Source of the DNA: a virus
Lineage: Duplodnaviria > Caudoviricetes
Strand: one strand, 5' to 3'
Length of the DNA: 56,156 nucleotides
IMG/VR virus record: IMGVR_UViG_3300045932_000155
Location: 1-56,156 of that record
The notes beneath the pieces are model-generated. The model worked only from the letters and a program-made list of their open reading frames with translations, made no database searches and was not told the DNA's origin. Shown here one piece after another: positions 1-56,156 of this stretch (its first letter is position 1; each line of letters begins with the position of its first letter). Both the position numbers and the translations under genes were made by a program.

Positions 1-5
1 GGAAG

Positions 6-2018
6 TTGGGCTGCCATCCCACGGAGGCCGAGGCCCAAGAGCAGGAGCGCGTCGTGCAGGAGCGCGTCCGCCGGGCGGAGGCCCTCAACTCCCGGTTCGT
101 TGGTGACGACGACAGCATCGTGGTTCACGAAGTGCGCTCTGGTTTCGATCCCGATCAGCCCCGCGACGAGGGCGGCAAGTGGACTGATGGCGGCGCGGGC
201 GGAGGGGGCGAGGCTGACGTCACTGAGGAGTTGGACATCGATAGGTCCGCCGAGAAGGCGGCCGTCGATGAGCAGTATGAATACGTGCAGGAGGGCACGG
301 GCGGCCGGGAGCCTCTGGATCAGGATGAATACATCATTGGCACGGCGGCCCTCGAAGACTACACGACCGAAAACTATGCGGGGATGAACCGCATCATGAG
401 GACCAAGGACGATTGGTATAAGAACGAAGACTTGGCGATGTTGCATCGCTACATCGAGAATGCGCCGGAACTCGAAAACGACATCACCGTCTACCGAGGC
501 TTCCGCAATACCGGCAATCGCACCTTTGAAGTCGGGCAGGAAGTTGAGATGCGGGGCTTTGCCTCGACCTCCTTCCACCCGAAGGTCGCGGCCGATTTCG
601 CCGGGGGTCGTCCTGATACGAGCCGGGTGCAACTCTTCGAGATCAAGACCCGTCGAGGTCTGGTCCTTGGGGAGCGTTCAGCGGCCTCCGACACGGAGCA
701 CGAAACCATCCTGAACCACGGGTGGAAGTATCGAGTGACTGGCGTTCGTATGGCCAAGGTGCAGGGGACTGTCTACAAGGTGGCCCGGCTGGAGGAGATT
801 CGCGCCCGGCGCGGCGCGGTGCTCTACACCGAGGGTGATATTGAGATGTCTGTTCTGGAATTTGATCCGGACCAGCCTCGGGACGACGAGGGCCGATGGA
901 CCGGCGACGTGGCCGTGGCCTCAGAACGTTACCCGAGGGCGGATCTGAAGTCGCGCCCGGGAGCGGAAGTGTATTCAGGACGGGTGGGTGAATACGAGGT
1001 CCAGACCGACGTGCCAAACACGGGATCGATCTCCTCGACCTTCAACGAGGACGAGTATGAGGTGCTTCCGGGCATTCGAGAGGTCGAACTCAAGGATTGG
1101 AACATCAGCGAGAAGGACTACTATGCCTCCAACGACAGAGTCCGCACGAAGGAACTCGCGGAGGCGCTCAAGCTGTCCAAGTCCCTGAAGCCTTTGATCG
1201 TCGTCGCGGATCGAGACGATGACGACTACATTCTGGAGGGTGGTCATCGCTCCCGGGCGGCCAAGCTGGCCGGGATGACAAAGGTGCCCGCCGTCGTGGT
1301 TGTGAAGTATTCGGCCAAGAAGCGCGGCGCGGAGTTCGATCCTGACCAGCCCCGAGACGAAGATGGTAAGTGGACCGGCGGCGCGGGGGAGGGCGGAGGA
1401 GAGCCCGACCTCGGTGAGTTGCAATACGACGAGTCGGACGCCTCGGCCGCGATGGCCAACAGTCACCGAGAGTATCTGGAAAAGATTGAGGAGGCCGAGG
1501 AGTATAAGAATCGTGAGTTCGAGGGGATGAACGAAGCGATTACTGAATACACCGGGGCGGGAGCGTCACGCTGGAACGCGATTCTTCGAGAGAATCCCGA
1601 TGCGATGGACGATGACGATGAGCCCCGGGATGAAGATGACGACAGTCCCTTTGTGGCGGACGTGACCAAGAAGTGGATGCGCGACTTCGACGATGCTATC
1701 GCCGGGGCCCCGAAGCTCAAGGACCCGGTCACCGTCTATCGCGGCATCTCTCACGAGTTGAACGCCAAGGCTGGAGACACTCTGACGATGCGGGGGTTTC
1801 AGTCTGCATCGATGAAGCCTGAGATCGCGGCCCGCTTTAGCGCGGGAGGTTCCATTCTGAAGATTCGCACCAAGCGCGGTCTGTATATTGGAGGGAATTC
1901 TCGCGGAGGCGAGGACGAGTTCGTGATGGGACATAATGAACGCTTCGAAGTGAAGCGTGTGTCCAAGGGCAAGGTGGGCGGAAAGATCGTCCGAGTTTAC
2001 GAGGTGGAGCACCGATGA
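6..2018 (+). CDS. Head-associated multi-domain protein, probably 5'-truncated: two VIP2/Alt-type ADP-ribosyltransferase domains and one ParB/Srx-like domain, each preceded by an FDPDQPRDxxGxWT motif
   Basis: ART1 has TVYRG / FASTS / EHE; ART2 has TVYRG / FQSAS / EDE (R-S-ExE triad). The middle domain has LKPLIVV...ILEGGHRSRAAKLAGMTKVPAVVV (ParB-like). The frame is open to the window edge, so the TTG at 6 is probably not the real start. Confidence 0.85.
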   Translation: MGCHPTEAEAQEQERVVQERVRRAEALNSRFVGDDDSIVVHEVRSGFDPDQPRDEGGKWTDGGAGGGGEADVTEELDIDRSAEKAAVDEQYEYVQEGTGGREPLDQDEYIIGTAALEDYTTENYAGMNRIMRTKDDWYKNEDLAMLHRYIENAPELENDITVYRGFRNTGNRTFEVGQEVEMRGFASTSFHPKVAADFAGGRPDTSRVQLFEIKTRRGLVLGERSAASDTEHETILNHGWKYRVTGVRMAKVQGTVYKVARLEEIRARRGAVLYTEGDIEMSVLEFDPDQPRDDEGRWTGDVAVASERYPRADLKSRPGAEVYSGRVGEYEVQTDVPNTGSISSTFNEDEYEVLPGIREVELKDWNISEKDYYASNDRVRTKELAEALKLSKSLKPLIVVADRDDDDYILEGGHRSRAAKLAGMTKVPAVVVVKYSAKKRGAEFDPDQPRDEDGKWTGGAGEGGGEPDLGELQYDESDASAAMANSHREYLEKIEEAEEYKNREFEGMNEAITEYTGAGASRWNAILRENPDAMDDDDEPRDEDDDSPFVADVTKKWMRDFDDAIAGAPKLKDPVTVYRGISHELNAKAGDTLTMRGFQSASMKPEIAARFSAGGSILKIRTKRGLYIGGNSRGGEDEFVMGHNERFEVKRVSKGKVGGKIVRVYEVEHR

Positions 2019-4318
2019 GCGACCGATTCGTTCAGCCCGTCGAGGGCATCGAGATCACCCCGCGCAGGCCTTTCAAATCGTTTCAGGTCATTGGCCGGGA
2101 CGGCAAGCCAATGGGCCCGAAGATCCCCGTCGACTTGATGTATGATGGCGGGGTGCTGCCCTTCCGTTTCACCACCCTCAAGTCGACGGGGGTGGCCCCC
2201 CGCAGCCATCGGGAGCATGACCGGGACTATCTGATCGTCCCTGTGGTGGCTCTGACCGAGGGGGTCATCAGTGCCCTCGGGTCGAAGGCCCCGGAGTTCG
2301 TTCCCGCCGGGGTCTACGAAGATCGCCCGGAGCGGTGGAACAACCAGCCCCTCTACTACGGCCACCCCATGCGCTCAGGCCAGCCCATCTCGGGTTCGGC
2401 CCCCGACGTCATGGAGAAGCTGGCCTTCGGCTACACGCGGAACGCGGGCCTCAAGGACGGCCGCTTGAGCATGGAGGCGTGGGTCGACGTCGCCCGCGCC
2501 ATGCAGGTGGCCCCGATGCTCGTGACTCGCCTGCAGGAGGGCGACCCCATCGAGGTCTCGGTGGGAGCGTTCGTGGAGGTTGAGGAGCACGACGAGCGGC
2601 TCTACGCAGCCACGGGGCGTAAGTATAAGGGCACGTGGAAGCGTATGTCCCCCGACCATCTCGCCCTGCTCCCCTCGGGGCACACGGGCGCTTGCAGCAT
2701 CACGATGGGCTGCGGCGTTCGAGCGGCCTTGCAGGAATCGATGCGGGCGGCGGGCTTCGACCCGGACCAGCCCCGCGACGACAAGGGCATGTGGTCCAGC
2801 GGTGGCGGCGGAGGCGGCCCGATGGGCCGAGGATCGCTGCCGCGCCCGGTGCAGGAAGCAGTCAACTATCAGGAGGCCGCCAAGGATGAGAACTCCACGG
2901 AGGCCAAGCTGAACGGGCTGGCGCAGATCACCGACCGGGACGCGCTGACGCAGGTCGCGACCGGCAAGGCGGATTACAACGAAGTCGCCCGGCTGGAGAT
3001 GGCCAGCCGTGGGCTCGACCGCGAGGGCGAGTGGGTGGGCTTCGACAAGGCCAAGCAGATCTGGCCGGTCTCCGCCAAGACCCGGGGTGAGGTGGCAGGC
3101 AACGAGGAGAACACGACGACGTGGAAGCTCCTCGGGCCGCTCCAGACCGGCAAGACGAAGGACGTGCTGGCGCTGGCCAAGGGCAAGATTTCCGGCCGAC
3201 AGGTCGCCCGATACGAGTTGGCGAACCGGGGCATGGATCGCAACGGCAAGTGGGTCGGCTTCGACCGGGCGTTCGCTCAGTGGGGCTTCACCCCGCCGAA
3301 GAAGGCCGCCCGGCTGCTGCCGAAGGCCCCGAAGAGCAGCGTCACCCCGGTTGGCGGTCCCCTCCCATTGGGCCCCCTCGGGATTTCCCCGGCCAAGCGC
3401 CGGGCAGAAGAGGGAGATCGTATGAGCGTCATGGCGTGGGTGAAGTCGGTGCTTCGGGATGCCGCGAAGTCCGGCGACGAACTGGGGGCCCGGGAGATCG
3501 AGGACCGGCTTCGCAAGGCGCTGCAGGCCAAGGAAGGCCGCATGTGCTATATTCTTGACTTCTACCCCGAGGAGGGGACGGTGGTCTACGACGTAGACCT
3601 CGGCCATCCCGGGGATCTGCTGCCCACGGCCGCCGGTCCACGGCCCCTTCGGCAGCGGACCTTTGACGTGGCGGACGACGGGTCGGTCACGGTCGGAGAC
3701 ACCTCGACAGAGGTTGAGTTCATCGGGCGGTATGAGCCGCTCGAAGGAGATCCCGCCACGGGCAAGGCTGCGCCGTGCGGTTGTCATGACAAGCAGCCGA
3801 AGGAGATCACTATGAGGGAGGCAGTCAAGAATCTTCTGGCGAAGCTCGGCGCGAGCTTCACCGAGGAGAACGCCAAGTTCCTCGAAGGTGCGACGGACGA
3901 GCAGATCACTGCGCTCGAAACCGCCGTCACCCCGAAGGAAGTGGTGAAGGAAGTCGAGAAGATCGTCGAGAAGCAGGTCGAGGTTCCGGTGCAGCCGAAG
4001 ACGCTGGCCGAGGCCATCGGGGTGCTGAAGGCTGCGAAGGCGGACGAGGCGGCTGTGGCCTCCTACGATGCGTTCGTGGCTGCCGAGGCGGCCCGCAAGA
4101 CCGCGACGATCAAGGCGCTCAAGGACACTGGCAAGTGCCAGTTCACCGACGAGCAGCTTGCGGGCAAGGACCAGACGGAACTCGATCAGCTTGTCGCCCT
4201 CTCGGGTGCCAAGACGGTCAGCTTCGCCGGGCAGGCTCCGCGTGCGGCTCAGACGGACAACGCGGCTGCTCCTGCGCCCATCGATCTGGTGGCGCAGTTC
4301 CAGCAGAAGAAGCATTAA
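2015..4318 (+). CDS. Prohead (capsid maturation) protease, DUF2213-like, fused to an inserted cargo module and a C-terminal scaffold
   Basis: N-terminal WNNQPLYYGHP...EVSVG...PDHLALLP...GACSITMGCG pattern; lies before the capsid genes; Ala/Glu/Lys-rich helical C-terminus; in-frame ATGs at 3422 and 3812 each preceded by a Shine-Dalgarno (AGGGAG, AAGGAG). Confidence 0.8.
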   Translation: MSDRFVQPVEGIEITPRRPFKSFQVIGRDGKPMGPKIPVDLMYDGGVLPFRFTTLKSTGVAPRSHREHDRDYLIVPVVALTEGVISALGSKAPEFVPAGVYEDRPERWNNQPLYYGHPMRSGQPISGSAPDVMEKLAFGYTRNAGLKDGRLSMEAWVDVARAMQVAPMLVTRLQEGDPIEVSVGAFVEVEEHDERLYAATGRKYKGTWKRMSPDHLALLPSGHTGACSITMGCGVRAALQESMRAAGFDPDQPRDDKGMWSSGGGGGGPMGRGSLPRPVQEAVNYQEAAKDENSTEAKLNGLAQITDRDALTQVATGKADYNEVARLEMASRGLDREGEWVGFDKAKQIWPVSAKTRGEVAGNEENTTTWKLLGPLQTGKTKDVLALAKGKISGRQVARYELANRGMDRNGKWVGFDRAFAQWGFTPPKKAARLLPKAPKSSVTPVGGPLPLGPLGISPAKRRAEEGDRMSVMAWVKSVLRDAAKSGDELGAREIEDRLRKALQAKEGRMCYILDFYPEEGTVVYDVDLGHPGDLLPTAAGPRPLRQRTFDVADDGSVTVGDTSTEVEFIGRYEPLEGDPATGKAAPCGCHDKQPKEITMREAVKNLLAKLGASFTEENAKFLEGATDEQITALETAVTPKEVVKEVEKIVEKQVEVPVQPKTLAEAIGVLKAAKADEAAVASYDAFVAAEAARKTATIKALKDTGKCQFTDEQLAGKDQTELDQLVALSGAKTVSFAGQAPRAAQTDNAAAPAPIDLVAQFQQKKH

Positions 4319-4327
4319 GGGGGGACC

Positions 4328-4744
4328 GTGGCCGAATCCGTAGCGATTTCCGCGCAGGGAACGATCATCAAGCGGAACGGGACTGCCATCGCGGAACTCC
4401 GCGACATCACCCCGCCCGCGCTGACCCGCAACCCCATCGAGACGACGAATCACAACTCCGACGACGACAGCTACGTCGTGGGCATTCGCCGGAAGGGCGA
4501 GCTTCAGTTCAAACTGGGCTTCCTCCCCTCGGGCGAGGCGACTCACGATGCGCTGACCGGCCTGCTCGAAGCGTGGCTCAGCGGCTCGAAGGACCGATAC
4601 GATCTGGAATACCCGGACGGAGCCGTCTGGATGTTCTCCGGGTTCGTGTCGAACGTGGCCGCGACCGCGCCGGTGGACGGCGGGCTCGAAGCCGATGTCA
4701 GCATCCGCCCGAGTGGCGGGCAGCAGTTCACGCCCGGCAGCTAA
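4328..4744 (+). CDS. Major tail (tail tube) protein, lambda gpV-like
   Basis: IAELRDITPPALTRNPIETTNHNS...GIRRKGELQFKLGF...YPDGAVWMFSGFV matches the siphovirus tail tube pattern; no other tube candidate in the tail module. Confidence 0.75.
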   Translation: MAESVAISAQGTIIKRNGTAIAELRDITPPALTRNPIETTNHNSDDDSYVVGIRRKGELQFKLGFLPSGEATHDALTGLLEAWLSGSKDRYDLEYPDGAVWMFSGFVSNVAATAPVDGGLEADVSIRPSGGQQFTPGS

Positions 4745-4807
4745 CCCGGCAGGAACTGAAACTGAACAACTAGCAGCCGGGCAGGACCGGCAGAGGGAGA
4801 CAGCAAG

Positions 4808-5248
4808 ATGGCGACGAAGCGAAGTGTGGTGCAGGTCGGCTGCCCCATCGTCAACGAGGACGGTGCGGCCACCGAAACGATCAAGCCGGGATACCTCGTC
4901 AAGGGCATCTCGGACATCGCCAAGCAGACGGGCACGGGGTTCGTCCCCAAGGCCGTGGCTCTGGAGCGTGACGAACTGGGCGCGGGGATCGACGACACGC
5001 GTCAGGGTTCGGGCACGGTGTCGGCGGACTACGCGTCCGGCGACTACGTCAAGGTCGGCGTGTTCAAGTCGGGCGAGCGTGCCGTGGGCTACGTCGCGTC
5101 GGGCGAGAACATCTCCGAGGACGAACTGCTCGAATCGGCTGGCGACGGCACTTACGCCAGCGGCTCGACGAACCCGATTGCGCGTGCGGTCGAGAGCACC
5201 GGCGGCGCGGTCACCGTGGAAACGGCCATCGTGGTCGAGTTCCTCTAA
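4808..5248 (+). CDS. Head decoration / capsid cement protein
   Basis: 146-aa Gly/Ala/Val-rich beta-type protein directly upstream of the capsid gene; SD GGGAG. Confidence 0.7.
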   Translation: MATKRSVVQVGCPIVNEDGAATETIKPGYLVKGISDIAKQTGTGFVPKAVALERDELGAGIDDTRQGSGTVSADYASGDYVKVGVFKSGERAVGYVASGENISEDELLESAGDGTYASGSTNPIARAVESTGGAVTVETAIVVEFL

Positions 5249-5287
5249 TCGCGCAGCGAAGCGCAGAATCAGGAGACAGAGAACAAC

Positions 5288-6361
5288 ATGGCGACGAAGC
5301 GAAGCAACACGAAGGGCATCCGGTCGGCGGCGGCCGGGCGCGTCGGCACTCTGCGGAGTGCCGTTTCCACGGGCCAGCAGTTCTTCAACGGCGCGGCCGG
5401 ACGTTGGGCGACCGCCCAATTGAAGGCTCTGGCGCTGGAGGGCAAGGCTCTGAGCACCTCGGCACTCCGTGCGGCGGACACCCTCCGCCACGAGGAGTGG
5501 AAGTTCTTCGATGAGGCACTGCTCGAAGAGGCGAAGATCCGGCTGGTCGGCGTGGCCGACCTGATGGGTCGCGGCCTCGTCAAGCCGGTGACGAACGCCC
5601 TCGGCAAGACGGTGTTCGCCTACGAGAAGCTGACGGACATGGACCCCGCGACGGTCTCGCTGGACGGCATCAGCCGCAGCCACAACGACCGTCAGGAGTT
5701 CGAACTCGCGCAGCTTCCCCTGCCGATCATCCACAAGGACTTCTTCATCAACCTGCGCGTGCTGGCGGCCTCGCGTGAGCGTGGCGAGTCCCTCGACACG
5801 ACTCAGGTCCGCACGGCTGGCCGTGTCGTGGCCGAGGCGATGGAGGACATGCTGTTCAACGGCTCGAAGACGTTCGGTGGCCTGCCGATCTACGGCTACC
5901 TGACGCACCCGGACCGGAACGACGGCACGTTCATTGCCAACGGCGACTGGGCGCAGTCGGCCAAGACGGGCGAGAACATCCTCGCGGATGCTCTGAAGGC
6001 CATCTCGGCGCTGCACACCGACCGCATGTTCGGCCCGTATATCATCTACGTGCCGACCGATGCGGGCGTGAAGCTGGAGAACGACTTCAAGGCGAACTCG
6101 GACAAGACGATCCGGCAGCGTCTGGAGGAGATCGACAGCATCGCGGCGGTGCGCGTGGCGGACACCATGCCCTCGGGCAAGGTGCTCGTGGTCCAGATGA
6201 CGTCGGATGTCACCTCGTGGGTCAACGGCGAGAACATCCAGTCGATCCAGTGGGACGAATACGGCGGCTTCGAGATCAACTTCAAGGCCTTTGCCATCGG
6301 TGCGCCGCTCGTGCGCTCCGACGCGCAGAGCCGCTCGGGCGTCTACGAACTCCACTCGTAA
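5288..6361 (+). CDS. Major capsid protein (HK97 fold, encapsulin/Linocin-M18-like phage subtype)
   Basis: LRHEEWKFFD, LPLPIIHKDFFINLRVL..SR, LDTT...AGRVVAE.MEDMLFNG and IYGYLTHP motifs; 357 aa; strong codon bias; followed by a terminator. Confidence 0.9.
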   Translation: MATKRSNTKGIRSAAAGRVGTLRSAVSTGQQFFNGAAGRWATAQLKALALEGKALSTSALRAADTLRHEEWKFFDEALLEEAKIRLVGVADLMGRGLVKPVTNALGKTVFAYEKLTDMDPATVSLDGISRSHNDRQEFELAQLPLPIIHKDFFINLRVLAASRERGESLDTTQVRTAGRVVAEAMEDMLFNGSKTFGGLPIYGYLTHPDRNDGTFIANGDWAQSAKTGENILADALKAISALHTDRMFGPYIIYVPTDAGVKLENDFKANSDKTIRQRLEEIDSIAAVRVADTMPSGKVLVVQMTSDVTSWVNGENIQSIQWDEYGGFEINFKAFAIGAPLVRSDAQSRSGVYELHS

Positions 6362-6391
6362 TACCTGCGGCTGAGCCGCAGCGACCTACCG

Positions 6392-6433
6392 GCGGCCGGG
6401 GAGGGAAACCCTCGCCCGGCCGCTTCTCTTTCT
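6392..6433 (+). terminator. Rho-independent terminator after the capsid gene
   Basis: GCGGCCGGG-GAGGG aaa CCCTC-g-CCCGGCCGC stem followed by TTCTCTTTCT; a smaller hairpin lies at 6365-6381. Confidence 0.75.
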
Positions 6434-6463
6434 GGTAAGATATCTGCGAGAGGTGATTCCCTT

Positions 6464-7060
6464 ATGAGACGAGCGCTGTTCCTGCCGGGGGTCCTGTTGT
6501 CCCTTGCCATGTCTTGGCCGATTGACCGGCTGGAAAGGAGCCTCGGCAAACTGGAGATTGCCGATGGCATCTGCACGGCGTTTTCGATTCATCAGAAGAG
6601 GGCCCTCTTTGTGACGGCCACCCACTGTCTCGATGCTTCCCACGTGCCTACGACGACCCTCAACGGCGGGGCTCTCGTCCAGATTGTCGAGGCCATTCCC
6701 GGGGACTCCAGCCTGACGGTGCTGAAGGCAGCCAAGGGGCAACCCGCGCTGCGCCTCGGACCCCCGCCTCTACGCGGGGATGAGGTGCTCGTCCTCGGGT
6801 TCAGCACGCCTCCGGTCCTGCTGTTTTTCGAGGGTCTGCACATGGCCGATACCGCCGAGGTGGACGATACGACCGTGCAGGTCGTGACGGCCCCGGGGCT
6901 CCGAGGGATGTCCGGGGGTCCCATCGTCGATAGGAAAGGCCGGGTCGTTGGTGTTATGATGGGTGGGGCGCAAATCACCCCGCCGGTTCCAACGATGGTG
7001 AGTTTCGCTACGCACTATCAGCAGTTGGCCTCCATCATGGCCAAATACGGAGAGCAGTAA
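6464..7060 (+). CDS. Trypsin-like serine protease with a possible N-terminal signal peptide
   Basis: VTATHC (catalytic His) and GMSGGP (catalytic Ser) motifs; hydrophobic N-terminus. Confidence 0.85.
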   Translation: MRRALFLPGVLLSLAMSWPIDRLERSLGKLEIADGICTAFSIHQKRALFVTATHCLDASHVPTTTLNGGALVQIVEAIPGDSSLTVLKAAKGQPALRLGPPPLRGDEVLVLGFSTPPVLLFFEGLHMADTAEVDDTTVQVVTAPGLRGMSGGPIVDRKGRVVGVMMGGAQITPPVPTMVSFATHYQQLASIMAKYGEQ

Positions 7061-7647
7061 TGGCCCTTGACACGACTCCCGGCGCAGCGACTCAGAACAG
7101 CTACGCCACCCTCCTTGAGTTCGAAGCCTACGCGGAGAACCGCCTGCCGGTGGTGCAGTCCGTGCTCGACGCGACGGACGCGCAGAAGGAAGCGGCGCTG
7201 ATCCACGCGGCCCGCGCCCTCGACGCCAACTTCACGTGGACTGGTTCGGCGGTCGATGCCGTGCAGGCGCTCACGTGGCCCCGCAGCGGCATGCAGACGC
7301 GGAACGGGTTTGATATCGCGGAGAGCGGCGCGGCCTCCATCACGCAGCCCCTGAAGGACGCGCAGTGTGAGTGGGCCTACCAGATGCTGGCCGGGTCCAA
7401 CTTCATCGCGGATAACGAGGCGGCCAAGCAGGGCGTGGCCTCGGTTCGCGCCGGGTCCGTGGCCGTCTCCTTCCAGAGCAAGGGCACCTCGGTCGAGGAC
7501 ATGGACACGCAGATCCGCCTCATGGGTTCCGAGTTCAACTACGTCTCGCTGGCCGTGCCCGGCGAGGTGCGGCGGCTGCTGGTGCCCTCGTGGTTCGAGC
7601 AGCCCTCGGTGAAGCGCCCCCTGATCCTGCGGGCGATGGGAGGCTAA
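7060..7647 (+). CDS. Head-tail connector/adaptor (DnaT-like family)
   Basis: NSYATL.EF.AY, KEAALI.A.R.LD, QALTWPR, LKDAQCE motifs; position after the capsid gene. Confidence 0.8.
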   Translation: MALDTTPGAATQNSYATLLEFEAYAENRLPVVQSVLDATDAQKEAALIHAARALDANFTWTGSAVDAVQALTWPRSGMQTRNGFDIAESGAASITQPLKDAQCEWAYQMLAGSNFIADNEAAKQGVASVRAGSVAVSFQSKGTSVEDMDTQIRLMGSEFNYVSLAVPGEVRRLLVPSWFEQPSVKRPLILRAMGG

Positions 7648-7648
7648 G

Positions 7649-8020
7649 TTGGCTTTTCCGCTTGAGATCCTTCGAACTGGCATCGGAATTGCAGACACCC
7701 TGACGAAGGGCGTGCAGGCCACGGTCACCTTGGAGCGGTGGACCGGGCAAACGACGTCCGGAACGCCGACGTATTCGGCGGCGGAATCGCTCCGTGCGGT
7801 GGTCGATTACAAGCAGAAGCAGAGCATGACTTCGACCGGCAAGCTGGTGCCTGTGATGGCCACTCTGACCATCGTTGGGGACGTTTCCCCGGCGATCAAC
7901 CCGAAGGACCGGATTACACTTCCTGACGGGCGCACGGGACCCATCCTCGGGACTCCGGCGGCCGTCGTGGACCCGGAGACCGGGCGCGGGTTGATCACTG
8001 AAGTCTCGCTTGGCGCGTAA
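7649..8020 (+). CDS. Head closure / head-tail joining protein
   Basis: 123 aa with INPKDRITLPDG; synteny. Confidence 0.65.
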   Translation: MAFPLEILRTGIGIADTLTKGVQATVTLERWTGQTTSGTPTYSAAESLRAVVDYKQKQSMTSTGKLVPVMATLTIVGDVSPAINPKDRITLPDGRTGPILGTPAAVVDPETGRGLITEVSLGA

Positions 8021-8090
8021 GGCTGTGGTATTCTCGGCTGGCACGGGCTAAGACCCCAAACCAGAGGTTGATATGCGCTAACCAGAAAGG

Positions 8091-8130
8091 CCCCGCCCGC
8101 TCCCGGTGAAAGCCAGATCAGCGGGCGGGG
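8091..8130. terminator. GC-rich hairpin in the intergenic gap before the modification cassette (possible terminator, better U-tract on the minus strand)
   Basis: CCCCGCCCGCT (8091-8101) / AGCGGGCGGGG (8120-8130) 11-bp stem; AGAAAGG on its left. Confidence 0.45.
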
Positions 8131-8167
8131 TAAGACGAATGAACGCACGTGAAGAAGGGAGCCCAAC

Positions 8168-9562
8168 ATGAGAGCGATTATCACGGCCGCCGGGAGCGGC
8201 AGCCGGTGGAACAACTACCTTGGCGTCCGCAAGCACCAAGCGATGGTGAACGGGGAGCGTTTGATCGACCGCACCGTTCGTCTGCTGCAGGCGCGAGGGA
8301 TCAGCGACATCGTGATCACCTGCCATCCGCATCACCCCTACCACGCACTCGGGGCGCGGACGGTGACGATCCCCTACGAGTCCAGCAACGCGATGGCGCG
8401 GCTGGCGACTCGGCCGTTCTGGCATCTGACAGACCGCACGCTCGTCGTGCTCGGTGACGTGTATCTCACCGAGGCGGCGGCCGACATCATGGTCAAGGAC
8501 CACGGGCTCGGCTGGACGCACTTCGCCCGCCTGAAGCCAAGCGCAGCCACAGGCAAGCCCGGCGCGGAGATGTTCGGCTGCTCCTTCGGTCCCGAGGACC
8601 ACGACGTCTACGCGGACGCGCTGCACCGGGCTGGTCCCGGCAGCGACTGGCCCGCCTACTGCGCCTTCACGGGTCACCCGGTGGACACGGAGCCGAACGA
8701 CATCCGGGACTGGGGCCACCACGTGGAGATCCCCGACGACGGCACCGATGACTTCGACTTCCCCGACGACTTCGAGCGCTTCCTGTTCCACCGTGGCCTT
8801 GGGCCCCGGCGCGTGCGGCGCTCGGACTTCGACGAGCCGTGGTTCGAGGCCCGCATGAAGGAACTCGACGCCTTCAAGAAGATCCACCGGAAGCTGTGGG
8901 AGCACTGCAGCATCGCGCAGGCGTTCGTGGATCGGTTCGGCAGCGGGCACCCGCGCAACGTCCTCGGGTTCGGGGTGGGCAAGGAGCGCCTCCCGGCTTG
9001 GTTCGCGGAGCAGGGAGCCTCGGTGGTAGCCACGGACCGACCCGCGCCGGGCGTGTGGAACACGGCGCAGCACGCTGCGGCGCTGGCGGACCTGCCCTAC
9101 GAGGGCATCACCAGCAAGCCGACCTTCGACCGGAACGTGGCCTACCAGCCGGTGGACATGCGGGACATCCCCATCGGCCTGCACGGCCGGTTCGACTTCA
9201 CGTGGTCCACGTCGTGTCTGGAGCACCTTGGCGGGGTGCGGGCGGGGATGAACTTCTTCCTCAACCAGATGCGCTGCCTGAAGCACGGCGGCATCGCGGC
9301 GCACACGACGGAGTTCCTGATCGGCGGGACGCCTTTCGAGGCCGAGAACCTCTGCGTGTTCACCGGGGCGCACCTGATCGAACTCACGCATCTGGTGGCG
9401 CAGCAGGGCAACCGCCTGTGGCCGATCCTGCTGACGCCGGGCACGCACCCGCACGACGCCTACGTCGATCACCAGCCGTTCCAACTCGAACCGCACCTCA
9501 ACCTGAAGCTCGGCAACGCCACGTTCACGTCGGTGCTGCTCATCGCTGCGAGGATGGCATGA
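8168..9562 (+). CDS. Nucleotidyltransferase (NTP_transferase-like) fused to a class I SAM-dependent methyltransferase
   Basis: N-terminal AIITAAGSGSRW...K...NGERLIDRT; C-terminal VLGFGVGKE, VVATD, VDMRDIP, FDFTWSTSCLEH, LKHGG. Confidence 0.8.
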   Translation: MRAIITAAGSGSRWNNYLGVRKHQAMVNGERLIDRTVRLLQARGISDIVITCHPHHPYHALGARTVTIPYESSNAMARLATRPFWHLTDRTLVVLGDVYLTEAAADIMVKDHGLGWTHFARLKPSAATGKPGAEMFGCSFGPEDHDVYADALHRAGPGSDWPAYCAFTGHPVDTEPNDIRDWGHHVEIPDDGTDDFDFPDDFERFLFHRGLGPRRVRRSDFDEPWFEARMKELDAFKKIHRKLWEHCSIAQAFVDRFGSGHPRNVLGFGVGKERLPAWFAEQGASVVATDRPAPGVWNTAQHAAALADLPYEGITSKPTFDRNVAYQPVDMRDIPIGLHGRFDFTWSTSCLEHLGGVRAGMNFFLNQMRCLKHGGIAAHTTEFLIGGTPFEAENLCVFTGAHLIELTHLVAQQGNRLWPILLTPGTHPHDAYVDHQPFQLEPHLNLKLGNATFTSVLLIAARMA

Positions 9563-11571
9563 AGGAGAAGTTCACAGTCACGGCGGTCATGATCACCACT
9601 CCCGCTCGGGAGACCATCTGTAAGAGGACACTGGATCTCATTCAGAGGTCGCACGCGGACGATCCGCTCGGCATGCCCGAGGTGAACGTCCTCTGCTCCA
9701 ACCAGCGAACGGCCACGGAGAACGTCATCTCCGCGCTGAAGGAGGGCCTGCACCGGGCGCTGCAGGTTGGCTCCGATTTCATTCTCTTTCTGGAGGACGA
9801 CATCGAGCCGTGCAAGGACCTGTTCGGCAGCGTCGAGCGCTGGTTGACGGACCATGCCCGGCCCTCGATTCCGATGTATTCCTTCTCGGTGCCCCACCCG
9901 AAGATCCGGTCCATGCAGAAGTTCACGAGTTGGAACTACCCGACGTCCGTGTTCTGCTGCACGCAGGCGTTCGCGCTCGATGTGAAGTTCGCGCCGGGGC
10001 TCATCGCCTACCTCGAAAAGAACCCGACCGTGACCGGGCCGGACGGCGGAGTCAGCACCGGGGCCTACGATCTGGCGATGCGCTATTGGCTGCAGGCGCT
10101 CCGCATTCCGCAGATCTTGGCCTCCGTGCCAAGCTTCGTGCAGCACGCCGAGGTGGCCAGCACGCTCACACCCGGCAGCCGGGGCGTCAGGATGCCCCTG
10201 TGGGGCGGCCCGGACTACGTCTACACCGGCCCGGCCAAGCCCTCCGCGCCCCCGCCCGTGCGGGAGCGCCCAGTGCTGCTATGGGTGGGAGACGCGGGCT
10301 GCGACAGCGGCTTCGCCCGTTGCACTCATGAGATCCTCAAGACCGTGTCTCAGGAGTGGAAGGTCGTGGTGCTCGGGATCAATTACCGAGGGGAGCCCCA
10401 CAACTATCCATACCCGATGCATCCGGCGGCGCGGGCGTTCACCCGGGAGGAGCCCTTCGGTGCTTCACGTCTGGCCGAGATGATCGACAAGTATGAGCCG
10501 GACGTCGTCGTGATCCAGCAGGACCCGTGGAACATCCCGCGCTACATGAAGGAGATCCCGAAGATCAACGCCATCCGGCCGAAGATGGTCGGGGTCATCG
10601 CCGTGGACGGGGCCAACTGCCGCGCCTCGATGCTGCAGGGGCTCGACCACGTGATCTTCTGGACCCGCTTCGCGCAGGAGGAGGCCAACCTCGCCGGTCT
10701 CAAGGCCCCAAGCACGGTGATCCCCCTCGGGACCGACCGCACGACGTTCACGCCGGGCGACAAGGTCGAGGCAAGGCAGGCCCTCGGGCTTCCCGAGGCT
10801 CTCTGCCGGGAAGAGATCTTCATCGTCGGCAACGTCAACCGGAACCAGCCGCGCAAGCACCTCGACCTGACGGTGCGCTACTTCGCCCGGTTCCTCGACG
10901 AGACGAAGGCGCAGGATGCGTTTCTCTACCTGCACGTGTGCCCCACGGGCGATGTCGGGGTGAACGTGCAGCAGTTGGCGGCCTACTACGGGTTCAGCGT
11001 GCCGAACTTCCGGCGGCTGATCCTGTCGCAGCCAGACGTGTGGGCGGGCGCAACGGACGAGGGGGTGAGGAACACCTACCGGGCGTTCGACGTGCAGATG
11101 ACCACGACGCAGGGCGAGGGATGGGGCCTGACGACGATGGAGGGCATGGCCTGCGGTATTCCGCAGATCCTGCCGCATTGGTCGGCCCTCGGGGAGTGGG
11201 CCGCAGATGCCGCACTGATGGTGCCCTGCTCGATGACGTCCGTGACTCCGGTGGCGAACGCCATCGGAGGTATTATGGACGAACAGGCCGCCGTGCAAGC
11301 CCTCAAGGACCTGTATTCGAACCGGGAACAGCGGATGAACCTGCGTGAGCGCGGGTTGGCGCTGGTGGCCCGGCCAGAATACCAGTGGGCCCGCATTGGC
11401 CGCCGATACGTGGAGACACTGAATGCCGTCAGGAGCCAAGCTCAGGGGCGCTCGGGAGATGCGAAACAAGATCCAGCGGATCAAGAAGAACTTCCCGGAT
11501 CGAGCGGGGGCGGCGCTGTATCAGGAAACGGAGATCGACTCGACCGAGGTGAAGCGGCGCACGCCGGTTGA
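9559..11571 (+). CDS. Two-domain glycosyltransferase (N-terminal GT-A-like, C-terminal GT-B/GT4-like)
   Basis: Start ATG overlaps the upstream stop (ATGA); ILFLEDD (GT-A acidic motif); SGFAR, VGNVNRNQPRK, GEGWGLTTMEGMACG (GT4 ExxGxxxxE). Confidence 0.85.
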   Translation: MKEKFTVTAVMITTPARETICKRTLDLIQRSHADDPLGMPEVNVLCSNQRTATENVISALKEGLHRALQVGSDFILFLEDDIEPCKDLFGSVERWLTDHARPSIPMYSFSVPHPKIRSMQKFTSWNYPTSVFCCTQAFALDVKFAPGLIAYLEKNPTVTGPDGGVSTGAYDLAMRYWLQALRIPQILASVPSFVQHAEVASTLTPGSRGVRMPLWGGPDYVYTGPAKPSAPPPVRERPVLLWVGDAGCDSGFARCTHEILKTVSQEWKVVVLGINYRGEPHNYPYPMHPAARAFTREEPFGASRLAEMIDKYEPDVVVIQQDPWNIPRYMKEIPKINAIRPKMVGVIAVDGANCRASMLQGLDHVIFWTRFAQEEANLAGLKAPSTVIPLGTDRTTFTPGDKVEARQALGLPEALCREEIFIVGNVNRNQPRKHLDLTVRYFARFLDETKAQDAFLYLHVCPTGDVGVNVQQLAAYYGFSVPNFRRLILSQPDVWAGATDEGVRNTYRAFDVQMTTTQGEGWGLTTMEGMACGIPQILPHWSALGEWAADAALMVPCSMTSVTPVANAIGGIMDEQAAVQALKDLYSNREQRMNLRERGLALVARPEYQWARIGRRYVETLNAVRSQAQGRSGDAKQDPADQEELPGSSGGGAVSGNGDRLDRGEAAHAG

Positions 11572-11812
11572 CGAGGGCCATCTGCGGGGGTCGGTTCACC
11601 CGCAGGGCCCGTTCCGGGAGCGCGAGATCATCTACACGCTGATCGTGTGTGGCGGCCCGGCGGCTCCCTACGCGATCTTCGTGCATGAGAACTTGACGGC
11701 CAAGCACGACGTGGGGCAGGCCAAGTTCCTCGAATCGGTCATCATGGAGAGCCGCCGGACGATGGCGGCCCGGGTGGCCCGGCGGTTGCAATTGGAAGAC
11801 ATGAACCGATAG
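11423..11812 (+). CDS. HK97 gp10-like tail completion/neck protein
   Basis: TPVDEGHLRGS, APYAIFVHE, GQAKFLE motifs; SD GGAG. Confidence 0.8.
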   Translation: MPSGAKLRGAREMRNKIQRIKKNFPDRAGAALYQETEIDSTEVKRRTPVDEGHLRGSVHPQGPFREREIIYTLIVCGGPAAPYAIFVHENLTAKHDVGQAKFLESVIMESRRTMAARVARRLQLEDMNR

Positions 11813-11820
11813 GAGCAGAC

Positions 11821-12237
11821 ATGGCGACGTTTCTGGAAGATCTGGTCACGCTGATCGAGGACGCAGGGGCAGGCGACGGGGGCGTCGATCTGTTCTACTC
11901 GACCAATGCGAACGTGCCCCGGCTACCCTCGGGAGAGCCGACCGTCCACATCATCGAGACGGGCGGCACGTCGCCCGACCACACGCAGAACTCGGCCATC
12001 ATTCCGGCCTACATCCAGCCTGCCGCGCAGATCACCGTGCGGGCGGATGCCTACGAGGATGCCCGCGCCCGCGCCGAGGAAGTGTATCTCGCGCTGAACA
12101 TCCGAAACATGTTCGTGAACTCAGGTTGGTATGTCTGGATCAAGCCACTGCAGGAGCCGTTCGACGGCGGGGTGGACGAGACGGGCAGCCAGATCAAGGT
12201 GCAATTCAACGTCATCGCTAAAAAGGGAGAGAGGTAA
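11821..12237 (+). CDS. Tail terminator-like protein
   Basis: IIETGG...QPAAQITVRA..YEDA pattern; synteny. Confidence 0.7.
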   Translation: MATFLEDLVTLIEDAGAGDGGVDLFYSTNANVPRLPSGEPTVHIIETGGTSPDHTQNSAIIPAYIQPAAQITVRADAYEDARARAEEVYLALNIRNMFVNSGWYVWIKPLQEPFDGGVDETGSQIKVQFNVIAKKGER

Positions 12238-12239
12238 TC

Positions 12240-12656
12240 ATGGCGGAACGAAAGAAGAAGGTCCTGTCGTTTGCGGAACTGGAGACGGCTGACGACCGGA
12301 AGTTCGACACGGTCGAGGCGTTCGGGGGCACCGTGCGTCTCGCCTCGCTGAGCGCGTTCGACATGCTGGCGTGGGTCGAGGAAAACGATGACAAGGAGAA
12401 GGCCAAGCTGGCGGGCTTCCGCATGCTGGTCAAGGCCCTCGTCGATGAGGACGGCAATGGCCTCCCTGCCGACCAGCACGACAGCATGATCGAGAAGCTC
12501 CGGCGCAAGGACGCCAGCGACTGCAAGAAGCTGATCGAGCGGGCGCTGAGGCTCAACGGCATCGGCGTCGGGAAGGCGGAGTCGGTAAAAAACGACTCCG
12601 GCGAAGCGGGCTCCGGCGCTTCGCCTGCCGCCTCGCCCTCGCCCTCGGCCGAGTAA
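12240..12656 (+). CDS. Tail assembly chaperone (gpG-like)
   Basis: LVKALVDEDG motif; ends just after slippery site A AAA AAC. Confidence 0.8.
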   Translation: MAERKKKVLSFAELETADDRKFDTVEAFGGTVRLASLSAFDMLAWVEENDDKEKAKLAGFRMLVKALVDEDGNGLPADQHDSMIEKLRRKDASDCKKLIERALRLNGIGVGKAESVKNDSGEAGSGASPAASPSPSAE

Positions 12657-12982
12657 GTCCAGACCGGCTGCTCAAGGAGATGTCCTACGAGGACCTCCTT
12701 GAGTGGCAGGCTTACGACCGGATCGAGCCCATCGGAGCGGCTCGGGACGACTGGCATGCGGCATCGATCTGCGCCACCATGTGGAACATCGCGGCGGCGC
12801 AGGCGGGGATGAAGAAGCACTTCGCGCCCAAGGATTTCCTGCTGGAGTTCGGCAAGACCCCCGAGGAGGCCGCTCAGGCGGCTCCACGGCAAAGCTGGCA
12901 GCAACAGCGGCTCATTGGTATGATGATGGCTGCCTCGGCCAAGGCCGAGGAGGCCCTCAAACAAAGGCGGCGTAAACGGTGA
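12587..12982 (+). CDS. Tail assembly chaperone -1 frameshift extension (gpGT-like)
   Basis: Heptamer AAAAAAC at 12587-12593; the -1 frame is open (RRFACRLALALGRVSPDRLLKEMSYEDLLEWQAYDRIEPIG) and continuous with ORF 12680-12982. Confidence 0.85.
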   Translation, partial: KKRLRRSGLRRFACRLALALGRVSPDRLLKEMSYEDLLEWQAYDRIEPIGAARDDWHAASICATMWNIAAAQAGMKKHFAPKDFLLEFGKTPEEAAQAAPRQSWQQQRLIGMMMAASAKAEEALKQRRRKR

Positions 12983-15759
12983 GTTTGGACATTGGCGTTC
13001 TCTCCGGACGGGTCGAGCTTGATGACAAGCTGACGCCCGTGCTCGACCTCTCGACGGTCTCCGTCGAGCAGTTCGAGCGAATGTTCTCTCGCATGGGAAG
13101 CACGGTGACGCAGCAGGCCACGGCCTTCTTCACGGCCGAGGTGGCGATTCGCGCCGTGGAGGGAGCGATCCGTTCGGCCCTCGGGATCGTGACGGACTTC
13201 ACGACCCGAGGGGCGATGATCGGGGACGTCGCGGAGAGCTTCGAACGCCTCACCGAGGGCGCTGGCCGAATGGGCGACACGCTCCTCGGCAAACTGCGAA
13301 CCGGCACGCACGGCACCATCGACGATCTGCGGCTCATGCAGATGGTCAATCAGGACCTTGCGGCCGGTCTGAACCTCACCGATGACCAGTTCAAACAGAT
13401 GGCGGACGGCGCGTTCGCCCTCGCGCAGGCGACCGGGCAGGACGTCGCGCAGGCGCTGGAGACCGTCAATCAGGCGCTGCTCACGGGCCGCACGCGGTCC
13501 CTGCAGCAGTTGACCGGGCGCATCGATCTGGAGGCCGCCGAGAAGAAGTATGCGGAGACCCTCGGAACGACCGTGGACCACCTCACGAATGAGGGCAAGC
13601 TGCACGCGGCCCGCCTCGGCATTCTGGAGGCGGTCGGCAAGGCAACGGCCAAGCTCGGGGAGCAGACGGACGGCGTGGATGAGATCATCGCGCAGATCCA
13701 GACCACGTGGACGAACTTCTACAACGACCTGCTGAAGGCCGTCGCCACGTCCCCGAACGTCGTGAAGGCTTTCACGGCCATCCGGGACGCGCTGTTCTCC
13801 GCATTCGGGGACACGGCCAGCGTGCAGGAAAAGATTCTGGAGTGGGTGAACGCCTTCGCTGATCAGGTGGCCTACTACGGCCCGAAGGTCATCCAGTGGT
13901 TCCGGGACGCGTGGCAGTGGGTCACGAATCTCGCCAAGACCGTCGTGCAGGAGTGGAACACTCTCCCCGACTGGTTCAAGGAAGTGGCGAAATGGTCCGT
14001 GGCTGCGGGCGTCGGCGTCGTGGCTGCCGGTGGAGCACTGCAGGTCGCGGGCAATACCATCGAGGGCCTGATCGGTGTGGCGGGCAACCTCGGCACGGCG
14101 CTGACCTCGTGGCCGAAGATCTGGCAGGGCATCACGGGTGCCGTGGGCTCGGCCGCCGGAGTGCTCAAGACGCTGGACTTCTCCAGCTTGGCCGACGCCC
14201 GGGCGTCCGTCGCGCTGTTGGCGGAGGGCGCGATGGCCGCGATTGGCCCCCTCGGGGCGCTGGCCGTGGCCATTGGCGCGGTTGTGGCGGCCTACAAGAT
14301 CGGCCAGACGGAAGCCGTGAGCGGGTTCTTCGAGAACCTCGGGCTCCGGCTGCAGGGCTTCTCCGCCGAGGAGGCGCGGGCCGCCATCGAGTCCCGCAAG
14401 CTGAACGAGGAACTGCTCAAGCAGGCTGACGCGGCGCACAAGACGGCGCAAGCCGCGCAGGCGGCCGAAGCTGCGGCTGCGGCTGCCGCCAAGGAGGCCG
14501 AGGCGAAGCGCGTGGCGGCCGTCGAGACGAAGAACCTGCAGGTCATGGAGCAGGCCCGCGCCCACATCCTCGCCAAGACCGAGGCCGAGTCCAAGAAGCT
14601 CGCAGCGGCGCAGGCCGAACTCAAGTCCTCCGGTGATTCGTGGAAGCTCACCGTGCAGGCGATGGACCAGACGCAGGTGGCCGCCATCAAGGGCTACCTC
14701 GAAGCGGGTGTCGCGCAGGGCACGCTGGCGACTGCCTACGGCGTGACGGCTACTCAGATCACGGCCGTGGCGAAGGCGCTGGATGCCGAACAGGAGGCCA
14801 TGAAGCTGGAGGCCAAGGCTCAGCAGGATAGCCTCGCCCGGTGGAACGAGTATCACGCGCTGCGCGAGGCGCGGAGCGGCGTGGCGACCGATATGACGAT
14901 GCTGCACATTCGGCAGTGGGAGCGGCAGCAGATCGAGTCGCACATCAAGGCCAAGACCGCGACGGCGGACTTCTACACGTGGGTCGGTCAGATGTCCCGC
15001 GAGATGTATCAGCAGGAGAACCAGCGTCGGCTGGAGGCGGACGTCAACAGCAAGGCGTATTGGCAGAAGCTCGCTCGGGACGCGCAGGAGGCTTACGACT
15101 TCGCGGCGCGGAACTCCTCGGAGTTCACGCAGACGCACATCCAGAACCTGAAGATGCAGGCCGATGCGGCGGCTCAGACGGCCGCCATGTGGCGTGCGGG
15201 CCTCGGCGGGGCGCTGGACAGCGTCTCGGCCAAGGCGACCGAGATCTCCGGCAAGATGTCCGGGCTGGCCGGGCAGGCCAAGGAGATCATGCAGAGCTTC
15301 TCCACGACGGCCGACCCGATCTCGGAGTATGACGTCGAGCGGCAGGGCGGCCCCAAGAAGCTGCTCGAAGACCTGCGTGCGCTGGAAAACTTGCTGCCGA
15401 CCGCGCAGGCCAACGTGAAGGACTTCAAATCGTGGGATACGTATCTGCAGATGCAGTTGCGATACAACCTGCTCAAGCAGGCGTATCCGATGCTGCTCCA
15501 GATGCTGAAGAAGGATTCGCCGGGCTTCGCCGGGGGCGGATACGGAGACTTCGGTTCCGGCACGCTGGCGGTGCTCCACGGCAAGGAGGCCATCGTGCCG
15601 ATGGAGGGTGGTGGTTCGGGAAGCATGGGCGAGTTCTTCGCCAGCCGGGTGCCGAAGCAGTCGGTGGTGTTCAACGTGAGTGTCAACGGGGACGGCAGGA
15701 CCGTGGCCCGGGAAATGATGCAGAAGATCAAGATGAGCCGACAGTTCTGGTCGGCCTAA
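12979..15759 (+). CDS. Tape measure protein
   Basis: 926 aa, Ala-rich and helical, follows the chaperones; C-terminal FAGGG...LAVLHGKEAIVP motif. Confidence 0.9.
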   Translation: MSLDIGVLSGRVELDDKLTPVLDLSTVSVEQFERMFSRMGSTVTQQATAFFTAEVAIRAVEGAIRSALGIVTDFTTRGAMIGDVAESFERLTEGAGRMGDTLLGKLRTGTHGTIDDLRLMQMVNQDLAAGLNLTDDQFKQMADGAFALAQATGQDVAQALETVNQALLTGRTRSLQQLTGRIDLEAAEKKYAETLGTTVDHLTNEGKLHAARLGILEAVGKATAKLGEQTDGVDEIIAQIQTTWTNFYNDLLKAVATSPNVVKAFTAIRDALFSAFGDTASVQEKILEWVNAFADQVAYYGPKVIQWFRDAWQWVTNLAKTVVQEWNTLPDWFKEVAKWSVAAGVGVVAAGGALQVAGNTIEGLIGVAGNLGTALTSWPKIWQGITGAVGSAAGVLKTLDFSSLADARASVALLAEGAMAAIGPLGALAVAIGAVVAAYKIGQTEAVSGFFENLGLRLQGFSAEEARAAIESRKLNEELLKQADAAHKTAQAAQAAEAAAAAAAKEAEAKRVAAVETKNLQVMEQARAHILAKTEAESKKLAAAQAELKSSGDSWKLTVQAMDQTQVAAIKGYLEAGVAQGTLATAYGVTATQITAVAKALDAEQEAMKLEAKAQQDSLARWNEYHALREARSGVATDMTMLHIRQWERQQIESHIKAKTATADFYTWVGQMSREMYQQENQRRLEADVNSKAYWQKLARDAQEAYDFAARNSSEFTQTHIQNLKMQADAAAQTAAMWRAGLGGALDSVSAKATEISGKMSGLAGQAKEIMQSFSTTADPISEYDVERQGGPKKLLEDLRALENLLPTAQANVKDFKSWDTYLQMQLRYNLLKQAYPMLLQMLKKDSPGFAGGGYGDFGSGTLAVLHGKEAIVPMEGGGSGSMGEFFASRVPKQSVVFNVSVNGDGRTVAREMMQKIKMSRQFWSA

Positions 15760-15777
15760 CCTCGGGAGGGGTGAACA

Positions 15778-16347
15778 ATGGCGCGTGGATTTTGGGAGAC
15801 TCTGGAAACGGCAACTGGTGACGGCTCGACTCTGACGGCGGCTGCGGCTGCCTCGGCGCTCCCGTCGCAGGCGAAGTTCACTCTTCGCCCGAACTACTTC
15901 AACTCCATCGGCAAGCAACTGCTGATCAAGGCGGCGGGCCGCATCTCGTCCGTCATCACGACCCCGGGCACGGCGCGGTTCGACGTGCGCCTCGGCGGCA
16001 CCGTGGTGTTCGACGGCCTCGCGGTGCTGCTCGACACGGTCGCGGCGCACACCACGGTGGGCTGGAAGCTGGAGATCTGGCTGACTGCCCGGGCCATCGG
16101 CTCGACCGGCAACCTGATGGGCGTCGGCACGTGGACGTGCGAGGACATCCTCGGGGTCCCGGCGACGGCCCCGAAGGGGGTCCTGACGGCCATCCTGCCG
16201 TGGAACACGGCCCCCGCGGTCGGGTCGAACTTCGACACGACGGCCTCACAGCAGGTGGACCTGTTCTTCACGCAGACCGTGGCGACCGGCAGCATGACGC
16301 TGCACCAGTTCTCGCTGATCGATCCGACGTCCAACGGCGGCAACTAA
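15778..16347 (+). CDS. Putative virion structural protein (Thr/Ala/Gly-rich beta protein)
   Basis: SD GGAGG; between tape measure and tail tip gene; composition only. Confidence 0.5.
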   Translation: MARGFWETLETATGDGSTLTAAAAASALPSQAKFTLRPNYFNSIGKQLLIKAAGRISSVITTPGTARFDVRLGGTVVFDGLAVLLDTVAAHTTVGWKLEIWLTARAIGSTGNLMGVGTWTCEDILGVPATAPKGVLTAILPWNTAPAVGSNFDTTASQQVDLFFTQTVATGSMTLHQFSLIDPTSNGGN

Positions 16348-16359
16348 GGAGCCGACACG

Positions 16360-19300
16360 TTGGCCTTTAAGCCTCCCTTCTTCCCGGCGGCGGCTCCGAC
16401 TCCGTCCAATCACTGGGCGGAGACGGGGCCCGTCGTCTATTCGGTTGATCCGAATTCCAGCTATTTGGCGGGCGGCGTTTCGGTCACGATCAGCGGCATC
16501 CGGTTTGCCAACCATCAGGACGGCTCGGCTCCCGAGGTGCTCATCGGCGGGGTGGCCGCCACGAGCGTGGTGGTTGTCTCCGCGACGGAGATCACGTGCG
16601 TCGTGCCTGCGGCCACGGAGGCCGGGGCCGTCGATGTCACGGTCACGACCTACGGCGGCAGCCACACGCTGGTGGATGGCTTCATCTACTACGAGGCCGT
16701 CATCACGGGCGTCGAGCCACCCTTCGGGCCCTTCGGCGGCGGCACCGACGTGGTCATCGTCGGCTTCAACTTCGTGGACGGTTCGACGGTGTTCTTCGGG
16801 GACGATGCGGCCACCAACGTGGTGTTCATCGATTCCTCGCACATCGCCTGCACCACGCCCTCGCACGCGGAGGGCTTCGTGGACGTGCGGGTGGTGGACC
16901 CGGATGACAATGAGGCCACCCTCCGAAACGGATTCAAATACACGCTGCTGGTGCGTGGCGAGGACTTCCGCCGGATGCCGGGCGTCGGCATTCGAGATGC
17001 GCTGAACAATGCCCCGAACACGGCGACGTTCTCCGTGGACGGCGAGAGTCAGGAACCGTTGCCCGGCGAGGAGATCGAGATCACCGATCCGGAGGACGGC
17101 GACCGAGTGCTCTTCCGGGGCATCATTCAGTCCGTCGATCAGGCTTACGAGGGCCAGACGAACCAACTGGTCTGGAACTGCATGGCCACGGACTTCACGT
17201 GGTTGCTCAACAAGTATCGCCCGTCCGGCAAGTATGTGAACGTGTCGGCGTCCACCGTGGTCATCGACCTGATGGCGAAGTTCGCCCCGGGATTCACGGT
17301 CGAACACGTGCAGACGAACCTCGCGCCGGTGTCGGCGGAGTTCGACGGCACGATGGACCTGATGACCTGCCTCTCGGAGATCGCCCGCAGCATCGGCGGC
17401 GGTCACTGGTATGTGGACTATGACAAGGACATGCACTTCTTCCACGTGCCTCCGCCCGAGGGCGTGGTCACGGTGCCGACTTCGCCGGGTCCCGGGACGC
17501 CCATTACGTTGACCGAGGACGGGCCCATCGAGTATCTGGCCAGCTTCACGACCGGCTACTACTACGTGCGGTCCACGTTCCTGTATTCGAATGGCGTCGA
17601 GTCGCGCCTCGGCCCCATCTCGGCCATCGTGCCGTTCACGGGCACGAACTACATGCAGATGGACGATATCCCCCTCGGGACCGACCCGGGCGGCGGGATC
17701 ACCTGCGTAGGCCGCCGGATCTACTTCGGGCGCGGCACGTTCCCGATGATTCGCGGCTGGCGGATCAATGACAACACGACGACCAGCATCACGGTGTTCC
17801 CGGGCGGCATCGTCGCGGCTCCCATCGTCTACGAGGGCAGTCAGGGTGCGATCATCACCCCGCCGGTTACCCCGCCCACCCCGGCCCCGATCACGGCCCC
17901 CGTGGTGGGCATCGTCACCTACGATGATCCGTTCTTGAACCCGAGTGGGACCAACTTCCCGCCTCCGAACGTGCAAACGGGCTCGAACGGGAACTGGGTG
18001 TTTCAGGCGTCGGCGGTCTATCAGGACGGCACGGAGTCCCTGCCGTCGCCATTCTCGAACTCGGTGTATCTCGGGCAGACGCCTCTGCCGAGTGGCACCG
18101 GGCCGGGCCTCTCGACGACGCTGAACTTCCCGACGTTCCTCTCGCTGCCGCTCTTCCCGGACATCAACGGGGTGAGCCCGGCCTACTACAAGATCTATGC
18201 GAAGAAGCTCCCACCCACGGGCAGCGGCGGGATCATTGTCGATGACCCGGCGGTCTTTATCCCGCACTTCTGGTGCAACATGCCCTACGGCAGCACCGGG
18301 GAGCCGGACAACACCGAGATCGACTACGGCGACCGGCCGCGCTTCACGGGAGACACCCCGAGTCTGATTTGGCCGAACCCGGATGGGCCGTATCTGGAGG
18401 ATACCGATCCGCCGGAGGACATCGATCACAACAGCACGCTGCTGATCCGGGACCAGCCGATCACCAGCACGAAGGATCAGTCGCAGCTTCGGAACCGCGT
18501 GACGATCCTCGGCATGGGCACCTCAGTGACCGAGGATGCCGCGCCGGGCGACAGTCAGCTTCAGGTGTCCGACTGCTCGATCTTCGGGGAGGCCGGAGGC
18601 GAGATCATTGTCAACGGCAAGGTGCTGATCTATTTCGCGCCGGGCACGAACGAGCCGGGTCCGGGCGCGGTGTTCCTGACGCAGGCGATCACGGACGCCA
18701 TCCCGGCGGGAAGTTCCGTCCGGTTCTACATGCAGATCAACGACTTTGCCTCGCAGGAAGCGATGGGCAAGGTCGAACTGGACGCGGACGGCAACCCCAC
18801 GGACGGCGTTCACGAGGTGGTCATCAAGGACGACTCCCTGTATCTACCGCAGCAGTTGTATATGCGGGCGAACGCGGAACTGGAGTTGTTCTCCAAGCCC
18901 ATCATCACGGTTCGGTATTCTACCCGCGACCCGAAGTCGAAGTCCGGCCAGCGTGTCAACATCAACCTGACCAACCCGCCGATCAGCGGCACGTTCCTGA
19001 TTCAGGACGTCTCCATCGACCAGATCCACGACGAGTCGGATCTGGTCCTGCCGCGCTACAACGTGACGGCCTCCTCGGTGCGATTCGACCTCGAAGACCT
19101 GCTGATGCAGATCGGCAAGGAGACCATCGGCTCTGGCGGAGCGGCCGTCAGCACCGGGCTCGTCGGAGTGGGCAGCATCGGGGGAAGCGGCGGCCTGCTC
19201 CGAGGGGACGTCCATCCGCAGGGAGTGTTCGAAGCTCCTGTGGGCACGACCTACATCCGGAGTAACGGCGTCCGCTACTACAAGCAGGGAGGCGGAGAGA

Positions 19301-20037
19301 CCCGCTTCGGCTGGTATCTCGACATGCCCGCGCAGGCCTCGCAGGGCTTTGGCCCCACGGTCATGGGCTCCATCGTGGCCGAGGCCGTGGCGATCACCGG
19401 CACCGGCATCCCGATCCAGATGTCGGCGTGGGCCAACACGAACCCGGGCACGCCGGTCTACCAGACAATCAACGGCCGTTACTATCGGCGTTTCAACGCC
19501 GGGCCGACGATCAACACGACCAGCTACGTCAACAACGGCACGGCCTTCTCGACCTCGCTGTGGGACCGTCCCTTCGACGCCGTGGCCCGCATTGCGGTGG
19601 CCGACATCTCTTCGGTCCGGATCTTCTTCGCCATCAGCACGGTGGCGCTGACCGATTCGCAGACTATCGTTTCGCCTGCTACGCCCGGATGGTATACGGC
19701 TATCGCCTACCGTTCGGACGGCGGAGAGGGCGCGTGGGTGGGCCTGACGAAGAATGGAGCCAACAACCTGAGCACGACCAGCGGGCTGGCGACCATCGTC
19801 GGCGGTTCCTCGGACCTTCCGGCGGAGGCCATCCTGCGTATCCGTTGGATTCCGGCCTCCGGAGATACGCCAAGCACGGTCTACTTCAGCATCAACGACG
19901 GCCCGGAGACGGCCGAAACGAACAACGTGCCCGAGGGGGAACCCTCGGTGCCTGCGATCTACTTCGGTGGCACGAACAAGGTCGGGGTGAATCGGTTCTT
20001 CTATCACAAGTCACTGCTCATCGCAGTAGGGGAGTAA
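16360..20037 (+). CDS. Tail tip/hub protein with two N-terminal IPT/TIG domains, internal FN3-like repeats and a C-terminal lectin-like region
   Basis: VYSVDPNS...GGVSVTISG..F and ITGVEPPFGPFGGGTDVVIVG.NF (IPT); WYVDYDKDMHFF and QLRNRVTILG (tail hub); YSNGVES.LGP and YQDGTES.PSP repeats. Confidence 0.75.
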   Translation: MAFKPPFFPAAAPTPSNHWAETGPVVYSVDPNSSYLAGGVSVTISGIRFANHQDGSAPEVLIGGVAATSVVVVSATEITCVVPAATEAGAVDVTVTTYGGSHTLVDGFIYYEAVITGVEPPFGPFGGGTDVVIVGFNFVDGSTVFFGDDAATNVVFIDSSHIACTTPSHAEGFVDVRVVDPDDNEATLRNGFKYTLLVRGEDFRRMPGVGIRDALNNAPNTATFSVDGESQEPLPGEEIEITDPEDGDRVLFRGIIQSVDQAYEGQTNQLVWNCMATDFTWLLNKYRPSGKYVNVSASTVVIDLMAKFAPGFTVEHVQTNLAPVSAEFDGTMDLMTCLSEIARSIGGGHWYVDYDKDMHFFHVPPPEGVVTVPTSPGPGTPITLTEDGPIEYLASFTTGYYYVRSTFLYSNGVESRLGPISAIVPFTGTNYMQMDDIPLGTDPGGGITCVGRRIYFGRGTFPMIRGWRINDNTTTSITVFPGGIVAAPIVYEGSQGAIITPPVTPPTPAPITAPVVGIVTYDDPFLNPSGTNFPPPNVQTGSNGNWVFQASAVYQDGTESLPSPFSNSVYLGQTPLPSGTGPGLSTTLNFPTFLSLPLFPDINGVSPAYYKIYAKKLPPTGSGGIIVDDPAVFIPHFWCNMPYGSTGEPDNTEIDYGDRPRFTGDTPSLIWPNPDGPYLEDTDPPEDIDHNSTLLIRDQPITSTKDQSQLRNRVTILGMGTSVTEDAAPGDSQLQVSDCSIFGEAGGEIIVNGKVLIYFAPGTNEPGPGAVFLTQAITDAIPAGSSVRFYMQINDFASQEAMGKVELDADGNPTDGVHEVVIKDDSLYLPQQLYMRANAELELFSKPIITVRYSTRDPKSKSGQRVNINLTNPPISGTFLIQDVSIDQIHDESDLVLPRYNVTASSVRFDLEDLLMQIGKETIGSGGAAVSTGLVGVGSIGGSGGLLRGDVHPQGVFEAPVGTTYIRSNGVRYYKQGGGETRFGWYLDMPAQASQGFGPTVMGSIVAEAVAITGTGIPIQMSAWANTNPGTPVYQTINGRYYRRFNAGPTINTTSYVNNGTAFSTSLWDRPFDAVARIAVADISSVRIFFAISTVALTDSQTIVSPATPGWYTAIAYRSDGGEGAWVGLTKNGANNLSTTSGLATIVGGSSDLPAEAILRIRWIPASGDTPSTVYFSINDGPETAETNNVPEGEPSVPAIYFGGTNKVGVNRFFYHKSLLIAVGE

Positions 20038-20038
20038 C

Positions 20039-20299
20039 ATGGCGCGGAAAAAGGGCACGACCACGGCAACGTTCGATCTGCAGAGCTTCCTGCAGGATAT
20101 GCGGGAGGAGCAGCGGGGTTCTCACAGAGAACTCAGCGAGAAGATCGACAAGGTTGGAGGCACCGTGGCCGAACACGACAGGCGCATCACGGTCGTCGAG
20201 GGCACCCGCAAGACCGTCCGGTGGCTCGGCATGACTTTCGGCGCGGCGCTGATCGCGTTCCTCTTTCACCTGATCTCGACGCTCTATATCGGCGGGTGA
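20039..20299 (+). CDS. Coiled-coil plus single TM protein (holin/XhlA-like)
   Basis: EHDRRITVVE followed by a hydrophobic C-terminal segment; start of the lysis region. Confidence 0.5.
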   Translation: MARKKGTTTATFDLQSFLQDMREEQRGSHRELSEKIDKVGGTVAEHDRRITVVEGTRKTVRWLGMTFGAALIAFLFHLISTLYIGG

Positions 20300-20685
20300 A
20301 GCTCGTCCGCCAGCGTGCCGCCTCCGACTGCGGCATCGCGTGCTTGGCCATGCTGATGGGCAAGACCTACGCGCAGGCGGCCTCCGTGATGGCCTCAGTG
20401 GCTCCACGGGCCCGCACCGAGGGCGTTTACGTGCGGGAGTTCGCCACGGCCGCCCGGCGGGCCGGTATCCGGCTGCGCCGGTCCCGCACGCGGCTGACGA
20501 GCAAGGCCGTCGTCACGGTGCTGTGGTCCGGCCGCCGGGCCAAGGAGAACCCCGGCGGGCACCTCGTCGTGATCGACAACGGTTATGTCTACTGCCCGAA
20601 GGAAGGCGTCTCGCTCGGCTTGACGGATTACCTGAAGAAATGGCACGGGAGGACGGGAACTTTCCTCGGCGTGATCGGCAGTTAG
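20296..20685 (+). CDS. Peptidase C39-like cysteine peptidase
   Basis: VRQ...SDCGIACLAM and GHLVVID motifs; GTG start overlaps the upstream stop. Confidence 0.75.
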   Translation: MKLVRQRAASDCGIACLAMLMGKTYAQAASVMASVAPRARTEGVYVREFATAARRAGIRLRRSRTRLTSKAVVTVLWSGRRAKENPGGHLVVIDNGYVYCPKEGVSLGLTDYLKKWHGRTGTFLGVIGS

Positions 20686-20703
20686 TCGTATGATGGAGGC
20701 TCG

Positions 20704-21342
20704 ATGAAGACAGTCCTCGTTTCCGGCACCCACGACTGGCGCAACGACGACACCACGACCCGGTGGTATATGCCCGGCTCCGCCTTCGTCTCCTTTCTTC
20801 GGAGCAACGGCATCGAGCCGCTCTTCGGCAGGAACCACGAGGGGGAGGCCGTGCCATTCATCTGGTCCACGAACCTCGGGGGCGTCGGGTTTGGCGATGG
20901 CGATCTGCTGGTGTGGGCCTCGGCGGGCTGGAACCTCTATTGGTTCTGCGTGCCTCCGCAGTGTCCCGAGAGGGCCGTCCCGGGCGATCAACTGAACGTG
21001 ATCACCCACAGCCATGGCATGCAGGTCGCCCTCTACGCGGCGGCCCTCGGGCTGAAGATCCACACGCTAATCACGGTGACCGGGCCCCCGCGCAAGGATA
21101 TGCGCGACGTGACAGCCAAGGCCCGGCCGAACATCAAGCACTGGCTGCACATCCACTCCGACAACTCGGACTGGTGGCAGGTGTTTGGCACGCTGTTTGA
21201 CGGCAAGGTCGGCTCCGGGCGCAAGCACCCGAGTGCCGACGTCAACGTTCGCGTGGACGACGTGGGGCACTCCGGGCTGCTCCGGAACCCGACACAGTTC
21301 GCGCAGTGGCAGGAACAGGGATGGTTGGAGGTGCTCAAATGA
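20704..21342 (+). CDS. Alpha/beta hydrolase (lipase/esterase-like; possible LysB analogue)
   Basis: LVSGT, NVITHSHG nucleophile elbow, SDWWQ and VGHSGLL. Confidence 0.7.
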   Translation: MKTVLVSGTHDWRNDDTTTRWYMPGSAFVSFLRSNGIEPLFGRNHEGEAVPFIWSTNLGGVGFGDGDLLVWASAGWNLYWFCVPPQCPERAVPGDQLNVITHSHGMQVALYAAALGLKIHTLITVTGPPRKDMRDVTAKARPNIKHWLHIHSDNSDWWQVFGTLFDGKVGSGRKHPSADVNVRVDDVGHSGLLRNPTQFAQWQEQGWLEVLK

Positions 21343-21845
21343 AACGACGACAGCAACGTGCGGTCCATCCGGACCTCTATCAGAACAACTACGCGATCTT
21401 CATCGTGCTCGTGCTCATCGGCATGCTCCTGATGGGAGGCTGCGCCCTTCGTCGGCCGCCATCCGTGGTCGAGTTGGCCGTGTCGGTCGAAGTCACCCTC
21501 GGCCAGTTGCAGGACGAAGAGCGCAAGCTGTGCAACGTCGTGGACGCCAGCACGAAGCGTCCGGTCACGACCTGCACTCCGTTGGCCCACCAGATGGGCC
21601 TGACGACGGCGCTCCACATCGATATCTCGTTGCAGTTCTTGGCCGCCTTCGCGGCGCAGCGGGAGGTGGCGCTGGCTCTCAGCAAGGGCGACCCGTTGAA
21701 GGCGCTGGTGCCCCTCGGGCAGGCCATCCTGCGGCTCGATTCCCTGCTCACGAAGATCAACGGCGTCAAGGAGACGCAGATGATCCACGCCCTCATCGCT
21801 ACGCTCAAGGAGCGCGTCAACGCGCTCGGCAAAGGAGTCTCGTAA
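21339..21845 (+). CDS. Membrane-anchored putative lipoprotein
   Basis: Hydrophobic stretch ending LLMGGC (lipobox-like); SD GGAGG. Confidence 0.5.
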   Translation: MKRRQQRAVHPDLYQNNYAIFIVLVLIGMLLMGGCALRRPPSVVELAVSVEVTLGQLQDEERKLCNVVDASTKRPVTTCTPLAHQMGLTTALHIDISLQFLAAFAAQREVALALSKGDPLKALVPLGQAILRLDSLLTKINGVKETQMIHALIATLKERVNALGKGVS

Positions 21846-22057
21846 TGCTGACGCCCGCCGAAATCATGGTCGCAGCCGAGATCGTCAAGGCCCTCGGGAA
21901 GCTCGCCGTCGTGGGCATCCCGGCTATCTCCGGGGCCCTGCAGGCGATCTTCGGCGGCAGCAAGTCACCCGAGGAGATCGCCAAGCTGGTCCAGTGGCTG
22001 GCCTCCGATGCGACGTTCCGCATGGAGATGGCGAAGAAAGACGCAGGTCTCGCATGA
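21845..22057 (+). CDS. Small hydrophobic hypothetical protein
   Basis: TAATG-coupled start, SD AAGGAG. Confidence 0.5.
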   Translation: MLTPAEIMVAAEIVKALGKLAVVGIPAISGALQAIFGGSKSPEEIAKLVQWLASDATFRMEMAKKDAGLA

Positions 22058-23520
22058 TCCGTCTCGCACGACATTCAGTGGCATGGAACGACCGGGCCAA
22101 GTGCGGCCTCGTCGTGTTCTGCGAAGGCGACCCCGCCGTCGTATGGGCGCAATACTTCAACGTGGACGGTCAACTGCTCGGCCAGCGGTTCCGCGTGTCC
22201 ACCGAGGGGTCCTTCTGCGCGTGGGCAATGGTGGCGGCCTCCGGCTCCGATGAGTCGTTCGCTATCACCTACCTCGCGTTTGACAACGGGGCCAACACCC
22301 GGTGGCTGCGAAAGGTCAACGACGTCACCGTCTCGGAACCGATCCGTGTCGTGGACACCGGCGGGGCCAGCACTTTCACCGAACGCTGCGGCATCGTCTG
22401 GACCCCGTGGGCTTGGTTCGTGGGCACGGCTCTGATGGCCGGGGACGTGCGCGTGCCCGTCGTCGCCAAGGTCCCGCACGGCGGAGCACCCGTTCAACTC
22501 ATGGCGCTGGCCGGTGCGGACTCGTTTCGCGGCGGCCCGGTGCTGGCCTACCACGATGGCGTCGTCTGCGCCTTCGGCTTCGGACGAGCGTGGGTGCAGA
22601 TGCTCGATCCGGTCACGTTGACCACGGTTGGCGCGTTTCGAGAGCTTGACGCCTCGGGCGACAAGTGCGAGGACCACGAAGTAACGTGGACCGGGAAGGC
22701 GTTCCTTTGCCACTGGTCGCGCCCGGGCCTTCGGGTCCTCCGCGAAGTGACGCGCACGGCGACGGGCGACCCGATCATCACCCCGTCCGAGGGCACGAAT
22801 ACCCTCGCCTGCCACCCGGCCCTCGGCCGCACCCTGATCGTGGGTAAGGGCGAGGAGGCCTCGCTGGCGGCCGAACAGTGGCCCACGGCGGCCCCGGGGG
22901 CCCGGGATACCCTCCGGCTGGCCCTGTGGGACGGCCGGGTGCCGGAATACGCCCAGTCCATTTGTGTAATCCCCGGGGGGTGGGTGGTGGCCGCCGATTA
23001 CAGCCCGCAGGCCGGGGGTGGCCGCCTGCTGCCCGTCAGGGGCGGGGACCAGCCGCTCCGGGCCCTCAACCCCGAGGTGCCCCTGCCGGGCCCGCAGCCG
23101 CCCGCCGACCCGCCCAAGCCGCCCAAGCCGGGCCCGACCCCGATTCCCCCGGCCGAACCCGCTCCACCGAAGATCACGGCCGTGCTGGCCAGCACCGGCG
23201 GCGGGGACGCCCCGCTCTCGGTGCAGTTCCAAGCGGTCATCTCCGGCGGGGAGACGGTGGGGGTGACATGGAAGCGCTGGTTGGACCCCTCGCGCACCGT
23301 TCCCGAGGGGACGCTGCCGTCCTCGGAGCGGCCGGTATTCGTGCTGGCCGAACCGGGCCTCTGGTCAGTGTCCGCAACGGTGGACGATGTCGGAGGAGAG
23401 ACCACCGTTGTGGCCACGGTCATCGTCACCAAACACGCAGAGAAACCGGCTCCACCTCCGGCCCCCGATTGGCGTAAGATCCTCGGAGGCCTGTTCCGCA
23501 AGCTGCTGAGGCGCTCATGA
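22054..23520 (+). CDS. Hypothetical protein: beta-rich N-terminus, Pro-rich linker, PKD-like domain, amphipathic C-terminal helix
   Basis: GDAPLSVQFQA...W...PGLWSVSATV (PKD-like); C-terminal DWRKILGGLFRKLLRRS. Confidence 0.55.
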   Translation: MIRLARHSVAWNDRAKCGLVVFCEGDPAVVWAQYFNVDGQLLGQRFRVSTEGSFCAWAMVAASGSDESFAITYLAFDNGANTRWLRKVNDVTVSEPIRVVDTGGASTFTERCGIVWTPWAWFVGTALMAGDVRVPVVAKVPHGGAPVQLMALAGADSFRGGPVLAYHDGVVCAFGFGRAWVQMLDPVTLTTVGAFRELDASGDKCEDHEVTWTGKAFLCHWSRPGLRVLREVTRTATGDPIITPSEGTNTLACHPALGRTLIVGKGEEASLAAEQWPTAAPGARDTLRLALWDGRVPEYAQSICVIPGGWVVAADYSPQAGGGRLLPVRGGDQPLRALNPEVPLPGPQPPADPPKPPKPGPTPIPPAEPAPPKITAVLASTGGGDAPLSVQFQAVISGGETVGVTWKRWLDPSRTVPEGTLPSSERPVFVLAEPGLWSVSATVDDVGGETTVVATVIVTKHAEKPAPPPAPDWRKILGGLFRKLLRRS

Positions 23521-24020
23521 ACGTCACCCGAATGGTCGATCAACTGATCCTGCACGAGGGCTACCGGATGAAGCCTTACCTCGATACGGAGGGCTTCCTG
23601 ACGGTGGGCGTCGGCTACAACCTGTCCGCCCGGGGCGTGGACTTCATCAACCGCACCATCGGCACGCGCTTTGCAACACCGCAGGAGGTGCGGCTCTCCC
23701 GGGAGCAGGCCGTCTCGGTGCTCAAGGCGGACATCGCCCGCATCGAGAAGGCCATCCCGGGCCTGCTGCCGGAATACACTGCGCTCGACGAGGTGCGCCA
23801 GCGGGTCGTCGTGGACATGGCGTTCAACCTCGGGCGCATGAGGGCGCTCGGGTTCAAGAAGGCCATTGCGGCTCTCAAGGTCCGCAACTGGAGCGCCTGC
23901 GCCAAGGAACTCTACGCCTCGAAGTGGGCCGACCAAGTCGGGGATGGCCCGGGCCAGAAGTATGACCGCGCCGATCGTCTCGCGGACATGATCCTGACGG
24001 GCAACGACTACACGAAGTGA
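23517..24020 (+). CDS. Endolysin, T4-lysozyme-like glycoside hydrolase
   Basis: HEG.R.KPYLDTEG.LTVGVG (E-x8-D-x5-T), VVDMAFNLG, SKWADQVG. Confidence 0.9.
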   Translation: MNVTRMVDQLILHEGYRMKPYLDTEGFLTVGVGYNLSARGVDFINRTIGTRFATPQEVRLSREQAVSVLKADIARIEKAIPGLLPEYTALDEVRQRVVVDMAFNLGRMRALGFKKAIAALKVRNWSACAKELYASKWADQVGDGPGQKYDRADRLADMILTGNDYTK

Positions 24021-24037
24021 CATAGGAGTCAACATCG

Positions 24038-25168
24038 ATGAATATCCGAGAGGCCATCAAGAAGTATGGCAGCCAGCGGAAGGCTGCTGCCGCACTGGGC
24101 ATCACGCGGAACGCCCTCCAGTGGCGGCTCCAGAAGGAACAACTCGCCAACCCGACCCCGCAGGAACCCGGTCCCGAGGACGTGCAGGCCGACATCCAGC
24201 AGGCCGCCGACCGATCCTCGCAGCACACGCTGAAGCGGAAGTATGAAGAGGCCCTCAAGATCATCGAGCGGCAGACCCGGGTCATCGGCGCGTTCGACGT
24301 CCTCGGGTCCGCCATCGATCCGGTTCGGATCGAGCCCCGGCTCGGCACCTCCAAGAACGAAGGCACCGTGGTGTGGGTGGCCTCCGATTGGCACGTGGAG
24401 GAGAACGTCGGCCCCGAGATCGGCGGCCTGAACACCTACAACGTCGAGATCGCGCAGGCCCGGGCCACGAAGTTCTTCAGGAGCGGCCTGCGGCTGACCA
24501 ACCTGCTCCGGCAGGACATCGAGATCCGGACCATCGTGCTGGCGCTCCTCGGGGACTTCATCACGAACCACATCCACGGCGCGGAAAACGCCGAGATGAA
24601 CGAACTGCAGCCCGCGCACGCCCTCGTGGCCGCGCAGAACATGATCATCGGCGGCATTGAGTTCATCCTGCGGGAGTCGGACTATGAGATCGTGCTCCCG
24701 TGCCACTCGGGCAACCACGGACGGACGACGCAGACCACGCGCTTCGGCGCGGAGAACGGGCACTCGCTGGAATACCTCATGTATCTCCATCTGGCCGCCT
24801 ACTTCCGCAACGAGCCCCGCGTGAAGTTCATCATCCCGGACGGCATGCACTCCTACCTCGACGTCTACGAGACGACGATCCGGTTCCACCACGGGCACGC
24901 CGTGAAGTATCAGGGAGGCGTCGGGGGCATCTACATTCCGGTCAACAAGGCCATCGCGCAGTGGAACAAGGGCCGCCATGCGGACCTCGACGTGTTCGGG
25001 CACTTCCACCAGATGCGCGACGGCGGCAACTTCATCTGCAACGGGTCCATGATCGGCTACAACGCGTTCGCCCTGTCGATCAAGGCGGATTACGAACCGC
25101 CGAAGCAGGCGCTGTTCCTGCTCGACAAGAAGCGCGGGCGCACCTGCACGTGGCCCATCCTCTTCTAG
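24038..25168 (+). CDS. HTH-fused calcineurin-like metallophosphoesterase
   Basis: N-terminal SQRKAAAALGITRNAL; SDWH, LGD, GNHGR, HHGH, GHFH motifs. Confidence 0.85.
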   Translation: MNIREAIKKYGSQRKAAAALGITRNALQWRLQKEQLANPTPQEPGPEDVQADIQQAADRSSQHTLKRKYEEALKIIERQTRVIGAFDVLGSAIDPVRIEPRLGTSKNEGTVVWVASDWHVEENVGPEIGGLNTYNVEIAQARATKFFRSGLRLTNLLRQDIEIRTIVLALLGDFITNHIHGAENAEMNELQPAHALVAAQNMIIGGIEFILRESDYEIVLPCHSGNHGRTTQTTRFGAENGHSLEYLMYLHLAAYFRNEPRVKFIIPDGMHSYLDVYETTIRFHHGHAVKYQGGVGGIYIPVNKAIAQWNKGRHADLDVFGHFHQMRDGGNFICNGSMIGYNAFALSIKADYEPPKQALFLLDKKRGRTCTWPILF

Positions 25169-25201
25169 GCGACTCTACAAACAGAAGGAGGTGAGGGAAT
25201 A

Positions 25202-25438
25202 ATGCCGATCTATTGGGGACCCGTGGGTGGGGCACCAAGCATGCTGTTCTGGTTGCTTGGGATGATGGCGATCATCATCGTCATGGCGCTGACCGAGAGC
25301 GATGAGCCATGTCCGCCTCCGCCACCCGAGTGCCTGAACTGTGCGGACGGTTTCAAGAACAACATGAACGGAACCGACTACTGCACATACGTGGAGCAAG
25401 GCTCCGGCGGAGGAGAAGGAGGCGGCCCCGGCATCTAG
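25202..25438 (+). CDS. Small membrane protein with a Cys-rich C-terminus
   Basis: SD GGAGG; TM segment; four Cys. Confidence 0.5.
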   Translation: MPIYWGPVGGAPSMLFWLLGMMAIIIVMALTESDEPCPPPPPECLNCADGFKNNMNGTDYCTYVEQGSGGGEGGGPGI

Positions 25439-25450
25439 GGGCCAACTCGA

Positions 25451-25642
25451 ATGAGTCTTGATAAGGCGATCAAGGCGGGGAAAGAGCGGCGCAGGCCATA
25501 CTACGGGTCTGCCCGCTTCGACCCTTCGTGCCGACATCAGCGGGGAGGAACGCCCTGCCCGTGGTGCAGGCGGAACCGAAGAATTCAGACGATCCGTTCA
25601 GACGCGAAGGCACGTTCAGAATTAATGAACAAGGAGGAATGA
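25451..25642 (+). CDS. Small basic putative zinc-binding phage protein
   Basis: MSLDKAI..GKE.R.PY...D.SCRH....CPWC..NR. Confidence 0.6.
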   Translation: MSLDKAIKAGKERRRPYYGSARFDPSCRHQRGGTPCPWCRRNRRIQTIRSDAKARSELMNKEE

Positions 25643-26196
25643 TGAACGCCCCGGCGATCCGCTCGAAGATCCAGTTCCAAGAGCTATGGGAGGCGGGCGT
25701 GCTTGGCAACCGCCTCCGCACGTGGCGCGACCCGCAGGCCGCCTACGACTCGGGCGTGCCCCTCGTCGGCTTCCGTCAGCTTGGCGCGGGCGGCGGGGGC
25801 GCTTTCGAGATGGCCCAACGCCCCGACATCCTCGGGACGGCCGCCCGGTGGGCCGCCGAAGGGCGGCGTTATAGCGTCAGCGAGGCCGCGCCGGACCACA
25901 TGGGGACGATTCAGGGCGAGGTGTGCCGAGGGCTTGGGGGTTGGCACGGGCTTCTCGGGCCCGTGGTGGACGGCCGCCGGATGCGGGATTCGATCCGGGA
26001 CGGGCACCTGAAGCCGGTGTCGGGCGTGCAGGTCCTCGACCTCCTGCTCCGGTTCATGGACCCGAGTAGCCGGGATGACCTTGAGGCGCTCCTCGAAGTC
26101 TATCCCGGCCACACGGTGGAGTTCACTTGCTACGCCGTCGACCTCGGGTTCCTGCCGGGCAGGAACACGGTGTTTTGGGAAGTCCGGAACTACTGA
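25639..26196 (+). CDS. Hypothetical protein
   Basis: SD AAGGAGG before ATG 25639; last gene of the rightward unit. Confidence 0.6.
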   Translation: MMNAPAIRSKIQFQELWEAGVLGNRLRTWRDPQAAYDSGVPLVGFRQLGAGGGGAFEMAQRPDILGTAARWAAEGRRYSVSEAAPDHMGTIQGEVCRGLGGWHGLLGPVVDGRRMRDSIRDGHLKPVSGVQVLDLLLRFMDPSSRDDLEALLEVYPGHTVEFTCYAVDLGFLPGRNTVFWEVRNY

Positions 26197-26651
26197 TCCG
26201 TGTAGATCTCCGCGTCAGCCTGACTGATGTTGCAGGCCCCGAAGTGTCGATGCTTCGTGTAGCGGATGCCCTTGCCGGTCTTCCGGTAGAGCTTGTGCTT
26301 ACGCGTGCTGCCCGGATGCTTGGCCCGCCAGCCCATCGGAACTTCGATGCCGTCGTTCAGGCGGGCAACGAACGGGGTCAGCTTGTCCTTTTCTCCCCGG
26401 TCGAAGTGAACCACGGCCTTCGCTGTGCCCGGCGTCATGAAGTAACGACGACGGATCTTCTTGCTTGGCAGCGAGAATGACACTTCCCTCGTATCGCACC
26501 GGATGTATTGCGCCTCCGGAAACCGCGACATCACTGCCTGCGCGACCATACACGCGGAGGCATTCTTGAGGATGCCTTTGTCGATGTGATCCTGTCGCAC
26601 CTCCAGAACAAGTTGAGGAGCGACCTTGCCTCGCTTCTGTGTCCCATTCAT
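26190..26651 (-). CDS. Hypothetical basic protein
   Basis: SD AAGGAGG before ATG 26651. Confidence 0.6.
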   Translation of the reverse strand: MNGTQKRGKVAPQLVLEVRQDHIDKGILKNASACMVAQAVMSRFPEAQYIRCDTREVSFSLPSKKIRRRYFMTPGTAKAVVHFDRGEKDKLTPFVARLNDGIEVPMGWRAKHPGSTRKHKLYRKTGKGIRYTKHRHFGACNISQADAEIYTDQ

Positions 26652-26661
26652 ACGTTCCTCC

Positions 26662-26928
26662 TTAGAGCGGGGACCCATTCCCCGTCACGAACAATGGCAC
26701 GTTCCTCTCGTGCCGTGAAAGCGCCCGGCGACACGCCGGGCAACGCGGACAGTCCTTGACGAGTCCCTGCTTCCGCAGGGCCGCGATGGCGGCCGACCCG
26801 GCACGCTGCATCCCGAACACCGGATGCCGAATGTCGAGATGCTTGGCGACCTGCACGCTAGTCGTGCCCGGGTTGTCCCGGATGAACTCGTAAGCCTTCT
26901 TCAGGTTTCCTCTCACAGGCCCTCCCAT
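26662..26928 (-). CDS. Small winged-HTH-like protein with CxxCxxC
   Basis: AYEFIRDNPG.TS.QVAKHL...LRKQGLV; CPRCPAC. Confidence 0.55.
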   Translation of the reverse strand: MGGPVRGNLKKAYEFIRDNPGTTSVQVAKHLDIRHPVFGMQRAGSAAIAALRKQGLVKDCPRCPACRRALSRHERNVPLFVTGNGSPL

Positions 26929-27137
26929 ACGACTCCTCCTTCTTCAAAAGACCCACCCGGCATCGCCGTGTAGACCACGCTGGCCACCTGAGTGGCCCCG
27001 CGAGGCGTGGTTTCCCACGGGCCGGTCAGCACCCAGTCGTCGGGGGCGCTGACGGACAGGATGAGCGGCCTGCCGGGCAACTCCCGGCAGGCTTGTTCGA
27101 CGTCCCGGACGATCCGTGCGGGGATCAAGCGACCCAT
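26913..27137 (-). CDS. Hypothetical protein
   Basis: SD AAGGAG; overlaps the helicase stop. Confidence 0.45.
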   Translation of the reverse strand: MGRLIPARIVRDVEQACRELPGRPLILSVSAPDDWVLTGPWETTPRGATQVASVVYTAMPGGSFEEGGVVWEGL

Positions 27138-28594
27138 ACAAGCTCCTTCTTGGCGCGGGTGATGGCCACGTAGGCGATGTTCTGCTCCTCGTTGACCGTG
27201 GTGGACTCGCTGTGGCGCAGGGTGCTGGCCAGCACGAACACCCGTTCGGCCTCCAGCCCCTTGGCCCGGTGAACGCTGCTGCAGGTGATCACGCCCGCCT
27301 GCCCGAGGCCGTCGTCCGTGAAGAGGGCGTCGATCCGCGCCTCGACATCGCTCACGCTGCGGGCGGCCTCCCCGAGGTTGACCAGCATCGCGGCCTGATC
27401 CGCAATCGCGTCGGCCTTGTCCTGCCGCCCGGCGCGGGCCATCTTCTCGCCCTCGCGGTTGGCCCAGTTCTGGATCTTCTCCATCAGGGCCGGGAGGCTG
27501 GAGGCCGCCGGGCCCTTGGCGAGGCGGCGCAGGAGGGCCTTGAGGCCCGCGCCGATGTCGCGCCCGGCCACCCGGGCCCGCTTGCCCTCGCGCAGGAGGG
27601 TCATCGCGGTCTCGACCAGCGGCGCGTTCACCCGGCTCAGGAGGAAGTCGCCCGGCTGGATCGTCTCGACCAGCTTCTGCATCGGCAGGTCCGTGATCCC
27701 GCCCTCGGCGTTCGCGGGCCCGGCTTCGAAGTCCGGCACCAGCTTCTTGGCCTCGTCGACGATCACCCGGCCGCAGCGGTAGGTCACCGTGAGGCCAAGC
27801 TCCGTGGCGTTCAGTTCCGTCTTGAGGCGGTCGAGGCTACCCGAGTCCGCGCCCCGGAACCCGTAGATCGCCTGCCGGTCGTCGCCCACCACCGCGAGGC
27901 GACCCTTGCAGATCCCCCGGGCGATCATCAGTTGCGCGACCGTCATGTCCTGCGCCTCGTCGACGACCACCAAGTCGTAAACCGGGTTCACCCACTTGTT
28001 CCGAACCGGCAGGAAGATCATGTCCGCGAAGTCGATGCCGGTCTTGACCGGCTTCTCGGCGGCGGCCAGCACCATCGCCTTGTAGGCGGCGGCGCACACG
28101 AAGCGCAGGTCGTAGCGGCTGCCCGCCCACCGCTCGTCGGGGACGCATTCGAAGGTGACCGCGAGGTCTTCGAGGTCGGCCGCGCCCGTGGCCAGCGGCT
28201 TGATCTCGCGGGCCTTGCTGTGGAGCTTGGTGACGAGGCGCTTGATCGCATCCGGGTCCGTCTGCGCCGTCACGCGGGCCGTCAGATCGTCGGCCCGGTC
28301 GGTGTTCTTGGACACCCGCAGGCCCTCCCAATACTTCATCACGATGCTGAACCCGATGGAGTGCAGCGTCTTGGCGGCGGCGTTCGGGCTGGTCAGGCGC
28401 GAGGTGAGTTCCTCGGCAATGCGCTTATTGAAAGCGCAGAGGAGGATGCTGGCGTCGGGGGCGCGGTTCACGCCCTCGATGATCGTGGTGGTTTTGCCCG
28501 TCCCGGCGCGGGCACGGACGATGAGGTTCGAATCGTTGGGCTGCTCGAACCAACCGAAGATCGCGTTCTGCTGGCTGCTCCACTGCTTGCTCAT
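27125..28594 (-). CDS. uvrD: Compact UvrD/REP-family (SF1) helicase
   Basis: ARAGTGKTT, AFN, TLHS, VDEAQD, VGDDRQAIYGFRG, TYRC, HRAKGLE, YVAITRAK; SD GGAGG. Confidence 0.9.
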   Translation of the reverse strand: MSKQWSSQQNAIFGWFEQPNDSNLIVRARAGTGKTTTIIEGVNRAPDASILLCAFNKRIAEELTSRLTSPNAAAKTLHSIGFSIVMKYWEGLRVSKNTDRADDLTARVTAQTDPDAIKRLVTKLHSKAREIKPLATGAADLEDLAVTFECVPDERWAGSRYDLRFVCAAAYKAMVLAAAEKPVKTGIDFADMIFLPVRNKWVNPVYDLVVVDEAQDMTVAQLMIARGICKGRLAVVGDDRQAIYGFRGADSGSLDRLKTELNATELGLTVTYRCGRVIVDEAKKLVPDFEAGPANAEGGITDLPMQKLVETIQPGDFLLSRVNAPLVETAMTLLREGKRARVAGRDIGAGLKALLRRLAKGPAASSLPALMEKIQNWANREGEKMARAGRQDKADAIADQAAMLVNLGEAARSVSDVEARIDALFTDDGLGQAGVITCSSVHRAKGLEAERVFVLASTLRHSESTTVNEEQNIAYVAITRAKKELVWVA

Positions 28595-28637
28595 ACTTGA
28601 CCCTCCTGCCGGGCTGCGCCCGGACGCACTGGTCATG

Positions 28638-28653
28638 TGCAAACGCCGTGCCA
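28638..28653 (-). promoter_or_regulatory. sigma54-type promoter for the helicase unit
   Basis: TGGCACG-GCGT-TTGCA, intergenic, ~45 nt before the ATG. Confidence 0.8.
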
Positions 28654-28726
28654 CCCCACTTTGGGCCCGTTTATGCCCATTCCGGGCACGGGACCGGCCG
28701 TCGAGGTTACAGACGTGGTATGCCGA

Positions 28727-28915
28727 TTACGTTCGTCCGAGGTTCAGCCGGGCGGCCACCAGCCGGTCCCGGCCCGCGTCCCCCGTAGGCCGCAACCCGG
28801 CCCAACGGCCGCCGTCGAGGCCCGACAGGTGGCGCTGGATCTCCGCCCGGTCCTTCGGGTCCACCCGGTCGAGGGCCCGCTTCGCTGCGTCGAGGAAGAA
28901 CTCCCGGCGGTTCAT
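28727..28915 (-). CDS. Hypothetical protein
   Basis: SD GGAGG; coupled to a small upstream ORF (28912-29055). Confidence 0.45.
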   Translation of the reverse strand: MNRREFFLDAAKRALDRVDPKDRAEIQRHLSGLDGGRWAGLRPTGDAGRDRLVAARLNLGRT

Positions 28916-29302
28916 GACGCCCTCCGCACCATCGTCACGACGTCCCCGGCCTTCGGCGCGGGCGCGTCAGTCTTGATGCGCCAACCCCGGGCGTAGAAGA
29001 AGTCGTAGTCGACGCTCCCGTAGACTGCGAATCGGCAATCCTTCAGTGGTGTCATCGCTCCTCCGTTCTTGAATGGAACCGAGGAAGTCCCGGCCTTCGG
29101 CCGCAGCCTCCAGCACGTCCCCGGCTTCCGCCATTCGTCGGTTCAATCGACCAAGGTCCATGACCCCCTCCTTCACCGGGGATCATACAACGGGACCCCG
29201 GACCCGTTACAAGAGAATCGACATCAGAATGGTCCCGAGGAAGTAAGCCGCGCCAACCACCCCGAGCCACTTGTCGCCATCGCGCTTCACGCCAGTGTGT
29301 GA

Positions 29303-29318
29303 TGCACGACCCGTGCCA
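29303..29318 (-). promoter_or_regulatory. sigma54-type promoter (leftward member of a divergent pair)
   Basis: TGGCACG-GGTC-GTGCA. Confidence 0.6.
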
Positions 29319-29448
29319 ACCGGAATCGGCCCGGAAACGCGGGCTGGACCCGAGGGCGTCCCCGGGAGGGGACGACAGAATTGTCAGAGTGACCACGAAC
29401 GTTGTCATCGCCCTCGGGGCCGTGCCCCGGATTCAGGCGCGTGCTCGA

Positions 29449-29464
29449 CGGCACGGGACTTGCA
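29449..29464 (+). promoter_or_regulatory. sigma54-type promoter (rightward member, ahead of the replication block)
   Basis: CGGCACG-GGAC-TTGCA followed by GGAGG and ATG 29489. Confidence 0.7.
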
Positions 29465-29488
29465 TCACACATGACGGAGGTGAACCCT

Positions 29489-29659
29489 ATGGCAGCAGCC
29501 TCACGTCAGGTTCGTCTGGACGACGGATTCCTCTACGAGATCCGCCGGGGGATCGTCTACGGGCAGTGGCGGCGCGATTCCCGGGAGATGAGCCCCGTGG
29601 TCGATCCGGCGGTCATCAAGGAAGTGCGGGCAGCCCTCGAAGCAGCGAGGCGGAGTTGA
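29489..29659 (+). CDS. Small hypothetical protein
   Basis: SD GGAGGTG; first gene after the promoter. Confidence 0.6.
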   Translation: MAAASRQVRLDDGFLYEIRRGIVYGQWRRDSREMSPVVDPAVIKEVRAALEAARRS

Positions 29660-30768
29660 GACGAACCGGGCAGCAGCGTGAAACGTCGGCCATCATGCCG
29701 GACCTCCCGCGCCCGTTCCGCATCGGCGGCCGGGCCGAGGCCACGTTGATCGGTGAATACACGCGGGTCGTCTCGGAGGCCCGGCGCGAAGGTTGGCTCA
29801 AGCCGCTCGTCGCGGCGCACGGCACTCCTTGCACTCAGGAGGAGGCCATCGTTATGATGACGGACGCGCTGGAGATGGGGATCTGGCCGCCACGGCCGTT
29901 GGCCCCGCGATACGGGCCGGTCAAGATCGTGTTTCGGCGCGGGGTGCGTGGCCGGGCGGGAGCCCGGCGGATCGTGCTGCCAAGCACGCCCGGCGGCAGG
30001 ATCGGCTGCCTGCGGGTCGGGTTGGCGCTCCACGAGGTGGCGCATACGATTGCCGACCGGGCGCACGGTCGGCGCTGCAAGCACGGCCCGGAGTTCAGGA
30101 CCACGCTCCGGAAGCTGGTCGAGCACTGGTGGTCAGGAAGGAAACGTATGGACCTGCGAGAAGTCTACGACCGGCACCCCGGGCCCTACAGCCTCGTGAT
30201 CACCAAGGAGGGCGGCAAGTCCGAGGTGATCGGTCCGTTCCCCACGGCCGACTCAACGCACGAAGCTGCGAAGCGCGTCTACGCGGAGAAGCGCGTGCTG
30301 ATGATCTGCGTGTTCAGCGACCACCTCCGCTACTTCATCGGAGTCAACTATGACGAGGACAACATCGGAAGGCTGGAACTGGCTCCTGAACGCGAACAAA
30401 GAACACTACTTTCGGAACGGCAAGAGCCTGTGCAGCCGGTGGGGCCTGTTCGCGCAGCCGAAGAGCCTGCCGAGCGAACCCATGTGGAAGCCCCCGTGCG
30501 TGACGTGCCAGCGGCGGCGGAACGCCGAGTTAGCAGCCGCAAGCCCGGAGCCCTCCTCGAACTCGACCCCGGCAACGCCGAGCAGTGGCCCCGCTCTGCA
30601 GCGGCGCAACTGATCCGCAGCACCCTCGAAGCCCACGGCGCGATGAGCGCGTCGGCCTTGGCCGACGCCACCCGCCAGCAGATGATCGAACTGAAGGTCG
30701 CCCACCCGGCATCCCTCGTCTCCCGACTGAAGCAGGCCGGGCTGCTTCGGATCAAGGAGGAAGTATGA
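29656..30768 (+). CDS. SprT-like zinc metallopeptidase domain protein with a C-terminal wHTH-like region (start at 29656 or 29695)
   Basis: LALHEVAH...HGPEF; C-terminal MSASALAD...SLVSRLKQAGLL. Confidence 0.7.
   Translation: MRRTGQQRETSAIMPDLPRPFRIGGRAEATLIGEYTRVVSEARREGWLKPLVAAHGTPCTQEEAIVMMTDALEMGIWPPRPLAPRYGPVKIVFRRGVRGRAGARRIVLPSTPGGRIGCLRVGLALHEVAHTIADRAHGRRCKHGPEFRTTLRKLVEHWWSGRKRMDLREVYDRHPGPYSLVITKEGGKSEVIGPFPTADSTHEAAKRVYAEKRVLMICVFSDHLRYFIGVNYDEDNIGRLELAPEREQRTLLSERQEPVQPVGPVRAAEEPAERTHVEAPVRDVPAAAERRVSSRKPGALLELDPGNAEQWPRSAAAQLIRSTLEAHGAMSASALADATRQQMIELKVAHPASLVSRLKQAGLLRIKEEV
30350..30613 (+). CDS. Small putative zinc-finger protein nested out of frame in the SprT-like gene
   Basis: SD GGAG; EGWNWL.N..K.HYF..GKSLC..W...C..C pattern. 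Confidence 0.55.
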   Translation: MTRTTSEGWNWLLNANKEHYFRNGKSLCSRWGLFAQPKSLPSEPMWKPPCVTCQRRRNAELAAASPEPSSNSTPATPSSGPALQRRN

Positions 30769-31220
30769 GCAACCGACGACGTCGCAAGCGCATGGCAGCC
30801 GGGGCAGCGGCTGCGGGGAAAGCCCCCGAACCGTCCTGCCACCTGACCACCGGCCGTGGAGCGCAGCCCTACGACGAGGAAACGCTGGCGATCCTCGCCC
30901 GGCTCGTGCCGGGAGCCGAGTTCGTCCATCCTCTCGGCATCCCTGACGAAACGGACAAGGATCGGCTGTCCCGCGCCCGGGGCATGGCCGGACATCACAA
31001 GCGCCCGTTCGCTGCCGTGCTGCGGCTCGACACGATGGGCACGCTCTACTTCAAACAACTCGCCCTCGGTCACGCGTCCCGAGTCCTCGTCATGCACTCG
31101 AAGGTGCGCCACGTCGGAGCCGACGCGGTCTGCCCCTTCCCGACGATGATCGTCGTGTTCAACGGGACCAATCGGGGCGACCGGATTCCCACGGCTCCGG
31201 TGGAGTGGGAGGCCTCATGA
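30765..31220 (+). CDS. Degenerate phage Dam-like (N6-adenine methyltransferase) protein
   Basis: C-terminal LRLDT...YF...ASRVLV...KVRH.G...CPFPTMIVVF resembles the phage Dam C-terminus; no NPPY motif. Confidence 0.5.
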   Translation: MSNRRRRKRMAAGAAAAGKAPEPSCHLTTGRGAQPYDEETLAILARLVPGAEFVHPLGIPDETDKDRLSRARGMAGHHKRPFAAVLRLDTMGTLYFKQLALGHASRVLVMHSKVRHVGADAVCPFPTMIVVFNGTNRGDRIPTAPVEWEAS

Positions 31221-31480
31221 GCGGAGGGCCTTCTCTCATCGGCAGGCCGGAAGCCATCATCGGACAGCCAACCGTAGGCGAGTGGTTCGTGGCGACCAAC
31301 GTCACGTGCCCTTCGCCCTGCGGGCGGACGCACCTGCTCCACGGCAAGCCCGGCGCGGGCGTCGGGTGCCTCGGCTGCGGGAACACCTATCAACTGACCG
31401 GCCTGCCGGTCGTTGATCCCACCACGGGTCAAGTCCAGATCCCCCTTGCCTTGGGCCGCCTGCCCGGGAGGACAACATGA
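31217..31480 (+). CDS. Small zinc-ribbon-like protein
   Basis: CPSPC...CLGC; coupled start. Confidence 0.5.
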   Translation: MSGGPSLIGRPEAIIGQPTVGEWFVATNVTCPSPCGRTHLLHGKPGAGVGCLGCGNTYQLTGLPVVDPTTGQVQIPLALGRLPGRTT

Positions 31481-31671
31481 AATTCCTGTTCTTCACCGTG
31501 ATCCCGCGCCTCGTCGTGGCGCTGATCATGTTCATCATCGTGTTCGTGCCCTTCCTCGTTGGTCTGCTCATGACGGCCATCGTCGGCGGGTATCAACTCG
31601 GCTACCGCACGTGGAACCGGCTGGCGGACTGGATCTCCAACGTCCAGCCACGGAGGGGAGGCTACCGATGA
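31477..31671 (+). CDS. Small membrane protein
   Basis: SD GGAGG; long hydrophobic stretch. Confidence 0.6.
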   Translation: MKFLFFTVIPRLVVALIMFIIVFVPFLVGLLMTAIVGGYQLGYRTWNRLADWISNVQPRRGGYR

Positions 31672-32237
31672 AGCGACTCGTCATCGTCGAGGGACCTGAC
31701 GGAGGGGGCAAATCCACGGTCATCGACGGCCTCGGGCTGGCCCCGAGGAAGTTCCGGGCGCTGAGGGCGGGCGTCGGGGCCACGGCTGCCGATGGGACCT
31801 GCAGCGATCAGGCCACGGAGGGGTGGGCGGGCAACCGACCGGCGGTTCGCGCCTACCTCGATCAGGTGGCAGCCCACCTCTCGGAACCCATCGCCTTCGA
31901 CCGCTTCCACCTCTCGGAGATCGTCTACGGGCCCATGCTCCGAGCGGCAGCCGGTGTGGACGCCCTCGAAACGCTGGCGATCAACCAGACGTTGGAGGAA
32001 CTCAGGGTGCCGGTCATCATCTGCCTGCCGCCCTACGAGGTGACCCTCCAGAACGTCCAGCAGCCCGGCCGGGAGCGGCCAGCCTTCCAAACGGAGGCGT
32101 TCCTGTTGGAGGCCCATCACCGTTGGACCCTCGTGAGGGACGCACTTTCTCGCTACCAGAATGTGGTCATCTTCGACTACACTCAGATGACGCGGGACAG
32201 CCTGAACCTGAACGTCGAAGCTGCCCGGATGATCTAA
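31668..32237 (+). CDS. Thymidylate/dNMP kinase-like P-loop protein
   Basis: IVEGPDGGGKST, FDRFHLSEIVYG. Confidence 0.8.
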   Translation: MKRLVIVEGPDGGGKSTVIDGLGLAPRKFRALRAGVGATAADGTCSDQATEGWAGNRPAVRAYLDQVAAHLSEPIAFDRFHLSEIVYGPMLRAAAGVDALETLAINQTLEELRVPVIICLPPYEVTLQNVQQPGRERPAFQTEAFLLEAHHRWTLVRDALSRYQNVVIFDYTQMTRDSLNLNVEAARMI

Positions 32238-32244
32238 GGAGCGC

Positions 32245-34233
32245 ATGGCACGCACGAAGGACCCCGGGCAGGGCAACTTTCTCGATGGCCTCTATAGGGA
32301 CCAGATGCACGAATCCGTCTCCGAGTGGCGTCTCCCGGAACTCCCCAGTCTGCACGGGGTCTCCGAGGTGTTCATGGACTTCGAATCCACCGGCGTTCGT
32401 TGGTGGGATGGCGACGTGCTCATCGGCGGAGCCATCCTCACCGACGACGGCCGGTCGTGGTATTTCCCCGTGCGCCATCGGGTCGGCCCCAACATTGATC
32501 CGGCGACGTTCTTCCGGTGGTGCAAGGGCGAGTTGGCCGGGAAGAAGATCACCAACATCCGGACGAAGTTCGACCTGCATCTGGCCCGGCGGGACGGGGT
32601 CAACTTCGACGACTTGGGCTGCACGTTCGGGGACGTCGCGCACTACGCGGCGCTGCTCGACGATCACCGGCAGCGATTCAATCAGGAAGTCCTCGCCCGC
32701 GACATCCTGAAGGACCCGGCCGGGAAGATGACCACGGTAAACGGGTTCGTGCTGGACCCCACCAAGTTCGCGGACTACCCTGCCGGGCTGATCGCGCACC
32801 GGGCCATCCATGACGTCACGACCGTCGCCCGGCTCAAAGCCGCCATGTGGCCCCAACTGACGGCGGAGGACCTGCACCGGGTGCGGGAACTCGAAGAGCA
32901 GATCATCCCGGCCGTCGTCGAGATGGAGCACAACGGCGCTCCGATCAATCAAGAGAAGCTGCACCTCTGGTGCGAGGAATCTCAGCGGGATCTCGAAGCG
33001 GTCATGTGGCGCATCCAGAAGGCGGGCCACAAGCTGGCGACCCCGGACTCCCGGGACGACATCATGCGGATGTTCAAGAACCTCAAGATCGAGGTGCCCC
33101 TCGACCCGGAAACGGGCCAGCCGAGTTTCGCGGACTCGCTGCTGGAGAAGATCGAACATCCGACCGTGCAGGACCTGCGGGAGGCCAAGCAACTCGCCAG
33201 CCTGCGGTCGAAGTTCCTGCTCAAGTATCAGAGCAGCACCTCCCGCGACGGCATCCTGCGCTACGAACTGCACCAGTTGCCCTTCCAGCGGGAGGACGAA
33301 GACGGCGGCGGGGGCGCGGTCAGCGGCCGGTTCTCCTCGGCGGCTCCCAACCCGCAGGAGGGCGCGAACGTCCAGCAGGTCTTCGGTGTGAAGCGCCAGA
33401 AGAAGTCCTTCACGAAGAAATACATCATCCGGGAACTCTTCGTGCCGCAGGAAGGCCTGTGGGGATCGGCGGACGCCAGCCAGATCGAATATCGCATCTT
33501 CGGTGACAAGTCCCGGGACAAGAAGATCATCGAGGCGTATCGCACGGACGCCAAGACGGACTACCACGAACTCGTGCAGCGACTCATCAACGAGTTCACC
33601 GGCAAGGACCTGATCCGCGAGGATACAAAGGCCGTCAACTTCGCGCAGGTCTACGGCGCGGGCATTCGCAAGCTGGCCTCCCAGTTGAAGGTGCCCGCCA
33701 ATCAGATCCCGGCGATGGACGAACCGCTCGACGCGGGCGGCCCGAAGTTCCAAGAGGTGGTCAAGCTCTCGGAGACCTATCACGGCATGTTCCCCACGGT
33801 GAAACCCACGCTGCAGTTGGCCAGCCATCTGGCGATGCCCGGGCACAAGGAGGGCGACAGAGGCTGCGGTCGGGCGTGCCGAGACTTCTACCGCCGGGGC
33901 CTGCGCCACAGGGGCTACGTCAAGACGGTCCTCGGCCGCCGGGCCCGGTTCGGGCCTCACGACCGGCATTACTCGGCCCTCAACCGCTCGATTCAGGGGT
34001 CGGCTGCCGACATCAACAAGCTCGTGCTCGTGGCGCTCCATCGGAACCGGCATCAGTTGGAGATCACCCCGCGCTTCACCGTCCACGACGAGTTCAACGG
34101 CGACTTCAGGAACCCGAGCAAGATGCCGCAGATCATCGAGTGCTTCAATACGCAGTATCACCCGCTCCGCGTTCCGATCATTTGGGATGTGCGGTCGGGA
34201 GCCAACTGGGCGGAGGCAAAGTCCGGTGGCTAA
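32245..34233 (+). CDS. polA: DNA polymerase, family A, with 3'-5' exonuclease domain
   Basis: DFESTG, KFDL, SGRFSS, NVQQ, ADASQIEYR (motif A), KAVNFAQVYG (motif B), NRSIQGSAAD, TVHDE (motif C). Confidence 0.95.
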   Translation: MARTKDPGQGNFLDGLYRDQMHESVSEWRLPELPSLHGVSEVFMDFESTGVRWWDGDVLIGGAILTDDGRSWYFPVRHRVGPNIDPATFFRWCKGELAGKKITNIRTKFDLHLARRDGVNFDDLGCTFGDVAHYAALLDDHRQRFNQEVLARDILKDPAGKMTTVNGFVLDPTKFADYPAGLIAHRAIHDVTTVARLKAAMWPQLTAEDLHRVRELEEQIIPAVVEMEHNGAPINQEKLHLWCEESQRDLEAVMWRIQKAGHKLATPDSRDDIMRMFKNLKIEVPLDPETGQPSFADSLLEKIEHPTVQDLREAKQLASLRSKFLLKYQSSTSRDGILRYELHQLPFQREDEDGGGGAVSGRFSSAAPNPQEGANVQQVFGVKRQKKSFTKKYIIRELFVPQEGLWGSADASQIEYRIFGDKSRDKKIIEAYRTDAKTDYHELVQRLINEFTGKDLIREDTKAVNFAQVYGAGIRKLASQLKVPANQIPAMDEPLDAGGPKFQEVVKLSETYHGMFPTVKPTLQLASHLAMPGHKEGDRGCGRACRDFYRRGLRHRGYVKTVLGRRARFGPHDRHYSALNRSIQGSAADINKLVLVALHRNRHQLEITPRFTVHDEFNGDFRNPSKMPQIIECFNTQYHPLRVPIIWDVRSGANWAEAKSGG

Positions 34234-34426
34234 ACTCCCTGACATCATGCCTCCCAACGGTCACATTTGGGCCTGCGTTCGCACGCTCGATTGCTACGAG
34301 CGGTGCGCGGTCTGCCTGCGTCTGGAAGGCCGCCGGGCTAACGATCCTTGGCAGGAGGGCGATGAGCGCTTCGTGCCCGAGGGGCTGAAGGGCCGGAACC
34401 CGGGCTGGCAGGGGAGGCCGCAGTGA
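34226..34426 (+). CDS. Small Cys/His-containing hypothetical protein
   Basis: Fills the gap after polA; HIWAC...CAVC. Confidence 0.45.
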   Translation: MAKLPDIMPPNGHIWACVRTLDCYERCAVCLRLEGRRANDPWQEGDERFVPEGLKGRNPGWQGRPQ

Positions 34427-34842
34427 GCGAACGAGACCGCACCGTCAGCCTCATGAAAGCATGCCGGGCGAAGATGCCGGGCTCTGTCCGGATCAAGCAC
34501 GCCGACAAGGCCACGACCGGCATCCCCGACTTCTCCATCACATGGATGGGCCGCACTGCGTGGATCGAGAGTAAAAAGCTCAATGCCCGCAGCGAAAAAT
34601 CCAAGAGACAGGTGCTGATGTGCCACCAACTTTCTGTGGCCAGCAACGGCCTCTGCTGGATCATCAAGATGGATCAGAACTGGCTAGAAGTCTGGACCCC
34701 TCGGGACATCGCTAGTCAACTGTGGCCCCGCATCTTTCCGTCCCGAGGTGAGCCCAAGCCTCGTGTGATCTTTTCGACCTACGAGGAACTCGCAGAGTTC
34801 ATCAAGGTGCAGATTGTCATGGACCATGAGGAGGCAGATTGA
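34423..34842 (+). CDS. VRR-NUC / PD-(D/E)xK nuclease
   Basis: GIPD...WIESK...Q motif; next to polA and SNF2. Confidence 0.75.
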   Translation: MSERDRTVSLMKACRAKMPGSVRIKHADKATTGIPDFSITWMGRTAWIESKKLNARSEKSKRQVLMCHQLSVASNGLCWIIKMDQNWLEVWTPRDIASQLWPRIFPSRGEPKPRVIFSTYEELAEFIKVQIVMDHEEAD

Positions 34843-35822
34843 CGAAGCCCTGCGGTGTTCCCACGTGTGTCGCAATGGCCCCGGAGGGCGAGATCTACTG
34901 CCCGGCCCATCCGAACGGCCAAGAGGCCGTCGCAGGTCCCGAGGAGAGGACGCCCTCGGCTCCTCCCACGGAGCCGGGGCTGTTCGACGAGCAGGCTCCG
35001 CTCCCGGCGTCGATCATGGACCTGCTGGCCATCACCCGGCCGCTCCTGCTGTTCGACACCGAGACGACGGGCCCCAACCCGGCACAGGACCGCATCTGCG
35101 AACTCGGGTTCATTCTCATCAAGCCGGACGGCACGGTGAAGGAATGGCAGGGATACATCAACCCGACCGTCCCCATTCCGCACGAGGCCAGCCACGGCAA
35201 TGGGAAGGACTACCCGGGCCACGGCATCACCGATGAGATGGTCAAGGACGCGCCGACGTTCGCCCGGCTGGCGGAGAACCTGCACGGCGGGTTCACCGGC
35301 TGTGACTTCGGCGGATTCAATCTCAAGCACTATGACCTGCCGCTCATGCAGGCGGAGTTCGAACGCACGGGCATGAAGTGGTCCTACGACGACGCCCGCA
35401 TCCTCGACGGCTACCGGCTGTGGCAGGTCGGGCAGGCCCGCACGCTGTCGGACGCCAGCGAATACTTCCTCGGGCGGAAGGCCGAGGGGGCGCACCGGGC
35501 GCTCTACGACGTGCAGGTCTCCCGCGACGTGATCATGGCGCAGATTCTCCGGTTCAATCTGCCCCGCAGCGTCCAGTCCCTGCACGACCTGCAGTGGCCC
35601 CGTGACCCGAACGCCGTGGACCGGGACGGCAAGATCCTCTGGAACAAGGACGGCGAGGCCGTGATCAACTTCGGCAAGAAGTGGAAGGGCACGCTGCTCC
35701 GGATGATGAAGCAGCGGGACCTCAACTGGATCGCCACCGAGGCGACCGGCATCAACATGGAGGCCCGGCGCATCTGCGCGGAAGCCGCCAAGGGGAACTT
35801 CCCACGGAGGGCGCAGCAGTGA
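34839..35822 (+). CDS. DnaQ-like DEDDh 3'-5' exonuclease
   Basis: FDTETTG, HGITD, GFN...YD, AHRALYD; C-terminal INFGK.WKG. Confidence 0.9.
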   Translation: MTKPCGVPTCVAMAPEGEIYCPAHPNGQEAVAGPEERTPSAPPTEPGLFDEQAPLPASIMDLLAITRPLLLFDTETTGPNPAQDRICELGFILIKPDGTVKEWQGYINPTVPIPHEASHGNGKDYPGHGITDEMVKDAPTFARLAENLHGGFTGCDFGGFNLKHYDLPLMQAEFERTGMKWSYDDARILDGYRLWQVGQARTLSDASEYFLGRKAEGAHRALYDVQVSRDVIMAQILRFNLPRSVQSLHDLQWPRDPNAVDRDGKILWNKDGEAVINFGKKWKGTLLRMMKQRDLNWIATEATGINMEARRICAEAAKGNFPRRAQQ

Positions 35823-37372
35823 CCATCGACTGGAGCCTCGCCAAGACCAAGCCGCGTCAGCACCAGATCGCGGGGACGCAGGCGCTGATCGATAACCTCT
35901 TCTTCGCCCTGTTCGATCAGGTCGGTGCGGGCAAGACCAAGCAGGTCATCGACGCTGCTCAGGCCCTCTTCATGGAGGGAGTGATCGATACCGTCGTGGT
36001 GGTCGCCCCGGCGTTCGCCCGCGTCGTGTGGGCCAACCCCGACCCGATGATCGGGGAGATCGCCAAGCACGGGTGGGACCGCGTGCAGAACGACGTCGTC
36101 GAATACTCGACGCACCGGCCGAAAGACATCCACCGGAAGCGCAGCGACGGACTGACGTGGATCGTCACGAACTACGAGTTCGTGCGCCGCGACGACCGGC
36201 TGGCCGACCTGCAGAGAGTCCTCAAGGGCCGCCGGGTCTGGTTGGTGTGCGACGAGGGGTGGGCGCTCAAGGACCACAGCACGAAGCAGTGGAAGGCGTG
36301 CAACGCCATCCGCGTGCAGTCGGAGCGGGTCGTCATCCTCAACGGCACGCCAATTGCCGACAACCCGCTCGACCTCTACGCGCAGATGCGGTTGCTCCAC
36401 CCGAAAATCCTCTGCACGCAGTATCGGAACCTGCGGGGCAAGGTGTGCTGGACCGGCTACATGCAGTTCCGGGCGCGTTATGCCATCCTGAAGCCGAACG
36501 TCTCGTTCCCGCTCATCACCGGCTGGCAAAACCTCGAAGAACTCCGGGAGAAGATCAGGCCGTTCGTCCTGCGCCGCGAGACCCGCGACTGCTTCGACCT
36601 GCCGGAGATCCTCGACCCGGTCACCATCGAGGTGAAGCTCACCGATTCGACGTGGGCCATCTACCGCCAGATGCGGGACGACATGGTTGTCTGGCTCGAT
36701 AAGGTCGAGAAGGACGGCATGGAGCGGGCGGCGCTGGCCTCGCAGGCGCTCGTCAAGTTCATGCGCCTCTCGCAGATCACCAGCGGCTACCTCGGGGGCA
36801 TCCACAAGATGGACCCGGAGACCGGCGAGTTCATGGAGGACCCGGAGCCCGCCAAGGAGATCTCCTCGGAAAAGATCGACGGCTACATGGACTGGCTGGC
36901 GCAACCGGGCAACGCCCCCGAGCGCCTGCTCACGTGGTGCCTGTTCCGCGCCGAGGTGGAGCGCTGCGCTGCACGGCTGGAGGCAGCCGGGTGGGAGAGC
37001 CACCGGCTCTACGGAAGCCAGCCCAAGGCCGAACGGGAGGCCGCCGTGCGCGTGCTGGCCCCCGAATACCAGCCCAAGGGGCGCGTGGCCGTCACGGGCA
37101 ACGCCTCGGCCGGTGGGGCCGCCCTGAACCTCGCCGGGGCCAGCCTCGCGGCCACCCTGAGCCTCGACCCGAAGCTGCGGGTCTGGCTGCAGGCCCGAGG
37201 GCGCATCGACCGGCCGGGGCAGGTGAACAAGATCCGTTACGTGGACGTGATCGCCACGGGCCCGAAGGGGCAGAGGACCATCGACCATCACAAGCTGGCC
37301 GCTCTGCGGGCCAAGGACGACATCGCACGCTGGACTGCCGCCACGTGGCGTCACGTCCTGACGTCAGAGTGA
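35819..37372 (+). CDS. SNF2-family helicase
   Basis: DQVGAGKT, TNYE, VCDE, LNGTP, GAALNL, QARGRIDRPGQ. Confidence 0.9.
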   Translation: MTIDWSLAKTKPRQHQIAGTQALIDNLFFALFDQVGAGKTKQVIDAAQALFMEGVIDTVVVVAPAFARVVWANPDPMIGEIAKHGWDRVQNDVVEYSTHRPKDIHRKRSDGLTWIVTNYEFVRRDDRLADLQRVLKGRRVWLVCDEGWALKDHSTKQWKACNAIRVQSERVVILNGTPIADNPLDLYAQMRLLHPKILCTQYRNLRGKVCWTGYMQFRARYAILKPNVSFPLITGWQNLEELREKIRPFVLRRETRDCFDLPEILDPVTIEVKLTDSTWAIYRQMRDDMVVWLDKVEKDGMERAALASQALVKFMRLSQITSGYLGGIHKMDPETGEFMEDPEPAKEISSEKIDGYMDWLAQPGNAPERLLTWCLFRAEVERCAARLEAAGWESHRLYGSQPKAEREAAVRVLAPEYQPKGRVAVTGNASAGGAALNLAGASLAATLSLDPKLRVWLQARGRIDRPGQVNKIRYVDVIATGPKGQRTIDHHKLAALRAKDDIARWTAATWRHVLTSE

Positions 37373-37391
37373 CCAGCGTTATGGACGTTCG

Positions 37392-37452
37392 CATGTTCAC
37401 TCTGTGGTGAACATGGCCGATTCGGTGAACATCAGTTGGCACGGGAAGTGCA
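37392..37452 (+). promoter_or_regulatory. Inverted repeat operator plus sigma54-type promoter
   Basis: CATGTTCAC-N6-GTGAACATG (37392-37415), a third half-site at 37425, then TGGCACG-GGAA-GTGCA (37437-37452). Confidence 0.6.
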
Positions 37453-37464
37453 GTGGAGGCGACG

Positions 37465-37707
37465 TTGAACGATTACCGATGGCTGGCTGCGGCGGTCTTG
37501 ATTCGGGCAATGGAAGATGCCGTCAGCCATACGGTCGAACGGCACCCCGGCTCGATGGCCTCGTGGGAAGACACCGAGGACGCCCGGCGGTTTTTGACGG
37601 AGCCGAGTGAAGATCTGGAATTCTGGTGCGCCCTCGCGGGCGTGACGATGGACGGGGTGATCCGGTATGGCCGGGCCCTCGCGAGAGGAGGATGGAGTGG
37701 CAGGTAA
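37465..37707 (+). CDS. Small helical hypothetical protein
   Basis: LAAAVL..A.ED...ARRFL......FWC.LAG; TTG start after GGAGG. Confidence 0.6.
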   Translation: MNDYRWLAAAVLIRAMEDAVSHTVERHPGSMASWEDTEDARRFLTEPSEDLEFWCALAGVTMDGVIRYGRALARGGWSGR

Positions 37708-38263
37708 AGGCGGCAAATACAAGGCCCTCAAGGGCAAGATCCCGGTGCAGCCGTCCGAGCGGGACGAGGCCATCTCGGCAGCCATCAAGGAGCGGGAGGG
37801 CAAGTCCCACACCGAACTGATGGAGGAGTTGAACGCGCTCGAACCGAAGATCGCGGAGAAGGCCGCCGAGTTGAAGGCCCTGAACACGACCTACGACGCG
37901 CTCGACATCATGATCCGAGAGCGGCTGGAAGGCCTGAACGTCGATGGCGTCAAGGCCCACGGGTTCACGTGGTCCAAGAACGTCGAGCCCTTCCCCGTCG
38001 TTCGGGCTGCCGACGTGGAGCAGATCGTGCAATACTTCCGCGACAATGGCATGGAGGACCAGTTGGCCCTGAAGGCCAGCGAGATCGCGGGACGCCTCAA
38101 GACCTTCGTGAAGGAAGAGGCACTCGCAGGCGAGTTCGAGATCGAAGAGGTGGAGGTGCCCGATCCGGAGACCGGCGGGACCAAGACCATCAGTGAGGTG
38201 CGGAGCAAGATCCCGGGGGTCCGCATCTTCCTGAGCGAAAAACTCTCCCGGACCAAGTCCTAA
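37697..38263 (+). CDS. Coiled-coil phage replication/recombination-associated protein
   Basis: SD GAGGAGG; coiled coil then LKTFVKE...IPGV; precedes the SSB-like gene. Confidence 0.6.
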   Translation: MAGKGGKYKALKGKIPVQPSERDEAISAAIKEREGKSHTELMEELNALEPKIAEKAAELKALNTTYDALDIMIRERLEGLNVDGVKAHGFTWSKNVEPFPVVRAADVEQIVQYFRDNGMEDQLALKASEIAGRLKTFVKEEALAGEFEIEEVEVPDPETGGTKTISEVRSKIPGVRIFLSEKLSRTKS

Positions 38264-38276
38264 AAGGAGGACACGT

Positions 38277-39041
38277 ATGGCTCGACAGACCCCGGCCGCC
38301 GTGGCTGAAAAGCCCACGACGGCGCTCACCGTTCCGCAGGGCCAGCAGGCGCTGGCTGTCGCGGACGGATTCACGAAGGAAGACCGGCGCGGCAAAGAGA
38401 GCATCGACTCGAAAGACGTGGTGCTCCCGTTCCTCGCCATCGCGCAGAAGACGTCCCCGCAACTGGAGCCCGGCGACAAGTTCATCGAGGGGCTCAAGTT
38501 CACGGACCTCTTCAACTCGCTCACCGGCGAGATCTACGGCCAGCCGGTGAGGTTCATCCCCATCGCGCTCAAGAAGCACGCCATCGAGTTCAACCCCTAC
38601 GACGAGGGGGGCGGCATCAAGGACCGCGATGTCCCGTGGGACGACCCGCGCTGCGAGTTCACCGACGACGAGAAGCCCCTCGCCACCCGCTTCTACGACT
38701 GGGTGGTTCTGCTGGTCCCGAGCATGGAGATCATCGTGCTCTCCATGAAGTCCTCGAACATCTCGGTGGCGAAGCAGTTCCAGCAGATCATCAAAATGCG
38801 GAGCGGGCCGGTGTTCGCAGGCCTCTACACCGTGGGCACGGTGTCGGCCAAGAACAAGTTCGGCTCCTTCGGGAAGTTCGTCATCAAGCCCGCCGGTGCG
38901 CCGACGCCGGAGGACGCGCAGTTCGCCTCCTCGCTCTACGACAGCCTGCAGGGGAAGAACATCGTCGTCGATCATCAGGCCGAGCCGGAAGACGGCGGTG
39001 GCCGTCAGCCGGGCGACGAACCCGCCGACCCCGAGATGTAG
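38277..39041 (+). CDS. Putative single-stranded DNA-binding protein
   Basis: DVVLPFL.I.Q..SP, FNSLTGE, LSMKSS motifs; acidic C-tail; strong SD; replication context. Confidence 0.6.
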   Translation: MARQTPAAVAEKPTTALTVPQGQQALAVADGFTKEDRRGKESIDSKDVVLPFLAIAQKTSPQLEPGDKFIEGLKFTDLFNSLTGEIYGQPVRFIPIALKKHAIEFNPYDEGGGIKDRDVPWDDPRCEFTDDEKPLATRFYDWVVLLVPSMEIIVLSMKSSNISVAKQFQQIIKMRSGPVFAGLYTVGTVSAKNKFGSFGKFVIKPAGAPTPEDAQFASSLYDSLQGKNIVVDHQAEPEDGGGRQPGDEPADPEM

Positions 39042-39050
39042 TCCGCAAGA

Positions 39051-39090
39051 CCACGGCCGGTCCCGCCCGGGATCGGCCGTGGGTTCTCTT
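39051..39090 (+). terminator. Terminator-like hairpin after the SSB-like gene
   Basis: CCACGGCCGGTCCC / GGGATCGGCCGTGG followed by GTTCTCTT. Confidence 0.6.
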
Positions 39091-39107
39091 CGAAAAGGAG
39101 CCACTTT

Positions 39108-40226
39108 GTGCCGAAAATCACGCTGATTCACGGAGATAGCATCGAGCGCCTGAACGCCACGGGAGGCTTCAGAGACGACGAGGGCAATCTCATGGAAGCG
39201 CCCTCGCGCCGCGCCGACGCCTGCGTCACCGATCCGCCCTACGGCTTCGACTTCTCCGGCGGGGCGGGCAAGGACTGGGACACGTTCAAAGACACGGACC
39301 TCGGCGGCAAGTTCGCTTCGACCGCCGATGACTCTCGACAGTTCGAGGATTTCACCCGGAAGTGGTCCTACGGACTCCTGAAGAATTCACTCAAGCCCGG
39401 ATCGCATCTGCTGGCGTTCACGGCGCTCCGCACCATCGGCCCTGTCCACTTCGGCCTGCTGGAGGCAGGCTACGACATCCCTCGCGTCATGATGTGGCTC
39501 TACGCCACGGGTCAGGTGAAGAACCCGACCGACCTGCGCCCGGGCGGGGAGCCGATCTTCGTCGGCCGTGTGCCGACAGACAAGCCCCTCGGGGCCCTGT
39601 TCAAGAAGGAAGGCCGGGGCCAACTCCACGCGCAGGAGTGGAAGAAGGAGGACGGCAAGCACCCCACCGACGTGCTGATGGACCAGAGCCTCGTGGACGG
39701 CTACGAGGAGGTGCGGGCCATCGTCGAGAAGTATCCCGGGACGTTCTTCGTGTCGAAGCCCTCCGCGAAGGAGCGGGACTACGGATGCGACGGCCTCGAC
39801 ATCGAGGCGACGTTCTCGTCGAACCTCGCCAGCGGGCAGTTCCGGAGCGACTGCAAGGACTGCGGCAAGAGCCGGAAGCTCTCCTTCAAGACGTCCAAGT
39901 GCCACGAGTGCGGCGGGAAGAACATCACCCTGACCGAGATCGAGAAGCAGGAGGACGACCGGAAGAACGTCCACCCCACCGTGAAGCCCGTCGATCTGAT
40001 GCGCCGGATGATCCGGCTCGTCTCCCGGCCGGGTCACACGATCATCGACCCGTTCATGGGGTCCGGCACCACGGGGGTGGCCGCCGTGCTGGAGGGACGG
40101 AACTTCATCGGGATCGAGAGGGAGGCCGACTACCTCAAGATCTGCTGCGCCCGGATCGGGCAGGCGCTCATCGACTCGGGGGACGCCGAGCAGGGGCAGG
40201 CCCTGCGGGCGCGTGCGGGGCTGTGA
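39108..40226 (+). CDS. DNA methyltransferase (N4-C/N6-A, beta class) with a zinc-ribbon insertion
   Basis: GDS, TDPPY, HPTVKP, IDPFMGSGTT, FIGIE; CKDC...CHEC insert. Confidence 0.9.
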   Translation: MPKITLIHGDSIERLNATGGFRDDEGNLMEAPSRRADACVTDPPYGFDFSGGAGKDWDTFKDTDLGGKFASTADDSRQFEDFTRKWSYGLLKNSLKPGSHLLAFTALRTIGPVHFGLLEAGYDIPRVMMWLYATGQVKNPTDLRPGGEPIFVGRVPTDKPLGALFKKEGRGQLHAQEWKKEDGKHPTDVLMDQSLVDGYEEVRAIVEKYPGTFFVSKPSAKERDYGCDGLDIEATFSSNLASGQFRSDCKDCGKSRKLSFKTSKCHECGGKNITLTEIEKQEDDRKNVHPTVKPVDLMRRMIRLVSRPGHTIIDPFMGSGTTGVAAVLEGRNFIGIEREADYLKICCARIGQALIDSGDAEQGQALRARAGL

Positions 40227-40474
40227 GGATCTACCTCGTGTTCCTCGGCGGCCCCAACACCGAGCGCGTCTACGACGTGACTCTGAACTTCGGCACGGCT
40301 CTTGCATCGGTCCGTGCGCTGATGGCCGCGCACGGGGTCCCGGAGGACCGATGGGTTCGGGCCCGGCACGACCGACAGGAGTGGTATTACCACGGGCGGA
40401 ACATTCGGATCGACCCGTGGCGCATCGGACCATCGGAATCGCTCGACAGGCAGACGAACGTCAGGGTAAGATAG
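40223..40474 (+). CDS. Hypothetical protein
   Basis: GTGA-coupled start. Confidence 0.4.
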   Translation: MRIYLVFLGGPNTERVYDVTLNFGTALASVRALMAAHGVPEDRWVRARHDRQEWYYHGRNIRIDPWRIGPSESLDRQTNVRVR

Positions 40475-40476
40475 GT

Positions 40477-40584
40477 TTGCATCCGGGGAAGTGAAAGCAC
40501 CACCCGGTTTCAGTGGAGACGCCGTAAAAGCGGCACACCACCCCAATCGTTCGGGAAGCGCGTGAGACTCGCGCCGGGATGCAA
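40477..40584 (+). ncRNA. Candidate structured RNA (multibranch, T-loop-like arm)
   Basis: TTGCATCC/GGATGCAA closing stem enclosing several hairpins in an intergenic gap. Confidence 0.45.
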
Positions 40585-40601
40585 CGTTTGAAGGAGACCA
40601 G

Positions 40602-41318
40602 ATGAAGGCAGTGCCCATTACCGTCTACCTCCCCGATACTCGTGGCGTGGAGATCTCCCGCTACGGGATGGGCAACCTCAAGATCGGGCTCGACGTCTTC
40701 ACCTACTCCCGGCTGCCGGGAGGCACCAGCGGCTTCCTGAACGCCCTCGGGACCTGCCCCGGCGCGACCGTCGAGTGCGAGGACATCTGCTACGCCAAGC
40801 GGATCTCCGGGGCCGTGCGCGAGGTCTACCAGCGGAACAGCAGCGGCAACGACGTCCCGCCGATCCCGGAAGCCTGCAAGATCCTGCGCCTGCACGTCTC
40901 CGGCGACTTCGACTCGGTCATCTACATCGAGAACTGGATCGAGCGGATCACGGCGCGACCGGACGTGATGGTGTGGGCCTACACCCGAAGCTGGCGCGTG
41001 CCCTCGCTGCTCCCGGCGCTGGAACGCCTGCGGGCGCTGCCCAACGTGCAGCTGTTCGCGTCGATGGACCCGAGCACGAAGGACGCGCCGCCTGCCGGGT
41101 GGCGTCGTTCGTGGATTCACCGCAACGAACCCAAGGGCGGTTGGCCGATGGAGCAGCGGCTGCGCGTGCAGGAGCGGCAGGGCCGCCTCATCATGCGGGC
41201 CGTGGATGGCGTTCCGGCCTTCGTGTGCCCCGAGGAGACGGGCGAGAAGCCCAACTGTATCTCCTGCGGTTACTGCTTCGAGGGCCGCCGGAACGACGTC
41301 GTGTTTCTGGAACACTGA
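40602..41318 (+). CDS. Gene product 88-like (Fe-S/radical-SAM-related) protein
   Basis: GN.KIG, TCPGA...C...CYA, RLHVSGDF, WAYTRSW, FASMD, CPE......C..C..C. Confidence 0.75.
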   Translation: MKAVPITVYLPDTRGVEISRYGMGNLKIGLDVFTYSRLPGGTSGFLNALGTCPGATVECEDICYAKRISGAVREVYQRNSSGNDVPPIPEACKILRLHVSGDFDSVIYIENWIERITARPDVMVWAYTRSWRVPSLLPALERLRALPNVQLFASMDPSTKDAPPAGWRRSWIHRNEPKGGWPMEQRLRVQERQGRLIMRAVDGVPAFVCPEETGEKPNCISCGYCFEGRRNDVVFLEH

Positions 41319-41328
41319 GGAGGATCTG

Positions 41329-41646
41329 ATGGCGAGACGAAGCTACCGGTCGATTCCCAACCCCACGGAGGGGCGGACCTTTCTGACGATCCATGAGCCC
41401 GGCGACCTGTCGCCCGAGCAGACGGGATACGTCGTGGCCGTGGGCGGCAAGGGCGTGGGCCGGGCGGCCACACTGGTGGACGCGCAGGCGCTGCTGCTCG
41501 ATCAGGCCAAGCTGAAGTGCCAAGCCGAGATCGGGGAGGCGCAGCGGGTCCTGCAGCATTTCCAAGGGGAACTGCAGCGGCTGAACACTGGCGGCCTTGG
41601 CGCGGAAGTGCCGGGCACCGACACGCAGACGCTGGCCGGGCGATGA
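41329..41646 (+). CDS. Hypothetical protein
   Basis: SD GAGGAGG. Confidence 0.55.
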   Translation: MARRSYRSIPNPTEGRTFLTIHEPGDLSPEQTGYVVAVGGKGVGRAATLVDAQALLLDQAKLKCQAEIGEAQRVLQHFQGELQRLNTGGLGAEVPGTDTQTLAGR

Positions 41647-41837
41647 ACGCGGCAGCAGCCGGAGCCGTCGCAGCGGCGGCATCGCATGCCCACCGCAACC
41701 GCAGCGGGCCGAATAACTTCGACCCGAGTCCGGAGTTCGTGTTCTGGTTCGTGGGGGTCATTGGCGTCATCTGTCTGCTCTCTTTCGGATGGGCGTGGCT
41801 GCAGATGCGCCGCAACCCCAACGGGAGGAAGGCGTGA
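41643..41837 (+). CDS. Small membrane protein
   Basis: Coupled start; one TM segment. Confidence 0.5.
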   Translation: MNAAAAGAVAAAASHAHRNRSGPNNFDPSPEFVFWFVGVIGVICLLSFGWAWLQMRRNPNGRKA

Positions 41838-42040
41838 ACCCCCCGCCCTGCAAGCCCGGCAAGGAGCACACGTGGGAGCCGCTTGAGCGCTGCTCCTGCT
41901 GCGGGTTCCTTCGCGCTGATTGCCGAATGGCCAAGCTCATGGCCCTCGAACTGACCGAGGGCAGCGTCAGTCAGATGGACGGAGACGAGGCGTTCCGCCA
42001 TCTGCTCAAGGTCGCCTCCATTCTCGAAGGAGTGAAGTAA
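41834..42040 (+). CDS. Small Cys-rich hypothetical protein
   Basis: SD GGAGG; coupled start. Confidence 0.5.
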   Translation: MNPPPCKPGKEHTWEPLERCSCCGFLRADCRMAKLMALELTEGSVSQMDGDEAFRHLLKVASILEGVK

Positions 42041-42225
42041 TGCTCGAATACAAAGTCGTGACCCTCAATCCCATCGTGGACCACGAGGGCGTGTCCCTGA
42101 AGCTGACCAACGAGGGGAGGGAAGGGTGGAAAGTCGTCGCGGCAACCCTGCTGCCCAACAGCAACGAGATCTGCTACCTGCTGCAGCGGCCTCTCGCGGC
42201 CACTCCCGCCGGAGCGAAGGAGTAG
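42040..42225 (+). CDS. DUF4177-like small protein
   Basis: EYKVV...L...GREGW.VV...YLLQRP. Confidence 0.6.
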   Translation: MLEYKVVTLNPIVDHEGVSLKLTNEGREGWKVVAATLLPNSNEICYLLQRPLAATPAGAKE

Positions 42226-42227
42226 TC

Positions 42228-42530
42228 ATGGGGGCGGTCATCACCGGCATCCTCGGGATCGTCCTGATCGTGTTCGGGATCGCCACGCTCGTCGTGGCGG
42301 GCCTGACCCGGTCGTATCTCTCGACCACGACGCGACGGGTGCTCTTCTTCTGCCTCGTCGTCGGAGTCCTGCTGGCGATGGCCGCCATCGTGCTCGAACC
42401 TCTCCCGCCAAAGCCTGTCGCCACGCGACAGGTCTGCGTGATGGAGTTGATCGGACCCAACGTCGTCACGCTCGATTGTGTGCAGGTCCCGGCCACCGAA
42501 GAGGCCAAGAATGGAGGATTGAAGTCATGA
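42228..42530 (+). CDS. Two-TM membrane protein
   Basis: SD AAGGAG; two hydrophobic segments. Confidence 0.55.
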   Translation: MGAVITGILGIVLIVFGIATLVVAGLTRSYLSTTTRRVLFFCLVVGVLLAMAAIVLEPLPPKPVATRQVCVMELIGPNVVTLDCVQVPATEEAKNGGLKS

Positions 42531-42922
42531 ACAAACCATCCGATACGTCCCCGCGCCGGGTGCTGCAGGTCGGAGGCAGCAGCCGGGCGAACACCATCAA
42601 GAACCTGCTGCTCAAGACGATCCAGCAGCCGAAGGCCGTGGGCCAGTTGGTCAGGGCCAAATACACCGAAGCCAAGGCCGAACTCGCCGGGCAGGCAGTC
42701 ACCCGGGGCCGCCTCCTGCGGGCCCTGAAGGACGTCCAGCCCGGGCTGCTCCGCCCGCGCCGCTCGTCCGGCGCTCCGGAGCCCACCAGCGTGGTGATCC
42801 GCGACATGCGCGGACGGCCGATGGTCTACTTCACGGACGGCAGCCTGCGCCACGTCATGGGCTACAAGCCCACGAGGGCCGAGCGCCGGGCTGCCAAGAC
42901 GGCTCGACGAAAGGCTTCGTAG
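42527..42922 (+). CDS. Basic hypothetical protein
   Basis: SD GGAGG; coupled start. Confidence 0.55.
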   Translation: MNKPSDTSPRRVLQVGGSSRANTIKNLLLKTIQQPKAVGQLVRAKYTEAKAELAGQAVTRGRLLRALKDVQPGLLRPRRSSGAPEPTSVVIRDMRGRPMVYFTDGSLRHVMGYKPTRAERRAAKTARRKAS

Positions 42923-43042
42923 ACATCCAAGGGTGCGGAGGTTCCCCGCCCGGGCCCGAGGGTGGGTTACCCGGGCAGGCACGGCACCCTCACGACGTGG
43001 TCGGCGTCGTGTTTGCCTGCCCGGGATTGGGCCGCTCGATGT
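42923..43042 (+). ncRNA. Candidate structured RNA / leader of the cold-shock-like gene
   Basis: 12-bp perfect stem 42970-42981/43014-43025, inner 7-bp stem, outer short stems. Confidence 0.45.
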
Positions 43043-43075
43043 GCTAGACTTTGATCGAAGGAATGGAGGAGAGGA

Positions 43076-43384
43076 ATGCAGGGACGGATCAGTCGCATCG
43101 TCAAACCAGTTCGTGATCCCCAAGGCGGCCACTTCGTGCGCGGTGGCTTCGGCTTCCTGATCGACGAGGACGGCCAGAGCAGGTTCTTCCACGCCCACGA
43201 CGTCGAGGGGCTGATCGTCAGCAAGGAGAACGAGTTCCTTGTGCCCCTGACGCCCCTGCAGAGGGTCACGTTGGCCCCGGGACAGCACGTCGAGTTCGAA
43301 CCCTACGAGGAGCCCAAGAGCACCGACAGGAACGGCCGGACCACCGGCGGCCTGCGGGCAGCCCACGTTCGGGTGACCCCATGA
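43076..43384 (+). CDS. Cold-shock-domain (OB-fold) protein
   Basis: MQG.I, GFGFL, FFH (RNP1/RNP2-like), GQHVEFE, GLRAAHV. Confidence 0.75.
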   Translation: MQGRISRIVKPVRDPQGGHFVRGGFGFLIDEDGQSRFFHAHDVEGLIVSKENEFLVPLTPLQRVTLAPGQHVEFEPYEEPKSTDRNGRTTGGLRAAHVRVTP

Positions 43385-44106
43385 ACCCCATCACGATCCG
43401 CACCTATACGGGGCGGGTCATCGACCTCAGCAACCTGAAGGTTGAGGAAGTCGATATCCGAGACATCGCCCGGGGCCTCTCGAATTGTTGCAGGTTTGCC
43501 GGGCAAATCCCCCAGTTTTACTCGGTCGGGCAGCACGCGATGCTCGTCTCCATGCTCGTGCCGATGGAGTTGGCGCTCCACGCGCTGCACCACGACGACT
43601 CGGAAGCCTACCTCGGGGACGTGAGCCGGAACCTGAAGCACTCGGATTCCATGAAAGGCTACCGGGACATCGAGGCGCAGGTGACTTCCACCATCGAGTT
43701 CGCCCTCGGGCTCCCTCTGATCAGCGAACAGGACCACCGGACAATCAAGGCGGCCGACGACCTCGCTGCGATCATCGAGCACATCAACCTGCGCCACAAC
43801 AGGCTCTTCGTGCCCGACGACGTGCGGGCTGCGGTCGAGTGCGGCTTCGTTCGCACCTCGGAGGCCGACCTGATGGCGCTCGTCGGCCGGGCTTGGCGCG
43901 GGATCGTCGAGGACGAGCCCAAGCAGGTCTACAAGGACTTCCTCAAGAGGGACGCCGACTTCCGCGACCCGAAGCTCCTGCAGGGAGCCCTCGTCTGCCC
44001 CAAGTGCGGACAGAAGGCCCTGAAGGTGGACGCCGGGTTCCTCTGCACGTCTGAAAGCTGCGTTCACTGCGGTTACGGCAACAGCGACATGGGGTTCTCT
44101 TTATGA
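43381..44106 (+). CDS. HD-domain 5'-deoxynucleotidase-like protein with a C-terminal zinc ribbon
   Basis: DIARGLS..CRFAG...FYSVGQH, ALHHDDSEAYLGD, IKAAD; CPKC...C. Confidence 0.85.
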   Translation: MNPITIRTYTGRVIDLSNLKVEEVDIRDIARGLSNCCRFAGQIPQFYSVGQHAMLVSMLVPMELALHALHHDDSEAYLGDVSRNLKHSDSMKGYRDIEAQVTSTIEFALGLPLISEQDHRTIKAADDLAAIIEHINLRHNRLFVPDDVRAAVECGFVRTSEADLMALVGRAWRGIVEDEPKQVYKDFLKRDADFRDPKLLQGALVCPKCGQKALKVDAGFLCTSESCVHCGYGNSDMGFSL

Positions 44107-44363
44107 TCGTCGTCACCGTCCAACTCGTAAGCGCCATCACCGGCAAGACCACCACACTCGGGCAGGCGCTGATCTCCAACGACGGCACCGGCACGCAGGC
44201 TTCGGGCAACTATCGAGCAGCCTTCGGCCGCAAAGGGCAGGAGGGCCATCACATCTTCGTGAAGCCCGCCCGTCGATCCGTGGTCACCGGCTTCCCACGG
44301 CTTCGACTGAACGTGTGGCACTTGCTGAAGCTCGCTCTCGACAACGCAGGATACGGACGATGA
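44103..44363 (+). CDS. Hypothetical protein
   Basis: Coupled start; ISNDGTG...GNY...FPR...NVW.L. Confidence 0.6.
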   Translation: MIVVTVQLVSAITGKTTTLGQALISNDGTGTQASGNYRAAFGRKGQEGHHIFVKPARRSVVTGFPRLRLNVWHLLKLALDNAGYGR

Positions 44364-44923
44364 CGATCTGGATCACGAGCGATACTCACTTCGGGCACGC
44401 CCGCATGGTCACCGACTTCAAATTGGCGGACGGCAGCCCGGCGCGGAACTTCGAGTCCGTCGAGGAGATGGACGAGACGATGATCGAGCGCTGGAACGAA
44501 GTGGTGCGTCCGCAGGACAAGATCTACCACCTCGGGGACGTCGCCATGCGCCAGCAGGACATCGACCGCGTGATGCCCCGGCTGAACGGCCACAAAAGGC
44601 TGGTGCGGGGCAACCACGACATCTTCCGGACGAAGCTGTATGCCCGCTACTTCGAGGAGATCATGGGGATGCGCGTGCTGAACCACCTGATCTTCACGCA
44701 CGTGCCTATCGCTCCGTGGAGCCAAGGGAGTCAGCACGCGAACGTCCACGGGCACGTGCATCAGAACCTGCCGCGCCTCTACGAAGTCCCGAGGGGGCTC
44801 AAGGACCCGGAGGGCGGGGGACCGCCCGCCGTCTACGTCAACGTCTGCACCGAGATGACCGACTACAGGCCCGTCACGCTGGAAGAGATCAGCGGATGGG
44901 TCAAGCAGTGGAGGGAACGGTGA
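44360..44923 (+). CDS. Calcineurin-like metallophosphoesterase
   Basis: TSDTHFGH, YHLGD, RGNHD, THVP, VHGHVH. Confidence 0.9.
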   Translation: MTIWITSDTHFGHARMVTDFKLADGSPARNFESVEEMDETMIERWNEVVRPQDKIYHLGDVAMRQQDIDRVMPRLNGHKRLVRGNHDIFRTKLYARYFEEIMGMRVLNHLIFTHVPIAPWSQGSQHANVHGHVHQNLPRLYEVPRGLKDPEGGGPPAVYVNVCTEMTDYRPVTLEEISGWVKQWRER

Positions 44924-45252
44924 GACGCCTCTGCGTGTTCTACAAGCACGCCCACCGATTCCTCGGCAAGCCCTCGGGCCCGGCCCGGCGGCCCATCGAG
45001 TGGATCGTCTGTAAGGGCTGCCAGCGAAAGCTCCAGCAGGGCGTGAGGCTCACGACGCAGTTCGAACCGTCGTGGCAGGAACTGGCCAAGGAGACCGTCG
45101 AGGCCGCCGAGAGATCCACTGACCCACGTCCCTGCGCCATCTGCCTCGGACGACAGGGTGACAAGATTCATGACCCGGGATACTGCGGGCCCCGCCCGCA
45201 CCCCTACGTGCCACAGGGACCACTGCACCTGCCGAAAAGGAGCAAGCGGTGA
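44920..45252 (+). CDS. Cys/His-rich hypothetical protein
   Basis: GTGA-coupled start; CKGC, CAIC. Confidence 0.45.
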   Translation: MRRLCVFYKHAHRFLGKPSGPARRPIEWIVCKGCQRKLQQGVRLTTQFEPSWQELAKETVEAAERSTDPRPCAICLGRQGDKIHDPGYCGPRPHPYVPQGPLHLPKRSKR

Positions 45253-47645
45253 GCGACGTTCGTTTTCTGGTGCAGCGGTATCTCAACGAGGGCTTCGGAC
45301 GCCCGCACCCGATCCCCCGTGGCGAGAAGGGCCCGAGGATCAAGGGCTGGAACGACCCCGAGGTGAAGTTCGCCGTCGAGGACTTTGGGGAGACCGACAA
45401 CGTTGGCACGGCGCTCACCGGCGACCTCGTGGACATCGACCTCGACTGCATGGAGGCGGTGAAGGCCGCCCATCGGTTCCTGCCGACGACCGGCCGCATC
45501 CACGGCCGCCCGGGCAAGCCCTCCAGCCACTACTGGTATCGCGTCGAGGGCATGAAGCTGGAGCAGTTCCGCGACGTGCCCCGCCCCGATGGCGACGGCA
45601 AGCCCAAGGTCGGGATGCTCTGCGAAATCCGGACGGGCCCCACGTATCAGACGGTGCTCCCGCCCTCGCTCCACGGAGCCTCGGGTGAAACGCTGACGTG
45701 GGAAGCCGACCGTGAGGCGTCGAGCGTGGATGGCAAGACCCTGCGCCGCGCTGTGCTGCTCACGGCCGTCACGGCGCTGATCGTGCGGTCGTGGCCCAAG
45801 AGCGGACGCCATCAGGCGCTGCTCGACCTCACGGGGTTCCTCTACCGCCAGAAGATCGATGCCAAGGAGTGCATCGAGATCCTCTCGGAGATCACGCTGC
45901 AGGCCGAGGGCGAGGTGTGGAAGGACTGCGAGAGCAGCGTCCGCAGCACCTACTCGAAGACCCCGGCCGAGGGTGCCAAGACGACTGGCGGCCCGGCCTT
46001 GGAGAAGATCTTCGGCAAGGACGTCGTCGAGCGTCTGCGTGCGTGGTTCGGCGCGGGCCGGAGTGCGGAGGAGAAGTTCGAGGCCATCGTCGAGGAGATG
46101 AACGCCAAGCACTTCTACGTCACCATCGGCGCGGACACCGTGATTGGCACCGAGAAGGCCGACAAGGTCGTGTTCCAGTCCGAGCGTGCCATGTATGCGT
46201 GGTATGCCAACCAGAAGGTGGCCCTCGGCACCCGTCAAATCGCCAAGGGTCCGAGGAAGGGCGAGACCGAAGTCGAGACGCGCTCCAAGTTCGAGATCTG
46301 GCGTGAGCACCCGAAGCGCCGACAGTTCCGCTCCGTCGTATTCGCTCCGCCTCCGCACGCGGCGCATCCCGAAGACCTGAACCTCTGGAAGGGCCTCGCC
46401 ATTGAGCCCGCGCCCGGCGACTGCACGCTCTTCCTCGACCACCTGCTGAACAACATCTGCAGCGGGAACCAGTCCTACTACGAGTATCTGATGGACTGGT
46501 GCGCCCTGCTCGTGCAGCGTCCCGGCGTGCCCGCCGACGTGGCCGTCGTGCTGCGCGGCGGTCAGGGCGTAGGCAAGGGCATCTTCGCCCGCAACCTCGG
46601 CCGCATCTTCGGCCGCCACTTCGCCCACCTCGACAAGGTGGACCACCTGACGGGCCACTTCAACGCTCATTTGTCCGGCAAGGTGCTGGTGTTCGCGGAC
46701 GAGGCGTTCTTCGCTGGCGACAAGAAGGAACTGGGTGCGCTGAAGCGCGTCATCACGGAGCCCACGCTGACGGTGACGCGCAAGCGCATCGACTCGGAAG
46801 AGGAGGCCAACTTCTGCCACATCGTGATGGCCACCAACGAGCACTGGTCGTGCCCGGCGGATATGGACGAGCGCCGGTTCTTCGCGCTGCTCGTCGGCAA
46901 CGCCCGCAAGCAGGACATCGAGTATTTCACCAAGGTGCAGCAGCAGTTGGACGCTGGCGGCCTGCAGGCGTTCCTCGACCTGCTCCTGCGGAGGCCCGTC
47001 GATCCGGCCCGCGTGCGCCGTGCGCCGAAGACCGAGGAATACAGGGTGCAGCAGGAGTTGACGCTGTCCAACGAGCACAAGTGGTGGTTCGAGAAGCTCT
47101 CGACAGGCAAGCTGGAAGCGGGTATCGTCGAAGACGGACCTGACTGGCCGGAACTGATGGTCACCAGCCTTGCCCACGAGGATTACCTCGGGTGGTGCGA
47201 ACGGCAGCGGATCTTCCGTCGCCTGACCACGATGGAGTTGGCGAAGCGCATTCTCAGGGACTACTTCGCGGGCCCGGCAGAAAGGCCCCGACTCGGAAAG
47301 CTTCGAGCGATGGCTTACCCGCTCGTGCCATTGACAAGGGCAAGGGAGATCTTTGACAAGCAGGTCGGCACCAAGGGGGACTGGGAAGACGTCGAAACGC
47401 CCACCCCCGCGCCGCCCGCACCGGGCGCACCCCGGGGGCCGAAGGCCGAGCCGCGCCTGCCGTTGGCCGATCCGAGGCCGGTGGAACGGGAACCGGGCGA
47501 CGAGCAGGAAGGCCTCGGGGAACCGGCTGTCCTTGGCCGTGTGGCGGGCTCCGAGGGAGGCCGGGGCACGGATACCCCGGAACGCGCTGAGGGCGACGTG
47601 GGCCGCCAGCCGGGGGCCGAAGAGGACGAGGAACTGCCCTTCTAG
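45249..47645 (+). CDS. Primase-helicase (prim-pol N-terminus, SF3/DUF5906-type helicase)
   Basis: KGP...GW, NVG, VDIDLD, SHYWY, TVLPPS.H; GGQGVGKG, FADE, ATN, ERRF. Confidence 0.9.
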   Translation: MSDVRFLVQRYLNEGFGRPHPIPRGEKGPRIKGWNDPEVKFAVEDFGETDNVGTALTGDLVDIDLDCMEAVKAAHRFLPTTGRIHGRPGKPSSHYWYRVEGMKLEQFRDVPRPDGDGKPKVGMLCEIRTGPTYQTVLPPSLHGASGETLTWEADREASSVDGKTLRRAVLLTAVTALIVRSWPKSGRHQALLDLTGFLYRQKIDAKECIEILSEITLQAEGEVWKDCESSVRSTYSKTPAEGAKTTGGPALEKIFGKDVVERLRAWFGAGRSAEEKFEAIVEEMNAKHFYVTIGADTVIGTEKADKVVFQSERAMYAWYANQKVALGTRQIAKGPRKGETEVETRSKFEIWREHPKRRQFRSVVFAPPPHAAHPEDLNLWKGLAIEPAPGDCTLFLDHLLNNICSGNQSYYEYLMDWCALLVQRPGVPADVAVVLRGGQGVGKGIFARNLGRIFGRHFAHLDKVDHLTGHFNAHLSGKVLVFADEAFFAGDKKELGALKRVITEPTLTVTRKRIDSEEEANFCHIVMATNEHWSCPADMDERRFFALLVGNARKQDIEYFTKVQQQLDAGGLQAFLDLLLRRPVDPARVRRAPKTEEYRVQQELTLSNEHKWWFEKLSTGKLEAGIVEDGPDWPELMVTSLAHEDYLGWCERQRIFRRLTTMELAKRILRDYFAGPAERPRLGKLRAMAYPLVPLTRAREIFDKQVGTKGDWEDVETPTPAPPAPGAPRGPKAEPRLPLADPRPVEREPGDEQEGLGEPAVLGRVAGSEGGRGTDTPERAEGDVGRQPGAEEDEELPF

Positions 47646-47649
47646 GGAC

Positions 47650-47925
47650 GGGCAGTGGACGGGGAGGGGACGAGGAAAAGGGCCAGTCGTCCACTTGCAC
47701 GTCCAGCCTAAGTCCCGAGGGCTCAGGACTTTAGGGTGGAATGGACGACATGGGAGTTGGACGAGGGGCTCTCAACTTGACACACGGATGAGGGATGAAC
47801 TAGTTGGTTCCTCCTTATATGTTAAATAGATACATTGTCCAAGTCGTCCAAGTCGTCCAAAGGCTGTCAACCCTCGGTTCCACGCGGGTTTACGGCGGAC
47901 GAAGTGCGAGACGAGATGGACGAGG
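47650..47925. other. Putative replication origin
   Basis: Multiple TGGACG/CGTCCA hexamers, tandem GTCCAAGTC repeats at 47837-47860 and an AT-rich patch (47811-47836) directly after the primase gene. Confidence 0.55.
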
Positions 47926-48423
47926 TGCTGCCCCGTGGCAGGCCCTCGAAACCGCCGCCCGGCAAACGCCGGGCAGGCCGCGCCAGCCGGGTCGCGGAGG
48001 ACCCCTACGATGGCCTTCGTAGTTCCTGACACCCCTGTCAACGTTTTGACACCTGACCCCGGGCGTTTTAGGTCAGGTGACCGTGGGAGCAGCGTAGGCC
48101 CGGGCCGCCTGCTGGCGTTCCGGCCGCGCCGCGAGGCCAACCCGGACCGGCTGGAGGCCGCCATGCGCTGGTCGGCCGCCTACGTTCGGGCCGGGCATCG
48201 GCCGCCGGAGCGCTGGTAGCGCCCACCGTCATGCGTGAATCGCGTAAGTCCCGCGTTCAGTAGGACTTGCAAGTTAACATAACTACTCTTATCGGACGTT
48301 CGTCGTCCTTTCGCCTCGCATCGCCCGGGTTCGGGCCAAACCCGGCCGCCGGGCAACGTGTCGCGGCCTTCGAACAATTCCGACATGACGATCCTGATCT
48401 GTCGTCCGAGACGACCTGAGACT

Positions 48424-48589
48424 CGATTGCAGATGTGGGATCTGTAATCGAACAGTCAGTGACTGTCTTCGACTGTCTCTGACTGTCTCCGCCCGGCGCG
48501 ATGGCAGATGTGGGATTTGTAATCGCCTTCGAGTGTCTCAGCGAGGAGTCTCTTTTCAGGTGCGATGCCAAATGTGGGATTTGTAATCA
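48424..48589. repeat. Three 27-bp imperfect palindromes CGATTGCAGAT-GTGGG-ATCTGTAATCG
   Basis: Copies at 48424-48450, 48499-48525 and 48563-48589, interleaved with GACTGTCT repeats. Confidence 0.85.
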
Positions 48590-48712
48590 GACAGTCAGTG
48601 TCTCAGTTGACTGTCTCTGGTCCCAGTTCCGGGAATCCTCTAGGGGTTAGGGGGATAATTACAAAAGCGGAGCGGAAAGACACTGTCTCCGGCGCGACTG
48701 TCTCGACTGTCT

Positions 48713-48895
48713 CTCCAAAATTGTCATGACGTTTCTGAGTCTGCGAGTGTCTCAGACGAGAGTCGCTCCGAAATTGTCATTACGCTTCTGAGTCTGAGAG
48801 AGTGTCACGCAGGTGTCTCTCCAGAATCGTCATGACGTTTCTGAGTCTGCGAGTGTCTCTCACGGGAGTCACTCCAGAAACGTCATGACGCTCCT
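48713..48895. repeat. 53-bp tandem repeat (about 3.5 units) with palindromic core
   Basis: Units start at 48713, 48766, 48819, 48872; consensus core CAGAAACGTCATGACGTTTCTG is self-complementary. Confidence 0.9.
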
Positions 48896-49077
48896 GTTCT
48901 CGCAGCGAGGGCAAGCTGCCAAACGAGAAACGTGATCCGACCGACGCAAACGTCGCCCGAAGTGGGCAGCCGGAGCGCCTGCCACGGCGATTGCAGAAAC
49001 CGACACACCACGTAGGGTTTTGCAATCGGAATGGCGCAGCAGGGCCCAAGGAGGGCCAGATCCCCGGGCATTCGGGG

Positions 49078-49093
49078 TGGCACGCTGCTTGCA
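49078..49093 (+). promoter_or_regulatory. sigma54-type promoter
   Basis: TGGCACG-CTGC-TTGCA then GGCAGGAGG and ATG 49120. Confidence 0.85.
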
Positions 49094-49119
49094 CCATCAG
49101 TGGGGCAGGAGGCGACCAG

Positions 49120-49425
49120 ATGGGCAGAACCTACACCCCGGCTTACGCCATCGAGATTGACGTCCCGGGCTTCATCTATACCCCGGCAGGCTGGACGGCC
49201 CGCGAGTTCGGCCGCCCGACCGACGCCAACCTGAAGCTCTACGTCGAGCGCTTCGAGGCCTCGACGCAGCCCGGCGGCGCGAACGCGCACCTTGGCCCGA
49301 CCAAGGTTCGCGCAGCCCGCATCTACACGAATCGCGGGGAGCGCAAGCTGGTGGCCAGCTACCCGGCGCAGCCCCTCAAGCTCGCGGGCCGGATGATAGG
49401 CTCCGCCAACCCCGAACGCCTGTAG
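49120..49425 (+). CDS. Hypothetical early-type protein
   Basis: SD AGGAGG, directly after the promoter. Confidence 0.7.
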   Translation: MGRTYTPAYAIEIDVPGFIYTPAGWTAREFGRPTDANLKLYVERFEASTQPGGANAHLGPTKVRAARIYTNRGERKLVASYPAQPLKLAGRMIGSANPERL

Positions 49426-49434
49426 GAGGTTCCC

Positions 49435-49785
49435 ATGAGACTTGGCAGCGACACGAACAGCGTGAGCAACTGGATGATGAGCGGCCCGGGCCAGCCGAAG
49501 CCCGAAGTGGGCATGGGCGCGACGGTGCTGGCGTGGACGGATCGCTACGCGGGCACCATCACGAAGGTGTCCCCGAGCGGCAAGACCATCGAGGTCACCG
49601 AGGACGACACCGAACTGATCGCGGGCAAGATGCTCTCCGAGCATCAGGAGTATCGCTACACGCCCAACCCCAACGGCCGGAAGCGCACCTTCCGCCTGAA
49701 CAAGAAGGGCTGCTGGCGCGAAACGGGACGGGGCGCAGGGCTGCGCTTGGGCACGCGGGAAGCCTACCGCGACCCGAGCTTCTAA
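49435..49785 (+). CDS. Hypothetical phage protein
   Basis: SD AGGAGG; PEVGMGAT...TDRYAGTI...YRDPSF. Confidence 0.75.
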   Translation: MRLGSDTNSVSNWMMSGPGQPKPEVGMGATVLAWTDRYAGTITKVSPSGKTIEVTEDDTELIAGKMLSEHQEYRYTPNPNGRKRTFRLNKKGCWRETGRGAGLRLGTREAYRDPSF

Positions 49786-49866
49786 GAACGTAATCGTGAT
49801 CGCAGGGCTGCCATCCACATGAGGCAGCCCTGCCCACGAGCAGGGGCAAACGCTAGGCTTTCCGCT

Positions 49867-49882
49867 TGGCACGTGGGTTGCA
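49867..49882 (+). promoter_or_regulatory. sigma54-type promoter
   Basis: TGGCACG-TGGG-TTGCA then GGCAGGAGG and ATG 49911. Confidence 0.85.
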
Positions 49883-49910
49883 TAGGGATGGGGGCAGGAG
49901 GAACGACGCC

Positions 49911-50450
49911 ATGATCAACATCGACGCGATTCGTTGGGCACGCAAGGCATGCGACTGGGCAGACGCACCCCGGGTGACGAGCCCCTCGACCATCGAGGCG
50001 GCCGAAGCCCTGCCGCACATCGAGATCCGAACTCCGCATCCGATGGCGCACTTCGCGCAGGAGATGCCTCGGTTCTTCGTGGCCCTGCTGCCGGGCAACC
50101 GCCGGGTGCTGGTGAACACCGAGGGCTACACCTACGCTCGATACATCGCGGCCCTCCCCGATGCGCCTGTCGCCCCGGCCAAGGGGACCAGCGTCACGGT
50201 GCTGGCCGAGGGGCTGGCTGCCGAGCGCAGCCTGATCGTCACGGACTACGGCGCGGCGCTGAGCATCCTCGCCAACCGCGTGCGCGAGGCGCAGGAGCGC
50301 TTGGCCGATGCGAACCCGGGCGTTCGGGAGATCATCCACCACCACGACGCGCACAACATTGGCGCGGCGCTGCAGGACGTCACGCGGCTGGCGGGAGCCT
50401 ACGAGGAGTTCCGGCGCTTCGAGCGCCTCGCCCGCAAGGAGGGCCAGTGA
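49911..50450 (+). CDS. Hypothetical protein
   Basis: SD AGGAGG; LVNTEGY.YARY. Confidence 0.7.
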   Translation: MINIDAIRWARKACDWADAPRVTSPSTIEAAEALPHIEIRTPHPMAHFAQEMPRFFVALLPGNRRVLVNTEGYTYARYIAALPDAPVAPAKGTSVTVLAEGLAAERSLIVTDYGAALSILANRVREAQERLADANPGVREIIHHHDAHNIGAALQDVTRLAGAYEEFRRFERLARKEGQ

Positions 50451-50599
50451 AGCCCGCGCCGAAGTGGAGCGCGAAGATGGGCTGCGTGATCTACCCGGTG
50501 TATGCCCCGAGCGGCAAGCTGGTGTGGGTCACGATTCCCGAGCGAGAGTAGGAGCACGTCAACCGGCCTCGCAGCAAGCGTAGGCCAAAGGAGCACGCC

Positions 50600-50923
50600 A
50601 TGTTCAACGGAGAATTCGTGCAGCGTCACCAGAGCATCGCCAAGGACGGCACGCAGGGCGTTCGGTTCGAGGCGATCTACGATCTGCGGGCCGGGGGCAA
50701 GCCGCACAAGGTTCGCATCACCATCATCTCGGACGCCTACAAGACGCAGTCGGTCGCCAAGGTCGAGCGCTTCTCGGGCAGCGTGTGGCAGCAGATCGGA
50801 CGCCTCGCGCACGGGGAGATGGTCACGCCCGAGGGCCTCTGCTACGGGAAGCCCGCGACTCCTTCCGCGTTTGCCGAGGACGTCGAAGCCCTGCAGGCGC
50901 TCACGCTGGCGGTGCTGTCATGA
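50600..50923 (+). CDS. Hypothetical protein
   Basis: SD AAGGAG. Confidence 0.7.
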   Translation: MFNGEFVQRHQSIAKDGTQGVRFEAIYDLRAGGKPHKVRITIISDAYKTQSVAKVERFSGSVWQQIGRLAHGEMVTPEGLCYGKPATPSAFAEDVEALQALTLAVLS

Positions 50924-51105
50924 AGTTCCACGTGTTCCTGCTGACGATCACCACGACCGGGCGGATCGACGCCCGGAAGCTGGCCGAGTTCCTCGAACCC
51001 GATGACGCGCTGGCCTACGCCAAGCAGAAGGCCTTTCGCAGCCATCGCAACGTGATGGTGGTGCATCCTGATGGGAGCGCCTCCATCCACTCGGAGCACG
51101 CATGA
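50920..51105 (+). CDS. Hypothetical protein
   Basis: ATGA coupling. Confidence 0.5.
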   Translation: MKFHVFLLTITTTGRIDARKLAEFLEPDDALAYAKQKAFRSHRNVMVVHPDGSASIHSEHA

Positions 51106-51425
51106 CGAGGCGCGGCAATTGCTACGTCGCCAGCGAGGCGCTCTACCACGCCCTTGGAGGCAAACGCGCAGGCTGGACGCCATGCGTGCTGCGGATGCCG
51201 GACGGAGAACGCCACTGGTTCCTGCGCGGGCATGGCGTCGTGTTGGACCCGAGCGCGAGGCAGTTCAGCCCTCGGGACCGCAGACGCATTCCCTACACGC
51301 AGGGGCGAGGCACGGGCTTCCTGACGAAGCGGCCGTCACGCCGAGCCCGAGCGCTGCTGCAGGCGATGACGTGGCAGATCCCAACAGCGAGTTCCCTGCG
51401 GAACCTGAAAGGCCGCCAACGATGA
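51102..51425 (+). CDS. Hypothetical protein with a possible Cys-His-Asp (papain/transglutaminase-like) triad
   Basis: GNCYVASEALYH...HWFL....VLDP. Confidence 0.55.
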   Translation: MTRRGNCYVASEALYHALGGKRAGWTPCVLRMPDGERHWFLRGHGVVLDPSARQFSPRDRRRIPYTQGRGTGFLTKRPSRRARALLQAMTWQIPTASSLRNLKGRQR

Positions 51426-51775
51426 GACCCCAAGGCGGAGGCTGCGCGGTCGGCTGGCGCGGGGATCTCTGGCAGCGGGTGTGGGCCAAGACGGCAGCAC
51501 CCTCGGCACCCGGCGGGTGCATCCTGTGGCGCGGCGCGTGTAGCCGGACACGTTCGGGCCCGCGCCCGGTGATCCATACCAAGGGGCGCAGCGTGGATCG
51601 CGTGGCCCGCATCGTGTGCGAGTGGTTCCACGGGCCCGCGCCAAGCCCGGAGCATCGAGCCGGGCATACGTGCCCGGGAGGCGAGAACAAGATGTGCGTC
51701 AACCCCAACCATCTCCGGTGGATGACGCAGAGCGAGAACGAGCAGCAGAAGCAGAGCTACAGGAGGTCAGCATGA
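51422..51775 (+). CDS. HNH (His-Cys box) endonuclease
   Basis: CILW.GA, VARIVCE.FHG, HTC......CVNPNHL.W.T..EN. Confidence 0.85.
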   Translation: MRPQGGGCAVGWRGDLWQRVWAKTAAPSAPGGCILWRGACSRTRSGPRPVIHTKGRSVDRVARIVCEWFHGPAPSPEHRAGHTCPGGENKMCVNPNHLRWMTQSENEQQKQSYRRSA

Positions 51776-52065
51776 TGCTACGAGTGCGGAGGCGGTTCAC
51801 TCCGATTACGTGCGACGAGTGGAATGACCAGCCCTTCGAGAGGATGGTCTGGTCCTACGACACCGAGACCCATCACGTGATGGTGTTCTCTGGCCTGCAG
51901 GAGGGCTATCAAGCGGGGCTGCTGGACTGTCGTATTGGGGATCGGATGGTGCCCCTGATCGAGTTCGATGAGGCGCTCAAGCAGACGCGCAAGCGCGAGG
52001 GCATCTACTACAACGGCAACCCGTGGACGCGGGCTTTGATTCTCGCGGCCATCCACGTGGCGTGA
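51772..52065 (+). CDS. Hypothetical protein
   Basis: SD GGAGG; coupled start. Confidence 0.55.
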   Translation: MMLRVRRRFTPITCDEWNDQPFERMVWSYDTETHHVMVFSGLQEGYQAGLLDCRIGDRMVPLIEFDEALKQTRKREGIYYNGNPWTRALILAAIHVA

Positions 52066-52769
52066 TGGTGACCGGCCTTCTCTACCGCGACCCGGACCGG
52101 CCCAGTCTGGTGTTCGACGAGTTCAGTTACTTTGCGGGCTTCGCCAAGGAGGGCTCCATGATTCTGAGATGCGTGCGCGACGGCAGGCTGACGACGAGCG
52201 AGGCCAACGAACTGCGGATCGGGGGTCAGCCCGGCCTGTGCGAGTGCGGCGCGGCGCTCCTGCGCGAGGACGTGCCCTTGCTCCTGCCCGTCTCCCAAGT
52301 GCCCGGCGCGTGCGCTCAGACCATTGTGCGGACGGTGTTGGGCCAGCGGCGCATGGCGGACGTCATGCTTGGCGACCCGCGCTACCCGTGGGTGACGTGC
52401 CCGTTCTGCTCCTCGGCGTTCTACCTCGCGGAGGCTCCGCCGGAGCACGCGAAGAGCGTGACGGTCGGCACGCAGGGGCGCTGCGCCAATCCGTGGTGCG
52501 AGGCCAACCCGAACATGCCGCTCGACGCGGCGCGGCTGGCCCGGGGCCAAGAGCATCTGCGGTGGATGGAATATGAAGAGCGGGAGCGGAATCACCGGGC
52601 GGCCATCGAGCGGCTGCGGCTGGACCGCGAGGCGCAGCGGGAACGGATGCAGGCGAACATCGACCGCGCCAAGGCCGAGGGCTTCTGCACGTATTGCGCG
52701 GCCAAGGGGAAGTTCGTCAGGCATCGGATGATCGGCGGGTGCCCGGCGCAGATGCGGGGGCGTCGATGA
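52065..52769 (+). CDS. Cys-rich coiled-coil hypothetical protein
   Basis: CEC, CPFC, CANPWC, CTYC; coupled start. Confidence 0.55.
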   Translation: MVTGLLYRDPDRPSLVFDEFSYFAGFAKEGSMILRCVRDGRLTTSEANELRIGGQPGLCECGAALLREDVPLLLPVSQVPGACAQTIVRTVLGQRRMADVMLGDPRYPWVTCPFCSSAFYLAEAPPEHAKSVTVGTQGRCANPWCEANPNMPLDAARLARGQEHLRWMEYEERERNHRAAIERLRLDREAQRERMQANIDRAKAEGFCTYCAAKGKFVRHRMIGGCPAQMRGRR

Positions 52770-53014
52770 AGTTCCTGCGCTCGTTTCTCGATGATCTCAA
52801 GCTGCCCGAGGGCTGCTTGCTCATCTGCCACGACGAGAATCACAACGGGCCCGGTGGCTGCGGCGACCCGGCCTGCTGGAAACACGTGCCGGGCCAATCG
52901 CCTCCGCCGAAGAACTACCGGCCGCCGAACTGCCGATGCCCACAGGGGACGTTCCCCGGGGACGCGACGGTAGCCGGAATAAGGGCCAACGTCCGGCGGC
53001 CAGCGGGCTGGTAG
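52766..53014 (+). CDS. Small Cys-rich hypothetical protein
   Basis: ATGA coupling; CLLIC...C...C. Confidence 0.45.
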   Translation: MKFLRSFLDDLKLPEGCLLICHDENHNGPGGCGDPACWKHVPGQSPPPKNYRPPNCRCPQGTFPGDATVAGIRANVRRPAGW

Positions 53015-53127
53015 CCCGAAGAAGGGCTATGACAAGGGCTGTAATAACGATTCCGGGATTGTAACCTCCGGGGGTCGGTCGCCCGGGGCACCCTCGGGAA
53101 TCCGGCCGGATTCCGCCCGGCCGGGGC

Positions 53128-53143
53128 TGGCACGGCGCTTGCA
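53128..53143 (+). promoter_or_regulatory. sigma54-type promoter
   Basis: TGGCACG-GCGC-TTGCA then GGAGG and ATG 53169. Confidence 0.85.
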
Positions 53144-53168
53144 CTATAGACCGGCGGAGGGCGCGACC

Positions 53169-53456
53169 ATGACCTGCAAAGCGAGCCGACTGACCTACGA
53201 CGGGAAACGCTACGAGGTGTCGAGTGACGGGACGGTGCGGCAGATCCTGAGCACGCAGACCGGGACGAGCCCCGAGGGCAAACCGATGGTGGCCCGGGTC
53301 TACGGCCAGCCCGAGGAGCGCGAGTTCGCCCGGCTGGTGATCGCGGACGCGGCGCGGCAGCGTCGGAACCGGAACGCCCGCGCCAAGCACGAAGCCCTGA
53401 CCGGCCTTGGGCTGGTGCGGGTGCGCGGAGCCCTCGGCGGCGTCTACTACGAGTAG
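53169..53456 (+). CDS. Hypothetical protein
   Basis: SD GGAGG; ends LGLVRVRGALGGVYYE. Confidence 0.7.
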   Translation: MTCKASRLTYDGKRYEVSSDGTVRQILSTQTGTSPEGKPMVARVYGQPEEREFARLVIADAARQRRNRNARAKHEALTGLGLVRVRGALGGVYYE

Positions 53457-53493
53457 GATTCGGCCGCCGAGCGGCGGCCAAGGAGGAACGACG

Positions 53494-53922
53494 ATGACCA
53501 AGCAGCAGATGGCGGAACGGATCGCGGCGCTCGAAGCGGAAGTGGCGGCCCTGAAGCCGAGCCGGTTCGTGGCGACCGAGGACTCGATCAAGGTCACGCC
53601 CGCGCCCGCGTGGGGCCGAGCGCAGGAGACCGTGAGCAAGGCGGCGGCGCGGATCGCGGCGCGGGAGGCCTCGAACGGCTACTCCTACGATTCCTTCGGT
53701 CCGACGCAGTGGGCCCGGCTGGCGGAGATGCTGGCCAAGCGCGGCCTGACGGCTCCGGAGATCAAGGGTGTGCTGCGCTCGAAATACACTCGGTGGGCGC
53801 GGGACTCCTACGGCCCGGCGAAGGGGTTCTACAAGGCGCAGGTCGTCATCGACTACCTCGACAACCCGAGCAACAGAATCACGAACGCCCGGATTCAGGA
53901 TCTCGTGACGGAGGAGCAGTAA
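53494..53922 (+). CDS. Hypothetical protein
   Basis: SD AAGGAGG. Confidence 0.7.
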   Translation: MTKQQMAERIAALEAEVAALKPSRFVATEDSIKVTPAPAWGRAQETVSKAAARIAAREASNGYSYDSFGPTQWARLAEMLAKRGLTAPEIKGVLRSKYTRWARDSYGPAKGFYKAQVVIDYLDNPSNRITNARIQDLVTEEQ

Positions 53923-54257
53923 TGGAAGCCCAGTGGATCGAGAAGCTCGTCATCGGCAACCTCGTCGTGGTGAACGGCGGGGCTCTGACCACGCAGCGGA
54001 TCGAGCGCGTGGCGAAGATCACCCCGACGCAGATCGTGCTGGCCAGCAAGGAGCGCTTCCGCCGGAAGGACGGCCAGCGGATGGGGGATGCGGGCGATTG
54101 GCATACGTGCTGGATCTACGAGGCCACTCCGGAACGGCTCCGCGAGGTGCGCGTGGCTTCGGCCCGGGCCCGCGTGAGGCACATCGACTGGAGCAAGCTC
54201 CCCGACGACTTCGTGATCGAAGTCTGCCAGCGGGCCAAGGACCTGCTGCCGAAGTGA
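53922..54257 (+). CDS. Hypothetical protein (SH3-like beta-barrel pattern)
   Basis: TAATG coupling; VAKITPTQIV...RFRRKDG. Confidence 0.65.
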   Translation: MEAQWIEKLVIGNLVVVNGGALTTQRIERVAKITPTQIVLASKERFRRKDGQRMGDAGDWHTCWIYEATPERLREVRVASARARVRHIDWSKLPDDFVIEVCQRAKDLLPK

Positions 54258-54763
54258 TCTCGACCGGCTGGTGGGGCATCCCCGGGATGATCTCGGACTC
54301 CGCGACCCGGGCCACGAAGGTCCACGCGGCGCGGGACGGCAAGCCCATCTGCGGAGCCCGCGTCGGGCCCACGCAGGCATTCCAATGGTGCGCGGCCGGG
54401 GTGCAGCGGGACTATCTGGAGTGCAAGCGCTGCCTGAAGCTGACGGAGGGCTGGCGGTTTGACGACATGCGGTTCACCCCGACCGAGCGGGGCCACTGGC
54501 TGCGCGTGCGCGAGAGCTTCATGGGCCGCCGGGTGACCGGCATCTGCGTGCGGTCGGAGGTCGATGGGAAGCGCACGCTCCGGGTCACTAAGCTTCCGAA
54601 GCCCACGAAGATCGTCACGACCTACTCGGACATCGTCGGCGGAGTGCGGCTCGAAGATGAGATCGAAGGCTTCGTGTCGTGGAATCTGGACGACCTGCTC
54701 CCGCGCCGGGACTGGCGCGAGGTGAATTGCGGGCAGCGGTGCTGCTCGAAGGAGGAACGATGA
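54254..54763 (+). CDS. Hypothetical protein with a zinc-finger-like N-terminus
   Basis: KVH....GKPICG...ECKRC; GTGA coupling. Confidence 0.55.
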   Translation: MISTGWWGIPGMISDSATRATKVHAARDGKPICGARVGPTQAFQWCAAGVQRDYLECKRCLKLTEGWRFDDMRFTPTERGHWLRVRESFMGRRVTGICVRSEVDGKRTLRVTKLPKPTKIVTTYSDIVGGVRLEDEIEGFVSWNLDDLLPRRDWREVNCGQRCCSKEER

Positions 54764-55551
54764 ATCGCTTTCTCTCCATTGGCCAGCCGGTGCAGGCCGG
54801 GGTGCATCCGGAACGTGTCGGTCAGTTCTATGAGATGAATACCGGACACATCTACGGGGATGCGATCCAGTTCACGCTCCTGCGAGATCTCGGATCGAGG
54901 GAGGTGTCCTATCCGGGCTGGATGAAGCGCAAGGGACCCCCGACCGTCGTGCATCGGTTTCTGGTGCGCGTGGAAGACAAGGAGATGATCATTTCCTTGC
55001 GCGGGCCCAACACGTCGGCGGCCCACGCGCTGCGAATGTTGATCGGAGGCCATCGGAAGCCGATGGTCATCGATGCCATCGCCAAGCACATGCAGAGCCC
55101 TCGCGGGGACTTCTACGTGTGGCGTTTCTTCCCGACCTACTGGCCGGGCAGCGACATCCGAACGCCCGAGAGCTACCGGGCGCATCTGCAGAAATACCTC
55201 ACGCTGAACATGGACTTTCACTCAGTGGTGGCCGAGCGCCTCGGTATTTCGAGGGACGAGGCCAAGCGCCGGAACTTCTGGAGCCTCTACGGCGGAGACC
55301 CGCGCCGGTTCGCCATCTTTCCCAAAGGAGCAGCCATGAAAAAGCAGAAGCCGAACAACTATTTCGTCGTGCCGAACTCGGTCGGGGAACGCTACGAGGG
55401 CATCGGGGAGGGCCACCCGACGCTCAAGGCCGCCGTCACTGACGCCTCGGAGCGGACCAACAAGGACGGCGTCGAGCGGTGCGTGCTCCAGCGGGTGCGC
55501 GTCATCCGGCGCAAGCCGCAGCCGGTGGTCGTCGAGAAGGTCAAGGCGTGA
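54760..55551 (+). CDS. Composite hypothetical protein with an internal start at 55336
   Basis: SD AAGGAGG; in-frame AAGGAG-ATG at 55336; PolA motif-B-like peptide near 55213-55293. Confidence 0.55.
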   Translation: MNRFLSIGQPVQAGVHPERVGQFYEMNTGHIYGDAIQFTLLRDLGSREVSYPGWMKRKGPPTVVHRFLVRVEDKEMIISLRGPNTSAAHALRMLIGGHRKPMVIDAIAKHMQSPRGDFYVWRFFPTYWPGSDIRTPESYRAHLQKYLTLNMDFHSVVAERLGISRDEAKRRNFWSLYGGDPRRFAIFPKGAAMKKQKPNNYFVVPNSVGERYEGIGEGHPTLKAAVTDASERTNKDGVERCVLQRVRVIRRKPQPVVVEKVKA

Positions 55552-55766
55552 GCCGAGATCCCCGGGCGCGGTTGCACCGGCCGGTGGAGGCGCTGCGACG
55601 AGCGCAGGCGCTGGCCGGTGCCATCCGGATCGCGGAGAGCGACCGGAACCCGAACCGAGCGGCGCAGCTACAGGCCATCTCGGAGGAGTTGTTTCAAACG
55701 GCGCTGGCGGCCTTGGACGGCGGCCCGTTGCCCCCGAACCCGGGCGCTTGGAAGGACGCCCGGTAA
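55548..55766 (+). CDS. Hypothetical protein
   Basis: GTGA coupling. Confidence 0.45.
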   Translation: MSRDPRARLHRPVEALRRAQALAGAIRIAESDRNPNRAAQLQAISEELFQTALAALDGGPLPPNPGAWKDAR

Positions 55767-55853
55767 CGTAATGCTGCCGCCGAAACGGGTATCAGAAGTG
55801 GCCACCCCGCCGTGGAACCCCCGGGAATCCGGCGGGATTCAGCCCGGCCGGGC

Positions 55854-55869
55854 TGGCACGGGCCTTGCA
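55854..55869 (+). promoter_or_regulatory. sigma54-type promoter
   Basis: TGGCACG-GGCC-TTGCA inside a ~50-bp block duplicated from 53095-53146. Confidence 0.85.
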
Positions 55870-55881
55870 CTAGATGGGGGC

Positions 55882-56107
55882 ATGACGATGACCCGCGTAA
55901 GAACAGCGATTCGTAGCGGCCGGGGTGGACATTACCCCGGAGCGGCAGCCGGAGATCGAAGCCGAGGCCAAGCGCCTCGGCGGCCGGGTGGTGGACGTCA
56001 CCGACAAGACGGCGGAGTTGGCGTTCCCCACGGATGCGGCAGCCCGGCAGTTCGTGTCCTTCGCCCGGGAGCGCCGGGCCTCAGTCGATGTGATGGGAGG
56101 GTGGTAG
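55882..56107 (+). CDS. Hypothetical protein, possibly frameshifted near its start
   Basis: ORF 55925-56107 lacks an SD; removing one base near 55898 joins it to ATG 55882 just after the promoter. Confidence 0.4.
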
Positions 56108-56156
56108 GCATGTCTTACGAACCTTTGACGTTGGCGCAGGCGCCGGAACTCGGGGC

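Follow-up and report, generated by a model that had tools for sequence, protein, structure and literature searches.

The whole stretch of DNA analysed here, referred to as the window, comprises 56,156 bases and is identical with the record of a phage whose completeness is estimated at 89%. It opens with two head genes, ORF1 and the protease-scaffold gene ORF2, which overlap by 4 bases at the ORF1 stop and the ORF2 start and are followed, according to Pfam and PHROG matches, by genes for the capsid protein, an Ad1 adaptor and a connector (Table 1). Since the ORF at 3-2018 runs past the 5' end of the contig, the N-terminal part of ORF1 is missing; portal and terminase genes are absent from this 5'-truncated contig. 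The capsid protein, which has 594 relatives at E <= 1e-10 and matches Linocin_M18 (Pfam, 3.6e-12), would constitute the shell that encloses the effector modules encoded upstream.

ORF1 is organised as a helix followed by three cargo modules, each preceded by a short peptide motif, in the order helix-motif-ART1-motif-ParB-like-motif-ART2. Pfam assigns ADPrib_exo_Tox (7.4e-20), ART (1.1e-12) and ParB_N (1.8e-5) to these modules, and the PHROG matches are to an Alt-like ART and a ParB-like protein. Both ARTs exceed the curated Pfam cut-offs (71.6 bits vs 23.4 and 48.2 vs 22.3), while the ParB_N match scores below its own, with the GGHR box readable in the sequence. In the AF2 model, the ParB-like module (aa 330-440) and ART2 (aa 480-671) are confident and ART1 is poorly modelled. 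The ORF1 translation features YRG, STS/SAS and EHE/EDE, which we take to be the R-S-E signature, and by profile and sequence ART1 and ART2 belong to the R-S-E ADP-ribosyltransferases (C3/VIP2-like, PF03496/PF01129).

The N-terminal domain of ORF2 is modelled with a pLDDT above 94, and H117, S182 and H215 are invariant in an alignment of 66 sequences of ORF2 relatives. Its Pfam match to DUF2213 is weak (E 0.0099); the best Foldseek match is T4 gp21 (5jbl; E 0.02, prob 1.00, TMt 0.59), followed by the HCMV and KSHV proteases, the modest E-values being due to the use of the 767-aa multi-domain model as the query. According to this model, the domain fits the assemblin-fold prohead proteases of T4 (gp21), HK97 (gp4) and herpesviruses, and the three invariant residues are its predicted His/Ser/His-type catalytic set. 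Behind it follows a helical repeat in two copies (self-alignment score 123, where shuffled sequences average 26 and reach 43 at most), which phrog_22970 matches in two stretches (1.3e-19). The C-terminal region, which aligns to the C-terminal halves of relatives devoid of the motif, is probably a scaffold in view of its position and composition.

Table 1. Features of the two head genes and the capsid gene, in coordinates of the window
Feature	Position	Strand	Basis and remarks
ORF1, 5'-truncated polyvalent head protein, 671 aa present	3..2018	+	ORF list, Pfam, PHROG
Motif copy 1 (ORF1 aa 48-61)	144..185	+	regex; then Gly-rich linker 186-212
ART1 module	345..767	+	Pfam ADPrib_exo_Tox aa 115-255; R, S-T-S, E-x-E readable
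Motif copy 2 (ORF1 aa 287-300)	861..902	+	regex; no Gly-rich run after
ParB-like N-terminal-domain module	990..1322	+	Pfam ParB_N aa 381-432, TIGR00180 2e-9
Motif copy 3 (ORF1 aa 445-458)	1335..1376	+	regex; then Gly-rich linker 1377-1406
ART2 module	1440..2015	+	Pfam ART/ADPrib_exo_Tox aa 577-657; PHROG 802, 3895; R, S-x-S, E-x-E readable
ORF2, 767 aa: protease domain, motif, tandem helical repeat, scaffold-like C-terminal region	2015..4318	+	
Prohead protease domain, predicted assemblin fold, divergent DUF2213, aa 60-237	2192..2725	+	alignment, AF2, Foldseek
Motif copy 4 (ORF2 aa 248-261)	2756..2797	+	regex; then Gly-rich linker 2798-2821
Two-copy helical repeat module, aa 293-350 and 366-423	2891..3283	+	phrog_22970, self-alignment, AF2 helices
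Scaffold-like C-terminal region, long helices and small beta domain	3389..4318	+	AF2 secondary structure
Major capsid protein, HK97 fold, DUF6260/Linocin_M18-like	5288..6361	+	Pfam, PHROG

A repeated peptide in the two head genes

A regex search for DP.QPRD in all six frames of the window retrieves four matches only, three in the frame of ORF1 (147-167, 864-884 and 1338-1358) and one in that of ORF2 (2759-2779), and with the leading F these copies begin exactly where the original prediction, made from the sequence, had placed them (Table 1). Back-translated TTYGAYCCNGAYCARCCNCGNGAY likewise yields 4 matches, while 100 dinucleotide-preserving shuffles average 0.00 and never exceed 0. The residues F, D, P, D, Q, P, R, D, G and W are invariant across the four copies, while the third codon positions vary (TTC/TTT, CCC/CCG/CCT, CGC/CGG/CGA); hence it is the peptide and not the DNA that is conserved, as had been proposed. 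The Gly-rich linker behind three of the copies is also borne out, and a separate module follows each copy, namely ART1, the ParB-like domain, ART2 and the tandem repeat, according to Pfam, PHROG and self-alignment. Copy 4, described originally as lying inside the protease, has to be relocated: it sits directly behind the folded domain, in a disordered segment (aa 238-308, pLDDT < 50). In the AF2 models of both proteins the motifs lie within linkers of low to moderate pLDDT between folded domains, with a local R-W bridge in copy 1 (pLDDT about 73).

Carriers, cargo and module boundaries across phages

A profile built from the four copies matches 1954 protein clusters, a large number of which contain 4-12 copies, and yields the consensus [FY]-[DNS]-P-[DNS]-Q-P-R-D-[ED]-x-G-[RK]-W-[TS], mostly followed by a Gly-rich run. 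The median spacing of motifs is 238 aa (670 instances). The motif generalises to hundreds of proteins. Its carriers are giant 'polyvalent' proteins as well as portals, MuF proteins and prohead proteases of phages, and the recognisable anchors (portal, MuF, prohead protease) all belong to the capsid interior. Among the cargo behind the motif are ARTs, Zeta toxins, GNATs, nucleases, topoisomerase IB and Acb1; giant and mid-size carriers hold MuF, ART-PolyVal, GNAT, TopoIB, 2H, Zeta and PARP domains, and relatives carry PF04233, PF06074, PF06381 and PF18760. An ATLF peptidase occurs in 1 of 27 carriers, which have no peptidase domain in common, and conjugation markers are absent from the 25 families listed per tally of carriers. 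The elements concerned stem from Alphaproteobacteria, Actinomycetota, Acidobacteriota, Myxococcota, Desulfobacterota and Bacteroidota.

The 126 loci fetched contain 92 motif ORFs, of which 16 are portals, 4 are MuF proteins and 4 are proteases of three families (Peptidase_S78 2, DUF2213 1, Mu-like_Pro 1). Eight of ten further motif ORFs are portals, in which the motif follows the portal domain at a distance of 15-80 aa, and a further Mu-like protease features it directly behind the protease domain, like ORF2. In some portals nothing but a low-complexity tail comes after the motif. The motif-bearing phages possess capsid proteins of the families Phage_capsid (6), Phage_cap_E (2) and Major_capside (2), in addition to DUF6260 in the window, and their portals fall into three Pfam families.

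Two outcomes that would have spoken against the original prediction are not observed: the motif does not occur mainly in non-virion proteins, and it does lie at domain boundaries, as none of 30 motifs in 10 proteins falls inside a Pfam domain. The number of motifs equals that of non-anchor modules. In 169 multi-motif proteins, only 67 of 2386 HSPs span a motif, compared with 885 under random placement; where an HSP end abuts a motif with a downstream module, homology stops in 1163 of 1193 cases and continues in 30, so that the motif delimits shuffled cassettes. The arrangement is moreover polar: at most 30 residues precede the first motif in 57 of these 169 proteins, whereas at most 30 follow the last one in 2, which agrees with the notion of a tag ahead of each cargo domain. 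For 74 complete ORFs from the loci, the corresponding numbers at a limit of 60 residues are 23 and 8. In phage-type polyvalent proteins, every exchangeable cargo cassette is thus delimited on its N-terminal side by a short linear motif located in a disordered linker. The cassettes are attached to anchors of the capsid interior (portal, MuF, prohead protease) or follow a short N-terminal leader.

Relation to described systems

Delivery of multi-effector head proteins together with the DNA, which the original prediction also envisaged, is an idea already published (main texts of PMC5512222 and PMC5576092). Phage-type polyvalent proteins, as presented in the main text of Iyer 2017 (PMC5512222), combine several effector domains (ART, ParB, GNAT, 2H, TopoIB and others) in one polypeptide, are fused to or encoded beside MuF and portal proteins, and are predicted to be packaged, injected and processed via in-cis zincin metallopeptidase domains. 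ORF1 resembles them in having at least two effector domains per polypeptide (two ART and a ParB_N-like domain) and in being encoded among head and packaging genes, and ART-PolyVal and MuF domains occur in the highest-ranking motif carriers. In place of the proposed zincin, motif carriers share a conserved junction peptide. Anchor or signature domains (MuF, portal, ART-PolyVal, DarB-like) are absent from the 671 aa of the N-terminally truncated ORF1. In the MuF polymorphic toxins of temperate phages, a head-protein anchor precedes a variable toxin domain according to the text of Jamet 2017 (PMC5576092), and ARTs and other toxin families are common to these and the motif carriers. ORF1 departs from the MuF arrangement of a single variable C-terminal toxin with an adjacent immunity gene, given its three cargo modules and the protease-scaffold gene next to it; PF04233 (MuF) has no Pfam match in the present part of ORF1, the 5' end of which is missing. 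The main text of PMC5512222 makes no mention of linker, spacer, disorder, low-complexity or boundary, nor does the text of PMC5576092 mention linker, cleavage, junction, demarcation or conserved motif. The junction motif itself is absent from both main texts and from literature string searches and thus apparently undescribed, though widespread among many uncultured phages.

Three further systems offer parallels at the level of short peptides. The capsid targeting sequence of T4 is an N-terminal peptide of about 10 residues, which is lineage-specific, occurs once per protein and is removed from packaged, injected proteins by the assemblin-fold prohead protease at a site of the type L/I-x-E. Like the motif, it stands ahead of cargo that includes an ADP-ribosyltransferase; unlike it, the motif is repeated inside polyproteins and common to phages with different head-protein families. 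By sequence the motif is not a T4-type targeting peptide, the consensus having nothing in common with it, and the comparison is functional only. Encapsulin cargo-loading peptides are short, conserved and placed on flexible linkers, direct diverse cargo into an HK97-fold shell, are mostly C-terminal and bind a pocket of one shell family. The window's capsid protein, with its Linocin_M18 match, recalls such shells. The motif departs from this type, however, as it is N-terminal to the cargo, C-terminal in only 2 of 169 proteins and unrelated in sequence, and the shells of motif-bearing phages belong to several families. Polymorphic toxins, finally, feature junction motifs ahead of variable toxin ends (VENN in CdiA, DPxGL in Rhs), and in Rhs and in CPD-processed MARTX effector arrays the joint doubles as a processing site. 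Here, too, a short conserved mark delimits exchangeable toxin modules, but its sequence is different, it serves secretion systems and not a capsid, and usually one end varies as opposed to up to 12 cassettes.

Possible functions of the motif

The reading that we prefer, tentatively and by analogy with T4, is that the motif serves the assemblin-type prohead protease as a signal for docking and processing. It would act as the capsid targeting sequence of T4 internal proteins does, extended to many modules, and its reader would be the protease, here the N-terminal domain of ORF2, within the assembly core. Docking would bring each module into the prohead or keep it there, while a cut at or beside the motif would free the modules from portal, MuF protein, protease and one another for exit with the DNA; as a secondary consequence, the common junction would allow cassette swaps between phages.

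In support of such a role, besides the module boundaries, the cassette shuffling and the capsid-interior anchors described above, a prohead protease of the families S78, S78_2, DUF2213 or Mu-like_Pro, tallied at E <= 0.001, is present in 15 of 18 large motif-bearing viral records (DUF2213 in 7), and in all 8 records that are at least 90% complete (6 above the curated cut-off, 2 sub-threshold), frequencies that stand without a baseline from phages in general. ClpP, by comparison, occurs in 0 of these 18 records. Moreover, the motif is present in 6 of the 66 ORF2 relatives, only in longer forms with an insert behind the protease domain. Cargo fused to the portal crown would need cutting before injection, and the motif is the sole conserved element at the joint, which suggests a processing signal. 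T4 gp21 cleaves the targeting sequence off internal proteins and also processes Alt. Although only distantly related, the assemblin-type proteases of T4 and of phiKZ-like phages both prefer Glu at P1, which provides a precedent for a specificity conserved across deep divergence. Against this reading, 14 conserved residues far exceed the needs of known prohead-protease sites, the co-occurring proteases span at least four Pfam families, and the major capsid protein, the canonical substrate, is absent from the families listed for the 92 motif ORFs. In addition, 1 of 91 neighbour ORFs is a ClpP-type protease, a cut would release nothing but low-complexity tails from some portals, and in the 57 proteins with an N-terminal motif it would remove a mere leader, so that a tag fits these equally well or better.

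The main rival, which was also the principal reading of the original prediction, is a pure packaging, retention or ejection tag, which would bind the capsid interior (shell, portal crown, scaffold or MuF) or prime portal threading without any cleavage. Polarity favours it, as do stand-alone small proteins with the motif behind a leader of 15-30 aa, a 236-aa head-module protein of Nocardia phage P3.1 that begins with the motif, the equal numbers of motifs and non-anchor modules, and the succession of short linear motif, flexible Gly linker and cargo, which is the layout of known loading peptides. Nevertheless, we consider it rather unlikely: the motif is near-invariant despite several shell families and three portal families, MuF is detectable in only 9 of the 18 large records, and modules fused to portal or protease would be enclosed without a tag, yet unable to leave uncut. 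Of the claim made originally, the modular, peptide-level element before each cargo stands, while a tag that co-evolved with the shell it binds, as in encapsulins, becomes less likely than assumed because the major capsid proteins and portals belong to several Pfam families.

That the motif is a passive junction, i.e. a linker kept mainly for cassette recombination between phage genes and devoid of a dedicated protein partner, comparable to the motifs ahead of the variable toxin ends of CdiA and Rhs, appears improbable. Homology does stop at the motif, and identical cargo families recur behind different anchors; however, the four copies vary freely at synonymous sites, as expected if selection acts on the peptide and not on DNA identity, and recombination alone cannot account for near-invariant R, D, G and W across several bacterial phyla. 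More improbable still is a host-side signal, by which a conserved bacterial protease, chaperone or hub protein would read the motif after injection to separate, refold or localise the effectors. Such a universal reader would explain the same motif across six host groups with differing phage head proteins, but the motif also occurs with no effector behind it, both in portals that end in a low-complexity tail and where a scaffold-like protein begins, and its place at the protease-scaffold joint of ORF2 is a head-assembly context. A self-cleaving element, breaking at an Asp/Asn-Pro bond or by an N-to-O shift at the Trp-Thr/Ser bond, is highly implausible, for although many copies start with D-P or N-P and T or S follows W in 78%, neither chemistry is conserved (D 45%, S 21% and N 19% before P; A, G or V after W in about 16%) and a disordered 14-residue peptide has no fold for catalysis.

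Beyond the docking and processing signal that we prefer, the motif might constitute a portable, near-universal tag for capsid loading and processing, a broader proposition that we regard as doubtful: a single peptide of 14 residues, recognised by the assembly core of the prohead, would suffice to load and release any protein in the heads of phages from several bacterial phyla. If so, the sequences behind the tag in about 2000 protein clusters would amount to a ready catalogue of effectors that phages inject, many of these modules being without a known family, and the tag could be employed to load foreign cargo into phage heads.

Motif copies and head genes of the window

The junction peptide FDPDQPRDxxGxW was originally predicted to occur in four copies (144-185, 861-902, 1335-1376 and 2756-2797), and all four were borne out, since a six-frame scan of the window for DP.QPRD returned these occurrences and no others. 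A degenerate DNA pattern for FDPDQPRD matched four times, as compared with 0.00 matches expected and a largest count of 0 in 100 shuffles, which rules out a chance repeat. All four copies share the residues F, D, P, D, Q, P, R, D, G and W, and their third codon positions differ, so that the peptide rather than the DNA is conserved, as had been proposed, and a DNA repeat or recent duplication is ruled out by these synonymous differences. A glycine run follows copies 1, 3 and 4, in agreement with the Gly-rich linker described behind three copies. The fourth copy, however, does not lie inside the protease as first stated: it occupies aa 248-261 of the protease-scaffold protein ORF2 and thus follows the protease domain (aa 60-237). 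An EF-hand-like or dockerin-like metal loop, an SH3/WW ligand and a 2A-like skipping peptide were each set aside as improbable, because the spacing of their key residues does not seem to fit.

The window is linear, estimated to be 89% complete and opens inside a gene (see table). None of its ORFs of at least 220 aa is conspicuous as a candidate portal or terminase, and both genes are presumably located on the missing part of the genome. In both transferases of the multi-effector head protein ORF1, the translation contains the R, S-x-S and E-x-E residues, which we take to be the ADP-ribosyltransferase signature. The AF2 model of ORF1 is confident for the ParB-like region (330-440) and ADP-ribosyltransferase 2 (480-671) and poor for ADP-ribosyltransferase 1; the linkers that hold the motif copies are modelled at low to moderate confidence, and an R-W bridge is predicted within each motif.

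Head-module genes of the window and domains of ORF1
Feature	Position	Strand	Remarks
ORF1	3-2018	+	671 aa visible; no stop or start before it
ADP-ribosyltransferase 1	ORF1 aa 115-255		Pfam, PHROG, NCBIfam
ParB N-terminal-type domain	ORF1 aa 381-432		Pfam, PHROG, NCBIfam
ADP-ribosyltransferase 2	ORF1 aa 577-657		Pfam, PHROG, NCBIfam
ORF2	2015-4318	+	767 aa; start on the ATGA ending ORF1
Small tail-tube-like protein, 138 aa	4328-4744		lambda-type: Phage_TTP_12 2.6e-12, phrog_158
146-aa protein	4808-5248		without matches (Pfam, PHROG)
Major capsid protein	5288-6361		DUF6260 3.1e-21, Linocin_M18 3.6e-12
Trypsin-like serine peptidase, 198 aa	6464-7060		Trypsin_2 8.1e-12, phrog_9683; hydrophobic N-terminus
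Ad1 head-tail adaptor	7060-7647		Pfam, PHROG

Between the protease-scaffold and capsid genes, the tail-tube-like protein occupies an odd site for a tail tube protein and may therefore decorate the head or act as an accessory protein there, its fold being that of a tail tube. The trypsin-like peptidase constitutes a second protease gene of the head module, between the capsid and adaptor genes. A 1326-aa open frame running antisense to ORF2 through the capsid gene (minus strand, 2375-6355) is most likely a by-product of the 65% G+C content and no gene. A search of viral contigs for loci related to ORF2 found none, and 125 pattern matches for ORF1-related loci in metagenome contigs yielded 0 confirmed cases.

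The alignment of the 66 relatives of ORF2 is invariant at H117, S182, H215, C227 and C233. In the AF2 model, a confident N-terminal domain (aa 60-237, pLDDT > 94) is followed by a disordered stretch (aa 238-308), two helical repeat units, a further disordered stretch and a helical/beta C-terminal region. A Foldseek comparison with the PDB ranked T4 gp21 first (5jbl, E 0.02, probability 1.00, TM 0.59 on the target), followed by the cytomegalovirus and KSHV proteases, and this ranking identifies the modelled domain as a putative assemblin-fold prohead protease and a divergent DUF2213; the Pfam match to DUF2213 reached only 0.0099, and a sequence search of solved structures gave nothing relevant for ORF2. 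DUF2213 itself (PF09979), termed 'uncharacterised' in Pfam, looks like an assemblin-fold prohead protease, with His/Ser/His invariant in the 66 sequences (window 2192-2725); judged by titles and abstracts, none of the papers found to mention it deals with its function.

Only 6 of the 66 ORF2 relatives contain the motif (P0058, P0083, P0091, P0097, P0100 and P0114; two further regex matches devoid of the QPRD part were not counted), and P0058 is 96% identical to ORF2 of the window. The five independent carriers comprise 629-804 aa, as opposed to about 480-640 aa in most relatives. Since the motif is confined to few, longer relatives, the joint between protease and scaffold has received a cassette of motif, linker and module. 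This module is a genuine tandem repeat (aa 293-350 versus aa 366-423, score 123 versus a shuffle maximum of 43), matched twice by phrog_22970. Each repeat unit features RG[LM]DR[EN]G[EK]WVGFD (window 2891-3283), which is similar to the RDxxGxW half of the motif, though shorter by a single residue; this likeness may be a coincidence or reflect a related hairpin.

Spread of the motif and boundaries of its cassettes

ORF1 retrieved 57 proteins, of which 51 have between one and five motif copies, among them P0001, the window's own fragment; five lack the motif and one regex match was spurious. Many of these matches involve the motif only (2-8% coverage, 55-100% identity). The profile search outlined in the original prediction showed the motif to be general: built from the window's four copies and compared with 1.84 billion cluster representatives, the profile matched 1954 proteins at E <= 0.001. 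Of these, 316 reached 1e-10 or below and 18 reached 1e-30 or below, and the top matches are 1000-3800 aa long with up to 12 matched stretches. From 670 instances in 189 proteins, with a median spacing of 238 aa, the consensus [AK][KA][FY][DSN]P[DNS]QPRD[ED]xG[RK]W[TS], then G-rich, was derived; the frequencies of R (99%), D (97%), G (100%) and W (87%) are inflated by the way the instances were found. Motif variants include QPRD..G[KR]W and HPRD..G[KR]F.

Exact FDPDQPRD was present in 65 IMG/VR loci and a related pattern in 61 loci of species-representative genomes, about 35 of which contain an ORF passing the peptide regex. Many of the 61 belong to Alphaproteobacteria, others to Actinomycetota, Acidobacteriota, Myxococcota, Desulfobacterota, Gemmatimonadales and Bacteroidota; named isolates among them include Salipiger marinus DSM 26424, Methylocapsa palsarum NE2 and Kocuria dechangensis. 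When the window's head proteins were compared with the 65 viral loci (tblastn), ADP-ribosyltransferase 2 was found in 5, ADP-ribosyltransferase 1 in 1 and the protease in 1, and this near-empty result implies that the carriers are diverse. In one AT-rich viral contig (L056:1290-1320), a nine-A run and a frame change immediately precede the motif: a 101-aa frame upstream stops at this point, and the 1558-aa frame containing the motif opens 5 codons ahead of it with no start codon, which reflects either an error in sequencing the homopolymer or a frameshift that is programmed.

Against 50,697 phage records, ORF1 gave no tblastn match at 1e-5. The 30-aa copy 3 gave none at E 10, where the low-complexity filter may have masked the query, and the 40-aa copy 2 gave two weak matches at E 8, with the motif only in Nocardia phage P3.1. 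The carrier protein P0002 matched 68 records, all matches listed covering the MuF part alone, and the motif was absent from the three that were fetched (Brevundimonas, Arthrobacter and Microbacterium phages). Hence, P3.1 is the sole cultured carrier found (L128:4001-4711, MW582532.1). Its 236-aa protein, encoded between the portal and capsid genes, bears the motif at residues 6-18 and is annotated as 'capsid maturation protease'; it looks basic and low in complexity and seems closer to a scaffold than to a protease. It is followed by a gene for an M67 metallopeptidase.

The locus sample comprised 102 distinct motif ORFs, of which the 92 of at most 1000 aa were scanned and the 10 longer ones omitted. 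Anchors in the 92 were 16 portals (PF04860 10, PF06381 4, PF06074 2), 4 MuF proteins and 4 prohead proteases (Peptidase_S78 2, DUF2213 1, Mu-like_Pro 1). Recurring cargo consisted of ADP-ribosyltransferases (4), Tox-REase-5 (3) and Zeta toxin (2), with single cases of Acb1, lysozyme, Ntox50, topoisomerase IB, pentapeptide and DRAT. Of ten further ORFs, eight encode portals in which the motif comes soon after the portal domain and a small module forms the C-terminus, one encodes a Mu-like protease (36-164) with the motif just behind at residue 172, as in ORF2, and the tenth contains a Tox-REase-5 nuclease domain. Among the profile matches, domain annotation, drawn from the best 150 of 1954 at most, recorded MuF in 6 of the 27 best and 9 of the 51 mid-size proteins, ART-PolyVal in 5 and 7, and ADPrib_exo_Tox in 6 and 6, besides GNAT, topoisomerase IB, 2H phosphoesterase, Zeta toxin, PARP, Tpt1 and ParB; the 25 families listed per tally include neither a conjugation marker nor a peptidase common to the carriers. 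These carriers are the phage-type polyvalent proteins described by Iyer et al. 2017.

That the motif stands in front of separate modules, as originally proposed, is upheld by two results. In each of 10 proteins whose domains were scanned individually, every motif (30 in all) lay outside the Pfam envelopes, and of 1193 HSP ends abutting a motif with a module downstream, homology resumed colinearly in 30 and stopped in 1163. The latter served as a control for masking: in 169 proteins with at least two motifs, only 67 of 2386 HSPs of at least 80 aa span a motif versus 885 under random placement, in a comparison where the motif was masked with X, which alone could split HSPs. HSP ends were analyzed instead of single-linkage clusters, as clustering of 964 modules was uninformative (498 in one cluster). 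The motif thus delimits shuffled cassettes, and it belongs to the module behind it. In 169 database proteins starting with M, at most 30 residues precede the first motif in 57 cases and follow the last in 2; in 74 complete locus ORFs, the corresponding counts were 6 versus 3 at 30 residues and 23 versus 8 at 60.

Many N-terminal leaders share an Ala/Leu/Arg-rich helix. A leader of 15-30 aa (P..AARLL..A.R.A-like) directly precedes the first motif in P0002, P0030, P0044, P0161, P0168, P0182, P0213, P0221 and P0241, and may represent a second conserved element, possibly the real targeting helix. Several PF04860 portals from viral contigs and alphaproteobacterial genomes end in the motif and a Cys-rich module of ~95 aa (L031:6343-7998, L066:709-2364, L076:4074-5687, L103:1098-3227, L017, L065 and L068), which is conserved, has no Pfam match and also occurs as a separate small ORF. 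In another portal (L010:212-2230; PF06381, 4e-68), only a His/Ala/Gly-rich tail of ~110 aa without recognisable domain follows; the motif is therefore not always followed by a folded effector.

Candidate roles of the junction peptide

The motif is a conserved, disordered and polar junction peptide before exchangeable cargo cassettes on capsid-interior anchors. The preferred reading, at somewhat less than even confidence, is that it acts in analogy to the T4 capsid-targeting sequence and would direct docking to, and processing by, the assembly core's prohead protease. This would explain the motif behind portals, because portal-fused cargo would have to be cut off to be injected, as well as its presence where protease and scaffold parts join, where a scaffold-like protein begins and behind short leaders, and also the companionship of proteases.

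At the BLAST level, head genes are not shared between the carriers and the window. Among 91 downstream ORFs of 52 loci, neighbouring capsid proteins were Phage_capsid (6), Phage_cap_E (2) and Major_capside (2), and neighbouring proteases S78_2 (3), S78 (2), ClpP (1) and DUF2213 (1). Searched family by family at E <= 0.001, 18 large motif-bearing viral records contained Peptidase_S78 in 4, Peptidase_S78_2 in 3, DUF2213 in 7 and Mu-like_Pro in 1, that is at least one of these families in 15 (12 above the curated cut-off), along with MuF in 9 and ClpP in 0. All 8 records of at least 90% completeness have one of the four families, 6 of them above the curated cut-off. A prohead protease of this kind thus emerges as the most constant companion of the motif, which is suggestive only; DUF2213 is frequent among carriers, as against 0 of 14 unmatched control genomes. 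A docking and processing role is opposed by the length of the conserved motif, the involvement of several protease families and the absence of capsid proteins from the families listed for motif ORFs. A co-fold in which the motif peptide was combined with the capsid protein and with aa 55-240 of ORF2, the protease domain, gave a score of 0.01 and a mark of 0.32 and speaks neither for nor against binding.

The main rival, which we regard as rather unlikely, is a tag that stays uncut and either binds some head component or primes ejection. The polarity of the motif and its N-terminal copies favour such a tag, but shells and portals are diverse and fused cargo needs no tag. A passive recombination joint is improbable, a signal read by the host even more so, and self-cleavage hardly credible.

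Relation to polyvalent proteins

According to PMC5512222 and PMC5576092, multi-effector head proteins and the fusion of ADP-ribosyltransferase and ParB domains to MuF and portal are already known. The originally proposed idea of multi-effector head genes thus stands insofar as the window's genes fit this class, but it had been published; these genes add new members to the polyvalent class and are otherwise ordinary. For separation of the effectors, the text of PMC5512222 proposes in-cis metallopeptidases, whereas most carriers described here are devoid of those. The junction motif was not found in print, and the supplementary alignments of PMC5512222 might show it: the words linker, junction, spacer and boundary do not occur in the main text of either paper, and a 2026 portal paper (PMC13483052) is unrelated. 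Moreover, among the Pfam, PHROG and NCBIfam models reported for ORF1 and ORF2, none extends over the motif.

The motif helps to delimit modules without known family in giant phage proteins and offers a means, at the sequence level, of identifying injected effectors and anti-defence proteins, one example being the Acb1 anti-CBASS domain of a motif-bearing protein. How polyvalent and MuF- or portal-fused effectors enter the head, are separated and exit with the DNA is a question that the motif makes directly testable.

Follow-up and report, generated by a model that had tools for sequence, protein, structure and literature searches.

In bacteria, sigma-54 (RpoN) promoters share the consensus TGGCACG-N4-TTGCW, in which the invariant GG and GC lie exactly ten bases apart, and transcription is expected to start about 11-12 nt past the GC. 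The closed complex formed by sigma-54 does not open by itself, so that an ATP-driven AAA+ activator is required for firing, and in most classical promoters of this kind an activator site, often accompanied by an IHF bend, precedes the boxes at a distance of 80-150 bp. Activators that have no DNA-binding domain and work from solution also exist, such as FlgR of Helicobacter and CtcC of Chlamydia. Phages can in turn redirect the host polymerase by means of sigma-like factors or cofactors of their own, as is the case for the late genes of T4 and the 28-bp repeat promoters of the Pseudomonas phage YuA.

Sigma-54 promoters on a phage without its own activator are a rare strategy, of which YuA is one studied precedent; the primary YuA study reportedly contains promoter-trap and rpoN-mutant results. 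This phage of Pseudomonas aeruginosa (Yuavirus, Mesyanzhinovviridae) depends on host sigma-54 according to the passages devoted to it in two articles (PMC10914365; PMC5053324) and, as far as those passages go, resembles the phage described here in being tailed and in having neither a recognisable RNA polymerase nor a recognisable activator of its own. In its RefSeq record (NC_010116.1), '-24/-12 consensus sequence' is the label of three promoter features, each of which maps to the virion/lysis region (38.4-47.3 kb), while the 28-bp repeat promoters of this phage are annotated as requiring a phage cofactor. The stretch of DNA analysed here (56,156 bp, hereafter the window) carries 9-11 comparable sites, almost all of them upstream of early and replication genes. 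The YuA promoter fragments are far from consensus (their best 16-mers have 4, 6 and 6 mismatches of 12), and GGCAC-N5-TTGC does not occur in the YuA genome (58,663 bp). Since the YuA precedent is published, the system in the window is not new in kind, and sigma-54 use by a phage is less new than an earlier, sequence-only reading of this DNA had implied. What is new relative to YuA is the scale, the closeness to consensus and the predicted driving of early and replication rather than late genes.

The affinities of the window phage lie only in part with YuA. The best cultured-phage matches of its primase-helicase are Yuavirus phages, Pam3 and Bordetella phage CN1, with about 36% identity over 55-56% of the length. 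Assignment to Yuavirus was rejected on comparison of further proteins: the polymerase A has less than 30% identity to any cultured phage and the capsid protein finds its best match (36%) in a Brevundimonas phage. The 3,952-bp stretch 45249-49200 has no nucleotide match in the phage collection. The source is an uncultivated soil phage, and a host activator and a phage factor would fit its boxes alike.

The pattern YGGCACG-N4-TTGCA has eight exact matches on the two strands of the window, against 0.01 expected as the mean of 100 dinucleotide-preserving shuffles, none of which reached eight. Two GTGCA variants, 29303(-) and 37437(+), differ from the pattern by one mismatch each, and together with a near-match at 11775 they complete a set of 11 sites (Table 1). 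All eight exact matches and both variants fit the RpoN -24/-12 consensus. A weight matrix trained on these ten strong sites returns, above 12 bits and over the whole window, the same ten (a circular recovery), the near-match and nothing else, and thus shows no grey zone of weaker copies. The sequence-only reading had listed nine sites, each of which was found again by pattern search at its position and strand; the exact copy at 23660 and the near-match at 11775 had escaped it. The comparison with shuffled sequence, which that reading had proposed as a check, bears it out in the counts.

Table 1. Boxes resembling -24/-12 promoters, and an associated palindrome, in the window
Feature	Coordinates	Strand	Match and setting
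Near-match TGGCCCGGCGGTTGCA	11775..11790	+	17.0 bits; 30 nt before start 11821, tail-gene region
Box CGGCACGCGCTTTGCA	23660..23675	+	Exact; inside lysozyme gene 23517-24020; 362 nt before exonuclease gene 24038-25168
Box TGGCACGGCGTTTGCA	28638..28653	-	Exact; 43 nt before ATG (28594) of UvrD-like helicase gene 27125-28594; GGAGG ribosome site
Variant box TGGCACGGGTCGTGCA	29303..29318	-	Leftward half of divergent promoter pair; 247 nt before small ORFs 28912-29055 and 28727-28915
Box CGGCACGGGACTTGCA	29449..29464	+	Exact; rightward half of divergent pair; 24 nt before 56-codon ORF 29489-29659
Variant box TGGCACGGGAAGTGCA	37437..37452	+	Before 37453/37465-37707; 12 nt to start with Shine-Dalgarno
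Box CGGCACGGCTCTTGCA	40291..40306	+	Exact; within weakly scoring ORF 40238-40474; 295 nt before GP88-family gene 40602-41318
Box TGGCACGCTGCTTGCA	49078..49093	+	Exact; 26 nt before ATG of ORFan gene 49120-49425
Box TGGCACGTGGGTTGCA	49867..49882	+	Exact; 28 nt before ATG of 49911-50450
Perfect 18-bp palindrome GGAATCCGGCCGGATTCC	53097..53114		Ends 14 nt before 53128 box
Box TGGCACGGCGCTTGCA	53128..53143	+	Exact; 25 nt before ATG of 53169-53456
Box TGGCACGGGCCTTGCA	55854..55869	+	Exact; 55 nt before 55925-56107, final gene of record

The placement of the boxes follows the genes. On our own gene map intergenic DNA amounts to 5,622 bp (10.0%) of the window, and eight of the ten strong sites fall within it (binomial probability about 4e-7, calculated by hand). 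Every intergenic strong box shares the strand of the next gene and points into it; the distance from box end to start codon is 12-55 nt at seven sites, and at five boxes the start codon, which has a GGAGG ribosome site, follows after 24-43 nt. The two intragenic copies, 23660 and 40291, are both distant from the next start. The earlier claim of a non-random, gene-proximal and co-oriented match to the RpoN consensus (eight sites against 0.01 expected) is thereby upheld, as is the claim that the sites precede early and replication genes, since on the gene map they head the early ORFan genes (49-56 kb) and the replication/recombination module. Its description of the system as phage-wide was overstated, the 25-kb structural half having only one near-match and one intragenic copy; its statement that the structural region has no site was not quite right either, given the near-match in the tail region, which is possibly a weak promoter.

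Among the individual units, the helicase gene behind the 28638 box is assigned by Pfam (PF00580, E 5e-24). The 29303(-) box has the top matrix score of the set (32.8), and its rightward partner opens an operon that begins with 29489-29659, passes through 29695-30768 and takes in the genes for DNA polymerase A (32245-34233), an exonuclease and an SNF2 helicase. The 37437 box is followed by genes like gp33 and gp34 of Pam3 (37697-39041) and by a DNA methylase gene (39108-40226); the start 12 nt past this box is too near for use if transcription begins about 11 nt after the box. The ORFan gene behind the 49078 box is the first past a 1.47-kb non-coding repeat region, and the gene behind the 53128 box heads a run of ORFan genes that reaches 55766. 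The function of the 40291 box is the least certain of the set, because no counterpart of it was seen before the homologue of the GP88-family gene in the relative G008.

Boxes also occur at equivalent positions in other phages, which adds evidence for the earlier reading. In G008, 35 of the 72 window genes compared have matches in the same order (31-78% identity), and boxes stand before the helicase operon, before the exonuclease gene (one box), at 62786(-) (CGGCACGCCAAGTGCA) upstream of ORF 61176-62468, the match of window gene 29695-30768, and before the homologue of 37697-38263 (GGGCACGCGACGTGCA), a gene that in the window lies behind the 37437 box. G001 and G002 share with the window the helicase and exonuclease genes and almost nothing else, apart from weak partial matches to two other window genes in G001. 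Even so, the helicase is preceded by boxes in both, and upstream of the exonuclease gene of G002 a tandem pair stands at 34 and 75 nt. A box thus stands before the helicase gene or operon in the window, G001, G002 and G008, before the exonuclease gene in the window, G002 and G008, and before two further operons in the window and G008. In other relatives, TTGACA/TATAAT-like sequences take the place of the box, which is expected if that spot is a promoter.

Counts of TGGCAC-N5-TTGCA with up to one mismatch are far above those of a reversed-pattern control in G001 (13 versus 2), G002 (14 versus 1) and G007 (19 versus 1), while the complete genome G006 (4 versus 3) shows no enrichment. G008 has four looser boxes against three in the control, whose weight comes from their location alone. 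The inconsistent box content of the closest relatives, G006 and G008, counts against the promoter reading.

These comparisons bear on whether the likeness to sigma-54 promoters could be a coincidence, the boxes being instead recognised by some DNA-binding protein specific to the phage or by a different sigma factor. The link of the sites to RpoN is drawn from sequence, and phages often own repeated promoter motifs, of which the 28-bp repeats of YuA are an example. Twelve specified positions are, however, matched at the exact RpoN spacing, and an alignment of 17 promoter regions from four phages leaves GGCA at -24 and TGCA at -12 as the only invariant elements, while the 4-nt spacer and the flanks vary, which is the signature of sigma-54. 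Phages with almost no genes in common with the window carry this bipartite motif too, which argues for a shared host factor, and the window has no sigma-70-family gene (neither region 2 nor region 4 was found). We regard coincidence as the most improbable of the explanations considered here, and dependence of the sites on sigma-54 as very probable.

Sigma-54 holoenzyme could also bind the boxes mainly for purposes other than promotion, the silent closed complexes separating operons as insulators or roadblocks, or the boxes forming a sink that diverts the sigma-54 polymerase of the host from host genes. Without an activator such complexes persist in a stable, silent state, and two of the window copies are intragenic. 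In addition, several viral records contain box arrays in tight tandem or face-to-face arrangement that no obvious gene follows directly. There are 19 boxes within 6 kb in G007 and three, spaced at 29 nt, in L085; the arrays of L141, L123 and L081 are similar. A roadblock or a sink would nevertheless need no constraint on strand or distance, whereas nearly every box of the window has the geometry of a working promoter on the strand of the next gene, four keep a fixed distance of 24-28 nt to a start codon that has a strong ribosome site, and the promoter geometry is repeated in G001 and G002. This role is accordingly very unlikely to be the main one.

The remaining question concerns the activator. 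The sequence-only reading had recognised no activator gene, and a domain search agrees: in the window the AAA+ activator domain PF00158 gives only a sub-threshold 11-bit match inside the primase-helicase gene, and GAFTGA is absent from every real reading frame. A conventional sigma-54 activator encoded by the phage was on these grounds rejected for a record that is about 89% complete. PF00158 is likewise found in none of the five relatives G001, G002, G006, G007 and G008 and in none of 15 other box-rich viral records, so that box-rich phages do not as a rule encode a conventional activator. The window has no sigma-54 DNA-binding domain, and a search for T7-type RNA polymerase gave no match in it, although the control of this search was equally without a match anywhere, so that its outcome carries no weight. 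The stretch 40000-56156 shows no enrichment of sigma-70-type consensus promoters (two found, 1.3 expected).

We favour, by a slight balance of judgement over the statement as a whole, that the boxes are RpoN promoters at which host RNA polymerase initiates with the help of a host-supplied activator. After infection, host polymerase carrying sigma-54 would bind the -24 (TGGCAC) and -12 (TTGCA) boxes and occupy at least nine compact promoter-plus-ribosome-site cassettes heading transcription units; these would drive the ORFan early genes and, among the replication and recombination functions, the polymerase A operon, the genes for the UvrD-like helicase and the exonuclease, and the Pam3-like genes together with the methylase. 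Firing would then be driven by a host enhancer-binding protein. Given that the sites are sigma-54 promoters, we consider a host origin of the activator to be probable, since neither the record nor its relatives hold a recognised AAA+ activator. No upstream enhancer or activator motif common to all window promoters was found, which suggests that the host protein is already active or acts without a specific upstream site. That no such motif, which most classical promoters have, and no IHF-type site or core was found also counts against the reading. Among RNA runs, none was found to contain the sequence. By analogy, activation of the FlgR or CtcC type would account for many promoters that have no common upstream site. 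The boxes of the window thus have the consensus and spacing of bacterial regulons such as those of NtrC, PspF and FleQ, and presumably the same dependence on an ATPase activator; they differ in lying on a virus, many within 28 kb, with very short leaders and with neither a recognisable shared upstream activator or IHF site nor an adjacent activator gene. As in T4 late transcription and at the YuA 28-bp repeats, repeated cassettes appear to order a temporal programme on a compact genome, but the motif is the own consensus of a host sigma factor and no phage sigma-like gene was found.

True sigma-54 promoters could alternatively be served by an activator or bypass factor from the phage itself, be it an ORFan product outside PF00158, an injected virion protein or a gene in the missing part. 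The record lacks the terminase and portal genes, and an activator gene could sit in the missing ~6 kb (~11%). For most early genes no Pfam family reaches its cut-off, and a host activator that needs a specific sequence would find no upstream site common to the promoters. The palindrome that recurs at a fixed position before three boxes would fit a dimeric phage regulator of small size: GGAATCCGGCCGGATTCC has a copy with two mismatches at 55824-55841, its half-site CCGGATTC lies at 29427-29434, and CCGGATTC (or CGGGATTC) begins 21-22 nt before the boxes at 29449, 53128 and 55854. The palindrome is a candidate operator for a dimeric regulator or a candidate relic of promoter-cassette duplication. 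The first gene of the record encodes two ADP-ribosyltransferase domains and occupies the position usual for genes of packaged minor head proteins; Alt of phage T4 is an injected enzyme of this type that modifies host RNA polymerase. Against a phage-supplied factor stand the results on PF00158 and GAFTGA given above and the gene comparison with relatives, which found no gene common only to box-carrying phages; moreover, we know of no natural ATP-independent activator of sigma-54. We hold this explanation to be unlikely, though less so than the two set out before it.

A broader form of this idea seems rather doubtful to us, namely that a sizeable unrecognised set of environmental phages runs early and middle transcription on host sigma-54 polymerase without any AAA+ activator, via an undescribed mechanism. 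If true, a phage-made or injected factor, for which the ADP-ribosyltransferase at the record start would be one candidate, might open or bypass the closed complex, or tandem arrays might capture the pool of sigma-54 polymerase.

Further elements upstream of the boxes are confined to a few promoters or are weak. Two promoters have AACGTAATCG beginning exactly 80 nt ahead of their box, a hairpin with 11-bp arms lies 65 nt upstream of the 49867 box, and a mild AT-rich patch is present at -60 to -90.

The sigma-54 (RpoN) -24/-12 motif YGGCACG-N4-TTGCA occurs exactly eight times in the window, against 0.01 occurrences expected from 100 shuffles. Seven of these matches had already been named in the sequence-only reading, which overlooked 23660-23675(+); its two GTGCA variants were also recovered by the pattern scan. 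A weight matrix trained on the ten strong sites (28638(-), 29303(-), 29449, 37437, 40291, 49078, 49867, 53128, 55854 and 23660; boxes are named by first coordinate and strand) returned, at a threshold of 12 bits, these training sites and the near-match 11775-11790, TGGCCCGGCGGTTGCA, and nothing else. The matrix draws its information mainly from TGGCACG and TTGCA and leaves the spacer unconstrained. The motif set is real and strongly non-random. One further sequence, 48980 (TGCCACG...), lacks the GG, scores below the matrix threshold and was rejected as a box.

The placement of the boxes is equally ordered. According to our own gene map, which is based on codon bias and was combined with domain scans, eight of the ten strong sites fall into intergenic DNA, which makes up 10.0% of the window, and every strong site is directed toward the next gene on its own strand. 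Sigma-54 places the start of transcription about 11 nt past the A of TTGCA; at the four sites with 24-28 nt between box and start codon this would leave leaders of 13-17 nt, hardly more than the ribosome site, and these sites would thus be very compact promoter-plus-ribosome-site cassettes. By the same geometry the start codon found 12 nt behind 37437 is unusable, which leaves the true first gene there uncertain. The boxes are very probably RpoN promoters. The scan for sigma-70-type promoters covered 40000-56156, and any statement on such promoters refers to that part.

Features of the window, with the distance from box to start codon where a box precedes a gene with a GGAGG ribosome site
Feature	Position	Strand	Remark
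Structural/lysis half	1-24 kb	+	gene map and domain scans
Minor head protein with ADP-ribosyltransferase domains	3-2018	+	structural half; first gene, truncated where the record ends
Major capsid protein	5288-6361	+	structural half
MobA-like nucleotidyltransferase fused to methyltransferase	8168-9562		structural block
Family-4 glycosyltransferase-like protein	9559-11571		structural block
Probable tape-measure gene, 926 aa		+	structural half; size and position, no Pfam match
Probable tail-fibre gene, TIG domains (1,225 aa)		+	structural half; domain scan
Lysozyme	23517-24020	+	structural/lysis half
Exonuclease	24038-25168		replication/recombination half
UvrD-like helicase	27125-28594	-	replication/recombination half
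DNA polymerase A	32245-34233		replication/recombination half
RNase T-like exonuclease; SNF2 helicase; Pam3 gp33-like and gp34-like genes; DNA methylase			replication/recombination half
DUF5906/VapE primase-helicase	45249-47645		replication/recombination half
Run of ORFan genes	49-56 kb		gene map and domain scans
Box	28638	-	43 nt to start; GGAGG
Box	29449	+	24 nt to start; GGAGG
Box	49078	+	26 nt to start; GGAGG
Box	49867	+	28 nt to start; GGAGG
Box	53128	+	25 nt to start; GGAGG

Upstream of the boxes, k-mer enrichment and scans for palindromes and IHF sites turned up no element shared by every promoter. The palindromes present differ from promoter to promoter; a perfect 18-bp palindrome and its relatives hold a fixed position ahead of three promoters, and the 10-mer AACGTAATCG has two exact copies in the whole window, 28724-28733(-) and 49787-49796(+), each starting exactly 80 nt before a box, a number of cases too small to judge. 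The promoters also have a mildly AT-rich patch between -60 and -90.

To our knowledge, sigma-54 is the sole bacterial sigma factor that is unable to start transcription without an ATP-burning activator. The absence of a recognisable activator gene, asserted from sequence alone, was borne out: the window holds no PF00158 match above cut-off (the one match, at 11 bits, falls on the primase-helicase Walker A region) and no GAFTGA-type loop in any real reading frame. A sigma-54 DNA-binding domain and sigma-70 regions 2 and 4 were likewise not found in the window, and Pfam and PHROG scans of 68 predicted proteins and ORFs gave no transcription factor at or above family cut-off. The search for a T7-type polymerase matched nothing in the window and nothing in its own control, and is hence uninformative. 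PF00158 was also lacking in all five related viral records searched (G001, G002, G006, G007 and G008), and a comparison of gene content between carriers and non-carriers revealed no gene limited to box-carrying phages, hence no activator candidate.

The main rival explanation is that the activator is made by the phage or injected, which we consider unlikely in view of these searches. Below the family cut-offs, the Pfam and PHROG scans hinted at HTH_8 (exonuclease N-terminus), MarR_2 (26662-26916) and RskA_N (28727-28915). The gene at 3-2018 encodes two ADP-ribosyltransferase domains (PF03496, E 7e-20; PF01129, E 1e-12) and a ParB N-terminal-like domain, and stands where one usually finds the genes of packaged minor head proteins; by analogy with T4 Alt, an injected modifier of host proteins, its product is a possible candidate for such a modifier. 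Since neither an activator nor a common upstream element was found, we favour a host protein as activator, either in its active state from the outset or independent of a specific site. Supply by the host is, in our judgement, the reasonably probable case: an activator active beforehand, or acting without a specific site, would fire the phage sigma-54 promoters.

Related phages were collected by a helicase-based search, which gave 14 viral loci, and compared by whole records. The closest, G008, is complete (66 kb, 64% G+C); of the 72 window genes compared, it has 35, collinear with those of the window and with identities of 31-78%. Many structural and replication genes of the window also occur in G006 and G007. 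G001 and G002 have the helicase and exonuclease in common with it and almost nothing beyond, apart from weak partial matches of G001 to the probable tail-fibre gene and polymerase A. With the pattern TGGCAC-N5-TTGCA at one mismatch or less, and the same pattern backwards as control, matches versus control were 13 versus 2 in G001, 14 versus 1 in G002, 19 versus 1 in G007, 4 versus 3 in G006, 2 versus 1 in G008, and 1 versus 0 in each of G005, G009 and G010; the sites of G003 (6 versus 1) and G004 (11 versus 2) are part of those of G002 and G001, respectively. Boxes precede the helicase gene at 72 nt in G001 and 25 nt in G002, and the G002 exonuclease gene has a tandem pair ahead of it, at distances of 34 and 75 nt.

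Under a looser pattern G008 has four boxes and its control three, which is no enrichment, and all four stand at positions that match window promoters: before the helicase operon, before the exonuclease gene, before the gene homologous to 37697-38263, and upstream of the ORF that corresponds to 29695-30768. Across 17 aligned regions of four phages, only GGCA and TGCA are invariant. In box-less relatives the helicase is preceded by TTGACA/TATAAT-like sequences, which we read as an apparent replacement of promoter class at a fixed promoter position. A further relative found with the primase, L061, has no boxes in 20.6 kb; with box-less relatives inside the group and boxes in phages outside it, the trait is patchy within the group and present beyond it.

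Two relatives show peculiarities of their own. In G008, the boxes located upstream of 7481(-), upstream of 50874(-) and ahead of the methylase gene carry GGGCA instead of TGGCA, with AACAACG repeats a few bases upstream, which may represent a lineage-specific promoter extension. In G007 (L030), 19 near-consensus boxes in both orientations are packed into the 6 kb of 22641-28636, including inverted pairs such as 23368(+) with 23401(-), most of them without an obvious gene directly behind.

Two papers describe dependence of phage YuA, a Yuavirus of Pseudomonas aeruginosa, on host sigma-54, and present such use among phages as rare, not unprecedented (PMC10914365; PMC5053324). In the RefSeq record of YuA, three promoters bear the label '-24/-12 consensus sequence', and all of them belong to the virion/lysis region; their fragments differ from the consensus at 4, 6 and 6 of 12 positions at best, and the core GGCAC-N5-TTGC is absent from the entire YuA genome. 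YuA has three poorly matching sites at late genes, whereas the window has about ten near-consensus cassettes at early and replication genes. The primase-helicase is about 36% identical to that of YuA-like phages over roughly half its length; since the rest of the genome is unrelated to them, the window is not a Yuavirus. The literature searches brought up sigma-54 use by a phage in the case of YuA alone. A predicted sigma-54-like protein, noted for a Pectobacterium phage (PMC7693777), is a different matter from a promoter set. Relative to YuA, the one case studied, the window set is a far cleaner variant.

In order to survey other viruses, IMG/VR was scanned for TGGCACGGC-N2-TTGCA; at least 115 stretches matched and 80 loci were listed, a biased sample, as each was picked for holding one exact box. 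In 58 of them the seeding box is the only one, 7 loci contain two near-consensus boxes and 15 contain between three and six; with reversed sequences as control, 73 loci had no box and 7 had a single one. L141 and L107 share their six boxes and the flanking sequence, in opposite orientation, and so represent the same sequence entered twice; several of the low-G+C loci could likewise be relatives, and independent lineages therefore number fewer than 15. Some of these 'viral' records may include host DNA. Several box-rich loci contain tight tandem or face-to-face arrays; arrays similar to that of G007 occur in viral loci unrelated to it, namely L085 (three boxes at 29-nt spacing), L141/L107, L123 and L081. 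None of the parent records of the 15 listed box-rich loci has PF00158 at E <= 0.001. For the matches listed, this suggests that phages rich in boxes yet lacking an activator gene are no rarity, and hints at a sigma-54 strategy widespread in uncultivated phages.

A virus that keeps early and replication genes behind sigma-54 promoters either ties its start-up to a host signalling protein or bypasses the need for an activator. The window phage offers a much cleaner study system, with cassettes conserved across phages that otherwise have almost no genes in common. As a clue for host prediction, the boxes would limit possible hosts to those with rpoN, and they could serve as compact promoter parts, tightly off by default, or help to interpret phage resistance in rpoN mutants. 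Their importance would be greatest if the activation route is unconventional, or if the hint of wide occurrence holds.

Long identical contig pieces in four DNA runs (X4, X7, X9 and X10) place the same phage in soil metagenomes of several studies; these runs gave no sequence variants at the promoters. Among the runs found to contain the phage sequence there was no RNA run. The 3,952-bp stretch 45249-49200 has no nucleotide match among cultured phages. Protein matches are remote and indicate no single type of host: identity stays under 30% for polymerase A, and is 36% for the capsid protein with Brevundimonas phages and also 36% for the primase with Yuavirus, Pam3 and Bordetella phages. A protein atlas search gave generic methyltransferase clusters only, with scores below 0.9, and Brevundimonas phage StAshley shows no box enrichment (2 matches versus 1 in the control). 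Genome contigs aligning with the exonuclease were mostly Patescibacteria genome bins at 38-57% identity, and Patescibacteria were rejected as host, the gene being widely spread. None of these comparisons reached a host name.

The window comprises an entire IMG/VR virus record, linear, with 56,156 bp, 65% G+C and an estimated completeness of 89% (about 6 kb missing), and lacks terminase and portal genes. In the syntenic G008, about 7 kb lie between two genes homologous to window genes, the first complete one and the primase gene; this stretch corresponds to the gap between the two window ends, and the terminase and portal genes are expected there. Rfam and tRNA scans of the window gave no match. 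A putative HNH-type endonuclease ORF at 51430-51771, in a region that the gene map calls intergenic, ends in a CVNPNHL-like motif by our reading of the translation; the overlapping ORF 51616-52065 had no match in a Pfam scan. Two genes of sugar-modification type lie within the structural block (8168-11571), and their products may modify the virion or DNA. The 1.47-kb stretch 47646-49119, flanked by the primase-helicase gene on one side and the 49078 promoter on the other, lacks convincing coding potential. An 83-nt repeat is present there in three full units spaced at 53 nt, a 22-bp palindrome of the form CAGAAACGTCATGACGTTTCTG occurs four times and TGTGGGATTTGTAATC-like units three times, and there are several GACTGTCTC repeats as well as a short AT-rich patch at about 47810-47850. 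The stretch looks like a replication origin or control region.
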